The notes under the pieces: model-generated
What the model saw: only the letters and a program-made list of their open reading frames with translations
The model's database searches: none
What the model was told of the DNA's origin: nothing
Position numbers and translations under genes: made by a program
DNA from: an uncultured Alphaproteobacteria bacterium
GTDB taxonomy: Bacteria; Pseudomonadota; Alphaproteobacteria; Rs-D84
Assembly: GCA_949156565.1 (NCBI GenBank)
Contig: CASCZI010000001.1
Coordinates: 33,908-97,907 of the forward strand
Direction of reading: 5' to 3'
DNA length: 64,000 nt
In this document: positions 1 through 64,000 of the stretch, piece by piece
Layout of the letters: each line of letters begins with the position of its first letter
Numbering within the stretch: the first letter of the stretch is position 1

Positions 1-2
1 AT

Positions 3-866
3 TTAATATTGCGTTTCCCGCAGGTTAAAGTGATACAAAATCACATTCGAAACATAAATACTGGTTGCGGTCCCCATCACAATCGCAAAGGTCATGGCAA
101 TCGCAAATTCTTGCAACATGCCCCCCCCAAAGATATAGAGCCCCACCATCGCCAAGATGGTCGATACACTGGTCATGATGGTGCGACGCAACATTTCATT
201 AATCGATAGGTCGATCAGTTGGGTCATCGGCATTTTGTGATATTTTTTGATATTTTCATCAATCCGGTCATAATTAACAACCTTGTCATTAATGGAATAA
301 CCGATCCCCATCAAGATAACCGCAATCGACGTTTGATTAAATTCCAAACCCATCACCGAAAAGAATCCGAACATCAATATAAAATCCAGAACCAATGACA
401 CAAACGATCCCACGGCATAGCCCCCACGATATCTGATCCAGATATAAACACTCATTAACACAAAGGAAACCAAAATCGCCAAAATTCCCCCGCGAACCAA
501 TTCACTGCCAATTTTGGGACCCACGATTTGCACCTGGGAATACGTTACATTATCACCCAAGATATTTTTAATTTCGCGGACACGATCATTTTGTTCTTGA
601 TTGGTCGCCCCCTTGGGCAAACCGACACGCACCAAAATCGAATTCCCGTCCACGGTTTGCAATTCCGGACTAAACGGTGCCAATACGGTCCGCATCTTAT
701 CAATTGTGTATTCGGGCGTTTGGGGCGTCACCTCCATCGAAATACCGCCGGCAAAATCAATCCCATAATTTAACCCCCGTGTCGATAATGAAATAATCGA
801 CAACGCCACCAATATTCCCGAAACCCAATACGAGAGTTTCCGATATTTCATAAAATGCAATTTCAT
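3..866 (-). CDS. secF: Protein translocase subunit SecF
   Basis: GLNYGIDFAGG, VGPKIGSEL, GYSINDKVVNYDRIDEN motifs; AGGAG RBS before ATG 866; follows secD. Confidence 0.95.
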   Translation of the reverse strand: MKLHFMKYRKLSYWVSGILVALSIISLSTRGLNYGIDFAGGISMEVTPQTPEYTIDKMRTVLAPFSPELQTVDGNSILVRVGLPKGATNQEQNDRVREIKNILGDNVTYSQVQIVGPKIGSELVRGGILAILVSFVLMSVYIWIRYRGGYAVGSFVSLVLDFILMFGFFSVMGLEFNQTSIAVILMGIGYSINDKVVNYDRIDENIKKYHKMPMTQLIDLSINEMLRRTIMTSVSTILAMVGLYIFGGGMLQEFAIAMTFAIVMGTATSIYVSNVILYHFNLRETQY

Positions 867-894
867 AACAAACTCCTTACACAATGACCATGAT

Positions 895-2448
895 CTATCT
901 GATATAACTAATCTTTTTATTTTTACCGTTCATGTACCAATCAATCATCACACGCGACAACATCAAACATGTAAATAATGTTGTTGCCACCCCAATTGAC
1001 AATGTCACGGCAAATCCACGGATCGGCCCGGCACCAAATTGGAACAAAATCAACGAACAAATCAGATTGGTTAAATTCCCATCCATAACCGTTTTGGTTG
1101 ATCGGTGAAATCCATTATCAACCGCACGTAACGTGGGGGCACCCGCGCGCACTTCGTCCCGAATCCGTTCAAAGGGCAAGATATTGGCATCCACCGCCAT
1201 CCCCAGTGTCAAGACAATACCCGCAATCCCCGGTAATGTTAGTGTCGCCCCAAACAATGCCGACACGCCGATAATCATTGCCAAATTAACCAATAAAACA
1301 ATATCTGCAATAACGCCAAAGGTCCGGTAAAGCATAATCATAAAGATCATGACAAATAACACACCGACCGCGGATCCAATCTTACCCGATGCGATGGTAT
1401 CCGCCCCCAAACCCGCACCCACCGTACGTTCTTCAATCACCGACAATGGTGCCGGCAATGCCCCAGAACGCAACAAGACGGCCAAATCTTTGGCCCCTTG
1501 GACCGTAAATCCCCCAGAAATCTGGCCACGACCACCGGGGATGGGTTCACGAATGGCGGGCGCGGACAAAACACGCCCATCCAATACAATGGCAAATCTT
1601 TCCCCAACATGTTCTGTGGTTAAACGCGCAAACTTTCGCGCCCCGGTTGCATCAAACACCGTGGTGACCACCGGCATGTTATTTTGATCAAAATCAGCCT
1701 GGGAATCTTTTAATGTTTCACCCGATACTTCTATCCGGGAATACACAGGAACCATTTGATCCGGCGCATCCATGTATGGCATCAATTCTGTACCGGCCGG
1801 CGCACGCCCGGCCGCCATTTGGTCGGGGGATATATTTTCATTAACCAAATGAAACGTCATTTTTGCCGTTTGACCAATCAATTCCTTGATATGTTCGGGA
1901 TTATCAACCCCGGGCAATTGAATTAAAATGTATTTTCCACCCTGGGACTGAATTGATGGTTCCTTGGTCCCCAATGCATCAATACGCCGACGAACGATTT
2001 CAATACTGCGGGTTAATGCATCATCCACCATATCGGCCTTTTGACGATCCGAATACGACAATGTGATTGTCCGACCCTGAGATTGGATATCGACACTGTT
2101 GCCCAATACCGCCTTTAACCGGCCCTTGGCACGCGATACATCATCATCGTCACGCACCGCAAACGATACCACACCATCAACATGGCGCAAATTTGAAAAC
2201 CGGATAACCCCCTTGTCACGATCGATCAAGACACTGCGTACTTCGTCGTACAATTGCGCGGACTTTTCGGCGAACATGGTTTTTGTATCCACTTCCAACA
2301 ACAATTGCGCCCCACCTTTTAGATCCAGACCCAACGGGATCGGCCGAATCCAGGATGGAAAATACGACGCCAATCGTGGCGATATTGTTGGAACCGCCAA
2401 CAACACCCCAAAGACCGCAATAAACACAATGGCCAACTTCTTAAACAT
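895..2448 (-). CDS. secD: Protein translocase subunit SecD
   Basis: LGLDLKGG, RRRIDALGTKEP, LRSGALPAP, GMAVDANIL motifs. Confidence 0.97.
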   Translation of the reverse strand: MFKKLAIVFIAVFGVLLAVPTISPRLASYFPSWIRPIPLGLDLKGGAQLLLEVDTKTMFAEKSAQLYDEVRSVLIDRDKGVIRFSNLRHVDGVVSFAVRDDDDVSRAKGRLKAVLGNSVDIQSQGRTITLSYSDRQKADMVDDALTRSIEIVRRRIDALGTKEPSIQSQGGKYILIQLPGVDNPEHIKELIGQTAKMTFHLVNENISPDQMAAGRAPAGTELMPYMDAPDQMVPVYSRIEVSGETLKDSQADFDQNNMPVVTTVFDATGARKFARLTTEHVGERFAIVLDGRVLSAPAIREPIPGGRGQISGGFTVQGAKDLAVLLRSGALPAPLSVIEERTVGAGLGADTIASGKIGSAVGVLFVMIFMIMLYRTFGVIADIVLLVNLAMIIGVSALFGATLTLPGIAGIVLTLGMAVDANILPFERIRDEVRAGAPTLRAVDNGFHRSTKTVMDGNLTNLICSLILFQFGAGPIRGFAVTLSIGVATTLFTCLMLSRVMIDWYMNGKNKKISYIR

Positions 2449-2477
2449 CTTTATCCCTTTTTTCTGCGCTTAAACTT

Positions 2478-2789
2478 TTATTCTGCTACACCCGCGACGG
2501 CGGTTTTTGCCACCTCTATGACGACATTGGGGGCGATTTCGAGTTCAATGGATTTATCACCAATTTTTTTAATCGTTCCGTAAATACCCGCCGCCATAAC
2601 GCGATTACCCACGCGCAGTGATTCAAGCATTTTTTGATATTCGGCCATGCGTCGCCGCTGTGGACGAACCATAAAAACATATAAAATCCCCAATACCAAT
2701 ATGCAATAACCCACTGTAAACCAAATATTCCCAGTGGCCGCACCCGATGTTAAACCATCAATTGTGGGGGCAACAATTTCGCTGTTCAC
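2478..2789 (-). CDS. yajC: Preprotein translocase subunit YajC
   Basis: TM helix then RPQRRR...L.VGNRV..AGIYG; AGGAG RBS; upstream of secD. Confidence 0.92.
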   Translation of the reverse strand: MNSEIVAPTIDGLTSGAATGNIWFTVGYCILVLGILYVFMVRPQRRRMAEYQKMLESLRVGNRVMAAGIYGTIKKIGDKSIELEIAPNVVIEVAKTAVAGVAE

Positions 2790-2871
2790 GATAAACTCCT
2801 TAACTTCTTATACTTTCATGGATTTAGCGTAGTAAAATTTCACACTTATGTAAAGAAAATATTGTCGCGCC

Positions 2872-4644
2872 CTATATCCGTTCAAACAACGCATCCAACC
2901 GGTCCAGCGCGATAATCTTGTACACCGGACGCCCATGATTACATTGCGCGGCGCGGGGTGTTGATTCAATATCGCGCAGCAATGCATCCATCTGGGCGCG
3001 ATCTAATTTCTGGCCGGCACGCACCGAATGATGACAGGCATAATTTGCCAATTTTAAATGCAACCGTTCATTTAATTGTGATGAATGACCGGTACCACGC
3101 ACCTCATCGGCAATGACACGTAATAAATCCGACCAATTTAATTCCCAATCGGCGGGACGGGAAAAAATCGCAATGGACGCATCCCCAAATGCATCGATGT
3201 GTAATCCGACCGCACGCATGTCATCCGCAACGGTCAAAACCGCTGTCACATCTTCGGCACGCATATCCACAATCACCGGTGTTAAAAAGGGTTGGGTTCG
3301 GATGGTTCGCGTTCGCATCCGTTCATATGTAATCCGTTCATGGGCCGCATGTTGATCCACAATGACCAGACCCGATGCACATTCGGCCAAAATATATTTA
3401 TTTCCCAATTGCCCAATGACATGCCCCAACGGATGTGTATCCAACGGCGCATCCACGGGGTGTGATGCCGAATTGACCCCAATATCCGCCATGACCCGAC
3501 GCACCGCCCCGTTAAAGATATCATCATTGCCTTTTGGATCAGGACTATGCACGGCCAATGGTTGTTCCATGCGTGGAATATCAAAATTCTGTTGAATGTG
3601 TGAAACCCTGTATGCGGCCAAATCTGGCATATTCGGGATTTTTGTTGCCCCAAATGTTGGGGATACCGTATCCATGGTTTTGGCCAACACATCACGCAAC
3701 GCACGAATAATAAAGGCCCGGATATGACCCGGTTCTAAAAAATGCACCTCTGTCTTGGATGGGGATACATTGACATCAACATGCCGCGGATCAAGTTCCA
3801 GATACAACGCACACAACGGAAATTCCCGCGCATGCATCACATCCATATATGCCGCCCGCAATGCCCCAACCAAAACCTTGTCCTTAACCGAACGCCCATT
3901 GACAAACAGATATTGATCCACACTGGATGCGCGACGTAATGTTGGTTCTGAAATTAATCCATGTAATCGCAATCCATCACTTGATGATGATGTTACGTCA
4001 ACATCACGCATGCGACCCGCCACATCTGAACCCATCACGGCGACGATACGATCGGCCCTATCCTGATTCTTGGGGAATCGCCATTTGTTATTTAATGTAA
4101 ATCCAACATCCGGACGCGACATAGCCAAACGCTTTACCACATCAACAATCGACATTAATTCCGCGCGATCCCCGCGCAAGAACTTTAACCGTGCGGGTGT
4201 TTTCCCAAACAGATTTTGTACCCGTATCCGTGTCCCGGTGTCCCAATCACTGGGACGTATATCCATCGTATTGCAATTTAAACACCATCCATGCGGTGCA
4301 TCACGATGACATGTATCGATGGACATATCGGCCACAGACGCAATGGACGGTAACGCTTCGCCCCGAAATCCCATAAATGAAATATTCAATAAATCATCAT
4401 CTGGCAATTTTGATGTCGCATGGCGTGTGACACATTTGGCCAAATCATCGGGGGTCATGCCTGCGCCATTATCAATAACACAAATCATGGTTCGACCGCC
4501 ATCGGCCACATCAATTGTAATTTGATCGGCCCCCGCATCCAATGCGTTTTCCACCAATTCTTTGACAACCGACGCAGGACGTTCAACCACTTCGCCGGCG
4601 GCAATCTGATTAACCAGATAATCGGGTAAAATGCGAACAGACAT
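2872..4644 (-). CDS. mutL: DNA mismatch repair protein MutL
   Basis: NQIAAGEVVERP, GFRGEAL, DQHAAHERITYE, CNHGRP. Confidence 0.97.
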   Translation of the reverse strand: MSVRILPDYLVNQIAAGEVVERPASVVKELVENALDAGADQITIDVADGGRTMICVIDNGAGMTPDDLAKCVTRHATSKLPDDDLLNISFMGFRGEALPSIASVADMSIDTCHRDAPHGWCLNCNTMDIRPSDWDTGTRIRVQNLFGKTPARLKFLRGDRAELMSIVDVVKRLAMSRPDVGFTLNNKWRFPKNQDRADRIVAVMGSDVAGRMRDVDVTSSSSDGLRLHGLISEPTLRRASSVDQYLFVNGRSVKDKVLVGALRAAYMDVMHAREFPLCALYLELDPRHVDVNVSPSKTEVHFLEPGHIRAFIIRALRDVLAKTMDTVSPTFGATKIPNMPDLAAYRVSHIQQNFDIPRMEQPLAVHSPDPKGNDDIFNGAVRRVMADIGVNSASHPVDAPLDTHPLGHVIGQLGNKYILAECASGLVIVDQHAAHERITYERMRTRTIRTQPFLTPVIVDMRAEDVTAVLTVADDMRAVGLHIDAFGDASIAIFSRPADWELNWSDLLRVIADEVRGTGHSSQLNERLHLKLANYACHHSVRAGQKLDRAQMDALLRDIESTPRAAQCNHGRPVYKIIALDRLDALFERI

Positions 4645-4648
4645 GAAT

Positions 4649-5155
4649 TTAATCTTTGAATTTCACATCTAATATTTCGTATTCTCTTTCGCCAGAAGGC
4701 AACCGTACCACACACGTGTCACCCACACATTTACCGATCAAGGCCCGGCCCACCGGGGATGTACATGAAATCACGGTGCGCCCATCGGATTCAATATCTG
4801 ATAAAATCCGACACTGCATCCGATTTCCTTCGTCGTCTTCAAGATCGACCCGCGCCCCAAATACCACGCGATTGCCAGACAAACTGTCTATGTCAATTAC
4901 CGACGCGTTTTCAATCACCCCTTCGATAAAGGCAATTCGTTTATCGATTTGGCGTTGTTTTTCTTTGGCGGCACTGTAATCAGCGTTTTCGGATAAATCA
5001 CCCAATGACCGCGCCCACTGCACAGTCTTAAGGATGTCTGGGCGTTGTACCTCTTTTAAATCCTTTAATTCTTTGACCAACGCGTCAAAACCGGCGCGTG
5101 AAATGGGTCTTTTCTCCATATCTATCGTCCTTTGATCTTTTCCCATAGTATTCAT
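4649..5155 (-). CDS. greA: Transcription elongation factor GreA
   Basis: GDLSENADY and SPVGRALIG motifs. Confidence 0.93.
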   Translation of the reverse strand: MNTMGKDQRTIDMEKRPISRAGFDALVKELKDLKEVQRPDILKTVQWARSLGDLSENADYSAAKEKQRQIDKRIAFIEGVIENASVIDIDSLSGNRVVFGARVDLEDDEGNRMQCRILSDIESDGRTVISCTSPVGRALIGKCVGDTCVVRLPSGEREYEILDVKFKD

Positions 5156-5201
5156 TTTAATTTTGCAATTGTCAATTCAACAGGTTATACTTTTATACAT
5201 T

Positions 5202-6260
5202 ATGTTTATATCAAAGATTTTATTCCGATTTTTACTGCGCCGATTTTTTTCGGGCGTGGGATTGGTTATGTTGGTTGTGTGCGGAATTATATTTGCCGTC
5301 ACGTTTGTTGAACGATTACCATCAAACGCAACGGCCGTCGCCGCCATTGCCGATGCATGGATGCGATTATTGGAATACGTCCCCCTATTTTTGCCACCGG
5401 CGGTGTTTATGGGCACATTGTTGGCGTCATACAACCTAACAAAATCATCAGAAATGATCATTGTATCCAGTGCGGGTCTATCCCCGTATCAGGCGGCGCG
5501 CCCCTTTTTATTTGGGGCCGCATTGATTGGTATTTTTGCAACGACGGTTATTAACCCCTATTCTGTTGATTTACGCACCCAAAATCTAACCCACAGTCAA
5601 TTAAAGTTGGTTGATGATGCCATATGGTTGCGGGATAAAAATGACCATGGATTTATCACGATGCAGGCGCGCGGCATGCACATGGCGCAAAACGATTTGG
5701 TTTTTCATGATGTCTTGATCCTGGCCCAGGATCCGTCTTTTCGATTAACCCAACGGGTGATGGCCGATACAATACAATTGGGTGCGGATGGATTACAAAC
5801 ACATCAGGCCAATATATGGGATGCCCAAGGCGTTAAAACAACCGGCCCATTTCACGCGTCCACATCGCTAACGGCGCAAACGGTTCTTGATCGATATATG
5901 CAACCAGATCAGATTTCGTTTTGGCAATTGCCGTCATTTATCCATAAAATGGAATCCGTGGGTGTTCCCATGCGCGGCCATTGGGTTCAGTTTTGGACAC
6001 TCTTGTTTTTGCCTTTGACCATGATTGCGATGGCCACATTGGGCATTGCCTTTTCCCAAACCAAACAACGCCGTAATTATAGCTTTGGTGTGAAATTTAG
6101 TTTGGGGGTCGTCACCTGCTTTGCGGTGTATTTTCTAACCAATATGTTCAGTGCCCTGGGCGCGACCGGCGTGTTACCCGCGGTATTGGCGATTGTCGCA
6201 CCACCTTTGATTATTATTGCGGGGGCCGGTGTTTTTATGGCAACATTTGATACCATATAA
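5202..6260 (+). CDS. lptG: LptF/LptG family LPS export permease (LptG-like)
   Basis: 3 TM, SEMIIVSSAGLS, periplasmic domain with IWLRD, 3 TM; ATG 5202 preferred. Confidence 0.75.
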   Translation: MFISKILFRFLLRRFFSGVGLVMLVVCGIIFAVTFVERLPSNATAVAAIADAWMRLLEYVPLFLPPAVFMGTLLASYNLTKSSEMIIVSSAGLSPYQAARPFLFGAALIGIFATTVINPYSVDLRTQNLTHSQLKLVDDAIWLRDKNDHGFITMQARGMHMAQNDLVFHDVLILAQDPSFRLTQRVMADTIQLGADGLQTHQANIWDAQGVKTTGPFHASTSLTAQTVLDRYMQPDQISFWQLPSFIHKMESVGVPMRGHWVQFWTLLFLPLTMIAMATLGIAFSQTKQRRNYSFGVKFSLGVVTCFAVYFLTNMFSALGATGVLPAVLAIVAPPLIIIAGAGVFMATFDTI

Positions 6261-6295
6261 TATGATCATTAATTATTAACCGAAGGAAACATACC

Positions 6296-6427
6296 ATGCC
6301 AATTAAAAAGAAAAATACCATGCGTCATCGGATCATTATATGGGCATTGATTATAACGGTGGTGGTGTTAATGCTGATTTCATTTTCTCCGGTTCAACAA
6401 GTTACCGAAATCGTTTTGTATCCATGA
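6296..6427 (+). CDS. Small 43-aa single-TM protein (not in ORF track)
   Basis: AAGGA RBS; MPIKKKNTMRHRIIIWALIITVVVLMLISFSPVQQVTEIVLYP*; TGA overlaps the xerD ATG (ATGA). Confidence 0.7.
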   Translation: MPIKKKNTMRHRIIIWALIITVVVLMLISFSPVQQVTEIVLYP

Positions 6428-7284
6428 ATTATATCGATATTTTTTTAGAGGCGTTGGCCGCCGAACGTGGGCGCAGTAAAAATACGATCGCGGCATATGG
6501 TCGGGATCTGCGTGCGGCCACAGATGCGTTGGGCGATTTAACATATGCCGACGAAACGATGATTAGCACCTATATAAATAATCTTGATGCTACGCCGGCC
6601 ACCATTTCCCGCAAGATCAGTGCATTACGCACTTTTTTCAAATTTTTGATGTTGGAAAAGATTATTGATAAAAATCCCACCATTGGGATAGAGGTACCAC
6701 ATTCATCGCGTCATTTACCCAAATTATTAACACCCGATGAAATCAATTTGCTGATTTCATCGGCCGGCGACGTACGCCACGCCACACGGTTGCGTGCCAT
6801 GATTGAATTAACCTATGCGTCGGGATTACGTGTATCGGAACTTTGCGAATTACGGGCATCGGCGGTATTAAAAGATAAATTATTAATTCACGGCAAGGGT
6901 GCCAAAGAACGTCTGGTCCCCATGCATGCAGGGGCGGTGGATGCATTAAATCGTTGGATGGAAATGGCCGATATTGACCCATCAACAAATGCCTATGTTT
7001 TTGCATCGGGGGGGGCGTCGGGCCATATTACACGTGATGGATTTTTTAAAATCCTAAAGAAATGTGCGATTCTGGCCGGGATTAATCCCAAAAGGGTCAG
7101 TCCGCACGTCCTACGCCATTCGTTTGCATCGCATCTGTTGGTGGGGGGCGCCCATTTACGGGCAATACAAACGATGCTTGGGCATGAAGATATTTCAACA
7201 ACACAAATTTATACCCACGTCATGCCTGAACGATTAATTGAAACGGTACAGGAACACCATCCCTTGGCCAAGGAGGTATTTTAA
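6424..7284 (+). CDS. xerD: Tyrosine recombinase XerD-like
   Basis: YASGLRVSEL, GKGAKERLVP, SPHVLRHSFASH, LGHEDISTTQIYTH. Confidence 0.88.
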   Translation: MNYIDIFLEALAAERGRSKNTIAAYGRDLRAATDALGDLTYADETMISTYINNLDATPATISRKISALRTFFKFLMLEKIIDKNPTIGIEVPHSSRHLPKLLTPDEINLLISSAGDVRHATRLRAMIELTYASGLRVSELCELRASAVLKDKLLIHGKGAKERLVPMHAGAVDALNRWMEMADIDPSTNAYVFASGGASGHITRDGFFKILKKCAILAGINPKRVSPHVLRHSFASHLLVGGAHLRAIQTMLGHEDISTTQIYTHVMPERLIETVQEHHPLAKEVF

Positions 7285-7286
7285 CC

Positions 7287-7790
7287 ATGATCAAAAAATG
7301 TGACCATCCCGGATGCCCAAAGGCCGGAACATGCCGGGCGCCAAAAAATCGTGAACTGCGCGATTACTGGTTTTTCTGCCAGGAACATGCCGCCGAATAC
7401 AATAAAAATTGGAATTATTACGCGAATATGTCCCCCCAAGAAATTAACGCAGAATGGGAACGGGAAACATTTGGCACGGCGGATGTGGATCGCCAACAAA
7501 AAAATCATGATGCCCGGGACTATGCCAAATTTATTGATGACTTTTTATCGGGACGTGATCGTTTTGACCAATTGGGGAAAAATCGCCCTGCGCCATCGCC
7601 AACGGTTATGGGTGCATTGAAATTATTCGATCTGAACGTGACGGTTGGTTTACGCGAAATCAGTGCACGATACCGTAAATTGGCGAAAAAATATCATCCA
7701 GATACCGGTGGCACCACATCCGATGCCGAAAAATTTGCCAAGATTTCCGCCGCATACGACATATTAAAGAAGCATTTTGGAAAAAAATAA
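7287..7790 (+). CDS. DnaJ-domain protein (alphaproteobacterial type)
   Basis: N-terminal CDHPGC...FCQEHAAEYNKNWNYY; C-terminal J domain with YHPD. Confidence 0.88.
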   Translation: MIKKCDHPGCPKAGTCRAPKNRELRDYWFFCQEHAAEYNKNWNYYANMSPQEINAEWERETFGTADVDRQQKNHDARDYAKFIDDFLSGRDRFDQLGKNRPAPSPTVMGALKLFDLNVTVGLREISARYRKLAKKYHPDTGGTTSDAEKFAKISAAYDILKKHFGKK

Positions 7791-7851
7791 CTGGAAAAAA
7801 AACGTCCAAAATGTAAGAATTAAATCACATCGGTCTTATCGATGTGTGGCG

Positions 7852-7981
7852 TAGTGGCCGTTAAAGGTAAATAACCCCAACCAATTCTGGTCGGGCGTGC
7901 GTCGGATTTTTCCAGACGTATGATATTGTTGAAAAACATTCACACCTTTATATGTCGCCATCAATGAACGCCGTCGGCCAC
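7852..7981 (+). ncRNA. Candidate structured RNA, copy 1 (unassigned family)
   Basis: TAGTGGCCGTTAAAGGTAAA matches 55406-55425 at 19/20; stems GTGGCCG/CGGCCAC and TAAAGGT/ACCTTTA enclose inner hairpins. Confidence 0.4.
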
Positions 7982-8026
7982 AAATGGCGGTGTATTTGGC
8001 CAACCATAAAAGAGGGAGAAAGAAAC

Positions 8027-8263
8027 ATGGTCACACTAATCGATGCACATTATTATGGAAATGAATTGCGACGGGCCCGTAAAAGCGCGCGCCTTAACCT
8101 TAGCGAAACGGCAAATATTCTAAATATTGATCGTCGCGATTTGTTGCGATTCGAAGTGGGGACCAAAATTCTGCCCCCGGCGGTATTACATCGCTTGTTT
8201 CATTTTGGGTTGGTGACCATATACACGCGTCACAAACAACACACAGAAAAAAACGGTATTTAG
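8027..8263 (+). CDS. XRE-family helix-turn-helix protein
   Basis: GNELRRARKSARLNLSETANILNIDRRDLLRFEVG; GAGGGAG RBS. Confidence 0.75.
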   Translation: MVTLIDAHYYGNELRRARKSARLNLSETANILNIDRRDLLRFEVGTKILPPAVLHRLFHFGLVTIYTRHKQHTEKNGI

Positions 8264-8275
8264 AAATATCAAAAT

Positions 8276-8299
8276 TTTCGGGGGACATATCCCCCGAAA
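8276..8299. terminator. Hairpin between convergent genes
   Basis: TTTCGGGGGA-cata-TCCCCCGAAA. Confidence 0.7.
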
Positions 8300-8328
8300 T
8301 TCATTTCATACAAATTCGTTAAACCGTG

Positions 8329-9216
8329 CTATACCCCGCTTTGACGAAAACGCGGGGGGATGGAAACCACCCATTTTTGCCCCACCATGGATGGTTTTCC
8401 CCATGCATAAATCGGCCGCACAAGGGTTTGTATGCGGCGTGCCATCTTAATCGCGCGCATTCCGCGAACACGTCGATGGGTTACCGCATCAATTGTACCA
8501 TTGCCCCGTCGACGCAAATGGGCGACCCAATCGGGACCACGGGCCGCGGCCTTGGCCATCAACATATCCATATCTACCGCACCAAAATGCATCAGATAAA
8601 GGTTTTTATCAATATGAAAATTCTTGCCACGGATATGGTGGAACCCACTGCCCCAGCACAGGGGACGAAACATCACCACGGGTTTTGTATATCGTGTCGA
8701 AAGCAACGCATATCCCCGTTGGTCCAACAACGGACGCGATGGATCCAATTGCTTTTCCATATTCATATGTTGACCCACATCCAATCCCAAGCCCGACAAG
8801 GACGACATCCCCCGTTTGGCGGCCAATGATAAATAATCCCCCAATGTCATCCCTACCGCCGGATCTACAATTAAAAATTCATCTGTATCACACCCCACGA
8901 CAATATCGTAACCATCGTGAAATAAATCGGCGGCCAATTGAGATAACAACCCAATACGATATTTATCCCCCTTGGCACGGGTCATATCTGTGTGGGGTAT
9001 TTTTTTTATATGGGCCCGCCCCGCATTATCGGGGGCCACTTGGTCCATGCCATCAAGATAGATATAGAGATTTTCAGATCCAAATTGATCACCATAATAT
9101 TGAATCCAACGGTTCAAGAAAAATTCATCATTACGTGCCATGGTAATGGCGGCAATACGCATGGTTTCCGGCTTTTTTTGCGATTGTGTGGATGATGAAT
9201 GATGTGTGGTTGTCAT
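8329..9216 (-). CDS. GT2-like glycosyltransferase
   Basis: TMARNDEFFLNRWIQYY, DIVVGCDTDEFL, GSGFH. Confidence 0.8.
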   Translation of the reverse strand: MTTTHHSSSTQSQKKPETMRIAAITMARNDEFFLNRWIQYYGDQFGSENLYIYLDGMDQVAPDNAGRAHIKKIPHTDMTRAKGDKYRIGLLSQLAADLFHDGYDIVVGCDTDEFLIVDPAVGMTLGDYLSLAAKRGMSSLSGLGLDVGQHMNMEKQLDPSRPLLDQRGYALLSTRYTKPVVMFRPLCWGSGFHHIRGKNFHIDKNLYLMHFGAVDMDMLMAKAAARGPDWVAHLRRRGNGTIDAVTHRRVRGMRAIKMARRIQTLVRPIYAWGKPSMVGQKWVVSIPPRFRQSGV

Positions 9217-10067
9217 ATTCCCTCGATAAAAATTTTACGTATAAAATGTTTGACGTTACGATACCCAATTTTAAACGGATTTCGTGTAATAAACCATTTA
9301 TTAAACGCGATACCATAAATACGAATGGCATCACCCAAAATCGCATCACGCATTTGCGGGTCACATCGACGCAGTACATATGAAATCTGCCCCCCCAATG
9401 CCCCACATCGACGACGCCATGATAATTTCTTGATAAACGGCATACCGGCCCGATACAATCCCGCCACCCGGTTATAGGTGCCCCGCCCCCGCACATGATA
9501 AAGGCCGTCGGTTGTATACCCCGCCTGGCGCAATGTTTGGGTCAATCCGTTTTCATATCTGGCAATAACATCCCCTTTGGATGGCAATTTGGTAATCGAT
9601 GTCACAAATTCATCAAACCATGATGTATCAAAGACAGATGGCCGGAACCCCATAAACCAAGATTCGATATGGGGCCGGGAACGATGCACCTTATACGCCA
9701 TACCAAATGCATCTGTATCCAAACTTTCCATACGATCCAAGACGGGGCCGATATCATATAATGGCCCATAGACAGAATCGTTCACCAGGTACACAAAATC
9801 ATAATGGGTTAACCCCAAATTATCCCGTGCCCAGATGTATGCCCGTTTATACGATCCAAAATCATATTCGCCGTGTCGTTTGGCGTCCACATGACGGACA
9901 AAGGGGGCCAATTTCTTTAATTCTGAATCCGGGGCATCGTTATCCATAAACACCACCACATCACCGTGCTGGGCCAATGCCCGAACATACAAGATTAATG
10001 ACGCATCCACCGTGCCCAGACCCGTGGGATCATATGCCGCAACCAAGAATAAACGTTTTTTTGTCAT
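9213..10067 (-). CDS. Rhamnan synthesis F (RgpF)-like protein
   Basis: YDFGSYK, NDSVYGP, PHIESWF, YENGLTQ, MPFIKK motifs. Confidence 0.8.
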   Translation of the reverse strand: MTKKRLFLVAAYDPTGLGTVDASLILYVRALAQHGDVVVFMDNDAPDSELKKLAPFVRHVDAKRHGEYDFGSYKRAYIWARDNLGLTHYDFVYLVNDSVYGPLYDIGPVLDRMESLDTDAFGMAYKVHRSRPHIESWFMGFRPSVFDTSWFDEFVTSITKLPSKGDVIARYENGLTQTLRQAGYTTDGLYHVRGRGTYNRVAGLYRAGMPFIKKLSWRRRCGALGGQISYVLRRCDPQMRDAILGDAIRIYGIAFNKWFITRNPFKIGYRNVKHFIRKIFIEGI

Positions 10068-10096
10068 ATATTTACTATACCTGTTTTTTCTCTAAA

Positions 10097-10139
10097 AATA
10101 AATCATAAAACGCCCCAATGGGGCGTTTTATGATTTATT
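10097..10139. terminator. Long hairpin terminator downstream of typA
   Basis: Perfect 21-bp inverted repeat AATAAATCATAAAACGCCCCA-a-TGGGGCGTTTTATGATTTATT. Confidence 0.8.
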
Positions 10140-11970
10140 GTTCTGCGTTTTTACGCGTCTTTTTACGAATGTTACTATCGAGTTCTTTTTTGCGTAACCG
10201 AATCGTATCTGGGGTTACTTCGACCAATTCATCATCTTGGATGTATGACAATGCCTCTTCCAGCGAGATGCGCCGCGGCGGGGCCAAGAATAATTTTTCA
10301 TCTGCCGTGACCGACCGCATATTGGTTAATTCTTTGCCCTTGATGGGATTAACCTCCAGATCATTTTCTTTGGTGTGTTCACCAATAATCATCCCTGAAT
10401 AAACCTGGGTTTGTGGTTCAATAAAGAGTGTCCCCCGCGGTTGCAAATTAAACAAGGCGTACGTGGCCGCGGCCCCGTTTTCCATTGATACCAACACACC
10501 CGGACGATATTGTGATATCGCCCCGCGATAGGGACCGTATTCGGCAAAAACCCGGTTCATAATGCCGGTTCCCCGTGTATCGGTCCGAAATTCCGATAAA
10601 TATCCAATTAATCCCCGTGATGGTGCGGAAAAAACAATACGTGTTTTCCCAACGCCCGATGGCTTCATTTCTGTAATGGTGGCCTTGCGTAATGTCATCT
10701 TTTCAATCACAACACCCGAAAATTCATCATCAACATCAATCACCACATCTTCGATCGGTTCCAATATCTGACCGGATTGATCGGTATGGGTGACAACGCG
10801 GGGGCGACTTACACTTAATTCAAAACCTTCGCGGCGCATGGTTTCAATCAAAATCCCCAATTGCAATTCACCCCGCCCCGACACTTCGAACGATTCATTA
10901 TTCTCGCTTTGTTTCACTTTTAATGCAATGTTCGTTTCGGCTTCTTTGAACAATCTTTCCCCAATCATCCGAGAGGTCAGTTTTTTCCCACCCGATCGGC
11001 CCGCCAGGGGCGAAGTGTTCACAAAAAATGTCATGGTTAATGTCGGCGGATCAATCGGCAATGCCGGAATCGGTTCCGTCACCGATAAATCGCATAATGT
11101 ATCCGCCACCGTCGCCCGCGAAAATCCGGCCACAACGACAATGTCACCCGCACTGGCCGTATCACGCGACACCTTTTCAACACCGCGATGTTCAATAATC
11201 TTGGTGATTTTTGCCTGTTCGACCAATTCCCCTTTCATATTAATGGCCTTGACCGGTTGACCCACCTTGACCGTTCCACTTTCGATCTTGCCGGTTAAAA
11301 TTCGACCGACATAGGGATCTGCCTCTAACGTGGTGGCCAACATACGAAATGGGGCATCCAATTGGCAACGGGTGCCATTGCAATCGGGCGCCGGCACATG
11401 ATCAACAATTAATTGAAACAGCGGTGCTAAATCTTTCTTTTCATCATTTAAATCGCGAACCGCCCATCCATCGCGGCCCACAGAATATAAATATGGGAAA
11501 TCCAATTGTGAATCCGTTGCCCCCAATTTATCGAACAAATCAAACGTTTCATTCAATACTTCGTCCGGGCGGGCATCACTGCGATCAACCTTGTTAATGC
11601 ATACAATCGGCCGCAGACCCAATTTCAATGCCTTGGACAACACAAATTTGGTTTGGGGCAATGGTCCCTCGGAACTGTCGACCAATAAAACCACCCCATC
11701 CACCATGGATAAGATACGTTCTACTTCGCCACCAAAATCCGCATGCCCGGGCGTATCAACAATATTGATTTTATATTCGCCCCATTGAATCGATGTGGGT
11801 TTGGCCGAAATGGTAATCCCACGTTCACGTTCGATATCCCCACTGTCCATGACGCGATCATCAACCTTTTCATTGGCACGGAATGTTCCGGCCTGTTTTA
11901 ACATGTTATCGACCAGTGTGGTTTTCCCATGGTCAACGTGTGCAATAATTGCAATGTTGCGAATTTTCAT
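10135..11970 (-). CDS. typA: Translational GTPase TypA/BipA
   Basis: IAHVDHGKTT, DTPGHADFGGEVER, GRGELQL, EVTPDTIRLRK. Confidence 0.97.
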   Translation of the reverse strand: MKIRNIAIIAHVDHGKTTLVDNMLKQAGTFRANEKVDDRVMDSGDIERERGITISAKPTSIQWGEYKINIVDTPGHADFGGEVERILSMVDGVVLLVDSSEGPLPQTKFVLSKALKLGLRPIVCINKVDRSDARPDEVLNETFDLFDKLGATDSQLDFPYLYSVGRDGWAVRDLNDEKKDLAPLFQLIVDHVPAPDCNGTRCQLDAPFRMLATTLEADPYVGRILTGKIESGTVKVGQPVKAINMKGELVEQAKITKIIEHRGVEKVSRDTASAGDIVVVAGFSRATVADTLCDLSVTEPIPALPIDPPTLTMTFFVNTSPLAGRSGGKKLTSRMIGERLFKEAETNIALKVKQSENNESFEVSGRGELQLGILIETMRREGFELSVSRPRVVTHTDQSGQILEPIEDVVIDVDDEFSGVVIEKMTLRKATITEMKPSGVGKTRIVFSAPSRGLIGYLSEFRTDTRGTGIMNRVFAEYGPYRGAISQYRPGVLVSMENGAAATYALFNLQPRGTLFIEPQTQVYSGMIIGEHTKENDLEVNPIKGKELTNMRSVTADEKLFLAPPRRISLEEALSYIQDDELVEVTPDTIRLRKKELDSNIRKKTRKNAEQ

Positions 11971-12115
11971 CTTAAACTGCCTTGGTATATGTTATATTTG
12001 GGCAATTTTATATGATAAATATCTGATTTTCAAGAAATATATAAAAAATATTGACTTTTAATATTTTTTGTCTATTATAAAACAATTAACGGTTTATCCA
12101 ACCAAAGGGTACATC

Positions 12116-13333
12116 ATGCATAATGAACAGATTTTGAACGAAATTCGTGAAACGTTGGACAATTTTTACGGTGCGGCGCGTTATTGCGTCATGCATCAAT
12201 GGCGCCAAATGACAATGGTTCAACGGCGGGGTGCGGTGGGTGCACTGATGTTGATGCGCGATGTTGCACAAAATCCAGGGAACTATTTTTCACGCAACGC
12301 CACGATCAATGATTGGCAATTGCGTTCTATTGAATATATTCAAACCAAAAACGGTCCCAAGCTTGCCCGGATATACAGTATGAAGGTCCGGCCCGGTGAC
12401 CGATTGGCCAGTCGTGTTGGCCAGGCGTTGGACACCACACTGGAACGGAAATTTATGTTTTCGAATTTCTGCAATGCCATTGTCGACTGGGAATATGGTC
12501 GGACATCTACAAATCCCCATTGCCAGGCCCAGGCATTTATGCATATTGACAAGGTACGCGATATTATGCAAGAATCGAAAACCTGGAAAAAGGCATATCC
12601 GAAAAAGCGTCAAAAAAATCCAGTCATGGATGCAGCGACCATAGAGGAAAAACCAACGTCCCAAGATGCAAAACAAAAATCTGTGGATATGGTTTTGACC
12701 AACGAAAACGCGGCGACACAACCAATACATACCGTTGATGCGCCAATGGAAACGGCCCCCAGAACCACGGCACCGGCAATAGACAAATCGGTTTTAACAC
12801 CGCGTTGTGATTGGCAATCGGTTCGGGTTTATGATTCCATCTATACGTTGGATCCCATCGAAAAAATGGTTCGATCATTGGCCCAAACGCCCGTTCAGAC
12901 ATCATGTGATACCCCAAAATCTGATGCACGAACGCCGTCCAATGATACATCGGTTGCCGTTGTGGTATCATTGCCCCTGGTGGCCCAATACCCTGTTCAG
13001 ACGTCAAACCTGGATTATAAATCCGTTTACGTCCAGGCTGATGACCAGAATTTGGTACCGGTATCGGACCATCTTGATCCAGAAATTACCACGGCGTTGG
13101 TTTTGGTTGATCATCCAATCAATGCATTGGTCCCGGTTGAAAAAAACAAATCCCTTGTTGCCCGGAATAAAAAACCAATACCGGGGTGGGTATGTAAAAT
13201 GGAATCAGGATATGTTTTTGGCCCGTTAATAAACACCGATTTTTCGGGTGCAGAGTACCAAAAATCTGTCCAATCCGAAAACCGTGTAATCACAAGTGTC
13301 TTGATCCAAAAGAATCGCACATATACAAAGTAA
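12116..13333 (+). CDS. Hypothetical protein
   Basis: Long ORF after a TTGACT..TATTAT promoter-like site; no recognisable motif. Confidence 0.7.
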   Translation: MHNEQILNEIRETLDNFYGAARYCVMHQWRQMTMVQRRGAVGALMLMRDVAQNPGNYFSRNATINDWQLRSIEYIQTKNGPKLARIYSMKVRPGDRLASRVGQALDTTLERKFMFSNFCNAIVDWEYGRTSTNPHCQAQAFMHIDKVRDIMQESKTWKKAYPKKRQKNPVMDAATIEEKPTSQDAKQKSVDMVLTNENAATQPIHTVDAPMETAPRTTAPAIDKSVLTPRCDWQSVRVYDSIYTLDPIEKMVRSLAQTPVQTSCDTPKSDARTPSNDTSVAVVVSLPLVAQYPVQTSNLDYKSVYVQADDQNLVPVSDHLDPEITTALVLVDHPINALVPVEKNKSLVARNKKPIPGWVCKMESGYVFGPLINTDFSGAEYQKSVQSENRVITSVLIQKNRTYTK

Positions 13334-13353
13334 ATAGCATAGAGAGGTAGAAA

Positions 13354-13806
13354 ATGATACATAAAAAGATTGATTATGAATTAACTGTGAAAAAGTTTTT
13401 AAAAAATGCGTGGGCGTTCTTTGATAACCGTATGGGTAATGCCCCCAACATGTGGGAATATGATGGCGCCCAGAAAGCAGCAGAACGCATAAACACAATT
13501 TTGCATGCATACCCAGAATTTTTTCGGGATATTCATTCACGCGATGCCATGTTCAATATGTTTAACAAATGGGCGTTTGCCCGTTTGGGTGGCCCAGATA
13601 ACGGCATCCGCACTGCATTTATCAATGCGATGTGGGCGGCGGCAAAAATGCAGAAAAAGCCATCCAAAGAAAACCGCACAAAATTCTTGTGGATGTTAAA
13701 AAAATGGAATCATACAACATCAACCAACATGTTTAAAGATTTGTATTATCCGTTTTTGTCGCCTGCGACTTTTGCGGTCAAGGAAAAATCAAGTCATGCG
13801 CGTTAA
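13354..13806 (+). CDS. Hypothetical protein
   Basis: GAGG RBS; 150 aa; followed by terminator. Confidence 0.7.
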   Translation: MIHKKIDYELTVKKFLKNAWAFFDNRMGNAPNMWEYDGAQKAAERINTILHAYPEFFRDIHSRDAMFNMFNKWAFARLGGPDNGIRTAFINAMWAAAKMQKKPSKENRTKFLWMLKKWNHTTSTNMFKDLYYPFLSPATFAVKEKSSHAR

Positions 13807-13808
13807 AG

Positions 13809-13833
13809 AAAAACCGGCATATGCCGGTTTTTT
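13809..13833. terminator. Bidirectional terminator
   Basis: AAAAACCGGCATATGCCGGTTTTTT between convergent genes. Confidence 0.8.
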
Positions 13834-13857
13834 ATGTGCCCCCTACTATGGGGTGAT

Positions 13858-15135
13858 TTAATGTTTCCCACCAATCTTGGTGCGTCCACCCATTAATGGT
13901 TGCAAGGCGCACGGAATATTCACCGATCCGTCGGCATTTTGGTGATTTTCAATAATGGGAACCAATGCGCGCGGCACGGCGATACCGGTATTATTTAATG
14001 TGGCACAAAATTGCACCGACCCATCGGCGGCACGATACCGGGTATTGGTGCGACGCGCCTGAAACGTGCCGATGGACGAACAACTGCCCAATTCTTTATA
14101 TCCATTTTCTGATGGAACCCATGCCTCTACATCATTCATCTTGACCTTGTTAAAGCCCATATCACCGGTTGAATTGGCCAAGACACGATATGGCAATTGC
14201 AAATCTGCCATAATATCACACAGGTTCTGTAACAGTTGTTCGTGCATATCATCACTTTGATCGGGGGTACAAAAAACGTATTGTTCCACCTTGTTAAATT
14301 GATGTACCCGAACCAGCCCCCGGGTATCCCGCCCGGCCGCGCCGGCCTCTTTACGAAAACATGGTGAAAATCCCGCATATTTAATGGGCAAATCTTTTTC
14401 ATTTAATATTTCCCCCGCATGCATGGAATTCATCACAATTTCGGACGTGCCGGCCAAACAACGATCCGTCCCGGCCAACATAAAGACATCATCATTCATC
14501 ACCGACATATCTGATCCCATAAAATGCCCGGCGTTAAAGATTGTTTCCGGCTTGGTTATTGCGGGACATTCGATTAATGTAAATCCGCGACCAACCAATT
14601 TTTGAATCACATATGTTTCCACCGCCCGTTGGAGTTCGGCCCCCTCGCCCATCAGGGCATATGTACGTGATCCACAAATCTTGGAAATTTTTTCTGGGGC
14701 CCACCATCCATTCATATCTAACAAATCCCATTGGGGACGTGGGGTAAAATCAAAAACCCGTGGTGTGCCAACACGCCGAATTTCGACATTTGCCGTGTCG
14801 TCCGGTCCAATGGGTGCGTCCGGTGACGGAATTTGGGGCACACGATGCAATAAATCATTTAATCGTGCATCGGCCGCGGCCAATTCGGTCATATCGGCGG
14901 CAATTTCATCCCCTATTTTCTTTGATGCTGCGATCAATGGGGCCTTGTCGGTGGCGGTGGCAATATCGCGACTTATTTTATTTTTTTCGGCGGTTTTTGC
15001 CTGGGTTATTGTTTTTAATTCCCGCACACGCGCATCCAGTGTTAATATCGCGTCCGTTACATCTTCAAACCCTTTGACATGACATGCGTTTTTAACCACA
15101 TCTGGGTTTTCGCGAATATATTTAAGGTCCAGCAT
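13858..15135 (-). CDS. serS: Serine-tRNA ligase
   Basis: MLDLKYIR, GTSE, CFRKEAGAAGRDTRGLVRVHQFNKVE, TLNNTG. Confidence 0.97.
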   Translation of the reverse strand: MLDLKYIRENPDVVKNACHVKGFEDVTDAILTLDARVRELKTITQAKTAEKNKISRDIATATDKAPLIAASKKIGDEIAADMTELAAADARLNDLLHRVPQIPSPDAPIGPDDTANVEIRRVGTPRVFDFTPRPQWDLLDMNGWWAPEKISKICGSRTYALMGEGAELQRAVETYVIQKLVGRGFTLIECPAITKPETIFNAGHFMGSDMSVMNDDVFMLAGTDRCLAGTSEIVMNSMHAGEILNEKDLPIKYAGFSPCFRKEAGAAGRDTRGLVRVHQFNKVEQYVFCTPDQSDDMHEQLLQNLCDIMADLQLPYRVLANSTGDMGFNKVKMNDVEAWVPSENGYKELGSCSSIGTFQARRTNTRYRAADGSVQFCATLNNTGIAVPRALVPIIENHQNADGSVNIPCALQPLMGGRTKIGGKH

Positions 15136-15372
15136 GATTTATCATCCTTTGTATTAATGCCCCCAGCATACCGCACACAACCATGGAAATCAATATATTC
15201 ATTGGTGGGAAATAAAAAAACAGCCCCGTGGGGGCTGTCCCGCATATCAGGATGTATTAAAGTCAACAGAACGCTTTTGGCATGCGCTTCTAAAAAGGTC
15301 GGGTTCATTTTATTTGCGTCTTTCTGATGGTTATGGTATGCTGATGTCACCATAGACAAGGAGATTTTACAT

Positions 15373-16272
15373 ATGGATATGTATGACGTGATTATTTTGG
15401 GATCTGGCCCGGCCGGATTGACGGCGGCCCTTTATGCGGCCCGCGCCAACAAACGGACGATTGTTCTGGGGGGGGATCGTTTGGGTGGCCAAACGGCCGG
15501 GATTGCCAAATTGGAAAACTATCCCGGTTTTTTGGGATCGGGAATGGAACTGTCTGAATTTATGAAGCGCCAGGCAGAAACATTCGGCGCAGAAATTGTA
15601 ATGGTATCCGCCAAAACGATTTCTGGCGACAGCGAAAGCGGATTTAACATTTTGGCCGATGACAATAAACGCTATGTCGGAAAAACCATTATTATTGCCA
15701 CCGGTGCATCACCGCGCAAACTCGAAATCGATGGGGCCCGGGAATTAATGGGCAAAGGTGTTTCTTACTGTGCCACGTGCGACGGATTTTTCTATGCTGA
15801 AAAAGACGTCATGGTCCTGGGCGGCGGAAACAGTGCATTGAACGATGCCCTGTATCTGGCCGATATTGCCAAGAATGTTAAAATTGTTTACCGCAAAGGG
15901 GCCTTTACCCGTGCCGAAGCGGTGTTACGTAACCGCGTGTCCGAACGCGAAAATATCGAATGCTTATTCAACACCGATCTGTCCAAGATCAGACCAACCG
16001 ACGATAATCGCCTGGTTGTCACGACCACAGACGGAACCGAAATCACCATCGATGGGTTGTTTGTGGCCATTGGACATGAGGCGAATACGGACTATCTCTC
16101 TGAAGATGTGACGCGCGATAATATGGGTCGTTTGGCCCCATCGGCATTACCCACCGGTGTTTATGTGGCCGGTGACGTGCATGCCGATATCAAGATGCAA
16201 ATCGCCACCGCCGTTGGTACCGGATGCACTGCGGCCATGGATGCCATTGCGTATTTAAATTCAAAAAGCTGA
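15373..16272 (+). CDS. trxB: Thioredoxin reductase
   Basis: GSGPAG, GVSYCATCDG, GGGNSA, GVYVAGDV. Confidence 0.92.
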   Translation: MDMYDVIILGSGPAGLTAALYAARANKRTIVLGGDRLGGQTAGIAKLENYPGFLGSGMELSEFMKRQAETFGAEIVMVSAKTISGDSESGFNILADDNKRYVGKTIIIATGASPRKLEIDGARELMGKGVSYCATCDGFFYAEKDVMVLGGGNSALNDALYLADIAKNVKIVYRKGAFTRAEAVLRNRVSERENIECLFNTDLSKIRPTDDNRLVVTTTDGTEITIDGLFVAIGHEANTDYLSEDVTRDNMGRLAPSALPTGVYVAGDVHADIKMQIATAVGTGCTAAMDAIAYLNSKS

Positions 16273-16421
16273 TGGAATAAACAATCCATCCGGGCATCGG
16301 TTTTTCGATGCCCGATTATTTTTATCTTTGTGCACGAAATCCGCCATTTTTATGGTTTTTGATATTGGACGTATGGGTGAAAAAATGCGGGATATATTAT
16401 CCCGCATTTATCAAAACTTCC

Positions 16422-16958
16422 CTATATCGCCATACGTCGAACCTCTGGGGTCATTTCATCTTGGAAAAGTTCTGGTTGATCCATCGTTCTTTCAAAACTT
16501 TTGACAAACAAATAATCACTTAGCCGGTTCATATATTGCAACACCGGGGAAAAATTCATTCCATATTTTTCCGATGGCTCACACACCCGGTCATTTTCAG
16601 CCATGGCCACAATCAAACGTTCGGCCCGGCGGCATATCGCCCGTGCCAAAGACACATATCCCCGGGGATTGATAAAATGCGGCGGGATGGAATTATTATG
16701 TCCCGTGATATAGTTTTCTAAATCCCACAGGTGCGCCGCCACGCGTCGTTCATCCACATTTTTATAATAGAAATATCCCATCAGTTCTGACAAGAACGTT
16801 TGAATATCATCAAACTGATCCCCCGCAATCCCCAGTGCACATGACAATTCATCAATTGTTCCCATGATTTCAATCACAGGATGGGTCTTGCTGGCGATGC
16901 GGTCCGGATTTAATTGGGTCATTCCTGTATCACCCGATTTTGTGGTAATTAAGGCCAT
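16422..16958 (-). CDS. PduO-type cob(I)alamin adenosyltransferase
   Basis: TTKSGDTGMT, GTIDEL, ARAICRRAER, YMNRLSDYLF. Confidence 0.9.
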   Translation of the reverse strand: MALITTKSGDTGMTQLNPDRIASKTHPVIEIMGTIDELSCALGIAGDQFDDIQTFLSELMGYFYYKNVDERRVAAHLWDLENYITGHNNSIPPHFINPRGYVSLARAICRRAERLIVAMAENDRVCEPSEKYGMNFSPVLQYMNRLSDYLFVKSFERTMDQPELFQDEMTPEVRRMAI

Positions 16959-17077
16959 GATTAAAACCCCTTGGTTTAAGCATTATCAATGACAAAATGT
17001 AATCCATAATGCTTTTTGTTCGTTTTTTATTTTACGCCTATCCCGTACACTACGTCATGGTATGTACGGGATTTGCA

Positions 17078-18943
17078 CTATACCAATTCGCATCCGCCGG
17101 CGCTGCATGCTGCCTCTGCGCCGAAATTAACGAAATTCTTTTCTTCTTCGATCCGTTCCAGGTGCAAATCGCGTACATGTTCGGCAAAGGCACGATAAAC
17201 ATCTTCATTCGTGTCTTCGAATGGGGCCTGAATATATGTGGCATCCGAATATGGCAACAGTGAAATACCTGTATATTTATCGCGGTTGGCCCACATCCAT
17301 TCACGCACGTCATCCCATTCATGATTTTTAACATTACATGTACATGATACGTTGTTATAGTTTTCACCCCGAACATGGCCCGGCATAACCCAATTTTCAA
17401 AGATGAATTTTACCCGTTCCAAGAAATCAATCGCCGTTTCATTGCGCCGTGTCACGGCCCCATTGGGGGCACGAATAACCATGGAAATCACGCCATTTTT
17501 ATCCGGATTCATTTCTTCATCTTCGATCATTTCCGGGAAATTTTCCACCATGTAATTATATAATGGTTCCATCTTGTTCACGCGCAGACGTCGGATATAA
17601 TGTTTGGCATGCCATGCGTGAATCCCACTGGACGTGCCCAATACCAACGATCCCGTTCCATCTGGTTTGACCGTTGTCATGCGATCGGCGGTTTTAATAC
17701 CAATGGCATCGGCGACGGTTTTATTCGCCCGCTTGACCGCATCAACCGCGGCGGCAAAATCCAAGGCTTTTAAATCCGGATGCGATGCGATACCCGTCAA
17801 TGATACCCCAATCAGGGCCATATCTTCGGCATTCTTTTTCCATTGGGGATCAATATATTTAAAATCAGTATATGCCGCCTGTAATGTGCCCAACACCGCC
17901 GCATAAAATGCACGTTCGTTAAAATCATCTTGGGATTCAACACTGCCCAGATTAACCGACGTTAAATTGCAAAATCCCATTGATGGCATGGATATTTCAC
18001 AACATGGATTAACCAGCCATTCGTTCGAATTGGTCCACACAATGCCCGGTTCCCCACATCCAGAATCTTGGCATTGGGTAAATACGCGATCAAAATCTTC
18101 ACGTGTGGCGGTTGCCCGATCAAATTGCACCGAATTGTTGGCCAATGCCCGTTGTGGGTTTTGTTCCCAGAACCGCCCTTCTTTGGCATGTAACATTAAT
18201 TCATCATCTTTATCAAACAGACAGATCATCGAACTGCGCCGGACACCGCCCGCCAACACGGATTCCGATATGAAACAGCAAATGTCATAACAATCCAATG
18301 ATGTCAACCGCGTCGCCCCAGACGCCAGACGTTCGTTCAACAACCGCGTCAAATTATCCAACGTTGTTTTTAATGGCCCCGACCCGGGCGCGGCGCACAT
18401 ACTGGAATGAATCAAGGCACCTTTGGGCCGGATCGGGGTTAAATCAAATTCAATATCATCACCCGTGACAAAATATGCATGAAATAATGCGCGCGTACAA
18501 TCGGCCCACCCTTCGATTGAATCTTCGGGTGTAAACAGGGTTTTATGCCCACTGCGCGCGGCAAATTCAGGTAATTTATCAATAAAATTGTGACGCACAG
18601 AAAATCCCACCCCGCATCCACATAATAACAGATAGAATAAATCAGAAAATGCCGCCACGGTATCAATCCCAATTGCCGAACAATTATACATCCGTGCGTT
18701 ATTGGCAAGAACCGCCGCCCCACCAAACTGCATCGACCGCATAGACGGCAAAATCTTTTTCGCCCGCACCAATTCATACGCCCGTTCAATTAAATCCGCA
18801 ACCTGGGGGAAACGTGTCAAATGCATCTGTTTATTGCGTTCAATTGTTTCATCCCATGTTTCACGCCGCTTTTTTTCCGGCATGTATTTGGAATATTTCA
18901 TATAATACGTCAAATCAGACAATAATTTCAGAGATTCATTCAT
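17078..18943 (-). CDS. nrdJ: Class II (B12-dependent) ribonucleotide reductase
   Basis: LPSMRS, YNC, GGVRRS, NPCCEI, TTVKPDGT, C-terminal ACSAGGC; ATG 18943 preferred. Confidence 0.9.
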   Translation of the reverse strand: MNESLKLLSDLTYYMKYSKYMPEKKRRETWDETIERNKQMHLTRFPQVADLIERAYELVRAKKILPSMRSMQFGGAAVLANNARMYNCSAIGIDTVAAFSDLFYLLLCGCGVGFSVRHNFIDKLPEFAARSGHKTLFTPEDSIEGWADCTRALFHAYFVTGDDIEFDLTPIRPKGALIHSSMCAAPGSGPLKTTLDNLTRLLNERLASGATRLTSLDCYDICCFISESVLAGGVRRSSMICLFDKDDELMLHAKEGRFWEQNPQRALANNSVQFDRATATREDFDRVFTQCQDSGCGEPGIVWTNSNEWLVNPCCEISMPSMGFCNLTSVNLGSVESQDDFNERAFYAAVLGTLQAAYTDFKYIDPQWKKNAEDMALIGVSLTGIASHPDLKALDFAAAVDAVKRANKTVADAIGIKTADRMTTVKPDGTGSLVLGTSSGIHAWHAKHYIRRLRVNKMEPLYNYMVENFPEMIEDEEMNPDKNGVISMVIRAPNGAVTRRNETAIDFLERVKFIFENWVMPGHVRGENYNNVSCTCNVKNHEWDDVREWMWANRDKYTGISLLPYSDATYIQAPFEDTNEDVYRAFAEHVRDLHLERIEEEKNFVNFGAEAACSAGGCELV

Positions 18944-19008
18944 CTTACGCGCCCTTCCCTTTGCGTTTGGTGCCTGTTTTCTTTTTGAACCCTCCTTTTT
19001 GTTCAAAA

Positions 19009-19234
19009 AATCAACAGATAGTGTTAAATTTAATGATTCGCACACAATATATAGTATTTATAGACGCTATAACTTAAAAAAATTACACAAAGTAATATTC
19101 TTTTCTCTTGACCTTTGATTTCCCCAAGGAATCCGGGACTTTTACGAATCGTCCCAACGATAAAATTGACACCAAGCCTTATTTCGTATCAACATATTGA
19201 CGACACATTGCTATTTTGTACCTATATTTTGTGT
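19009..19234. promoter_or_regulatory. Four NrdR-box-like sites in two tandem pairs
   Basis: 16-mers at 19009 (AATCAACAGATAGTGT), 19042 (ACACAATATATAGTAT), 19187 (TATCAACATATTGACG), 19219 (TACCTATATTTTGTGT) resemble acaCwAtATaTwGtgt; pair spacing 33 and 32 bp; upstream of nrdJ. Confidence 0.65.
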
Positions 19235-19296
19235 TTTTGGCAAATATTCCTATAAAAATATCCCCCATGGGGGGATGATTATGTGGCAAAAGAAAA

Positions 19297-20319
19297 TTAT
19301 TCTTTACCAGAAATAAATGCGGTTATTTGATGACGCAATTGTGATGCCCACCAATAGGGGGGGCTATTTAACGCACCGGCATCAACAACCCCCTTAAGAT
19401 ATTGACGCGCCATCGCCCGATCGGCATCATTATCGAGATAACGCACCTTGCGAAAGGCCCATTTAATAAACAACCACAGAAAGTTTTTTTGCCATTGATT
19501 CATTTGATAGGGTGTGGCACATCTTTCATATAGACCATAGGCCGATTGAATACCGATACACACACTTTGCATTATTTTTAATTGCTTGGCCGACAAGACA
19601 ATTCCACCAAAATTGGGAACATAAAAATAAAGAGGCAACGCCGTAATCGTTACACGGGGATTACGTAACATAACCGCACTCCACCATGGCATATCTTCGA
19701 ACAAAATACCCTTTATAAAGGGGATATCGGCGATTAATTCGCGGCGATACATGTTTTTCCATACCTGACAATGCTTAATTTTCCACTTTTTATCACGGGA
19801 CCATCTATTATGGCTAAATTCTGTGGCATAGGCATAAATATCATCAGTAACACGTGTTTTGATTTGATCAATATCATAATGCCGATGCATGCGGCCCGGC
19901 ACCACCGAATCCGTATCCAAATGCAGAAAATGGCGAACCATCAATTGCGGCCGATAAATCCGATCATATGTCCATGATACAATGTCCGATCCATCCCGTG
20001 TGGCCATATAATGGGCAATTTCCATTGTTTGGGGATGAATAAAATCATCACTATCAAGATACATGATATATTCACCTGTGGCGTGGGTCATCCCCACGTT
20101 GCGCGCATCCGACAGCCCCCCGTTTTCTTTGTTCACAATAACAAATCTTTTGTCGCGCGCCGCGTATTCGGCCAAAATTTTATCGGACCCATCCGGACTG
20201 CCATCATTAACACATATTGCCTGCCAATCTGAAAATGTCTGATTTAACACACTATCCAGACAGCGCCGCAAATATTTTTCCACATTATAGACCGGAATAA
20301 TAATCGAAATAATGGGCAT
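19297..20319 (-). CDS. Glycosyltransferase family 2
   Basis: ISIIIPVYNVEKYL, NDGSPD, NGGLSDARN, LDSDD, FED. Confidence 0.92.
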   Translation of the reverse strand: MPIISIIIPVYNVEKYLRRCLDSVLNQTFSDWQAICVNDGSPDGSDKILAEYAARDKRFVIVNKENGGLSDARNVGMTHATGEYIMYLDSDDFIHPQTMEIAHYMATRDGSDIVSWTYDRIYRPQLMVRHFLHLDTDSVVPGRMHRHYDIDQIKTRVTDDIYAYATEFSHNRWSRDKKWKIKHCQVWKNMYRRELIADIPFIKGILFEDMPWWSAVMLRNPRVTITALPLYFYVPNFGGIVLSAKQLKIMQSVCIGIQSAYGLYERCATPYQMNQWQKNFLWLFIKWAFRKVRYLDNDADRAMARQYLKGVVDAGALNSPPYWWASQLRHQITAFISGKE

Positions 20320-21245
20320 TATGCATCCTTGTTCATATGATTAATCATGACATCGGCCACACTGCCGGGGGTTGGATTTTTGGCCCATGGACTGCGGTAC
20401 GTTGTTTTTTGAAAAAACGCCCCGGCGGTGTATTGATCAAACAATTTTTGGTCAAAGGGTTGATTAATATCTGTCCACCATAATACATGGGTTGGATCTT
20501 GATTAACATGCGGCATTTTTTCAAAATACTTGGCCGCCGTGGGATCATTTTGCACCACCGCCTTGAACATCAATTGATGCATAAAATAATCAAATTCCCG
20601 GTTTTCTGCCATCCAGAAATTTATAATGGTCTGACGCCATGCGGCCAATAGATATGATCCCCGACGCCCGCGGATAAAGCAATTTTGAATAAAGCTATAG
20701 GGGCTGCCCACGACATTACCGGCCAAAAAGACAAAGAAATCCGTATCCACAATCCATTGGGGAATCGGGGCGGTCACAAAGGCCGTCGAATCCAACCAAA
20801 ATCCACCATGTTGATACAATAATTCCACGCGACATATATCTGCAAAATGGGCATTTTTAATATGTCCGCGGCGCCGTTTTTCTAATATTTCTTGGGGTAA
20901 ATCGATCCAATCCCATAACGTCTTTTCATCCAAAATAACTAAATCTTGGTCGGGACAATTTTTACGAATACTGCGCCAACATGCCTGAATCAGTGGGGGC
21001 GCATTCTTTTCCCCCTGAAGCCAGAGTGTAAATATTTTTTCACATTTATTCGTGGGCTTGACCTTTTGTTCGGCAATTGTGCCGGGCGCAGGTACGTAAC
21101 GTTTTAAATAACGGGGGATGGCCACCGTCGCCACCGCACACCGATGTTCACGACGCCGATCGCGTGACCACCAGAGTGGATTTAGAATATGTGCCCGTAA
21201 CACAATATCGGTTAATGCCCATGTACGACTTAGCTTCATTGCCAT
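20319..21245 (-). CDS. Capsular polysaccharide synthesis protein
   Basis: IFTLWLQG, FADICRVELLYQHGGFWLDST, DYF motifs. Confidence 0.85.
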   Translation of the reverse strand: MAMKLSRTWALTDIVLRAHILNPLWWSRDRRREHRCAVATVAIPRYLKRYVPAPGTIAEQKVKPTNKCEKIFTLWLQGEKNAPPLIQACWRSIRKNCPDQDLVILDEKTLWDWIDLPQEILEKRRRGHIKNAHFADICRVELLYQHGGFWLDSTAFVTAPIPQWIVDTDFFVFLAGNVVGSPYSFIQNCFIRGRRGSYLLAAWRQTIINFWMAENREFDYFMHQLMFKAVVQNDPTAAKYFEKMPHVNQDPTHVLWWTDINQPFDQKLFDQYTAGAFFQKTTYRSPWAKNPTPGSVADVMINHMNKDA

Positions 21246-21268
21246 CCCCTTTGTTGGCGCTGTGTTAA

Positions 21269-22351
21269 TTATTCCACGTCCATCGGTGTATCATCTGCAT
21301 CATCATCCGATGGCCCCGTGGTCATTTCATCGGCAATGCCACCCGCACGTGCCATGATTTTATCCAACAATTCTTTCTGAACTTCTTCGTGGTCACGCAA
21401 CCATTGACGTGCGTTGGCTTCGCCCTGGCCCATGCGTTCGTTGTTGTATGAATAAAAACTGCCGGCCTTTTCGATCAAATCATATTTCACGCCCATATCT
21501 AAAATTTCACTGATCCGTGAAATGCCTTCGCCATACATGATTTTAAAATCAACGGTCCGGAATGGGGGCGCGACTTTGTTTTTTACCACCTTGACCCGGG
21601 TTTCATTTCCAATAACATTTTCTTTGTCTTTGATCTGACCCGTGCGACGGATATCCAGACGAACCGAGGCATAGAATTTTAATGCATTCCCGCCAGAGGT
21701 TGTTTCTGGATTTCCAAACATAACACCGATCTTCATACGAATTTGGTTGATAAAGATCAACAGCGTATTACTGCGTGATACCGATCCCGCCAGCTTTTTC
21801 AAACTCTGGGACATTAAACGGGCGGTCGTCCCCACAAATGAATCACCCATGCTGCCTTCTAATTCTGCCTTGGGCACCAATGCCGCCACAGAATCAATCA
21901 CCACAACATCCACCGCCCCCGATTTAACCAAGGTATCTGTAATTTCCAACGCCTGTTCCCCGGAATCTGGTTGCGAAATAATTAAATTCGCCACATCGAC
22001 GCCCAATTTCTTGGCGTATACCGGGTCCAGCGCATTTTCCGCATCGATATAGGCGCACGTCCCACCTTTCTTTTGCGCCTCTGCCACGGCATGCAGGGCC
22101 AAGGTTGTTTTCCCACTCGATTCCGGGCCATAAATTTCAATAATACGCCCGCGCGGATATCCCCCAATCCCCAATGCAATATCCAGCCCCAGTGACCCAC
22201 TGGATATGGCCTCTATGCTCTGTTGGGAACCATCACCCATTTTCATAATCGCTTCTTTACCGAACTGTTTTTGAATTTGGGCCAACGCCGATTCCAATGC
22301 CGGATTGCGCGCGGCACTGGGCGTTTCCTTAACCGCTTCTTTCTTTGCCAT
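21269..22351 (-). CDS. recA: Recombinase RecA
   Basis: [32 protein letters not shown]. Confidence 0.98.
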
Positions 22352-22431
22352 GAATTTCCCCTTTGTTTTTTGTACCATCACCATACAAAAATTTAGGGAA
22401 CCAATCAATAAAAATATCGGGAATATATTCC

Positions 22432-23616
22432 TTATTTATGGGACCACAAAACAATTGTCGAAACAACCCCAATTGCCGCCGTCACCAACCATACCGACGC
22501 GGTTGTCCCCACCACGGCAATGCACCCAGCAGCCAACATCGGCGCCAAGACATTCGGCATATTGACACTGGTGCGGAAAACACCATAAAAACGCGTCTGT
22601 TGGGCCTTTTTCGCGGTATCAAAGAACAACAGGTCATGCACACTTTCCATACATGCCCCCGAAATCTGCCACAATACAAATATCGCCAAGAGCGTCCATC
22701 CCTGGGCCACGGTTGCCCACATTGAAAAGATCGCAAACGACATAAATCCCAATGTCAACCAAAAACGCGCCCCAAATCGACGTGCCAGACGGCCCATCGG
22801 TTCACTTAGAATTAAATACGGCACAATTCCCAACGTTAACACCATACCCAATGTATCTTTTGAAAATCCATTTTCAATAACGACAATGGGCACATACAAA
22901 TACCGCATTGCCCGTAATGAATAGTATCCAAAATTAACAATATATGCCCGCAACATCCCCGGCGTTGTGAAAAATGCACGCGCCGTACGGCCCAATGCAT
23001 GCACCGTCTTGCGTGGGTTGACACGTCGGGGATTTTTGTCTTCTTGGACAATACGAAAATATTTAAAGAACATCCACCCCATGGCATAGATAATGGCCGA
23101 CGCAAAAAACGCCGCCCGATTACCGAAATGATTGGCAATCCCCACCGCAATCATCGGGGCAAACAATGCCCCCACATTCAACCACAAATGATAACGCGCA
23201 TTCAGCTTTGCCATGCCAATATTTTTTGAGAAGTCGGCCATAAACAACGGAATTAACACCCCAACAAACGTAATGGCAATCCCTGTGGTGTAATCCAGGG
23301 CGATAAAGGTAAAGGGTTTGATCGAAAAACTCATCATTGCATAGCATATCGTCAATCCCAACATCGATGCATAAAACAATCGCGATTTAGATACAAAACG
23401 TAAAACCTCACCGGCAAATAATGCAACCAACATACAAAACGCCGAATACAATGCAACATACACCCCAACAACCGCCGATGATCCGAAAATCCCCAAAATA
23501 ACCAATGAATAAACGGCATTATAAATCCCGTCGGCAAATCCAGTAAACACCCCCAGGTTTGCAAATGAAAACCCGCTGACGCTTTCTTTCATTGAAATAT
23601 ATTTATCCTTGGCCAT
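22432..23616 (-). CDS. MFS transporter
   Basis: About 12 hydrophobic segments; GRLARRFG loop motif. Confidence 0.8.
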
Positions 23617-23695
23617 GGTGTGCCTATGATATCACACCTGCCAAAAAAAATCCAATCGGATTTATTGCACCCCAATGTGTAATGGGGGGAACATT

Positions 23696-24028
23696 TTATT
23701 TCCGAATGGAAATCTTGGCAACCGCCGCATATCCAAAATATTGATCAATCCGCGCCCGAATTTCATCCAATCGATATGATAATTGTAACGCAAACGCCGG
23801 ATTTGTTGCACGCAACGCAATGTTAAATTTTTTTTCTGGTGTTTTTTTAATCGACGCCAACCGTACCATGGATGCCAAATCGGCACCCATAACGACATCC
23901 CAACGCGCCACCAAATCCGCATCAGATGCGCGCGGCCCAAACATCTGCATTAACGCACCAACCGCACCGGCCAATGTTTGGGGACGGGCACGTCGGGATG
24001 AAAATTTATTTTTTTCTGGGTTCGACAT
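23696..24028 (-). CDS. DciA/DUF721 family protein
   Basis: W..VMG.DLA, ALQLSY..DEIRARIDQYFGYAAVAKI; next to mltA. Confidence 0.8.
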   Translation of the reverse strand: MSNPEKNKFSSRRARPQTLAGAVGALMQMFGPRASDADLVARWDVVMGADLASMVRLASIKKTPEKKFNIALRATNPAFALQLSYRLDEIRARIDQYFGYAAVAKISIRK

Positions 24029-25106
24029 AACTGTATTCTTTGGGCATTAAAACAAACATTTCGCCGTTTGCATGCTGGCCATGCGCCAATTGATAGGCCG
24101 CATCCCCACTGCCAAAGAAAATGTCCGCCCGGATCCATCCGCGAATGGCCGATCCTGTATCTTGGGCCACCATCAAACGGCGAAAGCGGCGTCCATCGGA
24201 TAAATGCGTGCTGATATACACCGGCATCCCAAGGGTGTAAATACTGTCATCGACGGCAATACTGCGAATCTTGGATAATGGTGTTCCCATTTTCCCAATG
24301 ACATCGTGGGATGGGGCCTCGTAAAAATAAACATAACGGGGATTACCATAAATCACATCACGCGCCAATGATGGATTCTTTTTTAAATGCATCCATACGG
24401 CATCCGCACTGTAACCGCCATCGGGACGAATGCCCCGGGCCCGTAATTGTTCCCCAATGGATTTAAAGGGCATATCATTGACCGCGGCAAAATTTAATTT
24501 AACCAAACTGCCATCGTCAAGTTTTAATACCCCACTGCCCTGAATTTGAATATTTTGAACATCGACAATATTGGCCCAATACAACGGCCGCCCAATTTGT
24601 TTTTCCACAATATCTTTCTTGGCAACCCCTTTGTATTGACGCCCATCGGTCGGCACCCCCATTAATGGTTCATTACACTGGGCCGTTTTGGTCCGACATG
24701 CCGGGATGACCGGGGAATAATATCCGGTATATTTTCCGGCGGTTTTTCCATGATCATCAAACACCTGATAGGGTTGAAAATTTGATTCAAACCATGCCCG
24801 CACCGTTGGAATATCGGCCGATGCACTGGGTAAATTACGGCATTTTTCGGCCATCAACTCCTGATCGGGGACAACACGTCCGGTATATTGAATCTTGGCC
24901 CGGCATGTATTACGAAATGCCTGCAGGGCGTAACGCACATCATCATCATCCCATCCCGGCAATGCATCAAACGACACGCGCCCCAGATTTTCGGGCACAA
25001 CCGCATTCCCTGAACCACGCACGGTATACGATGGCGCCGTCAAATCACATGATGTCAATGTCCCCAACAACACCGCACATTTCAAAAATCCCCACATACA
25101 TTTCAT
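24006..25106 (-). CDS. mltA: Membrane-bound lytic transglycosylase MltA
   Basis: Lipobox LTSC; TGYY.P, IQGSG, NPRYVYF, AQDTGSAIRG..RADIFFG. Confidence 0.92.
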   Translation of the reverse strand: MKCMWGFLKCAVLLGTLTSCDLTAPSYTVRGSGNAVVPENLGRVSFDALPGWDDDDVRYALQAFRNTCRAKIQYTGRVVPDQELMAEKCRNLPSASADIPTVRAWFESNFQPYQVFDDHGKTAGKYTGYYSPVIPACRTKTAQCNEPLMGVPTDGRQYKGVAKKDIVEKQIGRPLYWANIVDVQNIQIQGSGVLKLDDGSLVKLNFAAVNDMPFKSIGEQLRARGIRPDGGYSADAVWMHLKKNPSLARDVIYGNPRYVYFYEAPSHDVIGKMGTPLSKIRSIAVDDSIYTLGMPVYISTHLSDGRRFRRLMVAQDTGSAIRGWIRADIFFGSGDAAYQLAHGQHANGEMFVLMPKEYSYVEPRKK

Positions 25107-25188
25107 TTTTTATCTCCCTGGCCCTTGTAAAATAACTTCTTAAATGCTATATTATCATAAAACGATGTGTAAAAAAAGGAGCAAACAC

Positions 25189-25641
25189 ATGGCAAACAAA
25201 TTTAATATCATTTCGCAATTTTTAAAAGACATTTCTTTCGAAAGTCCCAATGTCCCCGAATTGTTTTTTAAACAAGAAAATGCCCAGGCAAAAATGGAAA
25301 TCAATATGGATATTCAGGTAAAAGGGGCCGAAAACAATTTGTTTATGGTTGATTTGATTACCAAGGCGCATTCCAAACTCGACATGGGTGAAAATGTCGA
25401 AGGCAAAACGATCTTTTTGATTGAATCAACGTTTTCCGGTCTGGTCCAGATGGAAGATAATAAAGATGAAGAAGCCAGAAAACGCACCTTGTTGATTGAT
25501 GTGCCGACATTACTGTTCCCGGCGGTTCGCAGTTTGATTACCCGTCTAACGGCGGAATCAGGTTTCCCGGCATTTACAATGCAACCTGTAGATTTTGTGG
25601 CATTGTATGAACAAAAGCAAGGCGCGGCCAACGCAAAATAA
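25189..25641 (+). CDS. secB: Protein-export chaperone SecB
   Basis: QFLKDISFESPN, PTLLFPAVR, GFP...PVDFVALY; AAGGAG RBS. Confidence 0.93.
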   Translation: MANKFNIISQFLKDISFESPNVPELFFKQENAQAKMEINMDIQVKGAENNLFMVDLITKAHSKLDMGENVEGKTIFLIESTFSGLVQMEDNKDEEARKRTLLIDVPTLLFPAVRSLITRLTAESGFPAFTMQPVDFVALYEQKQGAANAK

Positions 25642-25655
25642 TCGCACAGAAAATT

Positions 25656-25683
25656 AAAAAAACCGGGAAATCCCGGTTTTTTA
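25656..25683. terminator. Bidirectional terminator
   Basis: A7-CCGGGA-aa-TCCCGG-T6. Confidence 0.8.
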
Positions 25684-26970
25684 TTTACCCAAACACAATT
25701 GGGAAAATGTGGCGTCCATAACGTCGGCGGCACTAATTGCGCCAAGAATTTTTCCCACATCATCCGCCGCCAGACGCACGTGTTCGGCCAATATATCGTA
25801 ATTATCGCCGGCCCCAATCGCCAATCGCAAATTTTCGGCCGCATCGGTCAATAATCCATGTGTACGTGCATTGATTACCAATTCACTTTCCATGCCGTCC
25901 ATCATGGCATGCATGCGGCGGCGAATTTCTGACATCAATATGTCCATCCCGTCACCGGTCTTGGCCGATGTATAAATCGCGTCCATACGCGTACCATGCG
26001 ACAAATCCGATTTGTTAATCACCACAATTTCATTTGCCATTGGGACAAATGAATCCCCATCTGTTCCCACATGCACGATTAAATCGGCCGCCTGGGCGGT
26101 ATCACGGGTCCGATCAATTCCCATTTGTTCGATTGCATCCGTTGTTTCGCGAATGCCGGCAGTATCAGAAATATTAACCAAGAACCCATCAATATCCAAT
26201 GTTGCCGTCACCACATCCCGTGTTGTTCCCGGCGTATCGGAAACGATCGCACGATTGGCACCCAAAATACAATTAAATAACGATGATTTTCCCACATTGG
26301 CGTCCCCCACCAGCGCAATGTTAAATCCCCCGCGCACGGCGCGTACCGCCGCATAGCGCGACAATGCATTTGTTATTTCGTCATATAATTTTTGTGTTTT
26401 TTCCCGGATTGTTGGACCAATATTGGGGGGCAAATCATCATCGGCATAATCCAACATGGCCGCCGCATAGGCCGCAATTTCAATCATATCCTGGCGCCAT
26501 GCGGTATACGCCCGACTGTCGCCACCCATCATCGATTGGATCGCCATGCGCCGTTGTTGTTCGGTTGTGGCATCCAATAACGCGGCCAAACCATCCACAT
26601 CCGCCAAATCCATTTTCCCGTTATAAAACGCCCGACGTGAAAATTCACCCGGGGCCGCCATACGCATCTGATGCGCCCCAAGGAAATCAAAAATCTTTTG
26701 AATCACCGCATGGGCACCATGACACTGAATCTCTATGACATCGGTGCCGGTAAATGATCGCGGGCCCGAAAAATAAAGGATCAGGCATTGATCAATCAAT
26801 TCCCCCGCGTCATCACGCATGTTGGTTAAATAGGCCCGGCGCGGTTCAATTTCATCGCGACCAATAAATTTTCGCGCCATCCCCGATAAATCGTCACCCG
26901 ATATGCGGATTACCGCAACACCTGATTTCCCCCGTCCCGATGACAGGGCGTAAATTGTGTCGTTATTCAT
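25681..26970 (-). CDS. mnmE: tRNA modification GTPase MnmE
   Basis: DTIYALSS, GDANVGKSS, GTTRD, DTAG, NKSD, C-terminal LCLGK. Confidence 0.95.
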   Translation of the reverse strand: MNNDTIYALSSGRGKSGVAVIRISGDDLSGMARKFIGRDEIEPRRAYLTNMRDDAGELIDQCLILYFSGPRSFTGTDVIEIQCHGAHAVIQKIFDFLGAHQMRMAAPGEFSRRAFYNGKMDLADVDGLAALLDATTEQQRRMAIQSMMGGDSRAYTAWRQDMIEIAAYAAAMLDYADDDLPPNIGPTIREKTQKLYDEITNALSRYAAVRAVRGGFNIALVGDANVGKSSLFNCILGANRAIVSDTPGTTRDVVTATLDIDGFLVNISDTAGIRETTDAIEQMGIDRTRDTAQAADLIVHVGTDGDSFVPMANEIVVINKSDLSHGTRMDAIYTSAKTGDGMDILMSEIRRRMHAMMDGMESELVINARTHGLLTDAAENLRLAIGAGDNYDILAEHVRLAADDVGKILGAISAADVMDATFSQLCLGK

Positions 26971-27545
26971 GACTTGGCCCCACTTAAATTCTTTAACGCC
27001 ATCGGCACCAGACGTGCAACATCGGCACCGGGGTTATCTGAAACCAAATGTTGCGCCATATCTACAATATCCATCCGTCGATAGCCCAATGATTCAAGCG
27101 CGGCCAACAAATCAGGTAACGCGCCCGATGCCGCATCACCCCCAAAATCAAACCCGACACCACCCACACGCGATTTTAATTCGACAATGATTTTTTCGGC
27201 CACTTTTTTCCCAACACCTGGGGCCGTTGCAATGGTTTTGGCATCACCCGTTGCAATCGCTGTCATTAATGTATCGGCCTTGATCGTGGATAAAATGGCC
27301 AACGCCACCTTTGGCCCGACGCCCGACACACCGGTTAATTGATTAAACAGGTTTTGCGCCGCATGCGTCGAAAATCCAAATAAACGAATGGAATCTTCGC
27401 GGACCACCGTTTCAATCCAGAGCGTCACCGCCGCCCCCATCGTCATCATTTCCGGGCAAAAAACCTTGTACCCGGTGCCACCCACCATCAAGATGATAAA
27501 ACCATCCCCGATATAATCAACAATACCTTGCAATTTACCAATCAT
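26967..27545 (-). CDS. ruvA: Holliday junction branch migration protein RuvA
   Basis: MIGKLQG, VRED..LFGF, VSGVGPK, PGVGKK.AEKI. Confidence 0.95.
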   Translation of the reverse strand: MIGKLQGIVDYIGDGFIILMVGGTGYKVFCPEMMTMGAAVTLWIETVVREDSIRLFGFSTHAAQNLFNQLTGVSGVGPKVALAILSTIKADTLMTAIATGDAKTIATAPGVGKKVAEKIIVELKSRVGGVGFDFGGDAASGALPDLLAALESLGYRRMDIVDMAQHLVSDNPGADVARLVPMALKNLSGAKS

Positions 27546-27596
27546 TTGTTATCCTTTGGGTGTTATTTTAATCCATTTTAATCAAAAGGTCAAATT

Positions 27597-28313
27597 ATGA
27601 GCGGACATAGCAAATGGCATAATATTCAGCATAAGAAAGGCGCGGCCGACGCCGCACGCAGTGGTTTATTCACCAAATTGGCACGTGAAATTACGATGGC
27701 GGCCAAATTGGGTGATAAAAATCCCGATAATAACCCACGCCTGCGCCTGGCAATTTTACAGGCACGGAAAAATTCGATGCCCAATGACAATATTAAACGG
27801 GCCATCGACAAGGCATCGGGATCAAGCACTGAAAACTATGTGGCCGTCCGGTACGAAGGTTATGGCCCCGGCGCCGTCCCTGTAATTGTAGAAGCGTTAA
27901 CCGACAACCCACGCCGCACCGTGCCAGAGGTACGTAATATCTTTGCCAAAAACGGCGGCAACATGGGCGAAGAAGGCTCGGTTGCATTCCTGTTCACCCG
28001 CGCGGGACAAATTATGTACCCGGCATCTGTCGGCAAAAGCGAAGATGAAATGATGGAAATCGTGATGAATACCGGCGCCGATAATCTGGAAACATCGGAC
28101 GAAGGATTTATTATCACAACCAAACCGGACGATTTTATTACCGTACAAAAGGCATTAAACGACATCCTCGGGGAACCAGAACAGGCCGAATTAACATGGC
28201 TGCCCAATATGCCCATGGATTTGGACGACGAAGCGTATGCCAAGTTAGAAAAGTTGGTGGATGCGTTGGACGACAATGACGATGTGCAAAAGGTGTTCAC
28301 CGCCGCAGCATAA
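27597..28313 (+). CDS. yebC: YebC/PmpR family protein
   Basis: MSGHSKWHNIQHKK, YEGYGPG, DDNDDVQKVF. Confidence 0.95.
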   Translation: MSGHSKWHNIQHKKGAADAARSGLFTKLAREITMAAKLGDKNPDNNPRLRLAILQARKNSMPNDNIKRAIDKASGSSTENYVAVRYEGYGPGAVPVIVEALTDNPRRTVPEVRNIFAKNGGNMGEEGSVAFLFTRAGQIMYPASVGKSEDEMMEIVMNTGADNLETSDEGFIITTKPDDFITVQKALNDILGEPEQAELTWLPNMPMDLDDEAYAKLEKLVDALDDNDDVQKVFTAAA

Positions 28314-28330
28314 ACGTATGCTTTGTGCAT

Positions 28331-28356
28331 AAAAACGGGCACATTGCCCGTTTTTT
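28331..28356. terminator. Bidirectional terminator
   Basis: AAAAACGGGCA-cat-TGCCCGTTTTTT. Confidence 0.8.
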
Positions 28357-29212
28357 ATTTTAATTCAAAGACGCACATCATATAGGGGGATGAATACAGG
28401 GGGGAATCCGGAATATTTGACACGTTGGTTTCGTTTTTATTGACGAACCAATTGCCGTCGGTTGGTGCGGTTGATATGGTCCACGACTGGTACGCGGCGT
28501 TGTTGGTATCGACGAAATGTTGAAACAGACTGTTTCCGTGAATGCTGTGGTAACCGACCGAATGGTCAAAGACGGCGATAAATGCACTGGCGTTACCGAC
28601 GCCGCCGGCAATTGAATCAATCGGGGTATCGCGTCCGTCGGAATAACTGTATTGTGTTGCGAATAAATAAGTTCCCGGCCCCAGTGTGCCGTTGGCGCAT
28701 GCCGCGCGCGCATCGTTCAGGGTTTCGGGGTTATGCCAGTCGGCAAAGACGCCACCGGGCGATTGTTCCCGGCAACACGACACCATGCGCCATTGGCTGA
28801 TATCTGTGGCGGGAATGTATTTTTTAACATCATCCAGGTTCATAAACGTATTAACAGGTGCGCCGGCCGGACGTGCGCCGTCCGCCGTTTCATTGGCGCC
28901 GGGGCATCCAATGGCGCCATAGGTGCATGCCGCGCGATGCATCCCGCCCGTACAATAATGTCCCAGACCACAGTCTGTGCACGCGGATAATCCATCCACA
29001 GAATACGTCCCCGGGGCGCAGTTCTGGGCCAGCCATTGGTTCCCAACATGTAATGCCCCGGCCGGGGCATTCCCGGCATTCAGGCTGCCATAGTACACCC
29101 CATCGGCCAACCCAATAGCCAGGGCGGGTATGGTCCGACGTACGGTATCCAAACGAATACTGGTATTTTCATAATGCAATGCCGCACCCAACCCGTCGTT
29201 TGGATTAGGCAT
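28355..29212 (-). CDS. Cys-rich protein with shared N-terminal module (locus A)
   Basis: Starts MPNP at the second repeat copy; CAPGTYS..C..CGLGHYCTGG repeats; no signal peptide seen. Confidence 0.7.
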   Translation of the reverse strand: MPNPNDGLGAALHYENTSIRLDTVRRTIPALAIGLADGVYYGSLNAGNAPAGALHVGNQWLAQNCAPGTYSVDGLSACTDCGLGHYCTGGMHRAACTYGAIGCPGANETADGARPAGAPVNTFMNLDDVKKYIPATDISQWRMVSCCREQSPGGVFADWHNPETLNDARAACANGTLGPGTYLFATQYSYSDGRDTPIDSIAGGVGNASAFIAVFDHSVGYHSIHGNSLFQHFVDTNNAAYQSWTISTAPTDGNWFVNKNETNVSNIPDSPLYSSPYMMCVFELK

Positions 29213-29351
29213 ATTTGGAAATGTGAAAAAGTGCGGATTTTTGCGTTTTTTATTTTGGGAATTTTGTCGATCCCAAACGACCGTTTGGATTAGGCATAGT
29301 GTCATAACCCCTAACCCCAGGAATTGTACCACGTTGCGGGGATTTGTGCAA
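29197..29351 (-). promoter_or_regulatory. Cassette leader A: promoter, 17-bp direct repeats, uORF
   Basis: TTGCAC(29346-51)-17-TACAAT(29323-28); CGTTTGGATTAGGCATA at 29197-29213 and 29282-29298; uORF MPNPNGRLGSTKFPK (29250-29297). Confidence 0.7.
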
Positions 29352-29401
29352 TGATAAAAATTGTCCTTTATTCATTGGTCCTGGGGGCGTATAATGGGAA
29401 C

Positions 29402-29881
29402 ATGACACGTATATTGGGAATTGATCCAGGGTTATTACATACCGGATGGGCTGTGATTGACAGCCAGGGCAACACGCGCAGGTATATTGCCAGTGGCGTG
29501 ATACTGCCGTCCGTGAAACAGGAAATGGCGGCACGTTTGGTTGACATCTTTCGCGGGGTGGACGCGGTGTGTGAAACATATTCGCCCGATGCACTTAGCA
29601 TTGAAATTATTTTCGTGAACCAAAATGCAAAAACGTCGCTGGCCCTGGGCCAGGCGCGGGCATCCGCCATCGTGGCGGCGGCCAACCGGGATATTCCGGT
29701 TTTTGAGTATGAACCGAACAAGATTAAAAAGGCCCTGACGGCCGCCGGTCATGCGGACAAAGATGCGGTAACCAAAATGGTACGCATGCTGTTGCCTGGG
29801 GCCAATCCCCATTCCCCGGACGAGGCGGATGCCATCGCCATCGCGTTGGCGCACAGCAATATGATGCGGTTAAATTATTAA
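29402..29881 (+). CDS. ruvC: Holliday junction resolvase RuvC
   Basis: ILGIDPG, LGQARA, EYEP..IKK, DEADAIAIA. Confidence 0.95.
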   Translation: MTRILGIDPGLLHTGWAVIDSQGNTRRYIASGVILPSVKQEMAARLVDIFRGVDAVCETYSPDALSIEIIFVNQNAKTSLALGQARASAIVAAANRDIPVFEYEPNKIKKALTAAGHADKDAVTKMVRMLLPGANPHSPDEADAIAIALAHSNMMRLNY

Positions 29882-29945
29882 TTCTTTTGAATTAAATTCC
29901 CACGCAATGGTTCCTATTAAAATGGGGATTGGGGGCTGTTATACT

Positions 29946-30242
29946 ATGCCTGCAATGAAACCAGATAACGATTATATCATTCAATCTGAAAATGATTTAC
30001 ACGCGCGACAATGCGTGCTGGTACGGGCGTTTCTGGCCAATTGCGCGTTAATCGTCTTGGCGGGTGTAATTATGATTACATTTGATTGTGGCGATGCCAT
30101 GGCGGCATTCCTGGGCGGTCCACGGACCGCCGCCGCCCCTTATATGACACGTGGCCTGCTCGCATGGGGGATTGGCGGGGTTGTCATTTTTTTGGTGCCG
30201 GCCTTGGCGACATATTGGGCCCGTTGCGGATTGGATAAATAA
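29946..30242 (+). CDS. Small membrane protein
   Basis: Two hydrophobic segments; start uncertain. Confidence 0.55.
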   Translation: MPAMKPDNDYIIQSENDLHARQCVLVRAFLANCALIVLAGVIMITFDCGDAMAAFLGGPRTAAAPYMTRGLLAWGIGGVVIFLVPALATYWARCGLDK

Positions 30243-30265
30243 AACGCCCCGTTGGGGCGTTTTTT
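30241..30265. terminator. Bidirectional terminator
   Basis: AAAACGCCCC-gtt-GGGGCGTTTT. Confidence 0.8.
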
Positions 30266-31844
30266 ATTCCTTACGCATGGGGTATTTCCCATCAATCAGG
30301 TTTTGACGCACAATATGATGCTTGACCTTTTGGGTACTGGTCATGGGTAATTCATCTGTGGTCATGGCGAAATGGGTCACCCATTTATAACTGGCAACTT
30401 TTTTATTGGCATTGGCCACCGCCGTCGCCAATCGATCCAGTGTCATATCCGGGTCCACACTAAATACACCATATGCAACGGTTTTATCTTTGACCCGATG
30501 TTCAAATACCGCCACATTATTGACCCCGGGAATATCCATGAATAACGCCTGTAATTCGTCCGGATAAACGTTTTTACCCGAATCCAAAACAATAACCTGT
30601 TTTTTGCGACCGGCAAAATGCAATTCACCGTTTTTGTCCATCGATACCATATCGCCGGTATTAAAGAACCCACGTTCATCAAAGACCACCGAATTGGTAT
30701 CAGGATTATTCAGATATCCGCCAAACACCTGGTGACCACGCACCCACAACACACCGATTCCATCCGCGTCCATATCACGAATTTCACATTCATTGTTGGT
30801 GGTCGGCGCACCAAAGGCAAATGGAACACGTTTTTTGGTATGCTTTGAAATACAAATTGGCCCCACGGTTTCGGTTAACCCATACCCTTGGATAAAACGC
30901 ATCCCCAACCGTTCATAGAACGTTTCCACCTCTGGCTTGGTGGCGGCGCCACCCGCAATCAAGAGTGATACGCGCCCCCCAAATATCGCCCGCACAGGAT
31001 CTTGGATCCGGCGCACCAAAAACCCAAGGCCAATTTTATTCAATGTTTTTCCGTATTTTAACACCAGTGATGCCAACCACCACAGATGACGCGCCTTTAA
31101 CGTATCAATAATACGATTACGGATCACTTCAAATAAACGGGGAACCGCCGGAATGGCATGTGGCCGGTACTGTTTAAAATCTTCCATAATTTCTTTGGGA
31201 TTGACCGTCGGTTGCAATAACACGCCGGACCCAAAATGCAAACAGGCCAAAATTTCGACCGCAAATCCAAAAATATGGTACATGGGTAAAAATCCATACA
31301 TGATTTCACCCGAATGAAAATAGTCCCGCATATCATCCAGAGAATTGGCGCATTCGATCAAATTAAAATGCGTTAATGGCACAATTTTCGGCGTCCCGGT
31401 GGACCCGGACGTAAACGACATGGTCGCCACATCCAATGATTCCAACGGCACCGGTTTTAATTCGGGATTTGCCTTGGGATCTTTGTGTTCAATATCGAAA
31501 AATTTAAACTTTTTTGTTTTATATTGGAACGATTTTTCCGCACAAACAATGTGACAATCGGTTGATGTCATCATATTATCATATTCAAATGGCGTCAAAT
31601 TTGTATCCAGTAATAACGCCGTCCCGCCCAAATACCAAATCGCAAATAATGTAATAGGAAACTGGGGGATGTTATGCGACAAAATACCCACAATGTCGCC
31701 ACGTTGAACACCCGCCGCATTCAGGGATGCGGCACGCCGCTTTACCAATTCAACAAAACCAGAAAACGTCACCCCTTCGCGCACCAGGAACAAATTGTCT
31801 GGATACTGGGCCACGGTCTTTTCCAGTAATTGATACATATTCAT
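30264..31844 (-). CDS. Long-chain acyl-CoA synthetase (AMP-binding)
   Basis: FTSGSTGTPK, QGYGLTET, FNTGD, GKNVYPDE. Confidence 0.9.
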   Translation of the reverse strand: MNMYQLLEKTVAQYPDNLFLVREGVTFSGFVELVKRRAASLNAAGVQRGDIVGILSHNIPQFPITLFAIWYLGGTALLLDTNLTPFEYDNMMTSTDCHIVCAEKSFQYKTKKFKFFDIEHKDPKANPELKPVPLESLDVATMSFTSGSTGTPKIVPLTHFNLIECANSLDDMRDYFHSGEIMYGFLPMYHIFGFAVEILACLHFGSGVLLQPTVNPKEIMEDFKQYRPHAIPAVPRLFEVIRNRIIDTLKARHLWWLASLVLKYGKTLNKIGLGFLVRRIQDPVRAIFGGRVSLLIAGGAATKPEVETFYERLGMRFIQGYGLTETVGPICISKHTKKRVPFAFGAPTTNNECEIRDMDADGIGVLWVRGHQVFGGYLNNPDTNSVVFDERGFFNTGDMVSMDKNGELHFAGRKKQVIVLDSGKNVYPDELQALFMDIPGVNNVAVFEHRVKDKTVAYGVFSVDPDMTLDRLATAVANANKKVASYKWVTHFAMTTDELPMTSTQKVKHHIVRQNLIDGKYPMRKE

Positions 31845-31914
31845 AATAAAAAATCCTTGTTGTTTTTATATTGGACAGGAATTATTATACATACACAAGT
31901 TAAGGATTGCAAAC

Positions 31915-32685
31915 ATGAAAATATTAACACTCAACATAAACTCTATCCGTGCACACGTCGAAAGTTTTATTGATATTTTACGCGCTGGTTCCTATGACAC
32001 CATCATGGTCCAAGAATTAAAGGTCGAAGATGCCCAATTTCCCCATAATCTGTTCGATGAATATGGATATAATATCAAGGTGTTTGGCCAAAAAAGCTGG
32101 AATGGCGTTGCCATATTTTCTAAATTTTCTATCGAAGATGTCACCCGCGGCATGCCGGGTTTTGCCGATGTCAATGCCCGATTTATTGAATGTGTCATCG
32201 ATGGACGCATCCGCGTAATCAATACATATATGCCCAATGGGGACACGGTGGATTCACCAAAATTTCCCTATAAACTTGAATGGATGCGCGCGTTTTCAGA
32301 TTATATTGCCCCCCTGCTTCAATCCCCCGAACCGGTTGTCATTGGTGGGGATTTTAACGTGGCATTGACCGATCGTGATGTTTGGAAGCCGGAAAATTAT
32401 GTCAATATCGCCATTGCGGCCCCGGCGGCGCGTGCGATTATGCAATCATGGATTGATCATGGTTGGACCGACGAATGGCGGATGCGCCACCCCGACGAAA
32501 TTGATTACACATGGTATGGATACCGTGGTGGCGACACCATTGGAAAAAAGATGGGATTGCGGTTGGATTATTTCCTGACAAATCCGGCGGCACATAAAAT
32601 GGTCACATCATGTGAAATTGACCGATGCCCCCGGATGGCGGACCGGCCAACCGACCATTGCGGATTGGCATTAACCCTTGATTAA
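31915..32685 (+). CDS. xth: Exodeoxyribonuclease III
   Basis: NINSIR, QELK, WNGVAI, YMPNG, GDFN, LRLDY, TDH. Confidence 0.93.
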   Translation: MKILTLNINSIRAHVESFIDILRAGSYDTIMVQELKVEDAQFPHNLFDEYGYNIKVFGQKSWNGVAIFSKFSIEDVTRGMPGFADVNARFIECVIDGRIRVINTYMPNGDTVDSPKFPYKLEWMRAFSDYIAPLLQSPEPVVIGGDFNVALTDRDVWKPENYVNIAIAAPAARAIMQSWIDHGWTDEWRMRHPDEIDYTWYGYRGGDTIGKKMGLRLDYFLTNPAAHKMVTSCEIDRCPRMADRPTDHCGLALTLD

Positions 32686-35165
32686 TCGTCGACCCGGGCC
32701 AAATCGTCCCATGCATTGTATTTCATATTACCTGTTTCCAAATACGGATACGGCACGCCATCGTGGCCATATTGTGCAAATAATTGGGTAATTTTATCGC
32801 GGGCCGCATCCATCATGGCCCGGGCCGTATCATCGGTATATTCAATCACACGCACATCCCGCGTCCGCAATTGCAAGAATCGGATCGCCGGTGTTTGGGC
32901 CCGCCCCGGCACCCCGGCAAAACCACCCGTGGATAACATGATCGCTTCTAATGGTAACTGGGGCATCGTACCCGCCAACAATTGCGATTTGGTGGGTGCG
33001 GCACCGGTTTTTATATCCATCACCGCATCACCCCACACGCGGTCGGCACGGGCCCGTATGGTCCGCCCACCCAAACGCATTGAACCGGCAATTTCGGCCC
33101 ATCCCAAATCACCGGCCAATCCAGATTGTGCAATCACGGGGGCCATTTCCATAAAACGCCGATGCCAGAAATGATACAGCACGCTGTCATCCCCAATTTC
33201 GGCCGCCGCCCGCCGATCCATTTCTGCAACCAATGCGTCGGGTGAAAAATTCTTGGTCCCTTCTATGACCGCATGGACAAGTGTTCCAAACGTCCGCGCA
33301 TCCGCCCCAACCCAATAATCGTCCAAGGGATTGAGGCGCAGAATATGCCGCGCATAAAACGCATACGGATTATGGATCAACAATTCTAATTCGGTGACAT
33401 AAACATCGCTTTGATCGGCCGGTGGCATTGGCGGATCATAGCATAAGGGGCATTCCCCCACGCGATCGGCATTCATTGCCGCATTTAAAATATCACGATC
33501 GGTTTCAATCGCACGCCGTCCCGCCACCGCGACACGTGATAAAAACCGCGATGGGGTCGTGGCCACCCCACCGGCCGTACGACTGTGCAACCAATAGACA
33601 CAATCCCCACATGATAATGTCATAAAATCTAATGCCATTAACGAAACCTTGCGGTCCGGGGGGGGCAACCCAATCTTGTCCGCAACCGCGCGTGGCAACC
33701 ATGCGTTTTCATATCCCCGTGCGGGAAACATACCATCATTCAGGCCCGTCAAAATCACCACATCGGCCGTTTGCATTCGTGATTCAATCGTTCCCAAAAC
33801 AACCACACGCGCGGCATCATTCATCGGGGGACGCACCGATACCGCCCCCAGACAATCTGCCACCAACGCACGGGCATCATAAACCGATAAATCAATTTTA
33901 TTTTCGCCAATAATCTGCCCCAGTTCGTATAACGCGCGCCACACATTCCCCCATGCCGGATCCGACGCATCAAATGCGGGTGCCATGGCAACATCACCAT
34001 CGATCATTTTGGCCAACACGGAAAATAAATCATGTTGATCCGAAAATAATTTATCGAATGTATCCATTCCTTGATCAATCCAATCATCAAACAGATTTAA
34101 TATCGCGCGCCCCGGCGGCGTTGACGCCCCCGATATCCCCCCCGAAAAATCGGCATTTAATCCACGTGCGGCCAATGCTGTGGCCAAACGCTGATTCCCG
34201 GCGGCATCGGGTGTTATGATTAATACGGTTTTGTTTTCACCCACGGCGCGCGCGGCAATTTCGGCGGCACACGATGCCTCTAACGATTCACGTGGGGCAT
34301 CAATTAATCGACACGGGGGCATCACATTTGATGATAGATGAGTATTTGAAAATGCCCCATTAAAGAAATCAATAGATGATACCCCCACATCAATTTCCCG
34401 AACATCTTGGGGATCGATCCCCATACGGGATAAAAATTTATATTCACTGTTATATGGGTTTGTTGCCAATTCAAAATCACCCGGATCGCCACCACAAATT
34501 TTGCCGGGCAAAATGATGCGACCATGGGACAGGTGTGCGATATGCGCCATTAAATCGGACGTGGCGGGAACACTGGCGGTGGAACCACATACAATCACCC
34601 GGGCATATGTCCCCATGGTGCCGATCCAGGCACGAATATCGGCATTGCGCCGTTGCGTGGCAGTTTGGCGATTGGGCATTGATGCAAATTTTGATACAAT
34701 TTTTAGTAAATCTGATTTTCGCCGAAAATGCGCCGCATAGCGGTCATCCACCAACGCATCCCAATCCACATTGGCGATATTAATCCCTTCGTTTTCAAGA
34801 TAATCGGTCATACGCACCAAATCACGCGCGATGGGTAACGCCGCACCAATTGTACGCACATTGGCATCGGCCGCAATTAATTGCGCCAACACAACCACAC
34901 GCGCCATATCAGATATGACATCCGTAACCTCTTGATCGGCGGCATCATCCGCTTCGCCCAATGCAACCAAACGCGGTAATATCACGGCCCCACCCACGCG
35001 ATCAACAATCATCTTTTCAATGGAACGAACGGCACGGCGACTGGGGACGAAAATCAACATATCCGCCATCGATTCAACGCCGTTATCGGCGTATATGACA
35101 TGCCATAACGCATCGGTCATGCGCGCCGGATTTGATGCATAAAAGATATTGTTATTTGATCCCAA
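32682..35165 (-). CDS. addB: Double-strand break repair protein AddB (divergent)
   Basis: VPSRRAVR, GSTASVPAT, LGTIESR, PSRF, NPYAFYARHILRL, RADR..MDIKTG; start uncertain (TTG 35165 assumed). Confidence 0.85.
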   Translation of the reverse strand: MGSNNNIFYASNPARMTDALWHVIYADNGVESMADMLIFVPSRRAVRSIEKMIVDRVGGAVILPRLVALGEADDAADQEVTDVISDMARVVVLAQLIAADANVRTIGAALPIARDLVRMTDYLENEGINIANVDWDALVDDRYAAHFRRKSDLLKIVSKFASMPNRQTATQRRNADIRAWIGTMGTYARVIVCGSTASVPATSDLMAHIAHLSHGRIILPGKICGGDPGDFELATNPYNSEYKFLSRMGIDPQDVREIDVGVSSIDFFNGAFSNTHLSSNVMPPCRLIDAPRESLEASCAAEIAARAVGENKTVLIITPDAAGNQRLATALAARGLNADFSGGISGASTPPGRAILNLFDDWIDQGMDTFDKLFSDQHDLFSVLAKMIDGDVAMAPAFDASDPAWGNVWRALYELGQIIGENKIDLSVYDARALVADCLGAVSVRPPMNDAARVVVLGTIESRMQTADVVILTGLNDGMFPARGYENAWLPRAVADKIGLPPPDRKVSLMALDFMTLSCGDCVYWLHSRTAGGVATTPSRFLSRVAVAGRRAIETDRDILNAAMNADRVGECPLCYDPPMPPADQSDVYVTELELLIHNPYAFYARHILRLNPLDDYWVGADARTFGTLVHAVIEGTKNFSPDALVAEMDRRAAAEIGDDSVLYHFWHRRFMEMAPVIAQSGLAGDLGWAEIAGSMRLGGRTIRARADRVWGDAVMDIKTGAAPTKSQLLAGTMPQLPLEAIMLSTGGFAGVPGRAQTPAIRFLQLRTRDVRVIEYTDDTARAMMDAARDKITQLFAQYGHDGVPYPYLETGNMKYNAWDDLARVDD

Positions 35166-35706
35166 TGGCCGCCCGCATTTTATCAATTCCGATTTTCTTT
35201 TCTGCGGATGTGTCAATGATATCATCCGCCATGGCGCCATGAACACGGGGATCAATCATGCATTGATCTTGTTCACGCACCCGTTTGTCCCGTTTGGTGT
35301 AAACCACCTGATACGCGATGGCGTGGGCATCACAAAAATCCATCAAATCCAGATCTGAATCCCGGGGACCAATGCGTGAATCAATCAGAATAAACAGACG
35401 TCGTAACTGACGCCGGGTGGTCAAATATTCTTCCAACCGGTGCAACCAACGGATCGCATCTGTCTTTGACACACGGGCATATCCGTATCCCGGCAAATCA
35501 ACAATCATAATCCGGTCATCGACATTAAACAGATTTAATGATTGCGTTCTCCCCGGGGTGTTGGATGTACGCGCGTATGTCCCGCCCAATATCGCATTGA
35601 TCAGGGATGATTTCCCCACATTACTGCGCCCGACAAAGGCATATTCGGGAAACGCGGTCCGGGGTAATGCGGAAACAGATTCAAAACTGCCGACAAATTT
35701 AATCAT
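35152..35706 (-). CDS. engB: GTP-binding protein EngB/YihA
   Basis: GRSNVGKSS, PGRT, DLPGYGY, TKRD. Confidence 0.93.
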   Translation of the reverse strand: MIKFVGSFESVSALPRTAFPEYAFVGRSNVGKSSLINAILGGTYARTSNTPGRTQSLNLFNVDDRIMIVDLPGYGYARVSKTDAIRWLHRLEEYLTTRRQLRRLFILIDSRIGPRDSDLDLMDFCDAHAIAYQVVYTKRDKRVREQDQCMIDPRVHGAMADDIIDTSAEKKIGIDKMRAAIGIK

Positions 35707-36496
35707 TGTCCCCACCTTGAATTAACCGTTTATAGGCTTCCTTTTTTGAAATCCCGGCACGCGCGGCAATTTCGGCCGCCGCCGATTTGGTGGATCCCCC
35801 CACAACGTCGTTGACGATTTCAGAAATTTCCATGTCCGATAACCGCACATCCGGGGCCGCATCAATAACAATAACAATTTCGCCCCGCGGTGGGGTGATA
35901 TTGATCAATTCTGCCGGATATCCAATAATAACTTCTTCGTGGATCTTGGTTATTTCACGCACAATCGCCACCCGCCGTTCCGGCATCACTGTGGCCAGTG
36001 TTGCGATTGTTTCCATGATGCGATTGGGACTCTCGTAATAAATAATGGTATGACGAATGCGGTTATCGGCACGAACCTTTTTCGGATCAAAAAAGCCACA
36101 GAATGTAAACCGATCGGTTGGAAATCCGGTCAACACCAGTGCCGAAATCGCCGCCGTTGGACCCGGCACCACCCATACCGGCACCCCCGCCGCACGTGCC
36201 GCCCGCACCAGGCGAAATCCCGGATCACTGATCCCGGGCATACCGGCATCGGATACCGTGGCAATGGCCGCACCATGAATCATTTTATCAACCAAATCAT
36301 CCACCACATCCCGTTCATTATGATCGTGACATGACACACGGGGTGTTTGAATCCCAAAATGCGCGGCCAATTTACCAAATACACGCGTATCTTCGGCCGC
36401 GATTAAATCCACGCCACGCAATGTGTCAACCGCACGGGGGGACATATCGGATAAATTTCCGATGGGCGTCCCAACAATATAAAGCCCTGATTGCAT
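35699..36496 (-). CDS. rsmI: 16S rRNA C1402 2'-O-methyltransferase
   Basis: TPIGNL, AEDTR, SDAGMPGISDPG, YESPNR, REITKIHEE. Confidence 0.95.
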   Translation of the reverse strand: MQSGLYIVGTPIGNLSDMSPRAVDTLRGVDLIAAEDTRVFGKLAAHFGIQTPRVSCHDHNERDVVDDLVDKMIHGAAIATVSDAGMPGISDPGFRLVRAARAAGVPVWVVPGPTAAISALVLTGFPTDRFTFCGFFDPKKVRADNRIRHTIIYYESPNRIMETIATLATVMPERRVAIVREITKIHEEVIIGYPAELINITPPRGEIVIVIDAAPDVRLSDMEISEIVNDVVGGSTKSAAAEIAARAGISKKEAYKRLIQGGDND

Positions 36497-36544
36497 TTAT
36501 CATCCTTTTGGTGTAAAATGATACAAGATAAAACGGATATTTCA

Positions 36545-38185
36545 ATGCGAATAAACAACTTTTTTAAGATTCTGGTTTCGACAACCGCCCTGGGCGTGAC
36601 GGCATGCGCCCCCCAGGCCGATTGGTTTAGTGAATATGGCGACGCCCCCACGGGGGAACCGGTTCAAATTATGTCGGGTGCCCACGATGATGACATGCGT
36701 ATGTATGGCGATGTGAATGCCCCGATAAATGAACCCATTATGCCCGCGGAAAGCCAAAACGTAACGGCACATATCGCCGCGTTATTGCCATTGACCGGAA
36801 CATATGCCGACATCGGGAACGGTATTCGTACCGCGATAGAGATGGCCTATCTCCAACGGCCCGGATCGGCGGCCATCACATTTTATGATGTGGCCGAAAA
36901 TCGCGATGGGGCGATCACAGCAGCACTGGCCACCAATCCAGAAATTATTATCGGGCCGGTTTTTGCCGACGATGTACGCGCCTTGCGTACGGCAAAGCCC
37001 ATTACAACGCCCGTTTTGGCATTTACATCCGACGCCGATGCCATTGGAAATGGCGTGATGACCATGGCATTAATGCCCCATCAGAGTATAGAAGTTATTA
37101 TGAAACAAATGGTCCCCGATGGCATCCGGCGGTTGGTCATTTTTGCCCCCGACACCACATCAGGCCATATTATGGCGGGCGCGGCGCGGGATGCGGCACA
37201 ATTGTATGATATTGGGATATCGGGAATATCTTTTTATTCGGAACGAAATTCAGAGGCCATTAAAACCGCGGCGATGGACGCGTCTTTGTACACGGCGCGG
37301 CGCGATGCCCATACCCGGGCACGCGAAATCCTGGCCGATATTCTAACGAACGAAGATTTGAATGCATCTGAAAAAGCATCCCTGAATACCCAACTGGAAA
37401 AATTGGCCAAGACCGAAACATTGGGTCGTGCGCCCTTTGACGCGGTGCTGTTCCTGGGAGATGGGGCGGATTCAAAAACATTGGCGTCATTTTTGCGTTA
37501 TTATGGGGTTGGTGCGCGGGATGCCCGGTTTTATGGAACCGCCCTGTGGGATGGATCCGACGTGATCGGTGATTTTACCATGTCGGGCGCGCGATTTGCC
37601 ACATTGCCAGAAACATCGCCGGCATTTAACACAACATTTGCCACGTTGGGCGGATATGGTCCGGGACGTCTGGCATCGTTTGGGTATGATGCGACCAACC
37701 TGGCCACGGGCATGATCCGGTCAGAGAAAACAAATGCCGCCTACCTTTTGGACCCAAGTGGGTTCCGCGGCATTGACGGATTGGTCCGTATGACGCCCAA
37801 TGGCGCAAATGAACGTGCATTGCGCGTCATGCAATTAAATGGCACCCCCATCCCCACACAGATACGCGCCCCGGCGGTGAATTTTATGACCCCACTTTAT
37901 AACATCGATGGGCGGCGCGTCACCCCGGCGCGTGCCATGCCCATCCGGGGAACGGGTGTCAACCCATGTGATTACATTAAAATCGGGGAACGTTTTTCCG
38001 ATAAATATCCCTGTAAAACATATGGGGCCACACATACACCATCCCCCCAAACCGAAACCACGTCAATCATTACCATCACCCAAAGTGAAAATGACGCATC
38101 TATTGCCGCGTCCCCGGAATTTCAACCGGCATCCCTTGAACCGGTTAGCCGCACACTGATCGACGCGGTCGAATTAACGGAATAA
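36545..38185 (+). CDS. LpoA/LppC-like lipoprotein
   Basis: Lipobox VTAC; ALLPLTG, IIGPVF, GYDA, GFRGIDG; divergent from rsmI. Confidence 0.8.
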   Translation: MRINNFFKILVSTTALGVTACAPQADWFSEYGDAPTGEPVQIMSGAHDDDMRMYGDVNAPINEPIMPAESQNVTAHIAALLPLTGTYADIGNGIRTAIEMAYLQRPGSAAITFYDVAENRDGAITAALATNPEIIIGPVFADDVRALRTAKPITTPVLAFTSDADAIGNGVMTMALMPHQSIEVIMKQMVPDGIRRLVIFAPDTTSGHIMAGAARDAAQLYDIGISGISFYSERNSEAIKTAAMDASLYTARRDAHTRAREILADILTNEDLNASEKASLNTQLEKLAKTETLGRAPFDAVLFLGDGADSKTLASFLRYYGVGARDARFYGTALWDGSDVIGDFTMSGARFATLPETSPAFNTTFATLGGYGPGRLASFGYDATNLATGMIRSEKTNAAYLLDPSGFRGIDGLVRMTPNGANERALRVMQLNGTPIPTQIRAPAVNFMTPLYNIDGRRVTPARAMPIRGTGVNPCDYIKIGERFSDKYPCKTYGATHTPSPQTETTSIITITQSENDASIAASPEFQPASLEPVSRTLIDAVELTE

Positions 38186-38200
38186 AGGAGCCGGGCCCAT

Positions 38201-38797
38201 ATGAAAAACATCTTGATTATTGGCAATTGTCGGGCGGGAAAAACATTGATGGCGCGGGCACTTATGCAACGGATGCCGCATATGGCCTTTATCGGGACCG
38301 ATCATATGCGGTCGGCGATTATGAAGACATTGTTGCACGACGTTACCGATTTTGAAAATGATCCCCAATGCGCGACCTTTGATGCCCAATGGGGGTCACG
38401 ATTAATTGAAATTAATAAACGTTTCTTCATATCCCATATACGCAGTTATAACCAAGACAATAAATTTTTTATAATGGAAGGTGGGGTTATTAAATTTGAT
38501 GATGCGGCGGAATTCATTAACGATCCCCGCATTCTGATCGTATGTGTCGGCAAACCACAATTGGATGCCGATGCCTATTACAACGACATCCGCGCATGGG
38601 ATCAAAAACATCATACATGGACCACCGAACACACGGATGTCGACGTCCGGGGTCTGGCCGAAAAATATGCACGCGAAAGCCGGTCTAATTTTGAAAAATG
38701 TCTCGCGGCGGGCGTGATCTTTGTCGATACCAGTTTTAATCAAATGGCCGTCATTGACGCGGCCGCCGACCAAATTTCAACCATCGCCACACAATAA
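38201..38797 (+). CDS. P-loop NTPase/kinase-like protein
   Basis: Walker A GNCRAGKT; FIMEG; AAGGAG RBS. Confidence 0.7.
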   Translation: MKNILIIGNCRAGKTLMARALMQRMPHMAFIGTDHMRSAIMKTLLHDVTDFENDPQCATFDAQWGSRLIEINKRFFISHIRSYNQDNKFFIMEGGVIKFDDAAEFINDPRILIVCVGKPQLDADAYYNDIRAWDQKHHTWTTEHTDVDVRGLAEKYARESRSNFEKCLAAGVIFVDTSFNQMAVIDAAADQISTIATQ

Positions 38798-38816
38798 ATA
38801 ATCGGGGAAATAATTT

Positions 38817-39725
38817 TTAATTCTGGTCTGGGGACGCAAAGCATGTCGCATCATAGTAAAATGTTCCCCGTTCGTCATGAACCAATGTCGTGTCGTTTTT
38901 CGGCATAAAGCATTTGTCTTTGGTCTTATTATCCCCCAATTTAGATGTGCCTTGGTGCGTGACATCATCCTTGTCTTTGAAATTGGGACATATTGTGCAT
39001 TTATCGCACCCACCCTGGGGATCCCCGTAATACCCCGCGATACACCGATATTCATATTCACTGGGCACCCATTCACATTTTTCACGATTGCATGTATAAT
39101 CTTTGATACGCCGTTCACATACAGATCCCGTCACGGCCGAAAATTTATCATCGGGCTTTTCTTGGCCGTTACAATTCTCGTCACATTGCAATGCACACGC
39201 GGTGTATTGAGACACCATGCTCCATGTGCATGCATGACTTGCTTGATTAAATATATTTCTGTTGCACCCAACGGGTATATCTGATACAGAATTTGGTACA
39301 GCTTTGGTGACTAATTTATAATTTTTATCCGCATCACATTCTGTGGCATAATCCAAAACCATATGTATCCGATACAAAGAACAAGAATTGCCCGAACCGC
39401 CACCCGGTTCTAATCCCGGCGGGTTCGAAGATGAACCTTCTTGCTTATAACTATAGACATATAACCGACTAATACTCTTGTTCCCATTTTTATCAACCTT
39501 GGCCCCGACGGTTTCATCAATCAGGCGAATATCATATTTTGATAATGTTGTATCACCCGGGTCTTTGTAACTTTGAGTCCATTCACAATAAAGACTTGGG
39601 TCATCACTGCCCGGCCGATATATTGGTGTATGCGCCATAACAGGCGCCGTCATCATTATGGCGATCAATTTTATGACATTTTTCATTTGTCCCCCCCCGA
39701 TAAAACCACCCTTTGGATTAGGCAT
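38817..39725 (-). CDS. Cys-rich secreted protein (locus B)
   Basis: MPNP start at 39725 or MKNV start at 39686 with signal-like peptide; YRCIAGYYG..C..CP; C-terminal HDERGTFYYDATC. Confidence 0.75.
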   Translation of the reverse strand: MPNPKGGFIGGGQMKNVIKLIAIMMTAPVMAHTPIYRPGSDDPSLYCEWTQSYKDPGDTTLSKYDIRLIDETVGAKVDKNGNKSISRLYVYSYKQEGSSSNPPGLEPGGGSGNSCSLYRIHMVLDYATECDADKNYKLVTKAVPNSVSDIPVGCNRNIFNQASHACTWSMVSQYTACALQCDENCNGQEKPDDKFSAVTGSVCERRIKDYTCNREKCEWVPSEYEYRCIAGYYGDPQGGCDKCTICPNFKDKDDVTHQGTSKLGDNKTKDKCFMPKNDTTLVHDERGTFYYDATCFASPDQN

Positions 39726-39865
39726 AGTTTTTATTTTATCAAACCCCGGATTTCTGGGATTTTTTTGTTGTCCCACTATGCCTAATCCAAAGGGTGGTTT
39801 AGATTAGGCATAGTCAAATAACACTTTTACCCAGGAATTATACCCGTTTGCATGGATTTTGGCAA
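39703..39865 (-). promoter_or_regulatory. Cassette leader B: promoter and three motif copies including a 26-bp inverted repeat
   Basis: TTGCCA(39860-65)-17-TATAAT(39837-42); IR 39703-39728/39775-39800; uORF MPNLNHPLD (39782-39811). Confidence 0.75.
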
Positions 39866-39927
39866 GTGACAAATCCCATCATTTATGATATAATTCCCCC
39901 AAGAAAATATGTATAAAAAGGCAACGC

Positions 39928-40830
39928 ATGCAATTATCGATTAGCATTGGTTTTTTCGGCGATCAACACCCAAGTCGTGATTACGGCATCGACTTTTTTG
40001 ATTTGCCCGATATCCTGAAACAGTCTGGATTTGACGCAGTGGAATATTTTCCATCTGTGTCGGGTTTTTCAACCGATCCCCGTTATTTACGGCGAATGAT
40101 GCGCCGCGCGGGTTTATTTTTTTACAGTGGTCATTTACCAATGGTTGGCGGACAATTATCGTTTGACCGTGAAACATACCGGACGCGCCTATGCTATCTA
40201 AAGCAATGGATTAAATATTTTGCGCGTCTGGGGATTCGTGTGGCGGTTGTACACCCGGACGAAGGACCATTTTCCATGGCCGAACATCCCGATCGGATGG
40301 ATCTGTGTGTGCGATGGGCGCACGATTTGGCACGGTATGCCCGACGGTTTGGCATGAAAATTGCAGTGGAAACCACATGGATGCGCGGATCATTGTTTGC
40401 ATATCATAAAAATTTGATTTATTTTCGTGATCATATTCGCGCGAAAAATCTGGGGTTTTGTTTTGATACCGGACATGCCTATGGGTCCGAAAGCCCTGAT
40501 GCCCGGCGCGATCCGGAAAAAAACTTTTATAAAACATGGGACATTGTTAAAAATCATGTGGTGGCATTTCATCTGCATAACACCTATGAATGCTGTGATT
40601 ATCATAACCCTTTTGATATGGGCGGGATTGATTTCCGACGTTTTTTCCGTATGGTCAAAGAAATGAAGTTTGATTTTCCCATGACCATTGAAATGAACCC
40701 GACCAAGCCCATGAAACATAATGCACGCACCGATACCAAGGATTGGTCCCCGTCCCCATGCAATGCGAACATTGAACGCGCATTGCGGGCCACGGCAAAA
40801 ATGTTTCATACATTTTACGATCCAGCCTAA
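39928..40830 (+). CDS. Sugar phosphate isomerase/epimerase (TIM barrel)
   Basis: GFDAVE, VVHP, IAVE, CFDTGH, FHLHN, DYH, TIE metal-binding pattern. Confidence 0.8.
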   Translation: MQLSISIGFFGDQHPSRDYGIDFFDLPDILKQSGFDAVEYFPSVSGFSTDPRYLRRMMRRAGLFFYSGHLPMVGGQLSFDRETYRTRLCYLKQWIKYFARLGIRVAVVHPDEGPFSMAEHPDRMDLCVRWAHDLARYARRFGMKIAVETTWMRGSLFAYHKNLIYFRDHIRAKNLGFCFDTGHAYGSESPDARRDPEKNFYKTWDIVKNHVVAFHLHNTYECCDYHNPFDMGGIDFRRFFRMVKEMKFDFPMTIEMNPTKPMKHNARTDTKDWSPSPCNANIERALRATAKMFHTFYDPA

Positions 40831-40843
40831 GGGGGATAACCGT

Positions 40844-41455
40844 TTAAAATTCATAGATATATAAACGGTGCGGATACTTTTTCCCCCCGTAACGAACACA
40901 TCCACAATTTAAATCAACAACGCGCACAGGGCGCACCCCATGCAATTGAAAATCCATCAAGATTAACACATCAAAACAGGACCGAAAATCGGCCAAACGC
41001 GGGGTTAATTTGGGCCCCAGATACGCCATTGCAATATCAAATTTTTCCCCCGATTTCATATATTGGAACGCATCCGCCCAAACGGTACGGGCACCCGGAC
41101 ACGTCCAATCGGCCATGGTCGATAAAAACGCCGACATAGGCATATTTTCAACGCCCACCGCCATCGCCCCGGTATGACGCGTGATATAACGGGTCAACCC
41201 CCCGTACCCCGATCCGATTTCAAGAATGCGCCGGGCGTGGGGGTAATACGTCTTTAATTCGTGAACCACCGCCGCCCGCAGGTAACGATTACTTGGGACA
41301 AATGGGGCCTGATGCCGGATCAGCACACACCACCCATATTCAATCAACTTTATCAATAAAACCAGATCAACAAGTGCAACCAGCGCGACGCACATATATA
41401 AAATAAATTTTATCACGATCATCATCACCCGTTTTTTCCCAATCAAATATACCAT
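40844..41455 (-). CDS. Class I SAM-dependent methyltransferase with N-terminal TM
   Basis: APFVPS; ILEIGSGYG. Confidence 0.8.
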   Translation of the reverse strand: MVYLIGKKRVMMIVIKFILYMCVALVALVDLVLLIKLIEYGWCVLIRHQAPFVPSNRYLRAAVVHELKTYYPHARRILEIGSGYGGLTRYITRHTGAMAVGVENMPMSAFLSTMADWTCPGARTVWADAFQYMKSGEKFDIAMAYLGPKLTPRLADFRSCFDVLILMDFQLHGVRPVRVVDLNCGCVRYGGKKYPHRLYIYEF

Positions 41456-41615
41456 AAATCTATTTTTATGTTATAATATTTATATCATCAAATACGCCAA
41501 GAATTTATATATGTGGATGCTGGCGGGCGTCGTGCACCATGGGCCGGGATCGCGGCAAAATCCCGTACCGACGCAACCTAATCATCATTGACCGCCCCAC
41601 GAACCAAATCTCTCA

Positions 41616-42575
41616 TCATTTTTCAAATACAACCACATGAGAATGGTCGGTGTATTTTTTCTGGGCCGCGAAAAATCCGGCAATATCGGGTTGGGTCAAC
41701 GCCATCCCCGTTATATTTTGAACAAACATCGCATAATGGTAATAGGTTAATTCTGTCTTTTGATAGGCTGAAATTTTTAAGTGATAAACCTGGGCTAAGT
41801 ATTCAAATGTCCGCTTTGAAAAATCAAACTGATGATGCGGGGGCAGATTTAAAACCCCATTACCATTAATACTTAAGATTCCATCTGGATCTGGGGTACT
41901 GATAATCAACCGGCCACCCGGCCGGACCAGGCGAACCGTGTTATTCATAAAGGCATGCGTATCAGAGACGTGCTCTAAAACTTCAAAATGACAAACGACG
42001 TCAAAACGTTCTTGGATCTGTTGAATGTCATCACAAACAACATTCAATCCGTGCGATGTGCATATTTGCGCGGCATGGGGGTTATATTCACTGCCCATCA
42101 CATGGGGAACAAGATGTTGGATTCTGGTTAAAAACGCACCATCCCCACATCCAATTTCCATCAAGGATTTGGGTCGATCTTTTTCAATCATTTCGGTCAC
42201 AATGCCGTATTCCGGGCGGAACGATGGATAATATTGCCCCGTTGATGCCAGGTGTTGATACAATTCGGGGGCATCGGGTAAATGATAATTATAATACGAC
42301 AAATCACATGTTTGGCATCGACGCTTTTCCAGAATTTTATGCCGATAAACATCTGCGATGGGGTTAAAACCACATCGCGTAACCCACCCATCAATCAGGG
42401 CATCAATTTGAAAAGCCCCCACCTGAACATAATGTCGATCCCCACACAGCGGACAACATGTCAATTCTTGGGGTGCCCCGATTTGATGCGTATAGGATAG
42501 GGGGTGCAGGTATCTGCAACCGGCATGCGGATCTTGAAAAATAAATCCCAAGAAATTTTTATTATATGCCTTCAT
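41616..42575 (-). CDS. Class I SAM-dependent methyltransferase with Zn ribbon
   Basis: CPLC...CQTC; MEIGCGDG; FEVLEHV; PGG. Confidence 0.85.
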   Translation of the reverse strand: MKAYNKNFLGFIFQDPHAGCRYLHPLSYTHQIGAPQELTCCPLCGDRHYVQVGAFQIDALIDGWVTRCGFNPIADVYRHKILEKRRCQTCDLSYYNYHLPDAPELYQHLASTGQYYPSFRPEYGIVTEMIEKDRPKSLMEIGCGDGAFLTRIQHLVPHVMGSEYNPHAAQICTSHGLNVVCDDIQQIQERFDVVCHFEVLEHVSDTHAFMNNTVRLVRPGGRLIISTPDPDGILSINGNGVLNLPPHHQFDFSKRTFEYLAQVYHLKISAYQKTELTYYHYAMFVQNITGMALTQPDIAGFFAAQKKYTDHSHVVVFEK

Positions 42576-42727
42576 TTTCTTTTCCCTTGTTTTAAATCAT
42601 TTGATGCCGCATCAAGATTTTTTGTTTATAAACCAGGCCGACACCATCAACCACAACCCCATGCGATCCCGCAGATCATTTAAATAAAATTTTATGTTGC
42701 CAAATTTCATCAATGCGATTGTAAATT

Positions 42728-43072
42728 CTATTTGTTTTCCAGTCTGAACCTTAAGATATAATATCTATCGATTGTTTCGGGTGCAAATTTTGTTCTGTCG
42801 GCAATTACAGCCCCGGAATAATCAATTTGTATATCCCCAAATTGGTCAGCAGTTATATCAACGACTTTACCATTAATTTTATTAAAATAATGCGAGTCCT
42901 TGCCGATTTTTATTTTATAAATATCGCCCCCAAACATATCTTGAATAATCATGGTTGTGACGGCACATTGGCCATACGATGGGACTTTCCCTGTTGTGCC
43001 ATAATAAGATGTATCTATCCCCCAAACGGATTCGAATTTTTTTCGCAAAAAGTTCACATCTATTGATTTCAT
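42728..43072 (-). CDS. YunG-like protein
   Basis: W..DTS, GQCAVT.MIIQD.FGG, HYFN, DITADQF. Confidence 0.8.
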   Translation of the reverse strand: MKSIDVNFLRKKFESVWGIDTSYYGTTGKVPSYGQCAVTTMIIQDMFGGDIYKIKIGKDSHYFNKINGKVVDITADQFGDIQIDYSGAVIADRTKFAPETIDRYYILRFRLENK

Positions 43073-43224
43073 TTAACTTTATGATTACAGATTCTCACTT
43101 GATTTGTCCACTTGTTTTCCGGCACCCAACCAATAAAATAATTCATCCAATGGTGAATTTATTCCACTTCTTTCCACAATCCGCCCCGCGCGACAGTTAT
43201 CCCAGTGACACGTTTTCATATATG

Positions 43225-43902
43225 TTATTGTTTCAAATACAGCATTTTTCCCGAAACTTTATCATACATTCCCGTCACACCGTCTTGATCTTTGGCCGGC
43301 ATCAGATCCATAATAATCCCATTACTGTCCCAGAATTTGGCATAATAAATATCCCCCAAAAATCGACGTGAATCAATACGCCCCTGATCTGCCAATGCCC
43401 CCAAGATCAAGTTAATCCCCATCTTATTATCAACATTTGTAAAATATGAAATATCCTGGGGTTGATCATTGATGGTAAAAATATTATTTTCCCATCGTAT
43501 TGTAATTTCCCCATCTGGGACAGATAAATCATTTCCACTAACCACAAACAGGCGTGGCGCCATCGCGTTTTTTTCAGATTCATCCAAATCTGCGCGAATT
43601 TCAAAATTCAAATCTGTTGTCGGGACAAAGCCTAAATCCATATAAGATGCCCCATCAAATCGCACAGATTCTATGCTGTCTTTAAATTCCGGCACAGTGT
43701 ACGTTATTGCGTTTAATCTTATCTTTACCCGCGCATTCGTGCCCGTCCCCAACGCGGAACAATATTTTTTACCATCCACACCGATGCATAACGCCGGTCG
43801 CACAACACTGTCTGAATCATGCATACAGCCAGATTTTATTGCCCATCGCAAATTATACGCTATGGTTGCAGGGCACTCGTTAGGACTTAAACTTCGCAAC
43901 AC
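43225..43902 (-). CDS. Shared module plus LamG/concanavalin-A-like domain, possibly 5'-truncated
   Basis: RPALCIGVDGKKYC module; FDGASYMDLGF...FLGDIYYAKFW..DLMPA..GMYDKVSG; TTG start doubtful. Confidence 0.55.
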   Translation of the reverse strand: MLRSLSPNECPATIAYNLRWAIKSGCMHDSDSVVRPALCIGVDGKKYCSALGTGTNARVKIRLNAITYTVPEFKDSIESVRFDGASYMDLGFVPTTDLNFEIRADLDESEKNAMAPRLFVVSGNDLSVPDGEITIRWENNIFTINDQPQDISYFTNVDNKMGINLILGALADQGRIDSRRFLGDIYYAKFWDSNGIIMDLMPAKDQDGVTGMYDKVSGKMLYLKQ

Positions 43903-43990
43903 TCGTTTTCGCTTACTCGTAGTCGAACCCGTCGTTTGCTTCGCAAACTTTTTCGCCGGTTCTCATCTCCGCACGTCCAGACCAAAACAA

Positions 43991-44013
43991 AAACCGACCA
44001 TCTGGTCGGTTTA
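43991..44013 (-). terminator. Terminator downstream of tRNA-Tyr
   Basis: AAACCGACCA-tc-TGGTCGGTTT with a T-rich tail on the minus strand. Confidence 0.75.
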
Positions 44014-44018
44014 TGTTT

Positions 44019-44105
44019 TGGTGGGAGTGGCTGGATTCGAACCAGCTCAGGCTTAAGCCAACAGATTTACAGTCTGCCCCGGCTCTCCAACTCCGGCGCA
44101 CGCCC
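44019..44105 (-). tRNA. tRNA-Tyr(GTA)
   Basis: Anticodon arm GCAGA-CTGTAAA-TCTGT, long variable arm, GGTTCGAATCC, encoded CCA. Confidence 0.95.
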
Positions 44106-44199
44106 GATCTCGTATAATCCACTTTATGCCCGCCTTTGTCCCATGGGACGACGGCACGACACTGAATTTCCAGACCGCGCTTCACTTGGTGGAAATTCG

Positions 44200-44274
44200 T
44201 GGTGCGGGCAGCGGGAATCGAACCCGCATTTCAAGCTTGGAAGGCTTGCATACTAGCCTTTGTACTATGCCCGC
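44200..44274 (-). tRNA. tRNA-Gly(TCC)
   Basis: GCGGGCA/TGCCCGC acceptor stem, CAAGC-CTTCCAA-GCTTG, GGTTCGATTCC, encoded CCA. Confidence 0.95.
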
Positions 44275-44424
44275 AACAAATCTAAAGCGTTCTGATTATA
44301 TATTATTTTTTGTTAAACGCAAGCTTTTATTCATTCCCCGTACAAAAATAAAAAATGCCAATTTATTATTGACAATAATTTCCGTTCTGTCTATTATAGT
44401 CATCCCATAAAAGGAGTAGCATAG

Positions 44425-45027
44425 ATGGATATTAATATAGCTGTTGAACAACATACATACAATTATGACATATATGATCAGCCCAGAAACATTTCTGTAA
44501 AATTACGCCATGGACCACGCACACGTATCATGACCCAGAAAAAAATAATACCGACCACATCACATGCGCCCCAAACATCGTCTGTAAAATCTGCTTTGAC
44601 GCAGCAAATGGATGGTGCATCGAATGGAACATGCCCCAAATATAAGCCCGCAACATTCCGTCCCCGTATGGCCAAGGTGGCATTGGCAAAATATTTTGAC
44701 AATGACGATCATGCCCCGGCGGGCCAATTCTGGTTGGACGATATTGCGGCCCAATATGCTGCGATGGCACCAAAATCCCAACCGATGATCAAAGATGATG
44801 CGGATTATGGAATAAAGTACCTCAGAAATTTAATCGACAGATATGCCGCAGAATTGGCAAAGGGGTATGAAGTCATTCAACAAATGCAAAATATAGAAGA
44901 CATCCGCACAGCGCGCTTTTTGGAAAAAAGACGCCAAAAATGGATGAATGAAATGACCAGAGCCTTTATCAAAGAGCAAAATGAACGCAACGCCCGGTTT
45001 GCGGAAAAAATTTGCAAATCAAAATAA
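44425..45027 (+). CDS. Hypothetical protein
   Basis: TTGACA-17-TATTAT promoter (44369-44397), AAGGAG RBS, terminator at ~45042-45076. Confidence 0.7.
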   Translation: MDINIAVEQHTYNYDIYDQPRNISVKLRHGPRTRIMTQKKIIPTTSHAPQTSSVKSALTQQMDGASNGTCPKYKPATFRPRMAKVALAKYFDNDDHAPAGQFWLDDIAAQYAAMAPKSQPMIKDDADYGIKYLRNLIDRYAAELAKGYEVIQQMQNIEDIRTARFLEKRRQKWMNEMTRAFIKEQNERNARFAEKICKSK

Positions 45028-45088
45028 CACCATACGCATGCATCCGCGGTTGCCCCCGGCGATCGCGGATTTTTTTACCCGCCTTATT

Positions 45089-45286
45089 TTACTTCAAGGT
45101 ATAGATCACCCCAGAGATGTTGATTTTAATTCCTGGGATAGCATTGTTGTATAAATTTCCATAGCAGATTCTGCCCGGCACACGCACCACAAGTCATGGT
45201 GACGTGTATTTAACCGGCAATAGCAGCGCGGTAACATTTCAGGCACGAACCAATAGCGCACTAAAAACGCAACTTTTTTCAGGCAT
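45089..45286 (-). pseudogene. Relic gene of the cassette family with two in-frame TGA codons (locus C)
   Basis: MPEKSCVFSALLVRA*NVTALLLPVKYTSP*LVVRVPGRICYGNLYNNAIPGIKINISGVIYTLK* aligns with the C-terminal module of 53965-54723. Confidence 0.7.
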
Positions 45287-45342
45287 AGCATTTTTACACT
45301 CTAGCCCAGGAATTATACCCATTTGCACGATTTTTTTTACAA
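45281..45342 (-). promoter_or_regulatory. Cassette leader C: promoter and single motif copy
   Basis: TTGTAA(45337-42)-19-TATAAT(45312-17)-TCCTGGG; CTATGCCT with ATG at 45286. Confidence 0.65.
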
Positions 45343-45396
45343 GGGAAAAATTGGGAATGGGTGCCCCAATCATGGTCCACGTCCGGGATCCCAAAA

Positions 45397-45515
45397 AAAG
45401 ACCACCCCGGGCTTCGCCCACCCCTCCACCGGAGGGGAACTTATATTCAGGCAGGTTTGGTCCAAGTTCTCCTCCCTCGAGGGAGTACCCCAAAGGGGGG
45501 GGGGAGATGGTCTTT
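45397..45515. repeat. REP/REPIN-like palindromic element
   Basis: AAAGACCACCCC...CCCCTCCACCGGAGGGGAACTT...AAGTTCTCCTCCCTCGAGGGAG...TGGTCTTT; homologous to 54928-55304. Confidence 0.7.
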
Positions 45516-45729
45516 AATCAGAACTCTGAAAACAGAATTGTCGTGGATGGGTTCTGGCGGGGAACTTAGACCCGAACTTAACCTCCCCTACTCTGCACTC
45601 TGAACACTAAGATCTGAAATTGGTGGTGTCCGGGTTCATAAAAATTCCGTACACCGTTTGTATTTTTTTGCGTCTTTGGTTTCCCGCGATATAGCCAAAT
45701 GCCCATATCGCGGGATTTGTTATCATAGA

Positions 45730-46425
45730 TTATTCGTTAATAATCTTTTCCATTTTTAAGATAAAGTCGATCGCCGGTTCGGTTATTTTTTGCACCTTGT
45801 TTAGGACATCTTGGGCGGCGGCCTTCATCTCTAAACGTTTATAGGTTTCAACAACCTCTTGTGTTTCATCGGCGTCGAAATGATCGTCATTTATCGCACG
45901 GGCGATTGCCAGTTCCCGTGCCGCCATATCGGCATATTTTTTTGAATTTTCTGGGCATCCCCGTTCGGATAACACAGCGTACGTTTTCGCGCGCACAATA
46001 CGTTCATCGGCATTGCTGCTTTCTGGATACAACCCTTGCAAAAGCATTTCTTCAATGATGGCACATGTCGTCATATCGGATGCGTTGGATGTATCTGATG
46101 TCGTATTGTCATGATGGGGTTTGTTGGGTTGGGATGCATATCGGGCACAATTTTGTGCAAACAAATCGTTATAGGATTGAAATACATCTGGATCAACATC
46201 ACGCGCATTAAGGGCCATGTTGCTGATCTGATTCTGCAAATTTCGGCAATCATCACGGGTCATCGCGGCAACATCGCCGGCATTCATCCCGTTTCCTTTG
46301 AACGTCATGCCGATCATCATGCCACAGATAAATAATCCCACAACCGCGATTAATCCCCAAATTTTTTGACGCCGCGAACAGCAACCCTGAATTGATATTG
46401 CTTTTGTTGAGGTTTGATTTTTCAT
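45730..46425 (-). CDS. Hypothetical membrane-anchored protein
   Basis: GAGG RBS; N-terminal TM; paired Cys. Confidence 0.7.
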   Translation of the reverse strand: MKNQTSTKAISIQGCCSRRQKIWGLIAVVGLFICGMMIGMTFKGNGMNAGDVAAMTRDDCRNLQNQISNMALNARDVDPDVFQSYNDLFAQNCARYASQPNKPHHDNTTSDTSNASDMTTCAIIEEMLLQGLYPESSNADERIVRAKTYAVLSERGCPENSKKYADMAARELAIARAINDDHFDADETQEVVETYKRLEMKAAAQDVLNKVQKITEPAIDFILKMEKIINE

Positions 46426-46453
46426 GTTAGTTTTCCTCCCTCTTGGTTTAAAA

Positions 46454-47164
46454 TTATTTTACAATTCCGTTATCAATCGTAATTGTTCGATCGGCACGCC
46501 CGGCCAATGTCATATCATGCGTCACGAACAGCATGGCCATCTTGGATTGACGCGTCAAATTCATCAGAATATCAAATACCGCCGATGCATGGGCGGGATC
46601 CAAACTGCCCGTGGGTTCGTCCGCCAATAAAATTTCCGGATTATTTGCCAGGGCCCGCGCCACGGCGGTCCGTTGTTGTTCCCCACCCGACATTTCGGCG
46701 GGAAAATGGGTGGCCCGATGTCCCACATCCGCGGCCCGCAATAATTTCAACGCCCGTGCACATGCCACGTCTTGATCAACGCCGGCGGCCAACATGGGCA
46801 ACATTACGTTTTCTGCGGCGGTAAAATCCGATAATAAATTATGCCGTTGATAAACAAATCCCATTTTATGGCGACGAATTTTGGTGCGGGCCGCTTCGTC
46901 CATTTTTTGAACCGGAACGCCATCGATTAAAATGCTGCCACTGGTGGGTTTATCCAACAATCCCACGCATTGCAATAATGTGGATTTCCCACTGCCGGAT
47001 TGCCCGACCAAGGCAACGATTTCCCCCCGATGCAGATCGAATCCCCCACCGCGCAAGATGTGCAATGGCTGGCCCCCTTCGACAAAGGTTTTTTTAATAT
47101 CGCGCACAGACATCACCACATCACCACGCCGCACCTGGGATAAAGAATTTAATATCGTTGTCAT
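46454..47164 (-). CDS. lolD: Lipoprotein-releasing ABC ATPase LolD
   Basis: GQSGSGKST, GFVYQ.H.LL.DFTA.ENV, MSGGEQQR, ADEPTG; operon with lolE. Confidence 0.9.
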   Translation of the reverse strand: MTTILNSLSQVRRGDVVMSVRDIKKTFVEGGQPLHILRGGGFDLHRGEIVALVGQSGSGKSTLLQCVGLLDKPTSGSILIDGVPVQKMDEAARTKIRRHKMGFVYQRHNLLSDFTAAENVMLPMLAAGVDQDVACARALKLLRAADVGHRATHFPAEMSGGEQQRTAVARALANNPEILLADEPTGSLDPAHASAVFDILMNLTRQSKMAMLFVTHDMTLAGRADRTITIDNGIVK

Positions 47165-47907
47165 TTTTCATCATCCTTTGTCTTGTTCATTGCGTCACGT
47201 GCCGATAACACCGCCCCCACAATTTTTTCGGCCCGATCGGGACGAATCATATATCCCGGATAAAAACCCATTGGATCAAAAATATGGGCATCCCGATTGC
47301 GTTGATCCATTGGTGTGTTCAAGAAATAATCAATATCTTCGGGGGCAAAACCATAATTTACGCCCATCAAGAAATCCAAGATCAAAAGATCATTGGTCAT
47401 ATCAACCCGAACACATTTCAATAATGGATTTAAATCCTTTAACCGGGTCACGTTATCACACGCAATGTCATGGGCATTTTTTTTCTGGACATCAATCCAA
47501 TCGGCCAACGCAACGCGCCCATCATCATCCAAATGCCCCAAGATTTGTTCTGTATCTTGGATTTCGCGATCGCACCAGGATGTAATTTGTTTGACCAACG
47601 CGTCATCTAAATCATTTATCGCGTTATCCATGCCCAAGTGGGTTATATCTTTATAATAATTTTTCGTATCTGTTATTTGACGTCGATATTCCACCCCGAG
47701 GATATAGCACAACCGTTGGACCTGATATTCAAAATCGCGTGGCGAGAGATTTTCGGGAAATCTATAATTATAAAACAATTGAAACGGCGGATTAACATAT
47801 TGACGTATTTTTTCATCAAACATCTGGGCAGATGAATCAAATGGAACATAAAGCATCGTGGACCGACGTACCAATTTATCCAAAAGAATCGCATTCTTGT
47901 CATTCAT
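47161..47907 (-). CDS. Hypothetical protein between lolE and lolD
   Basis: 248-aa ORF abutting both neighbours. Confidence 0.7.
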   Translation of the reverse strand: MNDKNAILLDKLVRRSTMLYVPFDSSAQMFDEKIRQYVNPPFQLFYNYRFPENLSPRDFEYQVQRLCYILGVEYRRQITDTKNYYKDITHLGMDNAINDLDDALVKQITSWCDREIQDTEQILGHLDDDGRVALADWIDVQKKNAHDIACDNVTRLKDLNPLLKCVRVDMTNDLLILDFLMGVNYGFAPEDIDYFLNTPMDQRNRDAHIFDPMGFYPGYMIRPDRAEKIVGAVLSARDAMNKTKDDEK

Positions 47908-47910
47908 TGG

Positions 47911-49170
47911 TTATTCATTCCGTAAAACATCCACCGGATCGGTCGCGGCCGCACGCCATGCCGGATACAATGTTGCCATAAATGCCAGCGCAATCGCAAT
48001 CAACGCAATCCCCAACACATCCGACCAAATCAATTTTGATGGCAATTCTGATAAATAATAAAGTTCGGCCGGAAACAAATCGCGTCCGGTTATCCATTGG
48101 AAAAATTGCCGGATGGGTTCGATATAAATCGCCACCACAACCCCAAGCAATGTTCCAATCCCCGCACCAATGACCCCAATACTGGTCCCGGTTAAAATAA
48201 AGATTCGCATCATTGACCGCCGCGATACCCCAAATGTGCGTAAGACGGCAATGTCTTTAGATTTATCTTTGACCAACATCACCAAGGAAGACACAATATT
48301 AAACGCCGCCACAATCACAATCAGCATTAAAATCAAAAACATGACATTACTTTCAACCTGTAACGCACCAACAAATCCGCGATTTAAATCACGCCAATCA
48401 CGCACCACAAATCCATCCGGCAAGAGGTGGGATAAACTCTCTGCGACGGCATGCGTGTTTTCTGGATCTTTTAAAAAGATATCAATATGCGTCACCGCAT
48501 CGTTAAGGTTTAGGTATTTTTGCGCGGTTTCCAGTGGCATAAAAATATATCCGGCATCATATTCATACATCCCCATAAAAAACGATGCCATAACGGGGTA
48601 TGCCATAATCCGGGGCATTGTTCCAAACGGTGTGGCGGTGCCCCCATTGGCCGATATCAATGATACCCGATCCCCCATCGTCACCCGTAAATTGCGCGTC
48701 AAAGAATTTCCCGCCACCAATTCGCCATCTTTGATCGTATCCAATTTCTTGCCATAGATACGCGTTCCATTTGCCGTTTTTGCGGCCAAATCCGCCATGC
48801 GAATGCCACGCACCATGGCCCCGGCATTATGACCATTTGCCGTCACCATCACTTGACCTTCGGCAATGGGAACAATTGATGTGGCCGCCGCTGCAACCAC
48901 GCGATTTTGACGCATTTTATCAATCAAGAAATCATAATCGGTGATGGCACCATCTTGGTGATAAACAACAACATGCCCGTTCATCCCAACAATCCGATTC
49001 AAGAGCGTGTCATGAAATCCCCCCATCACCGACATCACCACAATCAGTGTCGCGACACCCAACATAATCCCAATCAGCGACACCCACGAAATCACAGAAC
49101 CAAAGCCCCGCTTTTTCGCGCCCAGATACCGAAAGGCCACCTTTCTTTCCAGTCTTGAAAACAGCATCAT
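47911..49170 (-). CDS. lolE: Lipoprotein-releasing ABC permease LolC/E
   Basis: LGVATLIVVMSVMGGF, VAAFNIVSSLVMLVKDK, TLYPAWRAA..DPV..LR. Confidence 0.92.
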   Translation of the reverse strand: MMLFSRLERKVAFRYLGAKKRGFGSVISWVSLIGIMLGVATLIVVMSVMGGFHDTLLNRIVGMNGHVVVYHQDGAITDYDFLIDKMRQNRVVAAAATSIVPIAEGQVMVTANGHNAGAMVRGIRMADLAAKTANGTRIYGKKLDTIKDGELVAGNSLTRNLRVTMGDRVSLISANGGTATPFGTMPRIMAYPVMASFFMGMYEYDAGYIFMPLETAQKYLNLNDAVTHIDIFLKDPENTHAVAESLSHLLPDGFVVRDWRDLNRGFVGALQVESNVMFLILMLIVIVAAFNIVSSLVMLVKDKSKDIAVLRTFGVSRRSMMRIFILTGTSIGVIGAGIGTLLGVVVAIYIEPIRQFFQWITGRDLFPAELYYLSELPSKLIWSDVLGIALIAIALAFMATLYPAWRAAATDPVDVLRNE

Positions 49171-49180
49171 TATTTTTCCT

Positions 49181-50512
49181 TTATTCACTTAGGAATGCGC
49201 GCAATGCATCCCCCGCCAACGGCGTCGCATTTTGGTCCGCATCCACGATTGAAATAACACGGGGCGACATAAATACCACCAATTCGGCAAATGGCGAAAT
49301 CAATGTTTCCGGTGTCGTCACAAACGAATGTGTCGGAATACCAATAATCACGTAATTATCCCCCACATTCGATGGAATATCAAATGACGATAATTCCCCA
49401 CCCGATGTCCGCAGGACAATTTTCGCATCAATCTTTTTTTTGCCGCCATAATCACCATATTTCGCCGTGGCACCGATAATTAAATCTGTTTCTAAACGTT
49501 CTTCTTTGGTGCATTGACCAATATCAAACCGTGATTGCCATCCATTGGGGATCACAAATGTTCCCTGTGAAATCAAAACAACATTGGCCTGTTGATATAA
49601 AAATTCTTGTAACGTTTTGGTATTGATTTCCGGACTGACGACCAAGGCACGCCCCACAACGCCCGGAATCGACATCTTGATATTCTTTTCCCCAAATGCC
49701 GGCAACATATTCATCCACACGATGGGATTATCTGTGCGCGGATAAACACGATAAACATCAATATCCCACGCCAACATGTATTTTTTAGATGACACATCTG
49801 CGATTAAACGCGCCACTTCGCGTTCGGTTTGATAATTTCCTTCGAATGTGACGGTTTTGTCGGACCAATCCACCAACAAATTACGCAAATCCGCCCCACG
49901 CATCGCATCCAACAGGGCCATTATAATACTCTCGTCGCGGGGCATTTTAATTAACCATTTGGCCCGATTATCCAAATGCAATTCATTCGCCGACGCATCA
50001 TAGGAATAATAAACCCGCGCCATTTTGGTCATTAAATCCACCGCATCGGTTAATGTCCCAGATTGAATGCCGCCAGTGATTTTTTCAACCTGGGTCTGAT
50101 CTTCGATCACGGCAATATCGGTCCCATCTAATAATTTTTCCAATGCCTGCTTTGCCGTTAATCGCGAAAAATCATAATCCGATACCGCCAATTCGGGTAA
50201 TGGATCCCCCGCCCCCAGGCGAACAATTTCAATCTTTTCTTCGGGGACAACCGATACAACCGATTGATTATTCCAATCAACCCGACACCGTTTGGGCAAA
50301 TCAATGGAAAACCGCCGCGCCGTGTCGGTGGTTAATGCCGCCTTTTTCGGAAAGATCGGCACCGAATTTTCATCAATGACCAGATTTTCCACCACCGTAA
50401 CCGTGTCATAATCATTTTTCTGTTTTTCCGCACGCAATGCGGCACATCCCAAAATGGGCACAACCATCATCCATGTAACAATTTTTCCAAATGCGTTTTT
50501 AAATCCTGTCAT
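49181..50512 (-). CDS. Secretin-like lipoprotein (PilN/BfpB-like)
   Basis: Possible lipobox ILGC; FLYQQANVVLISQGTFVIPNGWQSRFDIG and ELVVFMSPRVI resemble secretin signatures. Confidence 0.55.
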   Translation of the reverse strand: MTGFKNAFGKIVTWMMVVPILGCAALRAEKQKNDYDTVTVVENLVIDENSVPIFPKKAALTTDTARRFSIDLPKRCRVDWNNQSVVSVVPEEKIEIVRLGAGDPLPELAVSDYDFSRLTAKQALEKLLDGTDIAVIEDQTQVEKITGGIQSGTLTDAVDLMTKMARVYYSYDASANELHLDNRAKWLIKMPRDESIIMALLDAMRGADLRNLLVDWSDKTVTFEGNYQTEREVARLIADVSSKKYMLAWDIDVYRVYPRTDNPIVWMNMLPAFGEKNIKMSIPGVVGRALVVSPEINTKTLQEFLYQQANVVLISQGTFVIPNGWQSRFDIGQCTKEERLETDLIIGATAKYGDYGGKKKIDAKIVLRTSGGELSSFDIPSNVGDNYVIIGIPTHSFVTTPETLISPFAELVVFMSPRVISIVDADQNATPLAGDALRAFLSE

Positions 50513-50539
50513 TTTCCCGCCCCTTGGCACACGTGTGCG

Positions 50540-50863
50540 TTAGATATTCATTACTTTTTCAAATTCGGCCAATGTCATTTCATAAATCGGCTTTTGCGTG
50601 GGTGTTGCCAAATCCCGGACCGCATCAAATCCCGCATCAATGCGTTTCATAATGGACGCCGTCGATGCATCAATGGCCACGCCTGATTCCCGCAACCGAC
50701 GTCCATATTCGGCCAAATATTCCAAGATATCGGCGGCATAAAATCGGCCGACATAATTTTCGATGGCGATTCCACCTTTTTGTACACAAATGGCCGCCAT
50801 CACCGTCATGGTTTGGTTATAATAATTAACCATCTTGATATAATTTTGAACCGATATTGCCAT
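50540..50863 (-). CDS. Hypothetical protein
   Basis: AAGGA RBS; 107 aa. Confidence 0.65.
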   Translation of the reverse strand: MAISVQNYIKMVNYYNQTMTVMAAICVQKGGIAIENYVGRFYAADILEYLAEYGRRLRESGVAIDASTASIMKRIDAGFDAVRDLATPTQKPIYEMTLAEFEKVMNI

Positions 50864-50938
50864 TGATCCTTTCCCCGCTTTGCACCCCTATTATAAAAAC
50901 TATTGCCCCCCAAAGGCAATTAAATTATAATGCATAAC

Positions 50939-51319
50939 ATGAGAATAAAATTCATCGCACTTGTTTTGCTCTTATCGGCCTGTTCATCCCCCAATCGCGG
51001 CAGTTTGGATAACGCCACCATTTTGAATTGGGAAAACGAAGCCGTCACGATCGAACAATTTGTTCGTGATCACAAGGCATGTTTGGGAATCACCCAACCA
51101 TCCTATATGCCCCGATCCCGTATTGCAAAATTACTGGCCCCGAATCAAAGTGGCCTGATGCCTGATTGGGATGGATTATGGGTCACATTCCAATCCAATG
51201 AATACCGCGATGTTGGGCAAAGATCCTTGCTCTCGGTGCCACGCAATGCCACATCCCGGACGGTCGGTGCCTATCGCCGGTGCATGTTCCGGCGCGGCTA
51301 TCTCTTGCGGGCGATGTAA
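50939..51319 (+). CDS. Lipoprotein
   Basis: Lipobox LSAC; D..AC and Y..CM..RGY pattern. Confidence 0.7.
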   Translation: MRIKFIALVLLLSACSSPNRGSLDNATILNWENEAVTIEQFVRDHKACLGITQPSYMPRSRIAKLLAPNQSGLMPDWDGLWVTFQSNEYRDVGQRSLLSVPRNATSRTVGAYRRCMFRRGYLLRAM

Positions 51320-51370
51320 TTTTTTCATCACCGGCTTTATTCCCCCTGCTTTTTGTGATATAATGGGGAT

Positions 51371-52057
51371 ATGAAGAAATCAATCTGGTTTTGGCTGTGC
51401 TTTATAACTGCGATCATCCTGGGGGTGTATTTCGCCACACGCATTATTATGATTACATCGGGTCGGGGGCGATTGGCCACCATCCGTCATATATCCATCA
51501 CGACCGATCAACCGAATCAGGATATGGCCCCATTGGCCGCGGCACTGGGGGTGCCCCCCGGATCCCGATCATACGCCACGCGATTGACGGCGGTGAATGA
51601 CCGTATTGGCGCGGTGCCCGGCGTTCGAACATCGGCGGTACGACGCTTGGCCAATGGCAATCTGGGGGTGCACGTCCAAATACATGAAACAATCGCCTTG
51701 TGGACGGATGACGGGGAAATATTTTTCCCACTATCGGCGGACGGCACCATTATCCAAACCCCGCGGCGGACACGCACGCCGGGTGCCATTGTGTTCCGGG
51801 GACCGGTACCCAATGATATTGGGGACATCGCCCGGGTGGCGGGACATTTGGGCAAGGATCTGGATTATATGGAATGGATTGAAAACCGACGCTTTAACAT
51901 CCATACCACCGGGGGGGTGACCATCCTCTTGCCCCAGGTAAATCCAGACGCCGCCATCGGGTCATTGATGGTATTGAACAAGAAAAATGGGATTTTATCA
52001 AAAAAAATACGCATCATTGACATGCGTGACGCGGCGCGCATTTTAATCAAAGAATAG
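51371..52057 (+). CDS. ftsQ: Cell division protein FtsQ
   Basis: N-terminal TM, POTRA-like V..SAVRR, C-terminal IDMR; precedes ftsA. Confidence 0.8.
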   Translation: MKKSIWFWLCFITAIILGVYFATRIIMITSGRGRLATIRHISITTDQPNQDMAPLAAALGVPPGSRSYATRLTAVNDRIGAVPGVRTSAVRRLANGNLGVHVQIHETIALWTDDGEIFFPLSADGTIIQTPRRTRTPGAIVFRGPVPNDIGDIARVAGHLGKDLDYMEWIENRRFNIHTTGGVTILLPQVNPDAAIGSLMVLNKKNGILSKKIRIIDMRDAARILIKE

Positions 52058-52071
52058 CAAGGCCGAATCAA

Positions 52072-53847
52072 ATGGCGATAAATTTATATAATTCATGCTT
52101 TTTATGCCTGGACATTGGGACCGCCGTTGTTCGTGGTATGGCCCATCGGGTGCGTGGGGCACGTATTGTTAAATCTGCGGTGGCGATGGCCGATTGTGAT
52201 AACGATGACCCCGCACGGGCCGTTGCGACAGTTGTTGATGATCTGGAACATCAATTGGGGGCCCGCCTGAATGGGGCCTTTGTGACAGGTAATATGGGCG
52301 ATATGGTATTTGATGTGGCGGCCACACGGGCCACATGGCGCACGCCCCATAAAATCAGTGTCGGTGACATGCGTGCCCAAATTGCCCAAATTTCATTACC
52401 AGATGGATTTCATCCTATGCACATCATTCCATTGCGTTATGATGCACCGGCGGCACGCAATTTACCAACCCCCATTGGGCATACCGATATGGGGTTAATT
52501 GGTCTGTTTGGGGTCATGGCATATCGCGATGACGTTATATCCCGTTTTTTAGGAATCCTGCGGCGTGCCCATCTTCAGGTGGCGGGTCTGTTTGATCCGA
52601 TGTATCTGTTGGGGGCAACCCGTGGGCGCAATACGGTTATGTATATTGATATGGGCGCACAGTATACGTCGGCATCAATCTGGACACAACGAGGGCCGGT
52701 ATGGATGATTAAAATTCCCCGGGGGACACACGAAATAACACAATCGATTGCCGATACGTTTGACATTTCTCTGACTGATGCCGCACGCATCTTTGCCGGG
52801 ATCGGCGCCGTCATGACAGAAATGGATCGATTTACACCGGCCGACCCATTGTTCGATTTTTCCCGCGCCGATGCGTGCGATGTCACATGCCCGTTGTTAA
52901 ATGAGATTATTGATACATTATCCGCGGCCGCCCAACCGGCCACAGAAAAATATAAACCCACCCAAATCTTTATCACCGGCGGGGGGGCTGTTTTGGGATC
53001 TATGGCGGAATTTATCACCCAGAAAATGGGCATCGCCGCCCAAATATTGGGTGCCGATGCGGTATTGCGGGCATTGTCTGATACCATTTGGGCGATCCAG
53101 GCACCACGCATCGCCGCCTTTAATCGCCGCCGGGATGGGCATCAACGCCTTTGGCGGCGATTAACGACACCATTTCGCCGCCGCCGCGTCACCCCACGTC
53201 CCATCCCCATTTTACCCAGTACGTTGGCATTCAACATGCGCGATGATACGACATACACCCTGTTTCGGGCGGCGGGAATATCTATGATTCATGTCGATAT
53301 TATGGATGGATTTTTTGTGGGCCGTGTCGCGGGTGGCATTGATGAATTAAAATATATCCGCGCCCATACAACCGCCCATTTATCGGTACATTTAATGACG
53401 GAAAGTCCCTTGTACTGGGCATCAGATGCGATCGCGGCCGGCGCCGACACCATTATTGTATCGGCGGGCACGGCCGGGTTACGATCGGCCGTGGCCGAGA
53501 TTAAGCGGCGCGGCAAACGCGTGGGCGTGGCCATTTCACCCGATTCACCATTGGGTATATTACGTGACATATTGCGCGAAATCGATGTTGTGTTGGTTAT
53601 GTCGGTACGTCCCGGTGCCGGCGGCCAAGAATTTATTCCAACCGCGGTACGGCGGATCGCCGCATTGGTGCAAACACGTCGTAAATATGGATTACATTTT
53701 GAAATATCGGTCGATGGCGGCATTAATGATAAAACAGCCCCATTATGTTGGGCGGCCGGCGCCGATACCCTGGTTGCGGGATCATATTTGGCCCGTGCAT
53801 CGGATTTTCCGTTGGCGGTACGCCATCTGATGCCGCGTGGGGAATGA
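52072..53847 (+). CDS. FtsA-like domain fused to ribulose-phosphate 3-epimerase
   Basis: FtsA: LDIGT, IDMGA, ITGGGA. Rpe: HVDIMDG, VHLM, VMSVRPGAGGQ, VDGGIN, GAD.LVAGS. One continuous ORF. Confidence 0.85.
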   Translation: MAINLYNSCFLCLDIGTAVVRGMAHRVRGARIVKSAVAMADCDNDDPARAVATVVDDLEHQLGARLNGAFVTGNMGDMVFDVAATRATWRTPHKISVGDMRAQIAQISLPDGFHPMHIIPLRYDAPAARNLPTPIGHTDMGLIGLFGVMAYRDDVISRFLGILRRAHLQVAGLFDPMYLLGATRGRNTVMYIDMGAQYTSASIWTQRGPVWMIKIPRGTHEITQSIADTFDISLTDAARIFAGIGAVMTEMDRFTPADPLFDFSRADACDVTCPLLNEIIDTLSAAAQPATEKYKPTQIFITGGGAVLGSMAEFITQKMGIAAQILGADAVLRALSDTIWAIQAPRIAAFNRRRDGHQRLWRRLTTPFRRRRVTPRPIPILPSTLAFNMRDDTTYTLFRAAGISMIHVDIMDGFFVGRVAGGIDELKYIRAHTTAHLSVHLMTESPLYWASDAIAAGADTIIVSAGTAGLRSAVAEIKRRGKRVGVAISPDSPLGILRDILREIDVVLVMSVRPGAGGQEFIPTAVRRIAALVQTRRKYGLHFEISVDGGINDKTAPLCWAAGADTLVAGSYLARASDFPLAVRHLMPRGE

Positions 53848-53848
53848 T

Positions 53849-53874
53849 AAAACCCCGGGGAAAGCCGGGGTTTT
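53849..53874. terminator. Bidirectional terminator
   Basis: AAAACCCCGG-ggaaag-CCGGGGTTTT. Confidence 0.75.
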
Positions 53875-53964
53875 CGTGGGGTCATATGAATACCCATTTC
53901 ACTGTTGTATCCACAATGAACTATGACGCCAAAAACCGCCCTTGGCAACAGGCGTCTATTCCCA

Positions 53965-54723
53965 TTATGGCACCAGATGGTATACCGTGTCCGACATGCG
54001 GATATTAATGGCACCGGTCGCGGTCCCCGGCGCCATATTGCCGTAACAAACCCGATCCCCAACGCGTACATGCACGGCCGGACTTGTCGTCCGCACCGCC
54101 CACAGGGGGACCACCGCATCCCCTGCACGCAGGCTGGTTATCCCGGCACCACAAACCCCGATACATTCATCCACCGACGCGGCCGTGGTGGTGCGCGTCG
54201 ATGTCCCGGCCGGACAAGATCCGCGCCGGATATCATCGGCCCCGGAATAATATCCGTAACCCACCGGAAAACACTTTGGATTGTTTACCATCGCCGCATG
54301 CGACCAATCCCAATAGTTGCCGTTTTCATTGCAATTGACACACCACGTGCCGGCGGGGCAATCATACACCGATATCATACAGTGGGTGGCGCTATTTGTT
54401 TCGATATACCCAGCCCCATCATACCCACAAGAAAAAATAAACGTTCCATAATTCCAATGGGCACGGCAACCCGCAACAGATCGATGGATACCATCCTCTG
54501 ACCAATAACTATATCCTGTCAAATGTTGGGCATCATAATCAGTCGACGGACAATAATGAATGGTATCATCCCCCGGACAGTAAAAGCCCCCCTCGTCCCA
54601 ATTACAGACCGTACACACCCCGTTGTTCAGATAATAGCCGGGATCGCATGTTGCGGCACGCACCGACGTGGTGATCAGAATAGCCACCATCAGCGCGCAA
54701 AACCCGACGGTTTTTTTAGGCAT
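53965..54723 (-). CDS. Cys-rich secreted protein with shared C-terminal module (locus D)
   Basis: Signal peptide MPKKTVGFCALMVAILITTSVRA; CDPGYY, GFYCPG, CPAGT repeats; ends TSPAVHVRVGDRVCYGNM...INIRMSDTVYHL. Confidence 0.8.
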   Translation of the reverse strand: MPKKTVGFCALMVAILITTSVRAATCDPGYYLNNGVCTVCNWDEGGFYCPGDDTIHYCPSTDYDAQHLTGYSYWSEDGIHRSVAGCRAHWNYGTFIFSCGYDGAGYIETNSATHCMISVYDCPAGTWCVNCNENGNYWDWSHAAMVNNPKCFPVGYGYYSGADDIRRGSCPAGTSTRTTTAASVDECIGVCGAGITSLRAGDAVVPLWAVRTTSPAVHVRVGDRVCYGNMAPGTATGAINIRMSDTVYHLVP

Positions 54724-54862
54724 AGTTGGGGGGAAAATTTGTCGCAGAAATCTGGGATTTTTTGTTTGTCTGAGACCGCTCAAAAAAACGTCCCTTTGGA
54801 TTAGGCATAGTCAAATCACGCCCAACCCCAGGAATTATACCCATTTGCACGATTTTTTACAA
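54716..54862 (-). promoter_or_regulatory. Cassette leader D: promoter, direct repeats, uORF
   Basis: TTGTAA(54857-62)-17-TATAAT(54834-39); ACTATGCCTAA at 54801-54811 and 54716-54726; 30-aa uORF 54716-54808. Confidence 0.75.
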
Positions 54863-54927
54863 GGGGAAAATTTTGGGGGGGACACGAAACGGGTTCGCCG
54901 CCCCCGGGGCACATGTGTGATCTTAAA

Positions 54928-55328
54928 AAAGACCACCCCGTCCGTATCACCCCCAAAAATTTTCAATTTTTGCGGGGCCCGATTTCGCGCCCACCCCTCC
55001 ACAGGAGGGGAACTTCACTCTGTTCTTTGCGTGGATGTGATCCAAGAGGAGGTACTTATATTCAGGCTTGATCGGGCCAAGTTCTCCTCCTGTGGAGGAG
55101 TACCCCGAAGGGGAGAGGTGGTCTTTACCCGAACTCTGAACACTGCACTCTGAAAACTTGTGGGTGGTCACCCCGACCCCGGGCCCTGCGGAAATTGTTA
55201 AATTTCCGTGGGTGGGTTCCCGGAGGGGAACTTTGCAACGGCGTGGCACGGTGCAACTCCTCCTCCCTCGAGGGAGTACCGGCGTAGCCGGAGAGGTGGT
55301 CTTTACCTGAACCATGCACTCTGAACAC
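54928..55328. repeat. Two tandem REP/REPIN-like palindromic elements with ACTCTGAA flanks
   Basis: Units at ~54928-55126 and ~55168-55304 share GGAGGGGAACTT, CTCCTCC..GGAGTACC and GAGAGGTGGTCTTT-like blocks with 45397-45515. Confidence 0.7.
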
Positions 55329-55405
55329 AAGGACGTAGGGAGATTTATCCCCACCCTTTTGCAGATACCAATGTTAATTCAAAAATGAATAAAGTGGCTG
55401 GGCTT

Positions 55406-55503
55406 TAGTGGTCGTTAAAGGTAAAGTAAACGCGCTGATTATTTTTGTGTATTCTCAGCAACCCAACCATCATAGTTGGCTATTACCTTTTTCCGGGCCA
55501 CTA
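55406..55503 (+). ncRNA. Candidate structured RNA, copy 2
   Basis: TAGTGGTC/GGCCACTA and AAAGGTAA/TTACCTTT stems enclosing two hairpins; 19/20 match to 7852-7871. Confidence 0.4.
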
Positions 55504-55580
55504 CACCCGATGCATCGATCTGATGCATACAATCATTATGGAATATTCACGGAAAATTTTCCAGAATTTTCGTGTTCCAT

Positions 55581-55613
55581 AAAAAAATCCCGGGTATTCC
55601 CGGGATTTTTTTA
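55581..55613. terminator. Bidirectional terminator
   Basis: A7-TCCCGGG-tatt-CCCGGGA-T7. Confidence 0.8.
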
Positions 55614-58600
55614 TTCGATGGCTGTGCTGATCTTATCCATATAACCACCAACTTCATCCCCCCCGATGGTACATGTAATCTTGGACCCAACGGTATTCAT
55701 CCATTCCTGGTACGCCTCTTTTTGTGCCTTGTCCAGGTTGGTATCCTGAATATCCTTGGTCAGACGGTTCGCCACAATCGTCCCAATCCCGGCCGATGCC
55801 ACACCGGCAATAGTTTTACCGGTCCATCCGTTATTTTTCCAACCCCCACTTTTTGCTTCATATGCATCTTCACATACAGTTCGCAGGGCGTTCGCATCCC
55901 GAATGACATCTGCCGCAATATTCGCCGCATTCGTTGACTCTGCTGTAATTTTTCTTAAATCTGCGATTCTTACTTCCACCTCGTCTATTCTTGACGCACC
56001 ATCAGTGATTTCTAATTTCCGCGCCGCATTTAATGCCGCATCCAAAATATCCACCGCATTCGATGCATAAGACACGTTGTCCTTGGTCGCCGTATTCGAT
56101 AACTTTCTTAACTCTACCTTGGCCTTGTCAATCCGATCGGTACACAGATTTTGTTGTTTTTCAAAATTCTTATGGTTGCCGCCACCGGTCAAGACCCCGT
56201 TGCCCTGAATGGCGTCCATCGCGAACAGACCACCGGTCCCACCGGCCAATCCGCCCAGAATCGATGTCCATGTGCGGGTGCGACGTTGACGGGCCTCCAT
56301 ATCATCGGTGGCATCATCCGCGGCCGCCTTGGCCAGTGTTTCTAGCTCTGATGCGGGGATCCAGCTGCCGCAGACAAAGGGTTCACCCACCGGAAAGAAT
56401 GCCGAATTCCAATTCGCATTTTTTAATACTTCGTTCACCTTTGGATCGTTGGAAACTAATTGCACCCGCATACGACAGAACGAACCATACAATTCGTTGC
56501 TGGGGACGATGTCTGTGGCTTTTAGACCCATGACATTATAATCTGTCGGTACCTTTTTGCTTTTTAACTTCACCCATTGGTATGTTGATTCGCCATTTGC
56601 CCCCACCAGACCGCCACTGTTCGACCGCATACACAGGTTTTGTTCCTTGGTCAATTTGGCCTGATATTTCGCCTGGGCTTCTTTTTCAATATCATATACC
56701 AATTCACGGAATACTGTATTTGTTGCCTCGTTTTGTTTCCAAAGTGTACTCGTAATCATACGTGGTTCGATGTATATATTGCCATCACAAATTCCAACCT
56801 CACTCATCTTTGTCTTGGGATTGGTACCGGTACAGAGTAAATTCCCGTTTTCATCTATTGCTTGGCGCATATCCGCACTTAACCCCTGGCTCAAAACACT
56901 CGCACTGCCCGCATCAATCCAGGCGTTACGAATGCTGTTGTTATCACCCCACGTTCCGTCTTTGGTTACCCCACCGATGTTCGCCGTGGCAATCGCCAGA
57001 TGGTCTTTGCAAAACTGATTGTTTTTAACCGTATCCAGACACAGACCCAACACGATCGTATAATCCAAAACCCCGCCAACTTTATTCATGGATTGGTCAA
57101 AATCAGCCGTGCCTGTGTTTGTAAGATTTGACATAATATCATTCCGCATCCGGAAACAGTTTTCATAATCTTCGCCACAATTATCACGGATACAATTCTT
57201 GGCCACATTTTCACATGATGTCCGAATTTTATTAATACCGGCGGTATTATATGCCGTTGACAGTGACGCATTCAAACCTTCAACCGCCCCGATGGGATCA
57301 TCGGACGCACCCGACCCCGTCTTTTTCGGGAACAAGGTATCAAACGCATCTGTCACATTGTATGCATAGGCATATGTCCCATACGACGTTGCATTCAACG
57401 CCGCGTATTGACAGTTGGGATCTGTATTAACCACCGCGGCACAGGCCGACTTAATCTCATCATACGTGTTACCTGTGTTGATTGAACCACCCTTGTCTGC
57501 GCCAAACACCTGGGTATAACATGCGGCCCCGTTTCCCCCGCCACAGGCCGCCATGGCGCATGACCAGATTGTTTCGGTGCACTTCTTTTTCGAATCCGTG
57601 TCAAATTCTTTGACCATGTCGGCGATTTTCAATTTCATGGCGTCATTCATACGCTTGTTATAAAGTTCGTTAAACGTTGTCAATTGTTCAAACGGATCGT
57701 TTAACTGTGACGCCTTAGGATTGGATAATTTCACATCACTGTTGTTGCTCGCACGGGCCGTCATATAGCAGAACTTGTTTGCCCCAACCGTTGATTGACA
57801 CGCATTTGCGATATAGCTACTCACGTCACTGGCGGTAATGGTGTCCTTGGTCGTGGCATCGATCACATCTGTGATGGCCGTGTTGGATCCGGCCCCACTT
57901 TTCAATTTGGCAACCGTATTCGCGGTTTCAACACCCGCCCCGGCCGTACAACGATATGGGTTTGCGGCGCATGCGCCCAAGATACATTGATCCGTCACGC
58001 GATAGCATGTCGCCACCGCATTTGTCGCGGCCAAATCCGCCCCGTCCGAAATCATTTCGCCGATGCGACTTTCACTGCTGGGGGTGACGTTCTTGTCGAT
58101 GGATCCAAATAATTCCTTTACCCCTTCGTTTTGACAACGGGCCAGAATATTGTCACACATCACGCGCTGTTTTTTAAATTCACGATTTGACGTGCACAAT
58201 TCAAAATCCACACCACAGACACTCGTTTGACGCACACATGCGGTGTATCGATTCACACATCCCGTCGTGTCCAGACGGTTATTAATTGCGGCCGCCGTAA
58301 TCATTTGACCCAAAACACTGCCGTCGGTGGGATATGTGTAATCTTTCACTTCGCCATCAACGGTGGATGCCACCTTGGCCAGATCGTTAATAACACTCGT
58401 GCCGAACAGACTGGTGATGCCGTTGGCGGCACACTGGGACAGCGTACTGATACAATTGGGCATTTGGCCATGGAACAAAACACGCGTTGTGCAATCTTCG
58501 AAATCGTCCCCACAATATTCGCGCGCACAATCGAGATAGGCGTCAATGCATTTCGCATTATCCAGCAACGATGATGTTGTCATCGTTCCCGACAACGTCG

Positions 58601-58751
58601 GATTTGTTGAATCCAAATACGTCCGCATGGTCGGCATCCGCGATGCAGAATTACGCATCACACTGGGGCGGGCCGTCGATGTCGCCGCATCCGCCGCACC
58701 GATTACCGCCAAAACCGCCATAAATCCAATTGTTTTTTGCACGAAAAACAT
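55611..58751 (-). CDS. Large Cys-rich secreted protein (1046 aa)
   Basis: GGAG RBS; signal peptide; repeated C-x6-C-x4-6-CG-x-D[FY]E-x-C. Confidence 0.8.
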   Translation of the reverse strand: MFFVQKTIGFMAVLAVIGAADAATSTARPSVMRNSASRMPTMRTYLDSTNPTLSGTMTTSSLLDNAKCIDAYLDCAREYCGDDFEDCTTRVLFHGQMPNCISTLSQCAANGITSLFGTSVINDLAKVASTVDGEVKDYTYPTDGSVLGQMITAAAINNRLDTTGCVNRYTACVRQTSVCGVDFELCTSNREFKKQRVMCDNILARCQNEGVKELFGSIDKNVTPSSESRIGEMISDGADLAATNAVATCYRVTDQCILGACAANPYRCTAGAGVETANTVAKLKSGAGSNTAITDVIDATTKDTITASDVSSYIANACQSTVGANKFCYMTARASNNSDVKLSNPKASQLNDPFEQLTTFNELYNKRMNDAMKLKIADMVKEFDTDSKKKCTETIWSCAMAACGGGNGAACYTQVFGADKGGSINTGNTYDEIKSACAAVVNTDPNCQYAALNATSYGTYAYAYNVTDAFDTLFPKKTGSGASDDPIGAVEGLNASLSTAYNTAGINKIRTSCENVAKNCIRDNCGEDYENCFRMRNDIMSNLTNTGTADFDQSMNKVGGVLDYTIVLGLCLDTVKNNQFCKDHLAIATANIGGVTKDGTWGDNNSIRNAWIDAGSASVLSQGLSADMRQAIDENGNLLCTGTNPKTKMSEVGICDGNIYIEPRMITSTLWKQNEATNTVFRELVYDIEKEAQAKYQAKLTKEQNLCMRSNSGGLVGANGESTYQWVKLKSKKVPTDYNVMGLKATDIVPSNELYGSFCRMRVQLVSNDPKVNEVLKNANWNSAFFPVGEPFVCGSWIPASELETLAKAAADDATDDMEARQRRTRTWTSILGGLAGGTGGLFAMDAIQGNGVLTGGGNHKNFEKQQNLCTDRIDKAKVELRKLSNTATKDNVSYASNAVDILDAALNAARKLEITDGASRIDEVEVRIADLRKITAESTNAANIAADVIRDANALRTVCEDAYEAKSGGWKNNGWTGKTIAGVASAGIGTIVANRLTKDIQDTNLDKAQKEAYQEWMNTVGSKITCTIGGDEVGGYMDKISTAIE

Positions 58752-58878
58752 AGACTCACTCCATTATTAATGTCTTTATTATAACATAATGTGTGGTAGG
58801 GATAAAGGAAATAATTATAAACCGACGGGTAATTTTATCCCCCGGATCGGTATTGAACCCTAAAAAACAACGCGGGAA

Positions 58879-59841
58879 TTAAATCTCGTCTAGAATTGCC
58901 TTTAACTCGGCCATGTCGTCGGGTAAATGTGCCTTAAAATGCATGGGCACACCGGTTGTGGGATGAATAAAATCCAACACCGCCGCATGCAACATTTGCC
59001 CATGGTGTGTTTTCAAAAATTCAAGTAAATCGGCATCCCGCACCGTCCCCAGACGTGCCGATCCACGGCCATAGACCGGATCACATAGCACCGGGAATCC
59101 ATGCGCGGATAAATGAACACGTATTTGATGCGTGCGTCCCGTCATCAACGTACAATGCATCATTGATACACCCGCACGCGTCCATACGTCACCCACCGCG
59201 ACCGATGTATGCGCGTCACGCCCCCCGGTTTTGACCATCGTCATTTTTTGCCGATTACGCGATGAACGGGCAATATTGCCGGTGATATCCGCCTCTGTCC
59301 AATGGGGGATCCCCCATACAAAGGCCACGTATTTCCGTGTCAGATCATGCGTCATAAATGTTCGAACCAATCCACGGTACGCCGCATCTGATTTGGCCAA
59401 AACCATAACCCCACTGGTATCTTTATCCAGACGATGCACCACGCCCGGCCGCGTTGTCCCCCCCAACATGGATAACGATGTGTGGGCCAAGACATTTTGA
59501 ACCAATGTGCCATTCAAATTTCCCGCCGATGGATACATAACAACCCCACGCGGCTTGTTCACGACAATGATATCATCGTCTTCGTATAAAATATCCAGAT
59601 CAAAATCATGACCCACCGATGGACCATTTTGGGGCGCCGCGGACGGGGATGGGATGATAACATCAAAAACATCACCCACCCGCACCCGTTCAGACATGCG
59701 TACCGGTTTGTCCCCACGGGTAACAGAGAAACGCTGAATCTCGCTGCGGGAAAAAGTGGGGATTTTCGATGTTAAAAACCGATCCAGGCGCATGCCTGTA
59801 TCTGTATCATTGACGACAAATGATTGTTTATTTGTTTCCAT
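58879..59841 (-). CDS. rluD: RluA-family pseudouridine synthase (RluD-like)
   Basis: RLDRFL, VNKPRG, RPGVVHRLDKDTSG, TGRTHQIRVH. Confidence 0.9.
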   Translation of the reverse strand: METNKQSFVVNDTDTGMRLDRFLTSKIPTFSRSEIQRFSVTRGDKPVRMSERVRVGDVFDVIIPSPSAAPQNGPSVGHDFDLDILYEDDDIIVVNKPRGVVMYPSAGNLNGTLVQNVLAHTSLSMLGGTTRPGVVHRLDKDTSGVMVLAKSDAAYRGLVRTFMTHDLTRKYVAFVWGIPHWTEADITGNIARSSRNRQKMTMVKTGGRDAHTSVAVGDVWTRAGVSMMHCTLMTGRTHQIRVHLSAHGFPVLCDPVYGRGSARLGTVRDADLLEFLKTHHGQMLHAAVLDFIHPTTGVPMHFKAHLPDDMAELKAILDEI

Positions 59842-60299
59842 TATCGGTATGTTTCCCAATCGGGTTCGCGTGTGCATTGCCCCAAATCAACGGTAAAATC
59901 ACGGCGCGCCGCGGTTACCGGGCATTGAATCATGCCGGTTGTTGCGCGTTCTGTGGCATCGGCCGGCGCGTTGCGCCATGCAAAACGCACCACATTGGGG
60001 GCATGGACACAAACCAAACGTAATTTTCCATCAACGTCGCCACGCGGCGAAATCCAGAGACGCACACTGTCCGCTTCGCCGTAACAGGGAAATCCATCCA
60101 GATAATACAAGATTAATCCCTTGGGGCCGACCATTTTTTTATCTGAAATCACCTTGCCCGTATATTGTCCCAACGATAATCCTGTGACGGCGGCCCAATC
60201 GGTACTTGTCGAAAAAAGACTAACCCGGGGGGCGGGGGCGTCGGCCGCATGGGCCATTGCGAATACGAACAATCCCAAAATCATTCCCATCAAACGCAT
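59841..60299 (-). CDS. Hypothetical secreted protein
   Basis: Signal peptide ending AHA; four Cys. Confidence 0.65.
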   Translation of the reverse strand: MRLMGMILGLFVFAMAHAADAPAPRVSLFSTSTDWAAVTGLSLGQYTGKVISDKKMVGPKGLILYYLDGFPCYGEADSVRLWISPRGDVDGKLRLVCVHAPNVVRFAWRNAPADATERATTGMIQCPVTAARRDFTVDLGQCTREPDWETYR

Positions 60300-60300
60300 T

Positions 60301-60810
60301 TTAAATCCCCCCCATTATATCAACCCCAATTCGACGAATATCGGGCGTCGATGCAATGGAATATGAAAATTGCACCACCCCGTGGGCATCAATTAACGTG
60401 GCAGACGGCATAACCCGATGCCGGGCAATAATATGGTTTGCGCCGTCACGCGCGGTAATGACCAAATCTGGCATTCCATAGATATCATCGGTATTATTGG
60501 TCACGGTGCCACGCACCACCAAGATCGGTGCCCCATCATCGGACACATCTGGGACAATTTCTGTGACCGCCGGGCGCAACGCCACCGCGCGCGCCGCATC
60601 AATACGTGACCGCGCAATAATCGCCACACAAAACACCGCCGCGGCCATCAATGCACACAGGGCCGATATCACCAACAAAACGGCATTGGCACGCCCGCGG
60701 GCCGGGGTCCATGTATGTCCACAAACCGCACACCGCACCGGGCCACGGGGCGCATCGGTCACACTGTATTGTGTTTGGCAAAAATCACATGTCATTTTCA
60801 TTTGTCCCAT
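60301..60810 (-). CDS. Zn-ribbon (MJ0042 finger)/DUF3426-like membrane protein
   Basis: CDFC...VRCAVCGHTW, TM helix, LVVRGTVTN. Confidence 0.75.
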   Translation of the reverse strand: MGQMKMTCDFCQTQYSVTDAPRGPVRCAVCGHTWTPARGRANAVLLVISALCALMAAAVFCVAIIARSRIDAARAVALRPAVTEIVPDVSDDGAPILVVRGTVTNNTDDIYGMPDLVITARDGANHIIARHRVMPSATLIDAHGVVQFSYSIASTPDIRRIGVDIMGGI

Positions 60811-60822
60811 CTATACCATAAA

Positions 60823-62136
60823 TTATTGCAAATTCAACCCACGATATTTTTCCCGAACGCGACGGGCAATTTCTTCGATCGCATTCATATAATCGGCCGC
60901 CGTCGCATTGCGATTTCCCGCCACCGCCCCAAAAATTCGGGCCGCATCCGTCCCCCGTTCACGCGATGCCGCCGCCGGGGCCAATTCACGCAATCCCCCC
61001 AACGATACATCCATTAAATACGCCGAACGTCCCGCCACATCCCAATAATATGACGCATTGACAGAATCTTCGATTCGGTCCCGCACCACCATCCGTGGCG
61101 TGATCGATCCGGTAAAGGCCACACTGGCCCGGATTGCGGTAATCCGCCCCCCCGTCATATCCAGATTCTTGTTTATCTTTAACACGGCCGTATCCACATC
61201 TGAATGAATGCTAAGCCCGCCAAGCGTCAAATTCGCCGCCCATAAATCACCGGTGGTAAACGATGAAAATTTTCCCAAATCATTCATGGTCAATGTGCCT
61301 GCAATTTCCAGATTTCTTGAATCCGCCCCCAGTGTACCCGCCACCGTCATTGCCGGGGATTCAAATTGTCGATCTAATGTAGGCCGCGTTTGAAAAACCA
61401 TCGTATCGGCCACCAAAATATTTGTTCGTAAATATTCATCAAATCGGGCCGTGGTCCCATCAAAAAATCGGACATCGGTGATATCGTGTCCCCCCAAAGA
61501 CAACGCCCCGGCCATCGTTGCATCATCGGGGGAATTTGATGGTAAACGCCACAGATATGTTGGCCCCCCACGCAATGGACCGGTGGTATCGACGATGGCA
61601 TCACCCCCCCCAACCCCCAAATCCAATGCATCGGCCCGCCACGAACCAAACGCACCAAAGGCCTGATTATCTTCGATAAAGCCCATATTATCCCCACCCA
61701 GATTAATAATTTCCCGGGTTCGTACCGGCGATAAATCGGATGCGGCAAAAACAACCACCCCTTGTAATGTGGCATTGCTCCCCCGATCGGCCGATTTTAA
61801 AACACGCAATTGATACCGGCCATCATCACCATCGATTATATCCGTTGACACACCATATTCGGCCAAATCCGCCAATTTAACCCGTGTAATATTTTTACCA
61901 ACCGGCGCCAACAATGCCGCGCGATGGTCCATGATATAATGTTCCAATGCCCCCCGTATTGTGTCCATCCGACGGGCATAGGCAATGTTTTCTGAACGCC
62001 GCACGGCCGCCGTCTGGTATCGAAAAACAAATGGAATAATTAATGCGGCCAATGCCACAGAAAGCATTAATTCAACCAACATTCCCCCCATTTGGGCGCG
62101 TAATGCATGACGTCGTGCGTTATCAATCATGATCAC
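60823..62136 (-). CDS. PilV-like minor pilin/adhesin
   Basis: Prepilin QMGG-MLVELMLSVAL; MGFI..AFGAFGSW; YLWR...ATMAGALSLGGHDI. Confidence 0.65.
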   Translation of the reverse strand: MIMIDNARRHALRAQMGGMLVELMLSVALAALIIPFVFRYQTAAVRRSENIAYARRMDTIRGALEHYIMDHRAALLAPVGKNITRVKLADLAEYGVSTDIIDGDDGRYQLRVLKSADRGSNATLQGVVVFAASDLSPVRTREIINLGGDNMGFIEDNQAFGAFGSWRADALDLGVGGGDAIVDTTGPLRGGPTYLWRLPSNSPDDATMAGALSLGGHDITDVRFFDGTTARFDEYLRTNILVADTMVFQTRPTLDRQFESPAMTVAGTLGADSRNLEIAGTLTMNDLGKFSSFTTGDLWAANLTLGGLSIHSDVDTAVLKINKNLDMTGGRITAIRASVAFTGSITPRMVVRDRIEDSVNASYYWDVAGRSAYLMDVSLGGLRELAPAAASRERGTDAARIFGAVAGNRNATAADYMNAIEEIARRVREKYRGLNLQ

Positions 62137-63340
62137 CCCCCGGCATTAAAACGTCCATTGACGGCGCATCACGCCACCCATCAGACATAATAACATCAAA
62201 TTCATCCTGATCGGGTAATTCCGGAATGGGTGCACGGGATAACGCAAAATTGACAAAGCGCGGTGCCGACGTCGATGGAAAAGACCATGATCCGAATTTA
62301 ATCGGCGGCGTCGTCGACATCATTAATTCACCCGATACCGTTAATCCAAAATTATCGTAAAAAATCATTTCATCTGCCCCCAAAAAAGGTGTCATGACGG
62401 CACCGGTACTGATTCCGGAAAACCCGCTGATGCTGCGTGCGCTCTCCGATTTTAACACCATATCCCCCGATACATTGACCGTATTGGTTACCGTGGCGCG
62501 ATCTGTAATCACGCGGCCAATGGTGCCAAAATAATTTGAATTTAATTGACCCGCGGTCATGGTTCGAAATCCCGTCACATCCCCTGTAACACGCAATGCG
62601 CCGACGGCCGCCGCATTGCCATCCACGGATGCGCCACGCGTGAAATAGGCACGTGAAACCGTTGCCATATCCGTTTCAAGAAAGGTGGCGGTTATATCTG
62701 ACATCTTGGCTGATTTGGCATGAACCGTCCCAATATCATAGATGTCATTACCCCCCATATTTAAATGACGCATCATGGTATTCAATTCATCCCCATCCAT
62801 TGCCGTACGATGCAGATATTGGGATCGATCCGCCGATGTAATGGTTCGCGTCATTCGATAAACCAGCATTCCGGGCGTTAATTCTGGGGCGGACACCGCC
62901 CATCCAGATGTCGCCGCCACACCGTCGGGCCCCACAATGGCCGCATCGGCACCAATATGCCGGGCAATACGCGCCCCAGATATATCCCCGCCGGGAATAT
63001 GAAAACCCAAATAGACATCCGCAACCGATGCGCCACGAATGCTGTATTTATCAATAAATCCCACGGCCGCGTCCGGCGCAACCAATGACCGATCTGATTC
63101 ATCCATTCGGATTTGGGCAAATTCCGGCCACGCGTCTTGGTTTGTCCGAACAAAGTTTAATACCCCATCGCGCACAGACATAATACGCCGGGCACGGGCA
63201 ACATCCGACGCCGACGATATCATGTTTGTAACCTGATCATAAATCAATGGCGTTGCCAATGCCACAATGGCCATGGTCAATAATACCTCTAGCATTGATG
63301 CACCGCGCTGGGCGGTTAAGATACGTTTATTTACAATCAC
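62123..63340 (-). CDS. PilV-like minor pilin/adhesin
   Basis: Prepilin QRGA-SMLEVLLTMAI; YLHRTAMDGDELNTMMRHLNMGGNDI. Confidence 0.7.
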   Translation of the reverse strand: MIVNKRILTAQRGASMLEVLLTMAIVALATPLIYDQVTNMISSASDVARARRIMSVRDGVLNFVRTNQDAWPEFAQIRMDESDRSLVAPDAAVGFIDKYSIRGASVADVYLGFHIPGGDISGARIARHIGADAAIVGPDGVAATSGWAVSAPELTPGMLVYRMTRTITSADRSQYLHRTAMDGDELNTMMRHLNMGGNDIYDIGTVHAKSAKMSDITATFLETDMATVSRAYFTRGASVDGNAAAVGALRVTGDVTGFRTMTAGQLNSNYFGTIGRVITDRATVTNTVNVSGDMVLKSESARSISGFSGISTGAVMTPFLGADEMIFYDNFGLTVSGELMMSTTPPIKFGSWSFPSTSAPRFVNFALSRAPIPELPDQDEFDVIMSDGWRDAPSMDVLMPGGDHD

Positions 63341-64000
63341 TTTTACCGTCCATCAGACATTTTTTTATATCAATACGCCGTTCCAGACGCGACCAAAATA
63401 CATATTGGCATACAATATATTGGGACAATGATCGTTGGTTATATCCCCCACCCAATGTGCCAATAATCGATCGACAATCAACCGTGCGACCATCATCATC
63501 GGGACGGGCCAAAATTTTAAACGCCCCATTATCAATGGTATCGATTAAGACATCGGGCAATACCGATGTACCACCGGGCCGCACATCTAAAATAACCGCC
63601 CCCGTTTCACCCCGCATTAACGCATCGGATGTCTGATCGCGCAGGGTGATGTTCGATGTTTTTAAAACACCCACTTCTATGCCACTGCGACTGCTGTATT
63701 CCAAATCATCGGGATTAATATACACATCTTGGCCACGTGATGCATTGATATAGGATGATATTTCCAATGCACCCACACTAAAATTCATATTATCAGCAAT
63801 AACATTTCCCCGAATATTCCATGTTTTGGGGCCGGTAAAGCTGGTCCGGCCGGCCGTCATGGAAAAATCATAAACCGATGCCGTATCGGTGGTGATGGAC
63901 CCGGTATCCCCAAATTGGGAAATGGTTTTTACATTGGCCGTATCGGCACGTAATGCGCCGCGGGTCACATTTAGTGCCGGGGTGGCATCCGCACTTTGGA
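63327..64000 (-). CDS. C-terminal part of a probable third pilin-like protein (5' end outside window)
   Basis: Frame open to the window edge; ILDVRPGGTSVLPDV resembles YWDVAGRSAYLMDV of 60823-62136; overlaps the next gene. Confidence 0.5.
   Translation of the reverse strand, partial: QSADATPALNVTRGALRADTANVKTISQFGDTGSITTDTASVYDFSMTAGRTSFTGPKTWNIRGNVIADNMNFSVGALEISSYINASRGQDVYINPDDLEYSSRSGIEVGVLKTSNITLRDQTSDALMRGETGAVILDVRPGGTSVLPDVLIDTIDNGAFKILARPDDDGRTVDCRSIIGTLGGGYNQRSLSQYIVCQYVFWSRLERRIDIKKCLMDGKSDCK

Follow-up and report, generated by a model that had tools for sequence, protein, structure and literature searches.

Small cassettes predicted to invert a translation start or a terminator in front of secreted-protein genes in an uncultured gut alphaproteobacterium

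Why should four separate loci in one stretch of an alphaproteobacterial genome begin with the same promoter and the same start motif, and three of them carry that motif twice? The loci, here called A to D, lie on the minus strand of the window, by which the whole 64,000-nucleotide stretch analysed is meant. The promoter motif GGTAYAATTCCTGGG matches the window four times, at 29316-29330, 39830-39844, 45305-45319 and 54827-54841, all on the minus strand, compared with a mean of 0.36 in shuffled sequence, where none of 100 shuffles reached four; the start motif CTATGCCTAATCCAAA, with up to three mismatches allowed, has six matches where 0.78 are expected. The shared promoter and motif described in the first-pass annotation are thus real, and re-reading the positions from the sequence confirmed that an ATG stands exactly 25 nt past the -10 box in every locus (29297 in A, 39811 in B, 45286 in C, 54808 in D) and that the motif recurs downstream in A, B and D, with second ATGs at 29212, 39725 and 54723, which are 85, 86 and 85 bp from the first. 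Also as described were the single motif copy of locus C, the short ORFs opened by the first ATG of A, B and D (15, 9 and 30 codons) and the absence of an evident Shine-Dalgarno sequence before the second ATGs, where a C-rich stretch occupies its place. Locus B has a third motif copy, inverted, on the plus strand at 39776-39791. The downstream proteins had been called Cys-rich, which holds for their composition (3.5-6.7% Cys), but they do not form a single family, and elsewhere a glycosyltransferase-like protein is encoded behind one of the cassettes.

Scanning the genome and its relatives, as had been suggested with the first reading, extended the family well beyond the window. In the host genome (G000, 1.07 Mb) a stricter pattern found 25 promoter-plus-motif cassettes of common layout, a near-consensus promoter followed after 25 nt by the motif CTATGCCTAATC; a 15-mer allowed at most one mismatch gave 19 matches in the same genome against none for the reversed control, and in five other genomes the motif occurs 19-68 times per genome and the control 0-1 times. 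The spacing is constant, 25 nt from promoter to motif and 85-88 bp from site to site, and the position of the cassette relative to gene starts is conserved across species. In every cassette read, a promoter-like site precedes the left site and is outside the region between the sites. Other hairpin-rich dispersed repeats are found just upstream of cassettes. The host assembly has 20 contig ends, 10 of which fall inside cassettes.

Excision or insertion of the ~85-bp unit between direct repeats had been one of the mechanisms proposed. Only the outer 12-18 nt of the two motif copies are repeated directly, however. Each site consists of the 12-nt motif, 6 nt, a central 2 nt and an inner arm, and the left-site dinucleotide (positions 19-20) is the reverse complement of the right-site one in 72 of 74 two-site cassettes (20/20 in G000, 16/18 in G041, 15/15 in G042 and 21/21 in G043). 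Since the centres are in inverted orientation, inversion of the 83-84 bp between them is predicted and not excision of an 85-bp unit, which speaks against the earlier proposal. The central dinucleotide varies by locus (GA, GT, AC or AA, most being GA), and site cores such as CAAAGG-GA-CGTTTG match the Gin-type pattern AAASS-NN-SSTTT of two half-sites and a 2-bp crossover, while the D-type sites of the host depart from it in that one arm has an additional base. According to the part of PMC5175349 available, the inner gix pattern is the same and the native gix core has GA at its centre. Judged by this geometry, the "duplicated start" most likely represents two gix-like recombination sites, of which the motif copies form the outer parts. 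The inner arms that accompany a given centre are alike in left and right sites, more than a 2-bp crossover requires, and this feature is unexplained.

Read on its antisense strand, the 83-84 bp segment contains a Shine-Dalgarno sequence followed by a start codon and a frame of about 17 codons (12-18). When 45 standard-orientation copies were inverted in silico at the centres, 42 acquired a start that follows a Shine-Dalgarno sequence and reads into the gene in frame, against 4 of the 45 as found. This count leaves out 13 further copies whose CDS frame was unclear and, like the other such counts given here, overstates the support, the cassette copies being paralogues and relatives and not independent. 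The other two frames, taken as control for the same inversion, yielded such a start in 23 of 114 cases, and this control is imperfect in that the control frames of G043 also gave one in 15 of 36. In eight further species the flip likewise produced an in-frame start behind a Shine-Dalgarno sequence in all eight parsed cassettes, one of which has no start codon at all in the standard state. The hidden frame also bears a coding signature: among 24 distinct copies read as OFF, the predicted frame has 275 synonymous and 492 non-synonymous codon differences of one base, compared with 129:973 and 140:1025 in the other two frames, and the start position of these copies is occupied only by ATG or GTG (GVG-type). 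Across at least 12 species the hidden region keeps the Shine-Dalgarno, the start and the open frame and changes in length by whole codons. Shine-Dalgarno sequences are in general use in this host: one stands before 178 of 537 long ORFs and before 22 of 537 control positions. The 16S rRNA of the host has the canonical anti-Shine-Dalgarno tail. The protein ends differ as well between the two orientations in G043 (n = 18) and G042 (n = 5), where the standard N-terminus has 0.0 K/R in residues 2-6 and a peak hydropathy of about 1.0, and the flipped N-terminus 1.7-1.8 and 2.1-2.3, respectively. In the host, most D-type genes read from the ATG of the motif itself already begin with a complete signal-peptide-like N-terminus, and their standard state is perhaps not OFF but weakly ON.

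Loci A and D, all features of which are given on the minus strand unless stated, belong to this main type. In locus A the promoter (29323..29351; -35 TTGCAC at 29346-29351, 17-nt spacer, -10 TACAAT at 29323-29328) lies outside the predicted 83-bp invertible segment (29197..29279), which stands in the standard, presumably OFF, orientation. The predicted left site (29268..29299) comprises the motif CTATGCCTAATC, inner CAAACG, central GT at 29280-29281 and an inner arm CGTTTG..., and the predicted right site (29183..29214) the motif ATATGCCTAATC, inner CAAACG, central AC at 29195-29196 and an arm GGGTTG..., in agreement with the GT/AC entry in the site table of cassettes. The plus strand of the segment holds a hidden GTG start at 29231-29233 with a hydrophobic frame, which the in-silico flip joins to the CDS in frame. 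The gene itself (28355..29212) encodes 285 aa from ATG 29212, with 3.5% Cys; the present N-terminus is without a signal-peptide-like stretch, and no Pfam or NCBIfam family matched the protein. In locus D the promoter (54834..54862) has TTGTAA at 54857-54862, a 17-nt spacer and TATAAT at 54834-54839. The predicted left site (54779..54810) has the motif, inner CAAAGG, central GA at 54791-54792 and the arm CGTTTTTTT..., and the predicted right site (54694..54725) the motif variant CTATGCCTAAAA, inner AAACCG, central TC at 54706-54707 and the arm GGGTTTT.... The predicted 83-bp segment (54708..54790) is again in standard orientation, with the conserved core AAAAATCCCAGATTTCTGC at about 54744-54762 and, on the plus strand, a hidden Shine-Dalgarno-like G6 run at 54728-54733 and a TTG start at 54739-54741; the centre-based flip yields a Shine-Dalgarno-preceded in-frame start. 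The gene (53965..54723) encodes 252 aa with 6.7% Cys, a signal-peptide-like N-terminus and repeated C-x-P-G-Y-Y-type motifs, and has only two relatives in a large protein collection.

Locus B is of a second type. Its promoter (39837..39865; TTGCCA, 17 nt, TATAAT) matches the consensus in 11 of 12 positions. The predicted left site (39782..39813) forms a palindrome of two motif arms, the inverted plus-strand copy being the second, around central AC at 39794-39795; the predicted right site (39696..39727) has the motif, inner CAAAGG, central GT at 39708-39709 and the arm GGTTTT..., followed by a G8 run at 39691-39698. The predicted 84-bp segment (39710..39793) contains a terminator-like hairpin CCCGGATTTCTGGG and T-run at 39745-39758, which stand on the plus strand and so in antisense orientation to the gene. 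We read this copy as ON; a flip would place the terminator between promoter and gene. The gene (38817..39725) gives 302 aa from the motif ATG, with 5.6% Cys, and the signal-peptide-like stretch begins at the internal ATG 39686; the true start is probably this ATG (39684-39686), which lies after the right site. Locus C (45277..45342) has a promoter (-10 at 45312-45317) with a spacer of 19 nt, not 17, and a single motif-like site around ATG 45286, with no long ORF downstream; we take it for a remnant with one site, decayed or locked. One-copy loci had been taken for the layout left after loss of one unit. Locus C and a second such locus in the host (C3:122166) do look locked or decayed, but they are not the regular alternative state.

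That alternative state was found elsewhere, and both orientations occur among paralogues and among species. Eight natural copies are in the flipped state (one in G043, four in G041, three in the host), with the Shine-Dalgarno and start 51-56 nt past the first motif and ORFs of 132 to more than 520 aa. The tandem paralogues at C6:83059 and C6:84651 of the host have near-identical gene starts and opposite segment orientations. Likewise the hairpin and T-run of the terminator type are antisense in locus B and at C40 of G041 and sense at C17 of G041, behind the same promoter; in all, the host has two antisense and three sense copies and G041 two of each.

A candidate for the enzyme is at hand. The host has three tyrosine and three serine recombinase genes, and one of the latter encodes the only small serine recombinase of the genome, a protein of 210 aa (C9:26256-26888) with Resolvase and HTH domains. 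Residues 1-196 match the NCBIfam equivalog NF009949, "master DNA invertase Mpi family", with 303.1 bits against a cut-off of 272 (E = 8.8e-91), and its best solved relatives are Gin DNA-invertase chains. Orthologues of 74-88% identity are present in all five other cassette-bearing genomes. The link between enzyme and cassettes is confounded by relatedness, and the genus has many paralogues with about 50% identity. We infer that this Mpi-family recombinase turns the cassette segments.

The cassette would accordingly be a switch that works by site-specific inversion and separates a strong sigma-70-type promoter, itself fixed, from the gene of a secreted, Cys-rich or other surface-related protein; the Mpi-family recombinase would invert the 83-84 bp segment by cutting both sites at their central dinucleotides. 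In the main type (A, D) inversion would bring the hidden Shine-Dalgarno, an ATG, GTG or TTG start and about 12-18 codons into frame with the gene, which is the presumed ON state; in several species these codons would supply the charged and hydrophobic first half of a signal peptide. The standard orientation would leave the gene with the motif's own start behind an anti-Shine-Dalgarno-like C-rich stretch, OFF or weak, and in some species with no usable start at all. In the second type (B) the hairpin and T-run would end transcription in one orientation only. We consider it likely that the units are small invertible switches of this kind, served by one conserved invertase and set before dozens of secreted-protein genes, in which either the ribosome binding site and start or a terminator is turned. 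The ON/OFF system of dispersed cassettes supposed in the first-pass annotation fits this reading; the mechanisms offered with it fit less well, as inverted centres predict inversion.

The orientations seen might instead be relics of past inversions through short inverted repeats, now fixed, with the shared strong promoter and 5' region homogenised by gene conversion. Both orientations are indeed seen between paralogues and species only, Logan contigs break at the cassettes but gave no heterogeneity and no strand-changing joint among the joints listed, and many standard-state genes of the host look complete unaided. An idle hidden start region should decay, however, and what is found is the Shine-Dalgarno, start, open frame and synonymous excess kept over the species sampled, together with centres that still match in nearly every two-site cassette and an invertase conserved at the identity given above in genomes of about 1 Mb. 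We regard the relic explanation as unlikely, and present-day flipping at a given locus would follow from the switch that we favour. Control at the RNA level without DNA rearrangement, by a leader peptide from the first ATG or by pairing of leader and second motif that masks the main start (attenuation or translational coupling), is still less probable and would have to be called a poor prospect. The short ORFs of A, B and D are what it asks for, the stop in D even overlapping the second motif, and the stretch past the first motif is complementary to the gene start and co-varies with it among loci. The upstream ORF, already among the mechanisms first proposed, loses weight by the replacement of the first ATG by CTG in 3 of 10 cassettes from other species in the genus, and RNA structure by leaders of D and A whose folding does not surpass that of shuffled sequence (z = -0.08 and -0.82) and by the lack of any Rfam family match; moreover, neither the in-frame, coding-like start region on the antisense strand nor the reversed-segment copies would be explained.

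If the palindromic unit were a MITE- or Correia-like mobile or recombinogenic repeat carrying a promoter, and the orientations came from independent insertions, the many dispersed copies, the contig ends within them and the further hairpin-rich repeats just upstream would be readily understood. Insertions would not be expected to keep the constant spacings between promoter, motif and sites, nor to stand always at the 5' end of a gene, in frame after inversion and with a position relative to the gene start that the species share, and no linked transposase or target duplication was seen; we hold this origin to be very improbable. Nor do we give more than a very slight chance to the antisense frame being a gene in its own right, for a type I toxin-like hydrophobic peptide of about 20 residues with the sense leader as its antisense RNA. 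The hidden frame does stop inside the first motif in standard orientation and so would make a short hydrophobic peptide with its own Shine-Dalgarno. Against this, no antisense promoter-like site was reported at the terminator-type locus B, the one region scanned on both strands, and the matched sites, the continuity of frame with the gene and the naturally flipped copies with long ORFs would be left without explanation.

With the invertible switch as the preferred reading, and with somewhat less assurance than for the switch itself, we lean towards a wider proposal: that an entire genus of uncultured Alphaproteobacteria from the gut, whose genomes measure about 1 Mb, varies its surface combinatorially by one Mpi-type invertase acting on 83-84 bp modules at 20-30 loci per genome, each module carrying the ribosome binding site, the start and the first half of a signal peptide, so that the gene could be translated and exported only when the module faces it, with a sister terminator module at the same sites. 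If true, this would be a third logic of invertase switches beside promoter and terminator flipping, one in which the translation start and signal-peptide N-terminus flip while transcription stays constant. Such a translation- and secretion-level inverton family would be among the densest known phase-variation systems per genome, with about 2-3% of genes under its switches, and would show an Mpi-type master invertase at work outside Bacteroidota, in genome-reduced, uncultured gut Alphaproteobacteria. Gene callers would then mis-annotate the starts of OFF-state genes, and metagenome assemblies would break at these loci, as half of the host's contig ends may illustrate. The compact 85-bp format, the defined sites and the 210-aa enzyme make an attractive natural switch.

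The first-pass annotation had not recognised a described system. The kind is known, as Mpi-like invertase phase variation, but the layout of these cassettes was not found in literature searches on it. Hin flips a promoter, and Gin flips the ends of tail-fibre genes at one locus. The likeness to Hin, Gin and Cin, on partly available sources, lies in the small serine recombinase with Gin chains as best solved relatives and in the AAASS-NN-SSTTT cores with mostly GA at the centre; unlike in those systems, there are many loci here and it is the start region that would flip. A further difference is that no Fis-type protein (HTH_8, PF02954) was matched in the host genome, which is 95.8% complete, and a Hin/Gin-style enhancer mechanism is therefore not supported. 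The recombinase of Clostridioides difficile cwpV is a tyrosine recombinase. In cwpV, according to the portion of PMC2784873 at hand, the promoter is upstream of the invertible region, which itself lacks both a promoter and an ORF, and the OFF transcript forms an intrinsic terminator. The B-type cassettes, with a promoter upstream, a segment free of promoter and ORF and a terminator in one orientation, appear to follow this terminator logic; the segments of the A and D types include an ORF start, and this main type would act on translation start and signal peptide and not on termination. As far as the same portion describes it, cwpV is a single 195-bp locus, unlike the 84-bp segments with serine-invertase-like sites at several loci per genome found here. 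In Mollicutes, for example at Ureaplasma UU172/MBA, site-specific inversion at short inverted repeats in or near the 5' part switches the surface protein made (PMC3047005, available in part). Short inverted repeats and the 5' part of surface-protein genes are common to both, but there, by that account, one expression site is moved among genes, whereas here each gene has its own promoter and a private switch. The cassettes also resemble the widespread "partial intergenic" invertons, with one repeat in a gene and the other outside, which the main text of PMC10028968 describes for the most part as longer systems resembling shufflons; the terms "start codon", "signal peptide" and "ribosome binding" do not occur in that main text. 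In Bacteroides fragilis, Mpi controls 7-13 loci, and its deletion locks them (bioRxiv 10.1101/2022.10.31.514637, available in part). The present cassettes differ from these in that the promoter is fixed outside the segment and the ribosome binding site, start and early CDS, or a terminator, would flip instead, in that the segment is only 83-84 bp, with some 20-30 such loci per genome of about 1 Mb, in the uncultured alphaproteobacterial host, and in that the action of the enzyme on the sites is here predicted from sequence. What they have in common with Mpi, so far as that source extends, is one conserved small serine recombinase, which in this host passes the NCBIfam Mpi-family equivalog model, and many dispersed target regions with a common site consensus before surface-structure genes of a gut symbiont.

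The first-pass annotation had described four minus-strand loci in the window, A, B, C and D (29.3, 39.8, 45.3 and 54.8 kb), as sharing a promoter, and this was borne out: a 15-mer around the -10 box occurs there four times, on the minus strand only, against 0.36 copies expected. Six copies of the start motif are present where 0.78 would be expected, and locus B has a third, inverted copy. Reading the four loci also confirmed that the first ATG lies 25 nt past the -10 box, that a second motif copy follows after 85 bp in A and D and after 86 bp in B, with a single copy in C, that short ORFs open from the first ATG as claimed, and that the second ATG has no Shine-Dalgarno (SD) sequence upstream. 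The family proved to be genome-wide. The genome holding the window (G000; 1.07 Mb in 10 contigs) contains 19 matches to the promoter 15-mer with at most one mismatch and none to the reversed control, and a stricter promoter-plus-motif pattern found 25 cassettes in it, a full cassette consisting of a fixed promoter, a left site, a segment of 83-84 bp, a right site and the gene. Ten of the 20 contig ends of G000 fall inside cassettes (C1 end, C2 end, C4 start, and both ends of C5, C9 and C10), and in another cassette-bearing genome, G041, the end of contig C17 and the start of C40 overlap by exactly 127 bases at a cassette. The cassette family is a main cause of assembly breaks.

A search of public genomes for the exact 19-mer of the first motif gave 74 stretches, almost all of them from a few uncultured gut or termite-gut alphaproteobacterial MAGs; three of the 74 were obvious chance matches in unrelated bacteria. 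A scan of relatives gave 19-68 motif copies per genome in five genomes and 0-1 for the control. All real cases have the motif about 25 nt past a TTGnnn-17-TATAAT promoter and a second copy 85-88 bp on, and the same layout was seen in more diverged cassettes of further species of this large genus. The family is both old and widely distributed. A BLAST search with the locus D cassette matched 35 of 120 genomes of the genus, a tally that was rejected as a measure of range, many of the weak matches covering only the 23-nt core, a sequence similar to ordinary terminator hairpins. Metagenome scans with the locus D protein found no relative, and with a 21-mer returned one locus, a chance match within an unrelated coding region.

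Alignment of the cassettes showed that the segment between the motif copies occurs in both orientations. It is reversed at C1:170614, C5:21839 and C6:84651 relative to the remaining G000 cassettes, and both orientations are also present in G041 and in a further genome, G043. The sites were compared by dividing the layout into motif (12), inner part (6), centre (2) and arm. Reading the left centre on the opposite strand gives the right centre in 72 of 74 cassettes; the remaining two have a right motif that is shorter by two bases. Centres vary by locus (GA, GT, AC or AA), and site cores such as CAAAGG-GA-CGTTTG match the inner pattern of gix, the Gin recombination site, whose native core has a GA centre (PMC5175349). 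Given this geometry and the gix-like cores, what had been read as a duplicated start motif is better understood as the outer half-sites of two facing invertase sites, and the spacing of 85-86 bp runs from the centre of one site to that of the other.

Segments in the standard orientation run antisense to the gene; their other strand carries an SD sequence (GGAGG or a G-run), 5-8 nt, then ATG, GTG or TTG and an open frame. Segments were flipped in silico exactly at the centres, and a copy was scored when an SD-preceded start ran stop-free into the gene frame, defined as the sole frame open for at least 80 codons. Such a start was gained by all 16 standard-orientation copies of G043, all 12 of G042, 6 of 8 in G041 and 8 of 9 in G000, that is 42/45 on flipping against 4/45 as found, the tally leaving out 13 copies with a gene frame unclear within 400 nt. 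The two other frames, used as a control, had such a start in 23 of 114 cases. Among further species, eight of eight parsed cassettes from eight species gained an ATG with SD in frame (two of ten cassettes were left out, L118 being unparsed and another below thresholds), and in one of these species the standard state is without any start. Another candidate, L132, was rejected as a false positive, being a terminator. The G000 organism does use SD sequences: they precede 178 of 537 long ORFs but only 22 of 537 control positions. Its anti-SD tail is canonical.

Codon differences were counted in the frame hidden on the antisense strand. In 24 distinct copies read as OFF, from G042 and G043, single-base codon differences in the hidden frame were 275 synonymous to 492 non-synonymous, compared with 129:973 and 140:1025 in the other two frames of the same copies. 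Its first codon is ATG or GTG only, replacements stay mostly within I, L, V and F, and species differences in segment length are whole codons. By these substitution patterns the hidden frame behaves as a coding sequence would. Since it is antisense to the sole visible promoter and has its stop inside the first motif, it would be kept only if the segment is sometimes turned round.

Flipped cassettes also occur naturally: G041 has four, G000 three and G043 one, eight in all, with SD and start 51-56 nt after the first motif and ORFs of 132 to more than 520 aa. In the flipped G043 copy two motif arms form a perfect palindrome at the left site and the two weak arms make up the right site, which is the exact prediction of exchange at the centre. 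Two tandem G000 paralogues, C6:83059 and C6:84651, have near-identical gene starts and opposite segment orientation. In two G042 cassettes, L144 and L145 (C14:14050-15000 and C30:12250-12606), the palindrome is at the right site, not the left, and the SD and ATG of the gene come after the right site.

The N-termini encoded in the two states differ. In G043 (18) and G042 (5) the standard N-terminus has no K/R in residues 2-6 and a peak hydropathy of about 1.0, and the flipped one has 1.7-1.8 K/R and a peak of 2.1-2.3; two of five G041 rows in this comparison were misparsed. The gain of K/R and hydropathy on flipping indicates that the first half of a signal peptide comes from the segment. At locus A the product as found starts without a hydrophobic stretch, and the in-silico flip adds one in frame. 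The D-type genes of G000 have a signal peptide that already looks complete from the motif's own ATG; there the switch may alter translation strength alone. For the window's own genome, this is where the ON/OFF assignment is weakest.

A second cassette type, represented by locus B and copies like it, has three motif arms, and its gene has an SD and ATG of its own further down; within the segment lie a GC-rich hairpin and, after it, a T-run. At locus B hairpin and T-run (39745-39758) are on the plus strand, antisense to the gene, a placement that would put this segment in the read-through state. In G041 the hairpin is sense in C17 and antisense in C40, with the same promoter and gene start; in all, two hairpins are antisense and three sense in G000, and two of each in G041. 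The segments of loci A and D are in the standard state, and locus C is a remnant. A run of eight G (39691-39698, minus strand) separates the right site of locus B from the probable start ATG (39684-39686) and could be a source of slipped-strand variation or a Shine-Dalgarno sequence. A near-consensus promoter-like site (39866-39894, plus strand; GTGACA, 17 nt, TATAAT with TG) stands back-to-back with the locus B promoter and faces an ORF at 39928-40830.

The genes behind most cassettes encode proteins of about 250-300 aa that begin with a signal-peptide-like stretch and contain several per cent cysteine. Others precede different proteins, one of which (G000 C6:43592) starts like a family-2 glycosyltransferase, so that the switches may also govern a surface-sugar enzyme, beyond secreted Cys-rich proteins. 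The three cargo proteins of the window matched no Pfam or NCBIfam family; the locus D protein had only two relatives in a large protein collection, and the Atlas gave no more than a weak lead, to Ephrin_rec_like, with a score short of the counting threshold. No long ORF lies behind locus C. Two tRNA genes (44022-44105 and 44203-44274, minus strand), which were the only Rfam hits at gathering level, lie about 1 kb downstream of its remnant promoter.

Assembled Logan contigs from runs X1-X4, placed on 38500-55500 of the window, stop at 39722/39785, at 45320-45460 and from 54723 onwards, and paralogous cassettes, together with the repeats upstream, account for the joints listed and the loose ends of these contigs. 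In X2 and X3 one contig swaps 45320-45548 (228 bases) for about 54 others, directly upstream of the locus C -10 box; this replacement marks a difference between strains at the remnant. Stretches 54900-55330 and 45390-45540, just upstream of cassette promoters, hold further dispersed repeats containing many short GC hairpins; these have dozens of BLAST matches over all contigs and a contig depth of about ten-fold. A terminator-like hairpin closes one of them immediately upstream of the locus D -35 box.

Taken together, the hidden in-frame start, the presence of both orientations and the terminator type support, at the level of sequence, the earlier idea of an ON/OFF system, and the mechanism is most likely inversion rather than excision or uORF control. 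Excision of the ~85-bp unit, one of the mechanisms first proposed, is not favoured, the site centres being opposed in 72 of the 74 cassettes. RNA-level control through a uORF or pairing could draw on the short ORFs behind the first ATG; it is weakened because that ATG is not conserved (CTG in 3 of 10 cassettes), the leader folds no better than shuffles and there is no Rfam match. A relic, in which inversions are past and the orientation is now fixed, is less likely; it would also leave both orientations behind, and it fits poorly with the hidden in-frame start, its coding signature and the natural flipped copies. Readings of the segment as a mobile repeat or as the source of an antisense peptide explain only part of the anatomy.

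G000 encodes three tyrosine and three serine recombinases, the latter comprising two large enzymes (500 and 532 aa) and a small one of 210 aa with Resolvase and HTH domains. The small enzyme matches the NCBIfam equivalog 'master DNA invertase Mpi family' over its full length (303 bits, cut-off 272), and its best solved relatives are Gin invertase chains. Orthologues are present in five of five other cassette-bearing genomes at 74-88% identity, with a mean column identity of 86%. We infer that this Mpi-like enzyme acts on the cassette sites. Co-presence of recombinase and cassette across the genus was rejected as evidence, being too confounded by relatedness. In many genomes of the genus there are between one and five additional small serine recombinases that share only about 50% identity with the Mpi-like enzyme; several of these read with an internal TAA.

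In the literature searched, there was no account of a switch in this lineage and none of an inverton whose segment includes a ribosome-binding site and the start of a signal peptide. G000 yielded no Fis-type protein, and the system is therefore not placed in the Fis-dependent Hin/Gin group. The namesake enzyme, Mpi of Bacteroides, is reported to invert 7-13 capsule promoters, which become locked when it is deleted (bioRxiv 10.1101/2022.10.31.514637). The B-type cassettes, with their putative invertible terminator, share the logic proposed for C. difficile cwpV (PMC2784873).

Follow-up and report, generated by a model that had tools for sequence, protein, structure and literature searches.

A genome-wide family of candidate 46-bp DNA-inversion switches between promoters and secreted-protein genes in an uncultured gut alphaproteobacterium

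Locus B, a triplet of repeats in the 241-bp gap between two divergent genes, is rather likely to be one of a genome-wide set of small DNA-inversion switches, acting in phase variation, that lie between a constitutive promoter and genes encoding secreted proteins. The locus is found in the window (the whole stretch of DNA that was analysed, 64,000 nucleotides in length), which derives from the genome of an uncultured gut alphaproteobacterium, assembled as 1,071,069 bases in 10 contigs and 95.8% complete.

A repeat search of the window returns two 26-nt arms at 39703-39728 and 39775-39800, with 100% complementarity across a gap of 46 nt, along with a direct 17-nt third copy at 39798-39814 that is 94% identical to 39712-39728. 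An earlier sequence-only reading had described both the perfect 26-bp inverted repeat around a 46-bp spacer and the third copy, and both descriptions are borne out. The middle arm can additionally pair with the third copy over 26 nt at 81% (39766-39791 with 39798-39823). Chance fails to account for these repeats: the 26-mer, allowing up to three mismatches, has four matches in the window against 0.00 expected from shuffled sequences, and the 14-mer GGATTAGGCATAGT, allowing up to two, has six against 0.33 expected, a count that none of 100 shuffles reaches. On the minus strand, the motif reads ACTATGCCTAATC, and there is therefore an ATG in each copy.

Followed along the minus strand from the promoter, Locus B consists of core a (39814-39802), an inverted core b, the 46-bp spacer, core c, a run of eight G residues and the ATG at 39686. 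The module promoter (TTGCCA, 17 nt, TATAAT; 39837..39865, minus strand) agrees with the consensus at 11 of 12 positions, is directed at the minus-strand gene and is separated from the first core by a leader of approximately 20 nt. Core a, which corresponds to the third copy just mentioned (39798..39814, minus strand), has its ATG at 39811-39809. A predicted upstream ORF of nine codons plus TAG (39782..39811, minus strand) starts there and ends within the middle core; equivalent short upstream ORFs are also present at sister loci. Core a and inverted core b make up a 40-bp left site with a 14-bp centre (39775..39814, minus strand), for which a 17-bp RNA hairpin of -22.5 kcal/mol is predicted. 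The 26-bp arm b (39775..39800) is fully complementary to the 26-bp arm c (39703..39728), which contains core c and an in-frame ATG at 39725-39723. Between the arms lies the 46-bp spacer (39729..39774), regarded as the candidate invertible payload from comparison with sister spacers and from one contig of run X5 in which it is inverted. The spacer contains a terminator-like hairpin, CCCGGATTTCTGGG, followed by the T-run ATTTTTTT (39745..39766, plus strand); as oriented in the window, this element is antisense to the gene. The G8 run (39691..39698, minus strand; C8 on the plus strand) is Shine-Dalgarno-like and is located 4 nt upstream of the ATG at 39686; a G-rich run precedes the start codon in sister genes of the Locus B subfamily too.

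The gene proposed to be switched (38817..39686, minus strand) encodes a protein of 289 amino acids with a signal-peptide-like N-terminus. This protein is approximately 30% identical to one encoded at the end of contig C8. A Pfam search assigned it to no family, an atlas search gave no usable match, and no orthologue was found at E 1e-8 in five assemblies that bear the motif. Back to back with the module promoter is a divergent promoter (GTGACA, 17 nt, TATAAT with TG; 39866..39894, plus strand), which is part of the context, outside the switch, and serves an AP_endonuc_2 TIM-barrel gene recognised by a Pfam match (39928-40830, plus strand). This AP-endonuclease-like neighbour has matches in two of the five motif-bearing assemblies, neither of them with an upstream switch.

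Locus B belongs to a large family. With up to one mismatch, the 14-mer core occurs 45 times in the genome, against 0 for a control pattern, and 24 complete modules can be recognised, plus fragments, for a total of about thirty copies. Isolated near-matches to the core pattern are also present elsewhere in the genome, outside the modules. The 24 modules share one build: a conserved sigma-70 promoter, a leader of approximately 20 nt, the 40-bp left site, the 46-bp spacer and core c at the 5' end of the gene, with the three ACTATGCCTAATC cores arranged as direct, inverted and direct copies. Across modules, the centre of the left site, from core a to inverted core b, measures 14-18 bp, cores a and c are always 85-86 nt apart, and the arms at sister modules are 21-26 bp in length. 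The promoter block is conserved in every complete module for which upstream DNA has been assembled. Two further modules have a single core joined straight to the gene (C3:122193 and C4:3685), and several fragments are located at contig ends. Ten of the 20 contig ends in the assembly fall within modules, and much of this can be attributed to repeats exceeding the assembler's word size.

The middle core is intact in 16 modules and lost in eight, and these eight cannot flip. The other two modules in the window, Locus A and Locus C, have lost it and are therefore locked. Locus A (29202..29362, minus strand) retains its promoter, core a at 29300-29288 and core c at 29215-29202, ahead of a gene at 28355-29212. 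Locus C (54715..54873, minus strand) retains its promoter, core a at 54811-54799 and core c at approximately 54726, and its gene (53965-54723, minus strand) encodes a secreted Cys-rich protein. Such products are typical of the family, as module genes mostly encode secreted proteins of approximately 250 amino acids, many of them Cys-rich and lacking a Pfam family; the exceptions are one family-2 glycosyltransferase and one MptE-like protein. Coupling of a long upstream ORF to the gene was considered as a general rule and rejected; among seven locked modules of the MPKKTVGF family, the ORF reaches a stop overlapping the gene ATG in three or four.

Evidence for inversion comes from the orientations of the spacers. 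Of the 16 modules that retain their middle core, eight have the spacer one way around and eight the other. The Locus B spacer agrees with that of C4:47285 at 45 of 46 positions read forwards. Compared with the C2:86544 spacer, it has 21 positions in common when read forwards, but 43 of 46 once reverse-complemented. A tandem pair of near-identical genes, C6:83086 and C6:84679, also have spacers that run in opposite directions, sharing 25 positions forwards and 41 of 46 after reverse complementation. Finally, the start of contig C10, taken as its reverse complement, and the start of contig C5 have exactly 55 nt in common, comprising the leader and left site, after which they fork; the C10 branch, 31 nt in length, reproduces the C5 spacer exactly in reverse complement, so the assembly data contain both orientations of one locus, although the fork could reflect two strains in one sample. 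The sequence-only reading had offered an attenuator-like switch, an invertible segment or a recombination scar as explanations for the triplet; the opposite sister spacers and the locus present in both orientations back the second of these. Among the modules without a middle core, seven of eight are in one orientation, and the eighth is Locus A, which has a diverged spacer and can be labelled by pattern only with mismatches.

The spacers themselves carry directional elements. Of 20 triplet loci scanned for such payloads (15 from this genome and five from other assemblies), eight have a GC hairpin with a T-run after it, sense to the gene at four and antisense at four, and nine have a Shine-Dalgarno-like run with an ATG, GTG or TTG 4-9 nt later, sense at five and antisense at four. 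Neither payload is present at three of the 20 loci, and both are present at none. The payload thus varies between subfamilies on a constant chassis. Locus B falls in the terminator subfamily, with the element antisense to the gene, and the same element is directed in the sense orientation at C2:86544, C1:29085 and C4:49989; the hairpins predicted at the first two have energies of -9.7 and -10.9 kcal/mol and precede a run of U7 or U6. At Locus B, the hairpin is imperfect, with a predicted energy of -7.9 kcal/mol in the sense direction versus -13.5 kcal/mol at C4:47285. In another species, the hairpin has a different sequence and the T-run is again confined to a single strand, with examples both ways around (L056 and L068 versus L073). 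In the start-site subfamily, the spacer's start codon shares the reading frame of the gene at each of the five sense loci, as read from the alignment. The locked copies of this subfamily are in the orientation that has no Shine-Dalgarno-plus-start element in the sense direction, which makes any ON/OFF logic for these modules tentative. A promoter within the spacer was also considered and rejected: the matches are weak (8 of 12 positions) and occur in some spacers only, an example being TTGTCG, 17 nt, TAATAT, which at two loci stops 7 nt short of the core ATG.

These elements suggest how a module of the Locus B type could operate. Cores b and c, extended to the perfect 26-bp inverted repeat, would bracket the flipping spacer. 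In the window's orientation, the predicted terminator points away from the gene, so that transcripts would reach the gene and Locus B is presumed to be ON. After inversion, the hairpin and a U-run would be placed in the mRNA before core c, and transcription would terminate there (OFF), the arrangement seen at C2:86544 and C1:29085. Of the properties expected of an inverton, Locus B has flanking inverted repeats and, as a prediction, an orientation-dependent regulatory element.

Sequences from other samples and species bear on this model in several ways. The stretch is present, always in the form of contigs, in runs from mouse-gut, rat, manure and faeces metagenomes. In contigs from four of 24 such runs, the orientation at Locus B is unreadable, since sister loci share the same words and the contigs end at the arms. 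A contig of 873 nt from run X5 does cross the site, joining 39801-40200 to the opposite strand of 39703-39800, so that the spacer is inverted. However, beyond that point the contig enters the 5' end of the gene found at the start of contig C9, in place of the Locus B gene, so that what it documents is a between-strain rearrangement at the module and not a simple flip. Scanning public metagenome contigs with the unique flanks of Locus B gave no matches. The possibility that the inverted repeat is an assembly fold-back is rejected: the arms and spacer recur in contigs of four of four other sequencing runs, in 15 further complete sister modules that retain the middle core, and in assemblies made independently from other species.

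Beyond this genome, a 20-mer of the core detects 59 loci in eight other public assemblies, with titles such as Alphaproteobacteria and 'Rickettsiales bacterium'. Most of the 59 have the same build, many are locked, and some of those with intact repeats are located at contig ends. The exact 13-mer core is absent from all 30 relatives searched. A looser core pattern applied to the same 30 genomes yields 23 matches in G017, 13 in G015 and 0-3 in the others, with controls giving 0-2, and in G017 the core is altered in both arms together.

Inversion is inferred to be frequent and driven by an enzyme, and several recombinases are encoded in the same genome. Searches with PF00589 and PF00239 identify three full tyrosine recombinase genes plus one fragment, and three serine recombinase genes. 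Two of the tyrosine recombinases appear to be of the size of XerC and XerD, and the tyrosine integrase on contig C8 has a close orthologue in one of the five motif-bearing assemblies. The most likely candidate invertase is a serine recombinase of 210 amino acids encoded on contig C9 (PF00239, E 3.9e-31), on the basis of its co-occurrence with the modules among related genomes; it would act on many loci in the manner of a master invertase. Its orthologues are present in five of the five motif-bearing assemblies at 76-88% identity. Among 18 relatives of the same genus, five have an orthologue at 76% identity or more (G015, G017, G003, G013 and G014): the core-expanded G015 and G017 each carry one at 79%, yet G003, G013 and G014, with orthologues at 76-79%, have no recognisable core family.

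It is possible, though on present evidence doubtful, that one master serine invertase runs about thirty ultra-short flip cassettes with interchangeable payloads, some modules having a one-way terminator and others a ribosome-binding site and start codon. Each secreted-protein gene would then be toggled independently. With a spacer of 46 bp (98 bp with the arms included), the centres of the arms are 72 bp apart, a distance that is awkward for recombinase synapsis. The third core may be relevant here, as it would make the left site a palindrome that could aid synapsis of such unusually close sites. It would also permit deletion between cores a and c, leaving genes locked ON, and exchange between modules, by which promoters and genes could be reassorted between strains, as the X5 contig suggests.

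It may be, on the other hand, that the inversion is real and unprogrammed, arising from template switching at the hairpin or from homologous exchange between sister modules, in which case the triplet would be a scar or by-product left as a shared 5' module was duplicated and recombined time and again, and orientation would have little regulatory meaning. Several observations lean in this direction. The very short spacer suits template switching. A single-base marker beside the core moves with the spacer between C5:18 and C10:69 and does not between C6:83086 and C6:84679, which hints at variable crossover points and fits homologous or template-switch events better. The joining of the Locus B promoter to a different gene in X5 points to inter-module exchange, the single-core modules at C3:122193 and C4:3685 resemble deletions between direct cores, and the recombinase is linked to the sites through co-occurrence. 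However, accidental inversion does not predict a directional payload of two defined kinds, with the hairpin and T-run kept to a single strand even in another species that has a different hairpin. It also does not predict that flippable modules should be divided eight to eight while nearly all of those lacking a middle core face the same way, that arms should change together across subfamilies and species, or that one orthologous serine recombinase should co-occur with the core family. Unprogrammed inversion is for these reasons considered unlikely.

Less likely again is a model in which the triplet acts in RNA alone, as a leader or attenuator in which translation of the nine-codon upstream ORF selects the a/b or the b/c hairpin and the orientation of the DNA is irrelevant. 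The two mutually exclusive pairings proposed in the sequence-only reading are indeed present in silico, as a 17-bp a/b hairpin (-22.5 kcal/mol) and a 26-bp b/c stem (-55.2 kcal/mol for the region), and both fold strongly. For the whole leader, the fold of minimum energy contains b/c, while a prefix ending before core c folds a/b first. The upstream ORF has its stop codon within arm b, and a ribosome at that point would break up b/c. Nevertheless, alternative RNA pairings are an automatic consequence of the DNA repeat layout. That the 26-bp stem would hide the start of the coding sequence is correct for the in-frame ATG at 39725-39723, and does not extend to the ATG at 39686, 13 codons downstream: the latter is preceded by the G8 run and begins the signal peptide, and the likely start, together with the G-rich run, is therefore outside the stem. 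An Rfam search of the leader returned seven matches, all to generic hairpin (miRNA-precursor) models and all far below gathering thresholds, and the nine-codon ORF has no evident run of regulatory codons, so that the structures of an attenuator are found in silico and a sensing element, whether regulatory codons or a known aptamer, is not. Regulation in RNA alone also leaves unexplained the reverse-complement loops at sister loci, the fork between C10 and C5 and the existence of eight modules without the middle copy, and at C2:131741 the arm mismatch places A opposite C in the sense RNA, which is not a G-U wobble. Known attenuators such as those of trp and erm do combine a short upstream ORF with mutually exclusive leader hairpins; here, by contrast, the ORF has no regulatory codons, long exact repeats make up the stems, and the loop occurs inverted in the DNA. 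Within the inversion model, the a/b and b/c hairpins may still add a translational effect.

A MITE-like element, with 26-bp terminal inverted repeats around 46 bp, inserted before genes, would account for the terminal repeats, small size and many copies, and its target duplication could be read in the 13-bp direct repeats of cores a and c, but this reading is very improbable and is rejected because the arms, instead of being constant and independent of site as the ends of such an element with target duplications would be, vary from one subfamily to another and in every case correspond to the opening codons of the adjoining gene, so that the 'ends' are local and not element sequence; moreover, all 24 complete modules have the shared promoter on one side and the 5' end of a gene on the other, and the PF00589 and PF00239 searches returned recombinases only, with no link to a transposase found.

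If flipping is programmed, as the switch model would have it, these modules would be the most compact invertible switches known to us, and indeed the 46-bp spacer is shorter than that of any inverton of which we are aware. They would occur at a density of roughly one switch per 40-70 kb in a reduced genome, and would give each cell a combinatorial repertoire of secreted or surface proteins, along with at least one glycosyltransferase. Such switches would also raise the question of how sites 72 bp apart come together. In addition, the modules break short-read assemblies, and programs that search for invertons may overlook them, depending on their size limits.

Analogous systems are known in other bacteria, and each shares some features with the modules described here. 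In Bacteroides fragilis, the serine master invertase Mpi reportedly controls many invertible promoters of surface structures (Coyne and co-workers, 2003). Invertible elements in Bacteroides carry a promoter and are a few hundred bp long. The likeness lies in the single serine recombinase thought to serve dispersed switches with a common repeat consensus in a gut bacterium, and many dispersed candidate switches with one consensus are found in this genome as well. However, the promoter here is fixed and outside the invertible segment, and the piece that would be flipped is a terminator or a ribosome-binding site with a start codon. A second analogue is the mpl (P35) family of Mycoplasma penetrans, in which each gene has its own invertible promoter of approximately 135 bp, flanked by 12-bp repeats and acted on by tyrosine recombinases. 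That system resembles the present one in its small genome and in the use of a flip switch per gene across a large surface-protein family, with combinatorial ON/OFF states, and differs in that the promoter itself is inverted.

Surveys of invertons describe mostly long, shufflon-like elements that swap coding segments (10.1101/2023.03.11.532203; PMC9881135). The 'partial intergenic' or gene-altering invertons reported there also have invertible DNA that touches the 5' end of a gene; in the start-site subfamily, the spacer would provide the ribosome-binding site and start codon. In the available parts of the literature on invertons, terminator switches and start-site inversions, nothing of comparable size and layout is described.

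The closest parallel to Locus B may be cwpV of Clostridioides (C.) difficile, in which a 195-bp invertible region, flanked by imperfect 21-bp repeats, has its promoter upstream and the OFF transcript alone forms an intrinsic terminator (PMC2784873). The two have in common a promoter outside the invertible DNA, repeats of about 21-26 bp, a terminator in one orientation and a surface or secreted product; at Locus B, the external promoter is present and the orientation-specific terminator is found in silico. They differ in scale and enzymology, cwpV being a single locus of 195 bp acted on by a tyrosine recombinase (RecV), whereas here there are 46-bp spacers in 16 flippable modules per 1.07 Mb. 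Also unlike cwpV, the modules include a third direct core and have a small serine recombinase as the candidate enzyme, and their function is predicted. If the flipping is indeed programmed, terminator-type switching would be extended beyond C. difficile cwpV to another phylum and to a design with many loci.

Promoters and genes seem to have been reassorted among the modules. A contig assembled from X5, a sequencing run on another sample, covers window positions 39703-40200 and runs from the promoter side of Locus B through an inverted spacer into the gene that starts contig C9 of the window's own genome, rather than into the Locus B gene. Shortened modules are present in the own genome as well. 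At C3:122193 and C4:3685 (contig:position), the promoter and a single core, the repeated ATG-bearing motif, are joined straight to the gene. These two loci look like deletions between the direct cores a and c. The open reading frame behind C4:3685 is only 56 amino acids long.

Repeats of other kinds occur at several contig ends in this genome: the end of C7 and the start of C8 have tandem units of approximately 27 nt, and the start of C3 and the end of C6 contain a repeated stretch that looks coding. These are unrelated to the switch module.

Short homopolymer runs lie close to the gene starts. In the Locus B module, a C8 run at window positions 39691-39698, which reads as G8 on the strand of the gene, separates core c from the start codon, and comparison of the modules places G5-G6 runs at the equivalent position in the sister genes. 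If the Locus B run changed in length, the Shine-Dalgarno spacing would shift, as would the reading frame that links the core ATG to the main ATG, and slipped-strand variation is therefore possible at this site. The A-run in the right core (core c) has 7 A in loci of the own genome such as C1:170586, versus 5 or 6 in another assembly (L060, L086 and L095). Read by eye, the core ATG in that assembly is not in the reading frame of the signal peptide because of these shorter runs; in L095, the same reading places a spacer GTG in frame instead.

Promoter-like sites are found in and around the modules. At window positions 39865-39866, the -35 hexamer of the switch promoter adjoins that of the AP-endonuclease-like gene, back to back. 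The spacers of C1:170586 and C5:21867 contain TTGTCG, 17 nt and TAATAT, which is promoter-like at 8 of 12 positions; when the spacer faces the gene, the 3' end of this site is 7 nt ahead of the core ATG, and a leaderless transcript could arise from it. Elsewhere in the window, at 29380-29405, a TATAAT hexamer is followed 6 nt later by the start of the ruvC-like gene, whose mRNA may thus be leaderless.

The module-linked genes at C6:43620 and C5:67380 (L023 and L021) extend the set beyond secreted proteins. One of the pair has a weak MptE-like match (E 1.1e-4, under the cut-off), and one is a family-2 glycosyltransferase (PF00535, E 2.5e-28).
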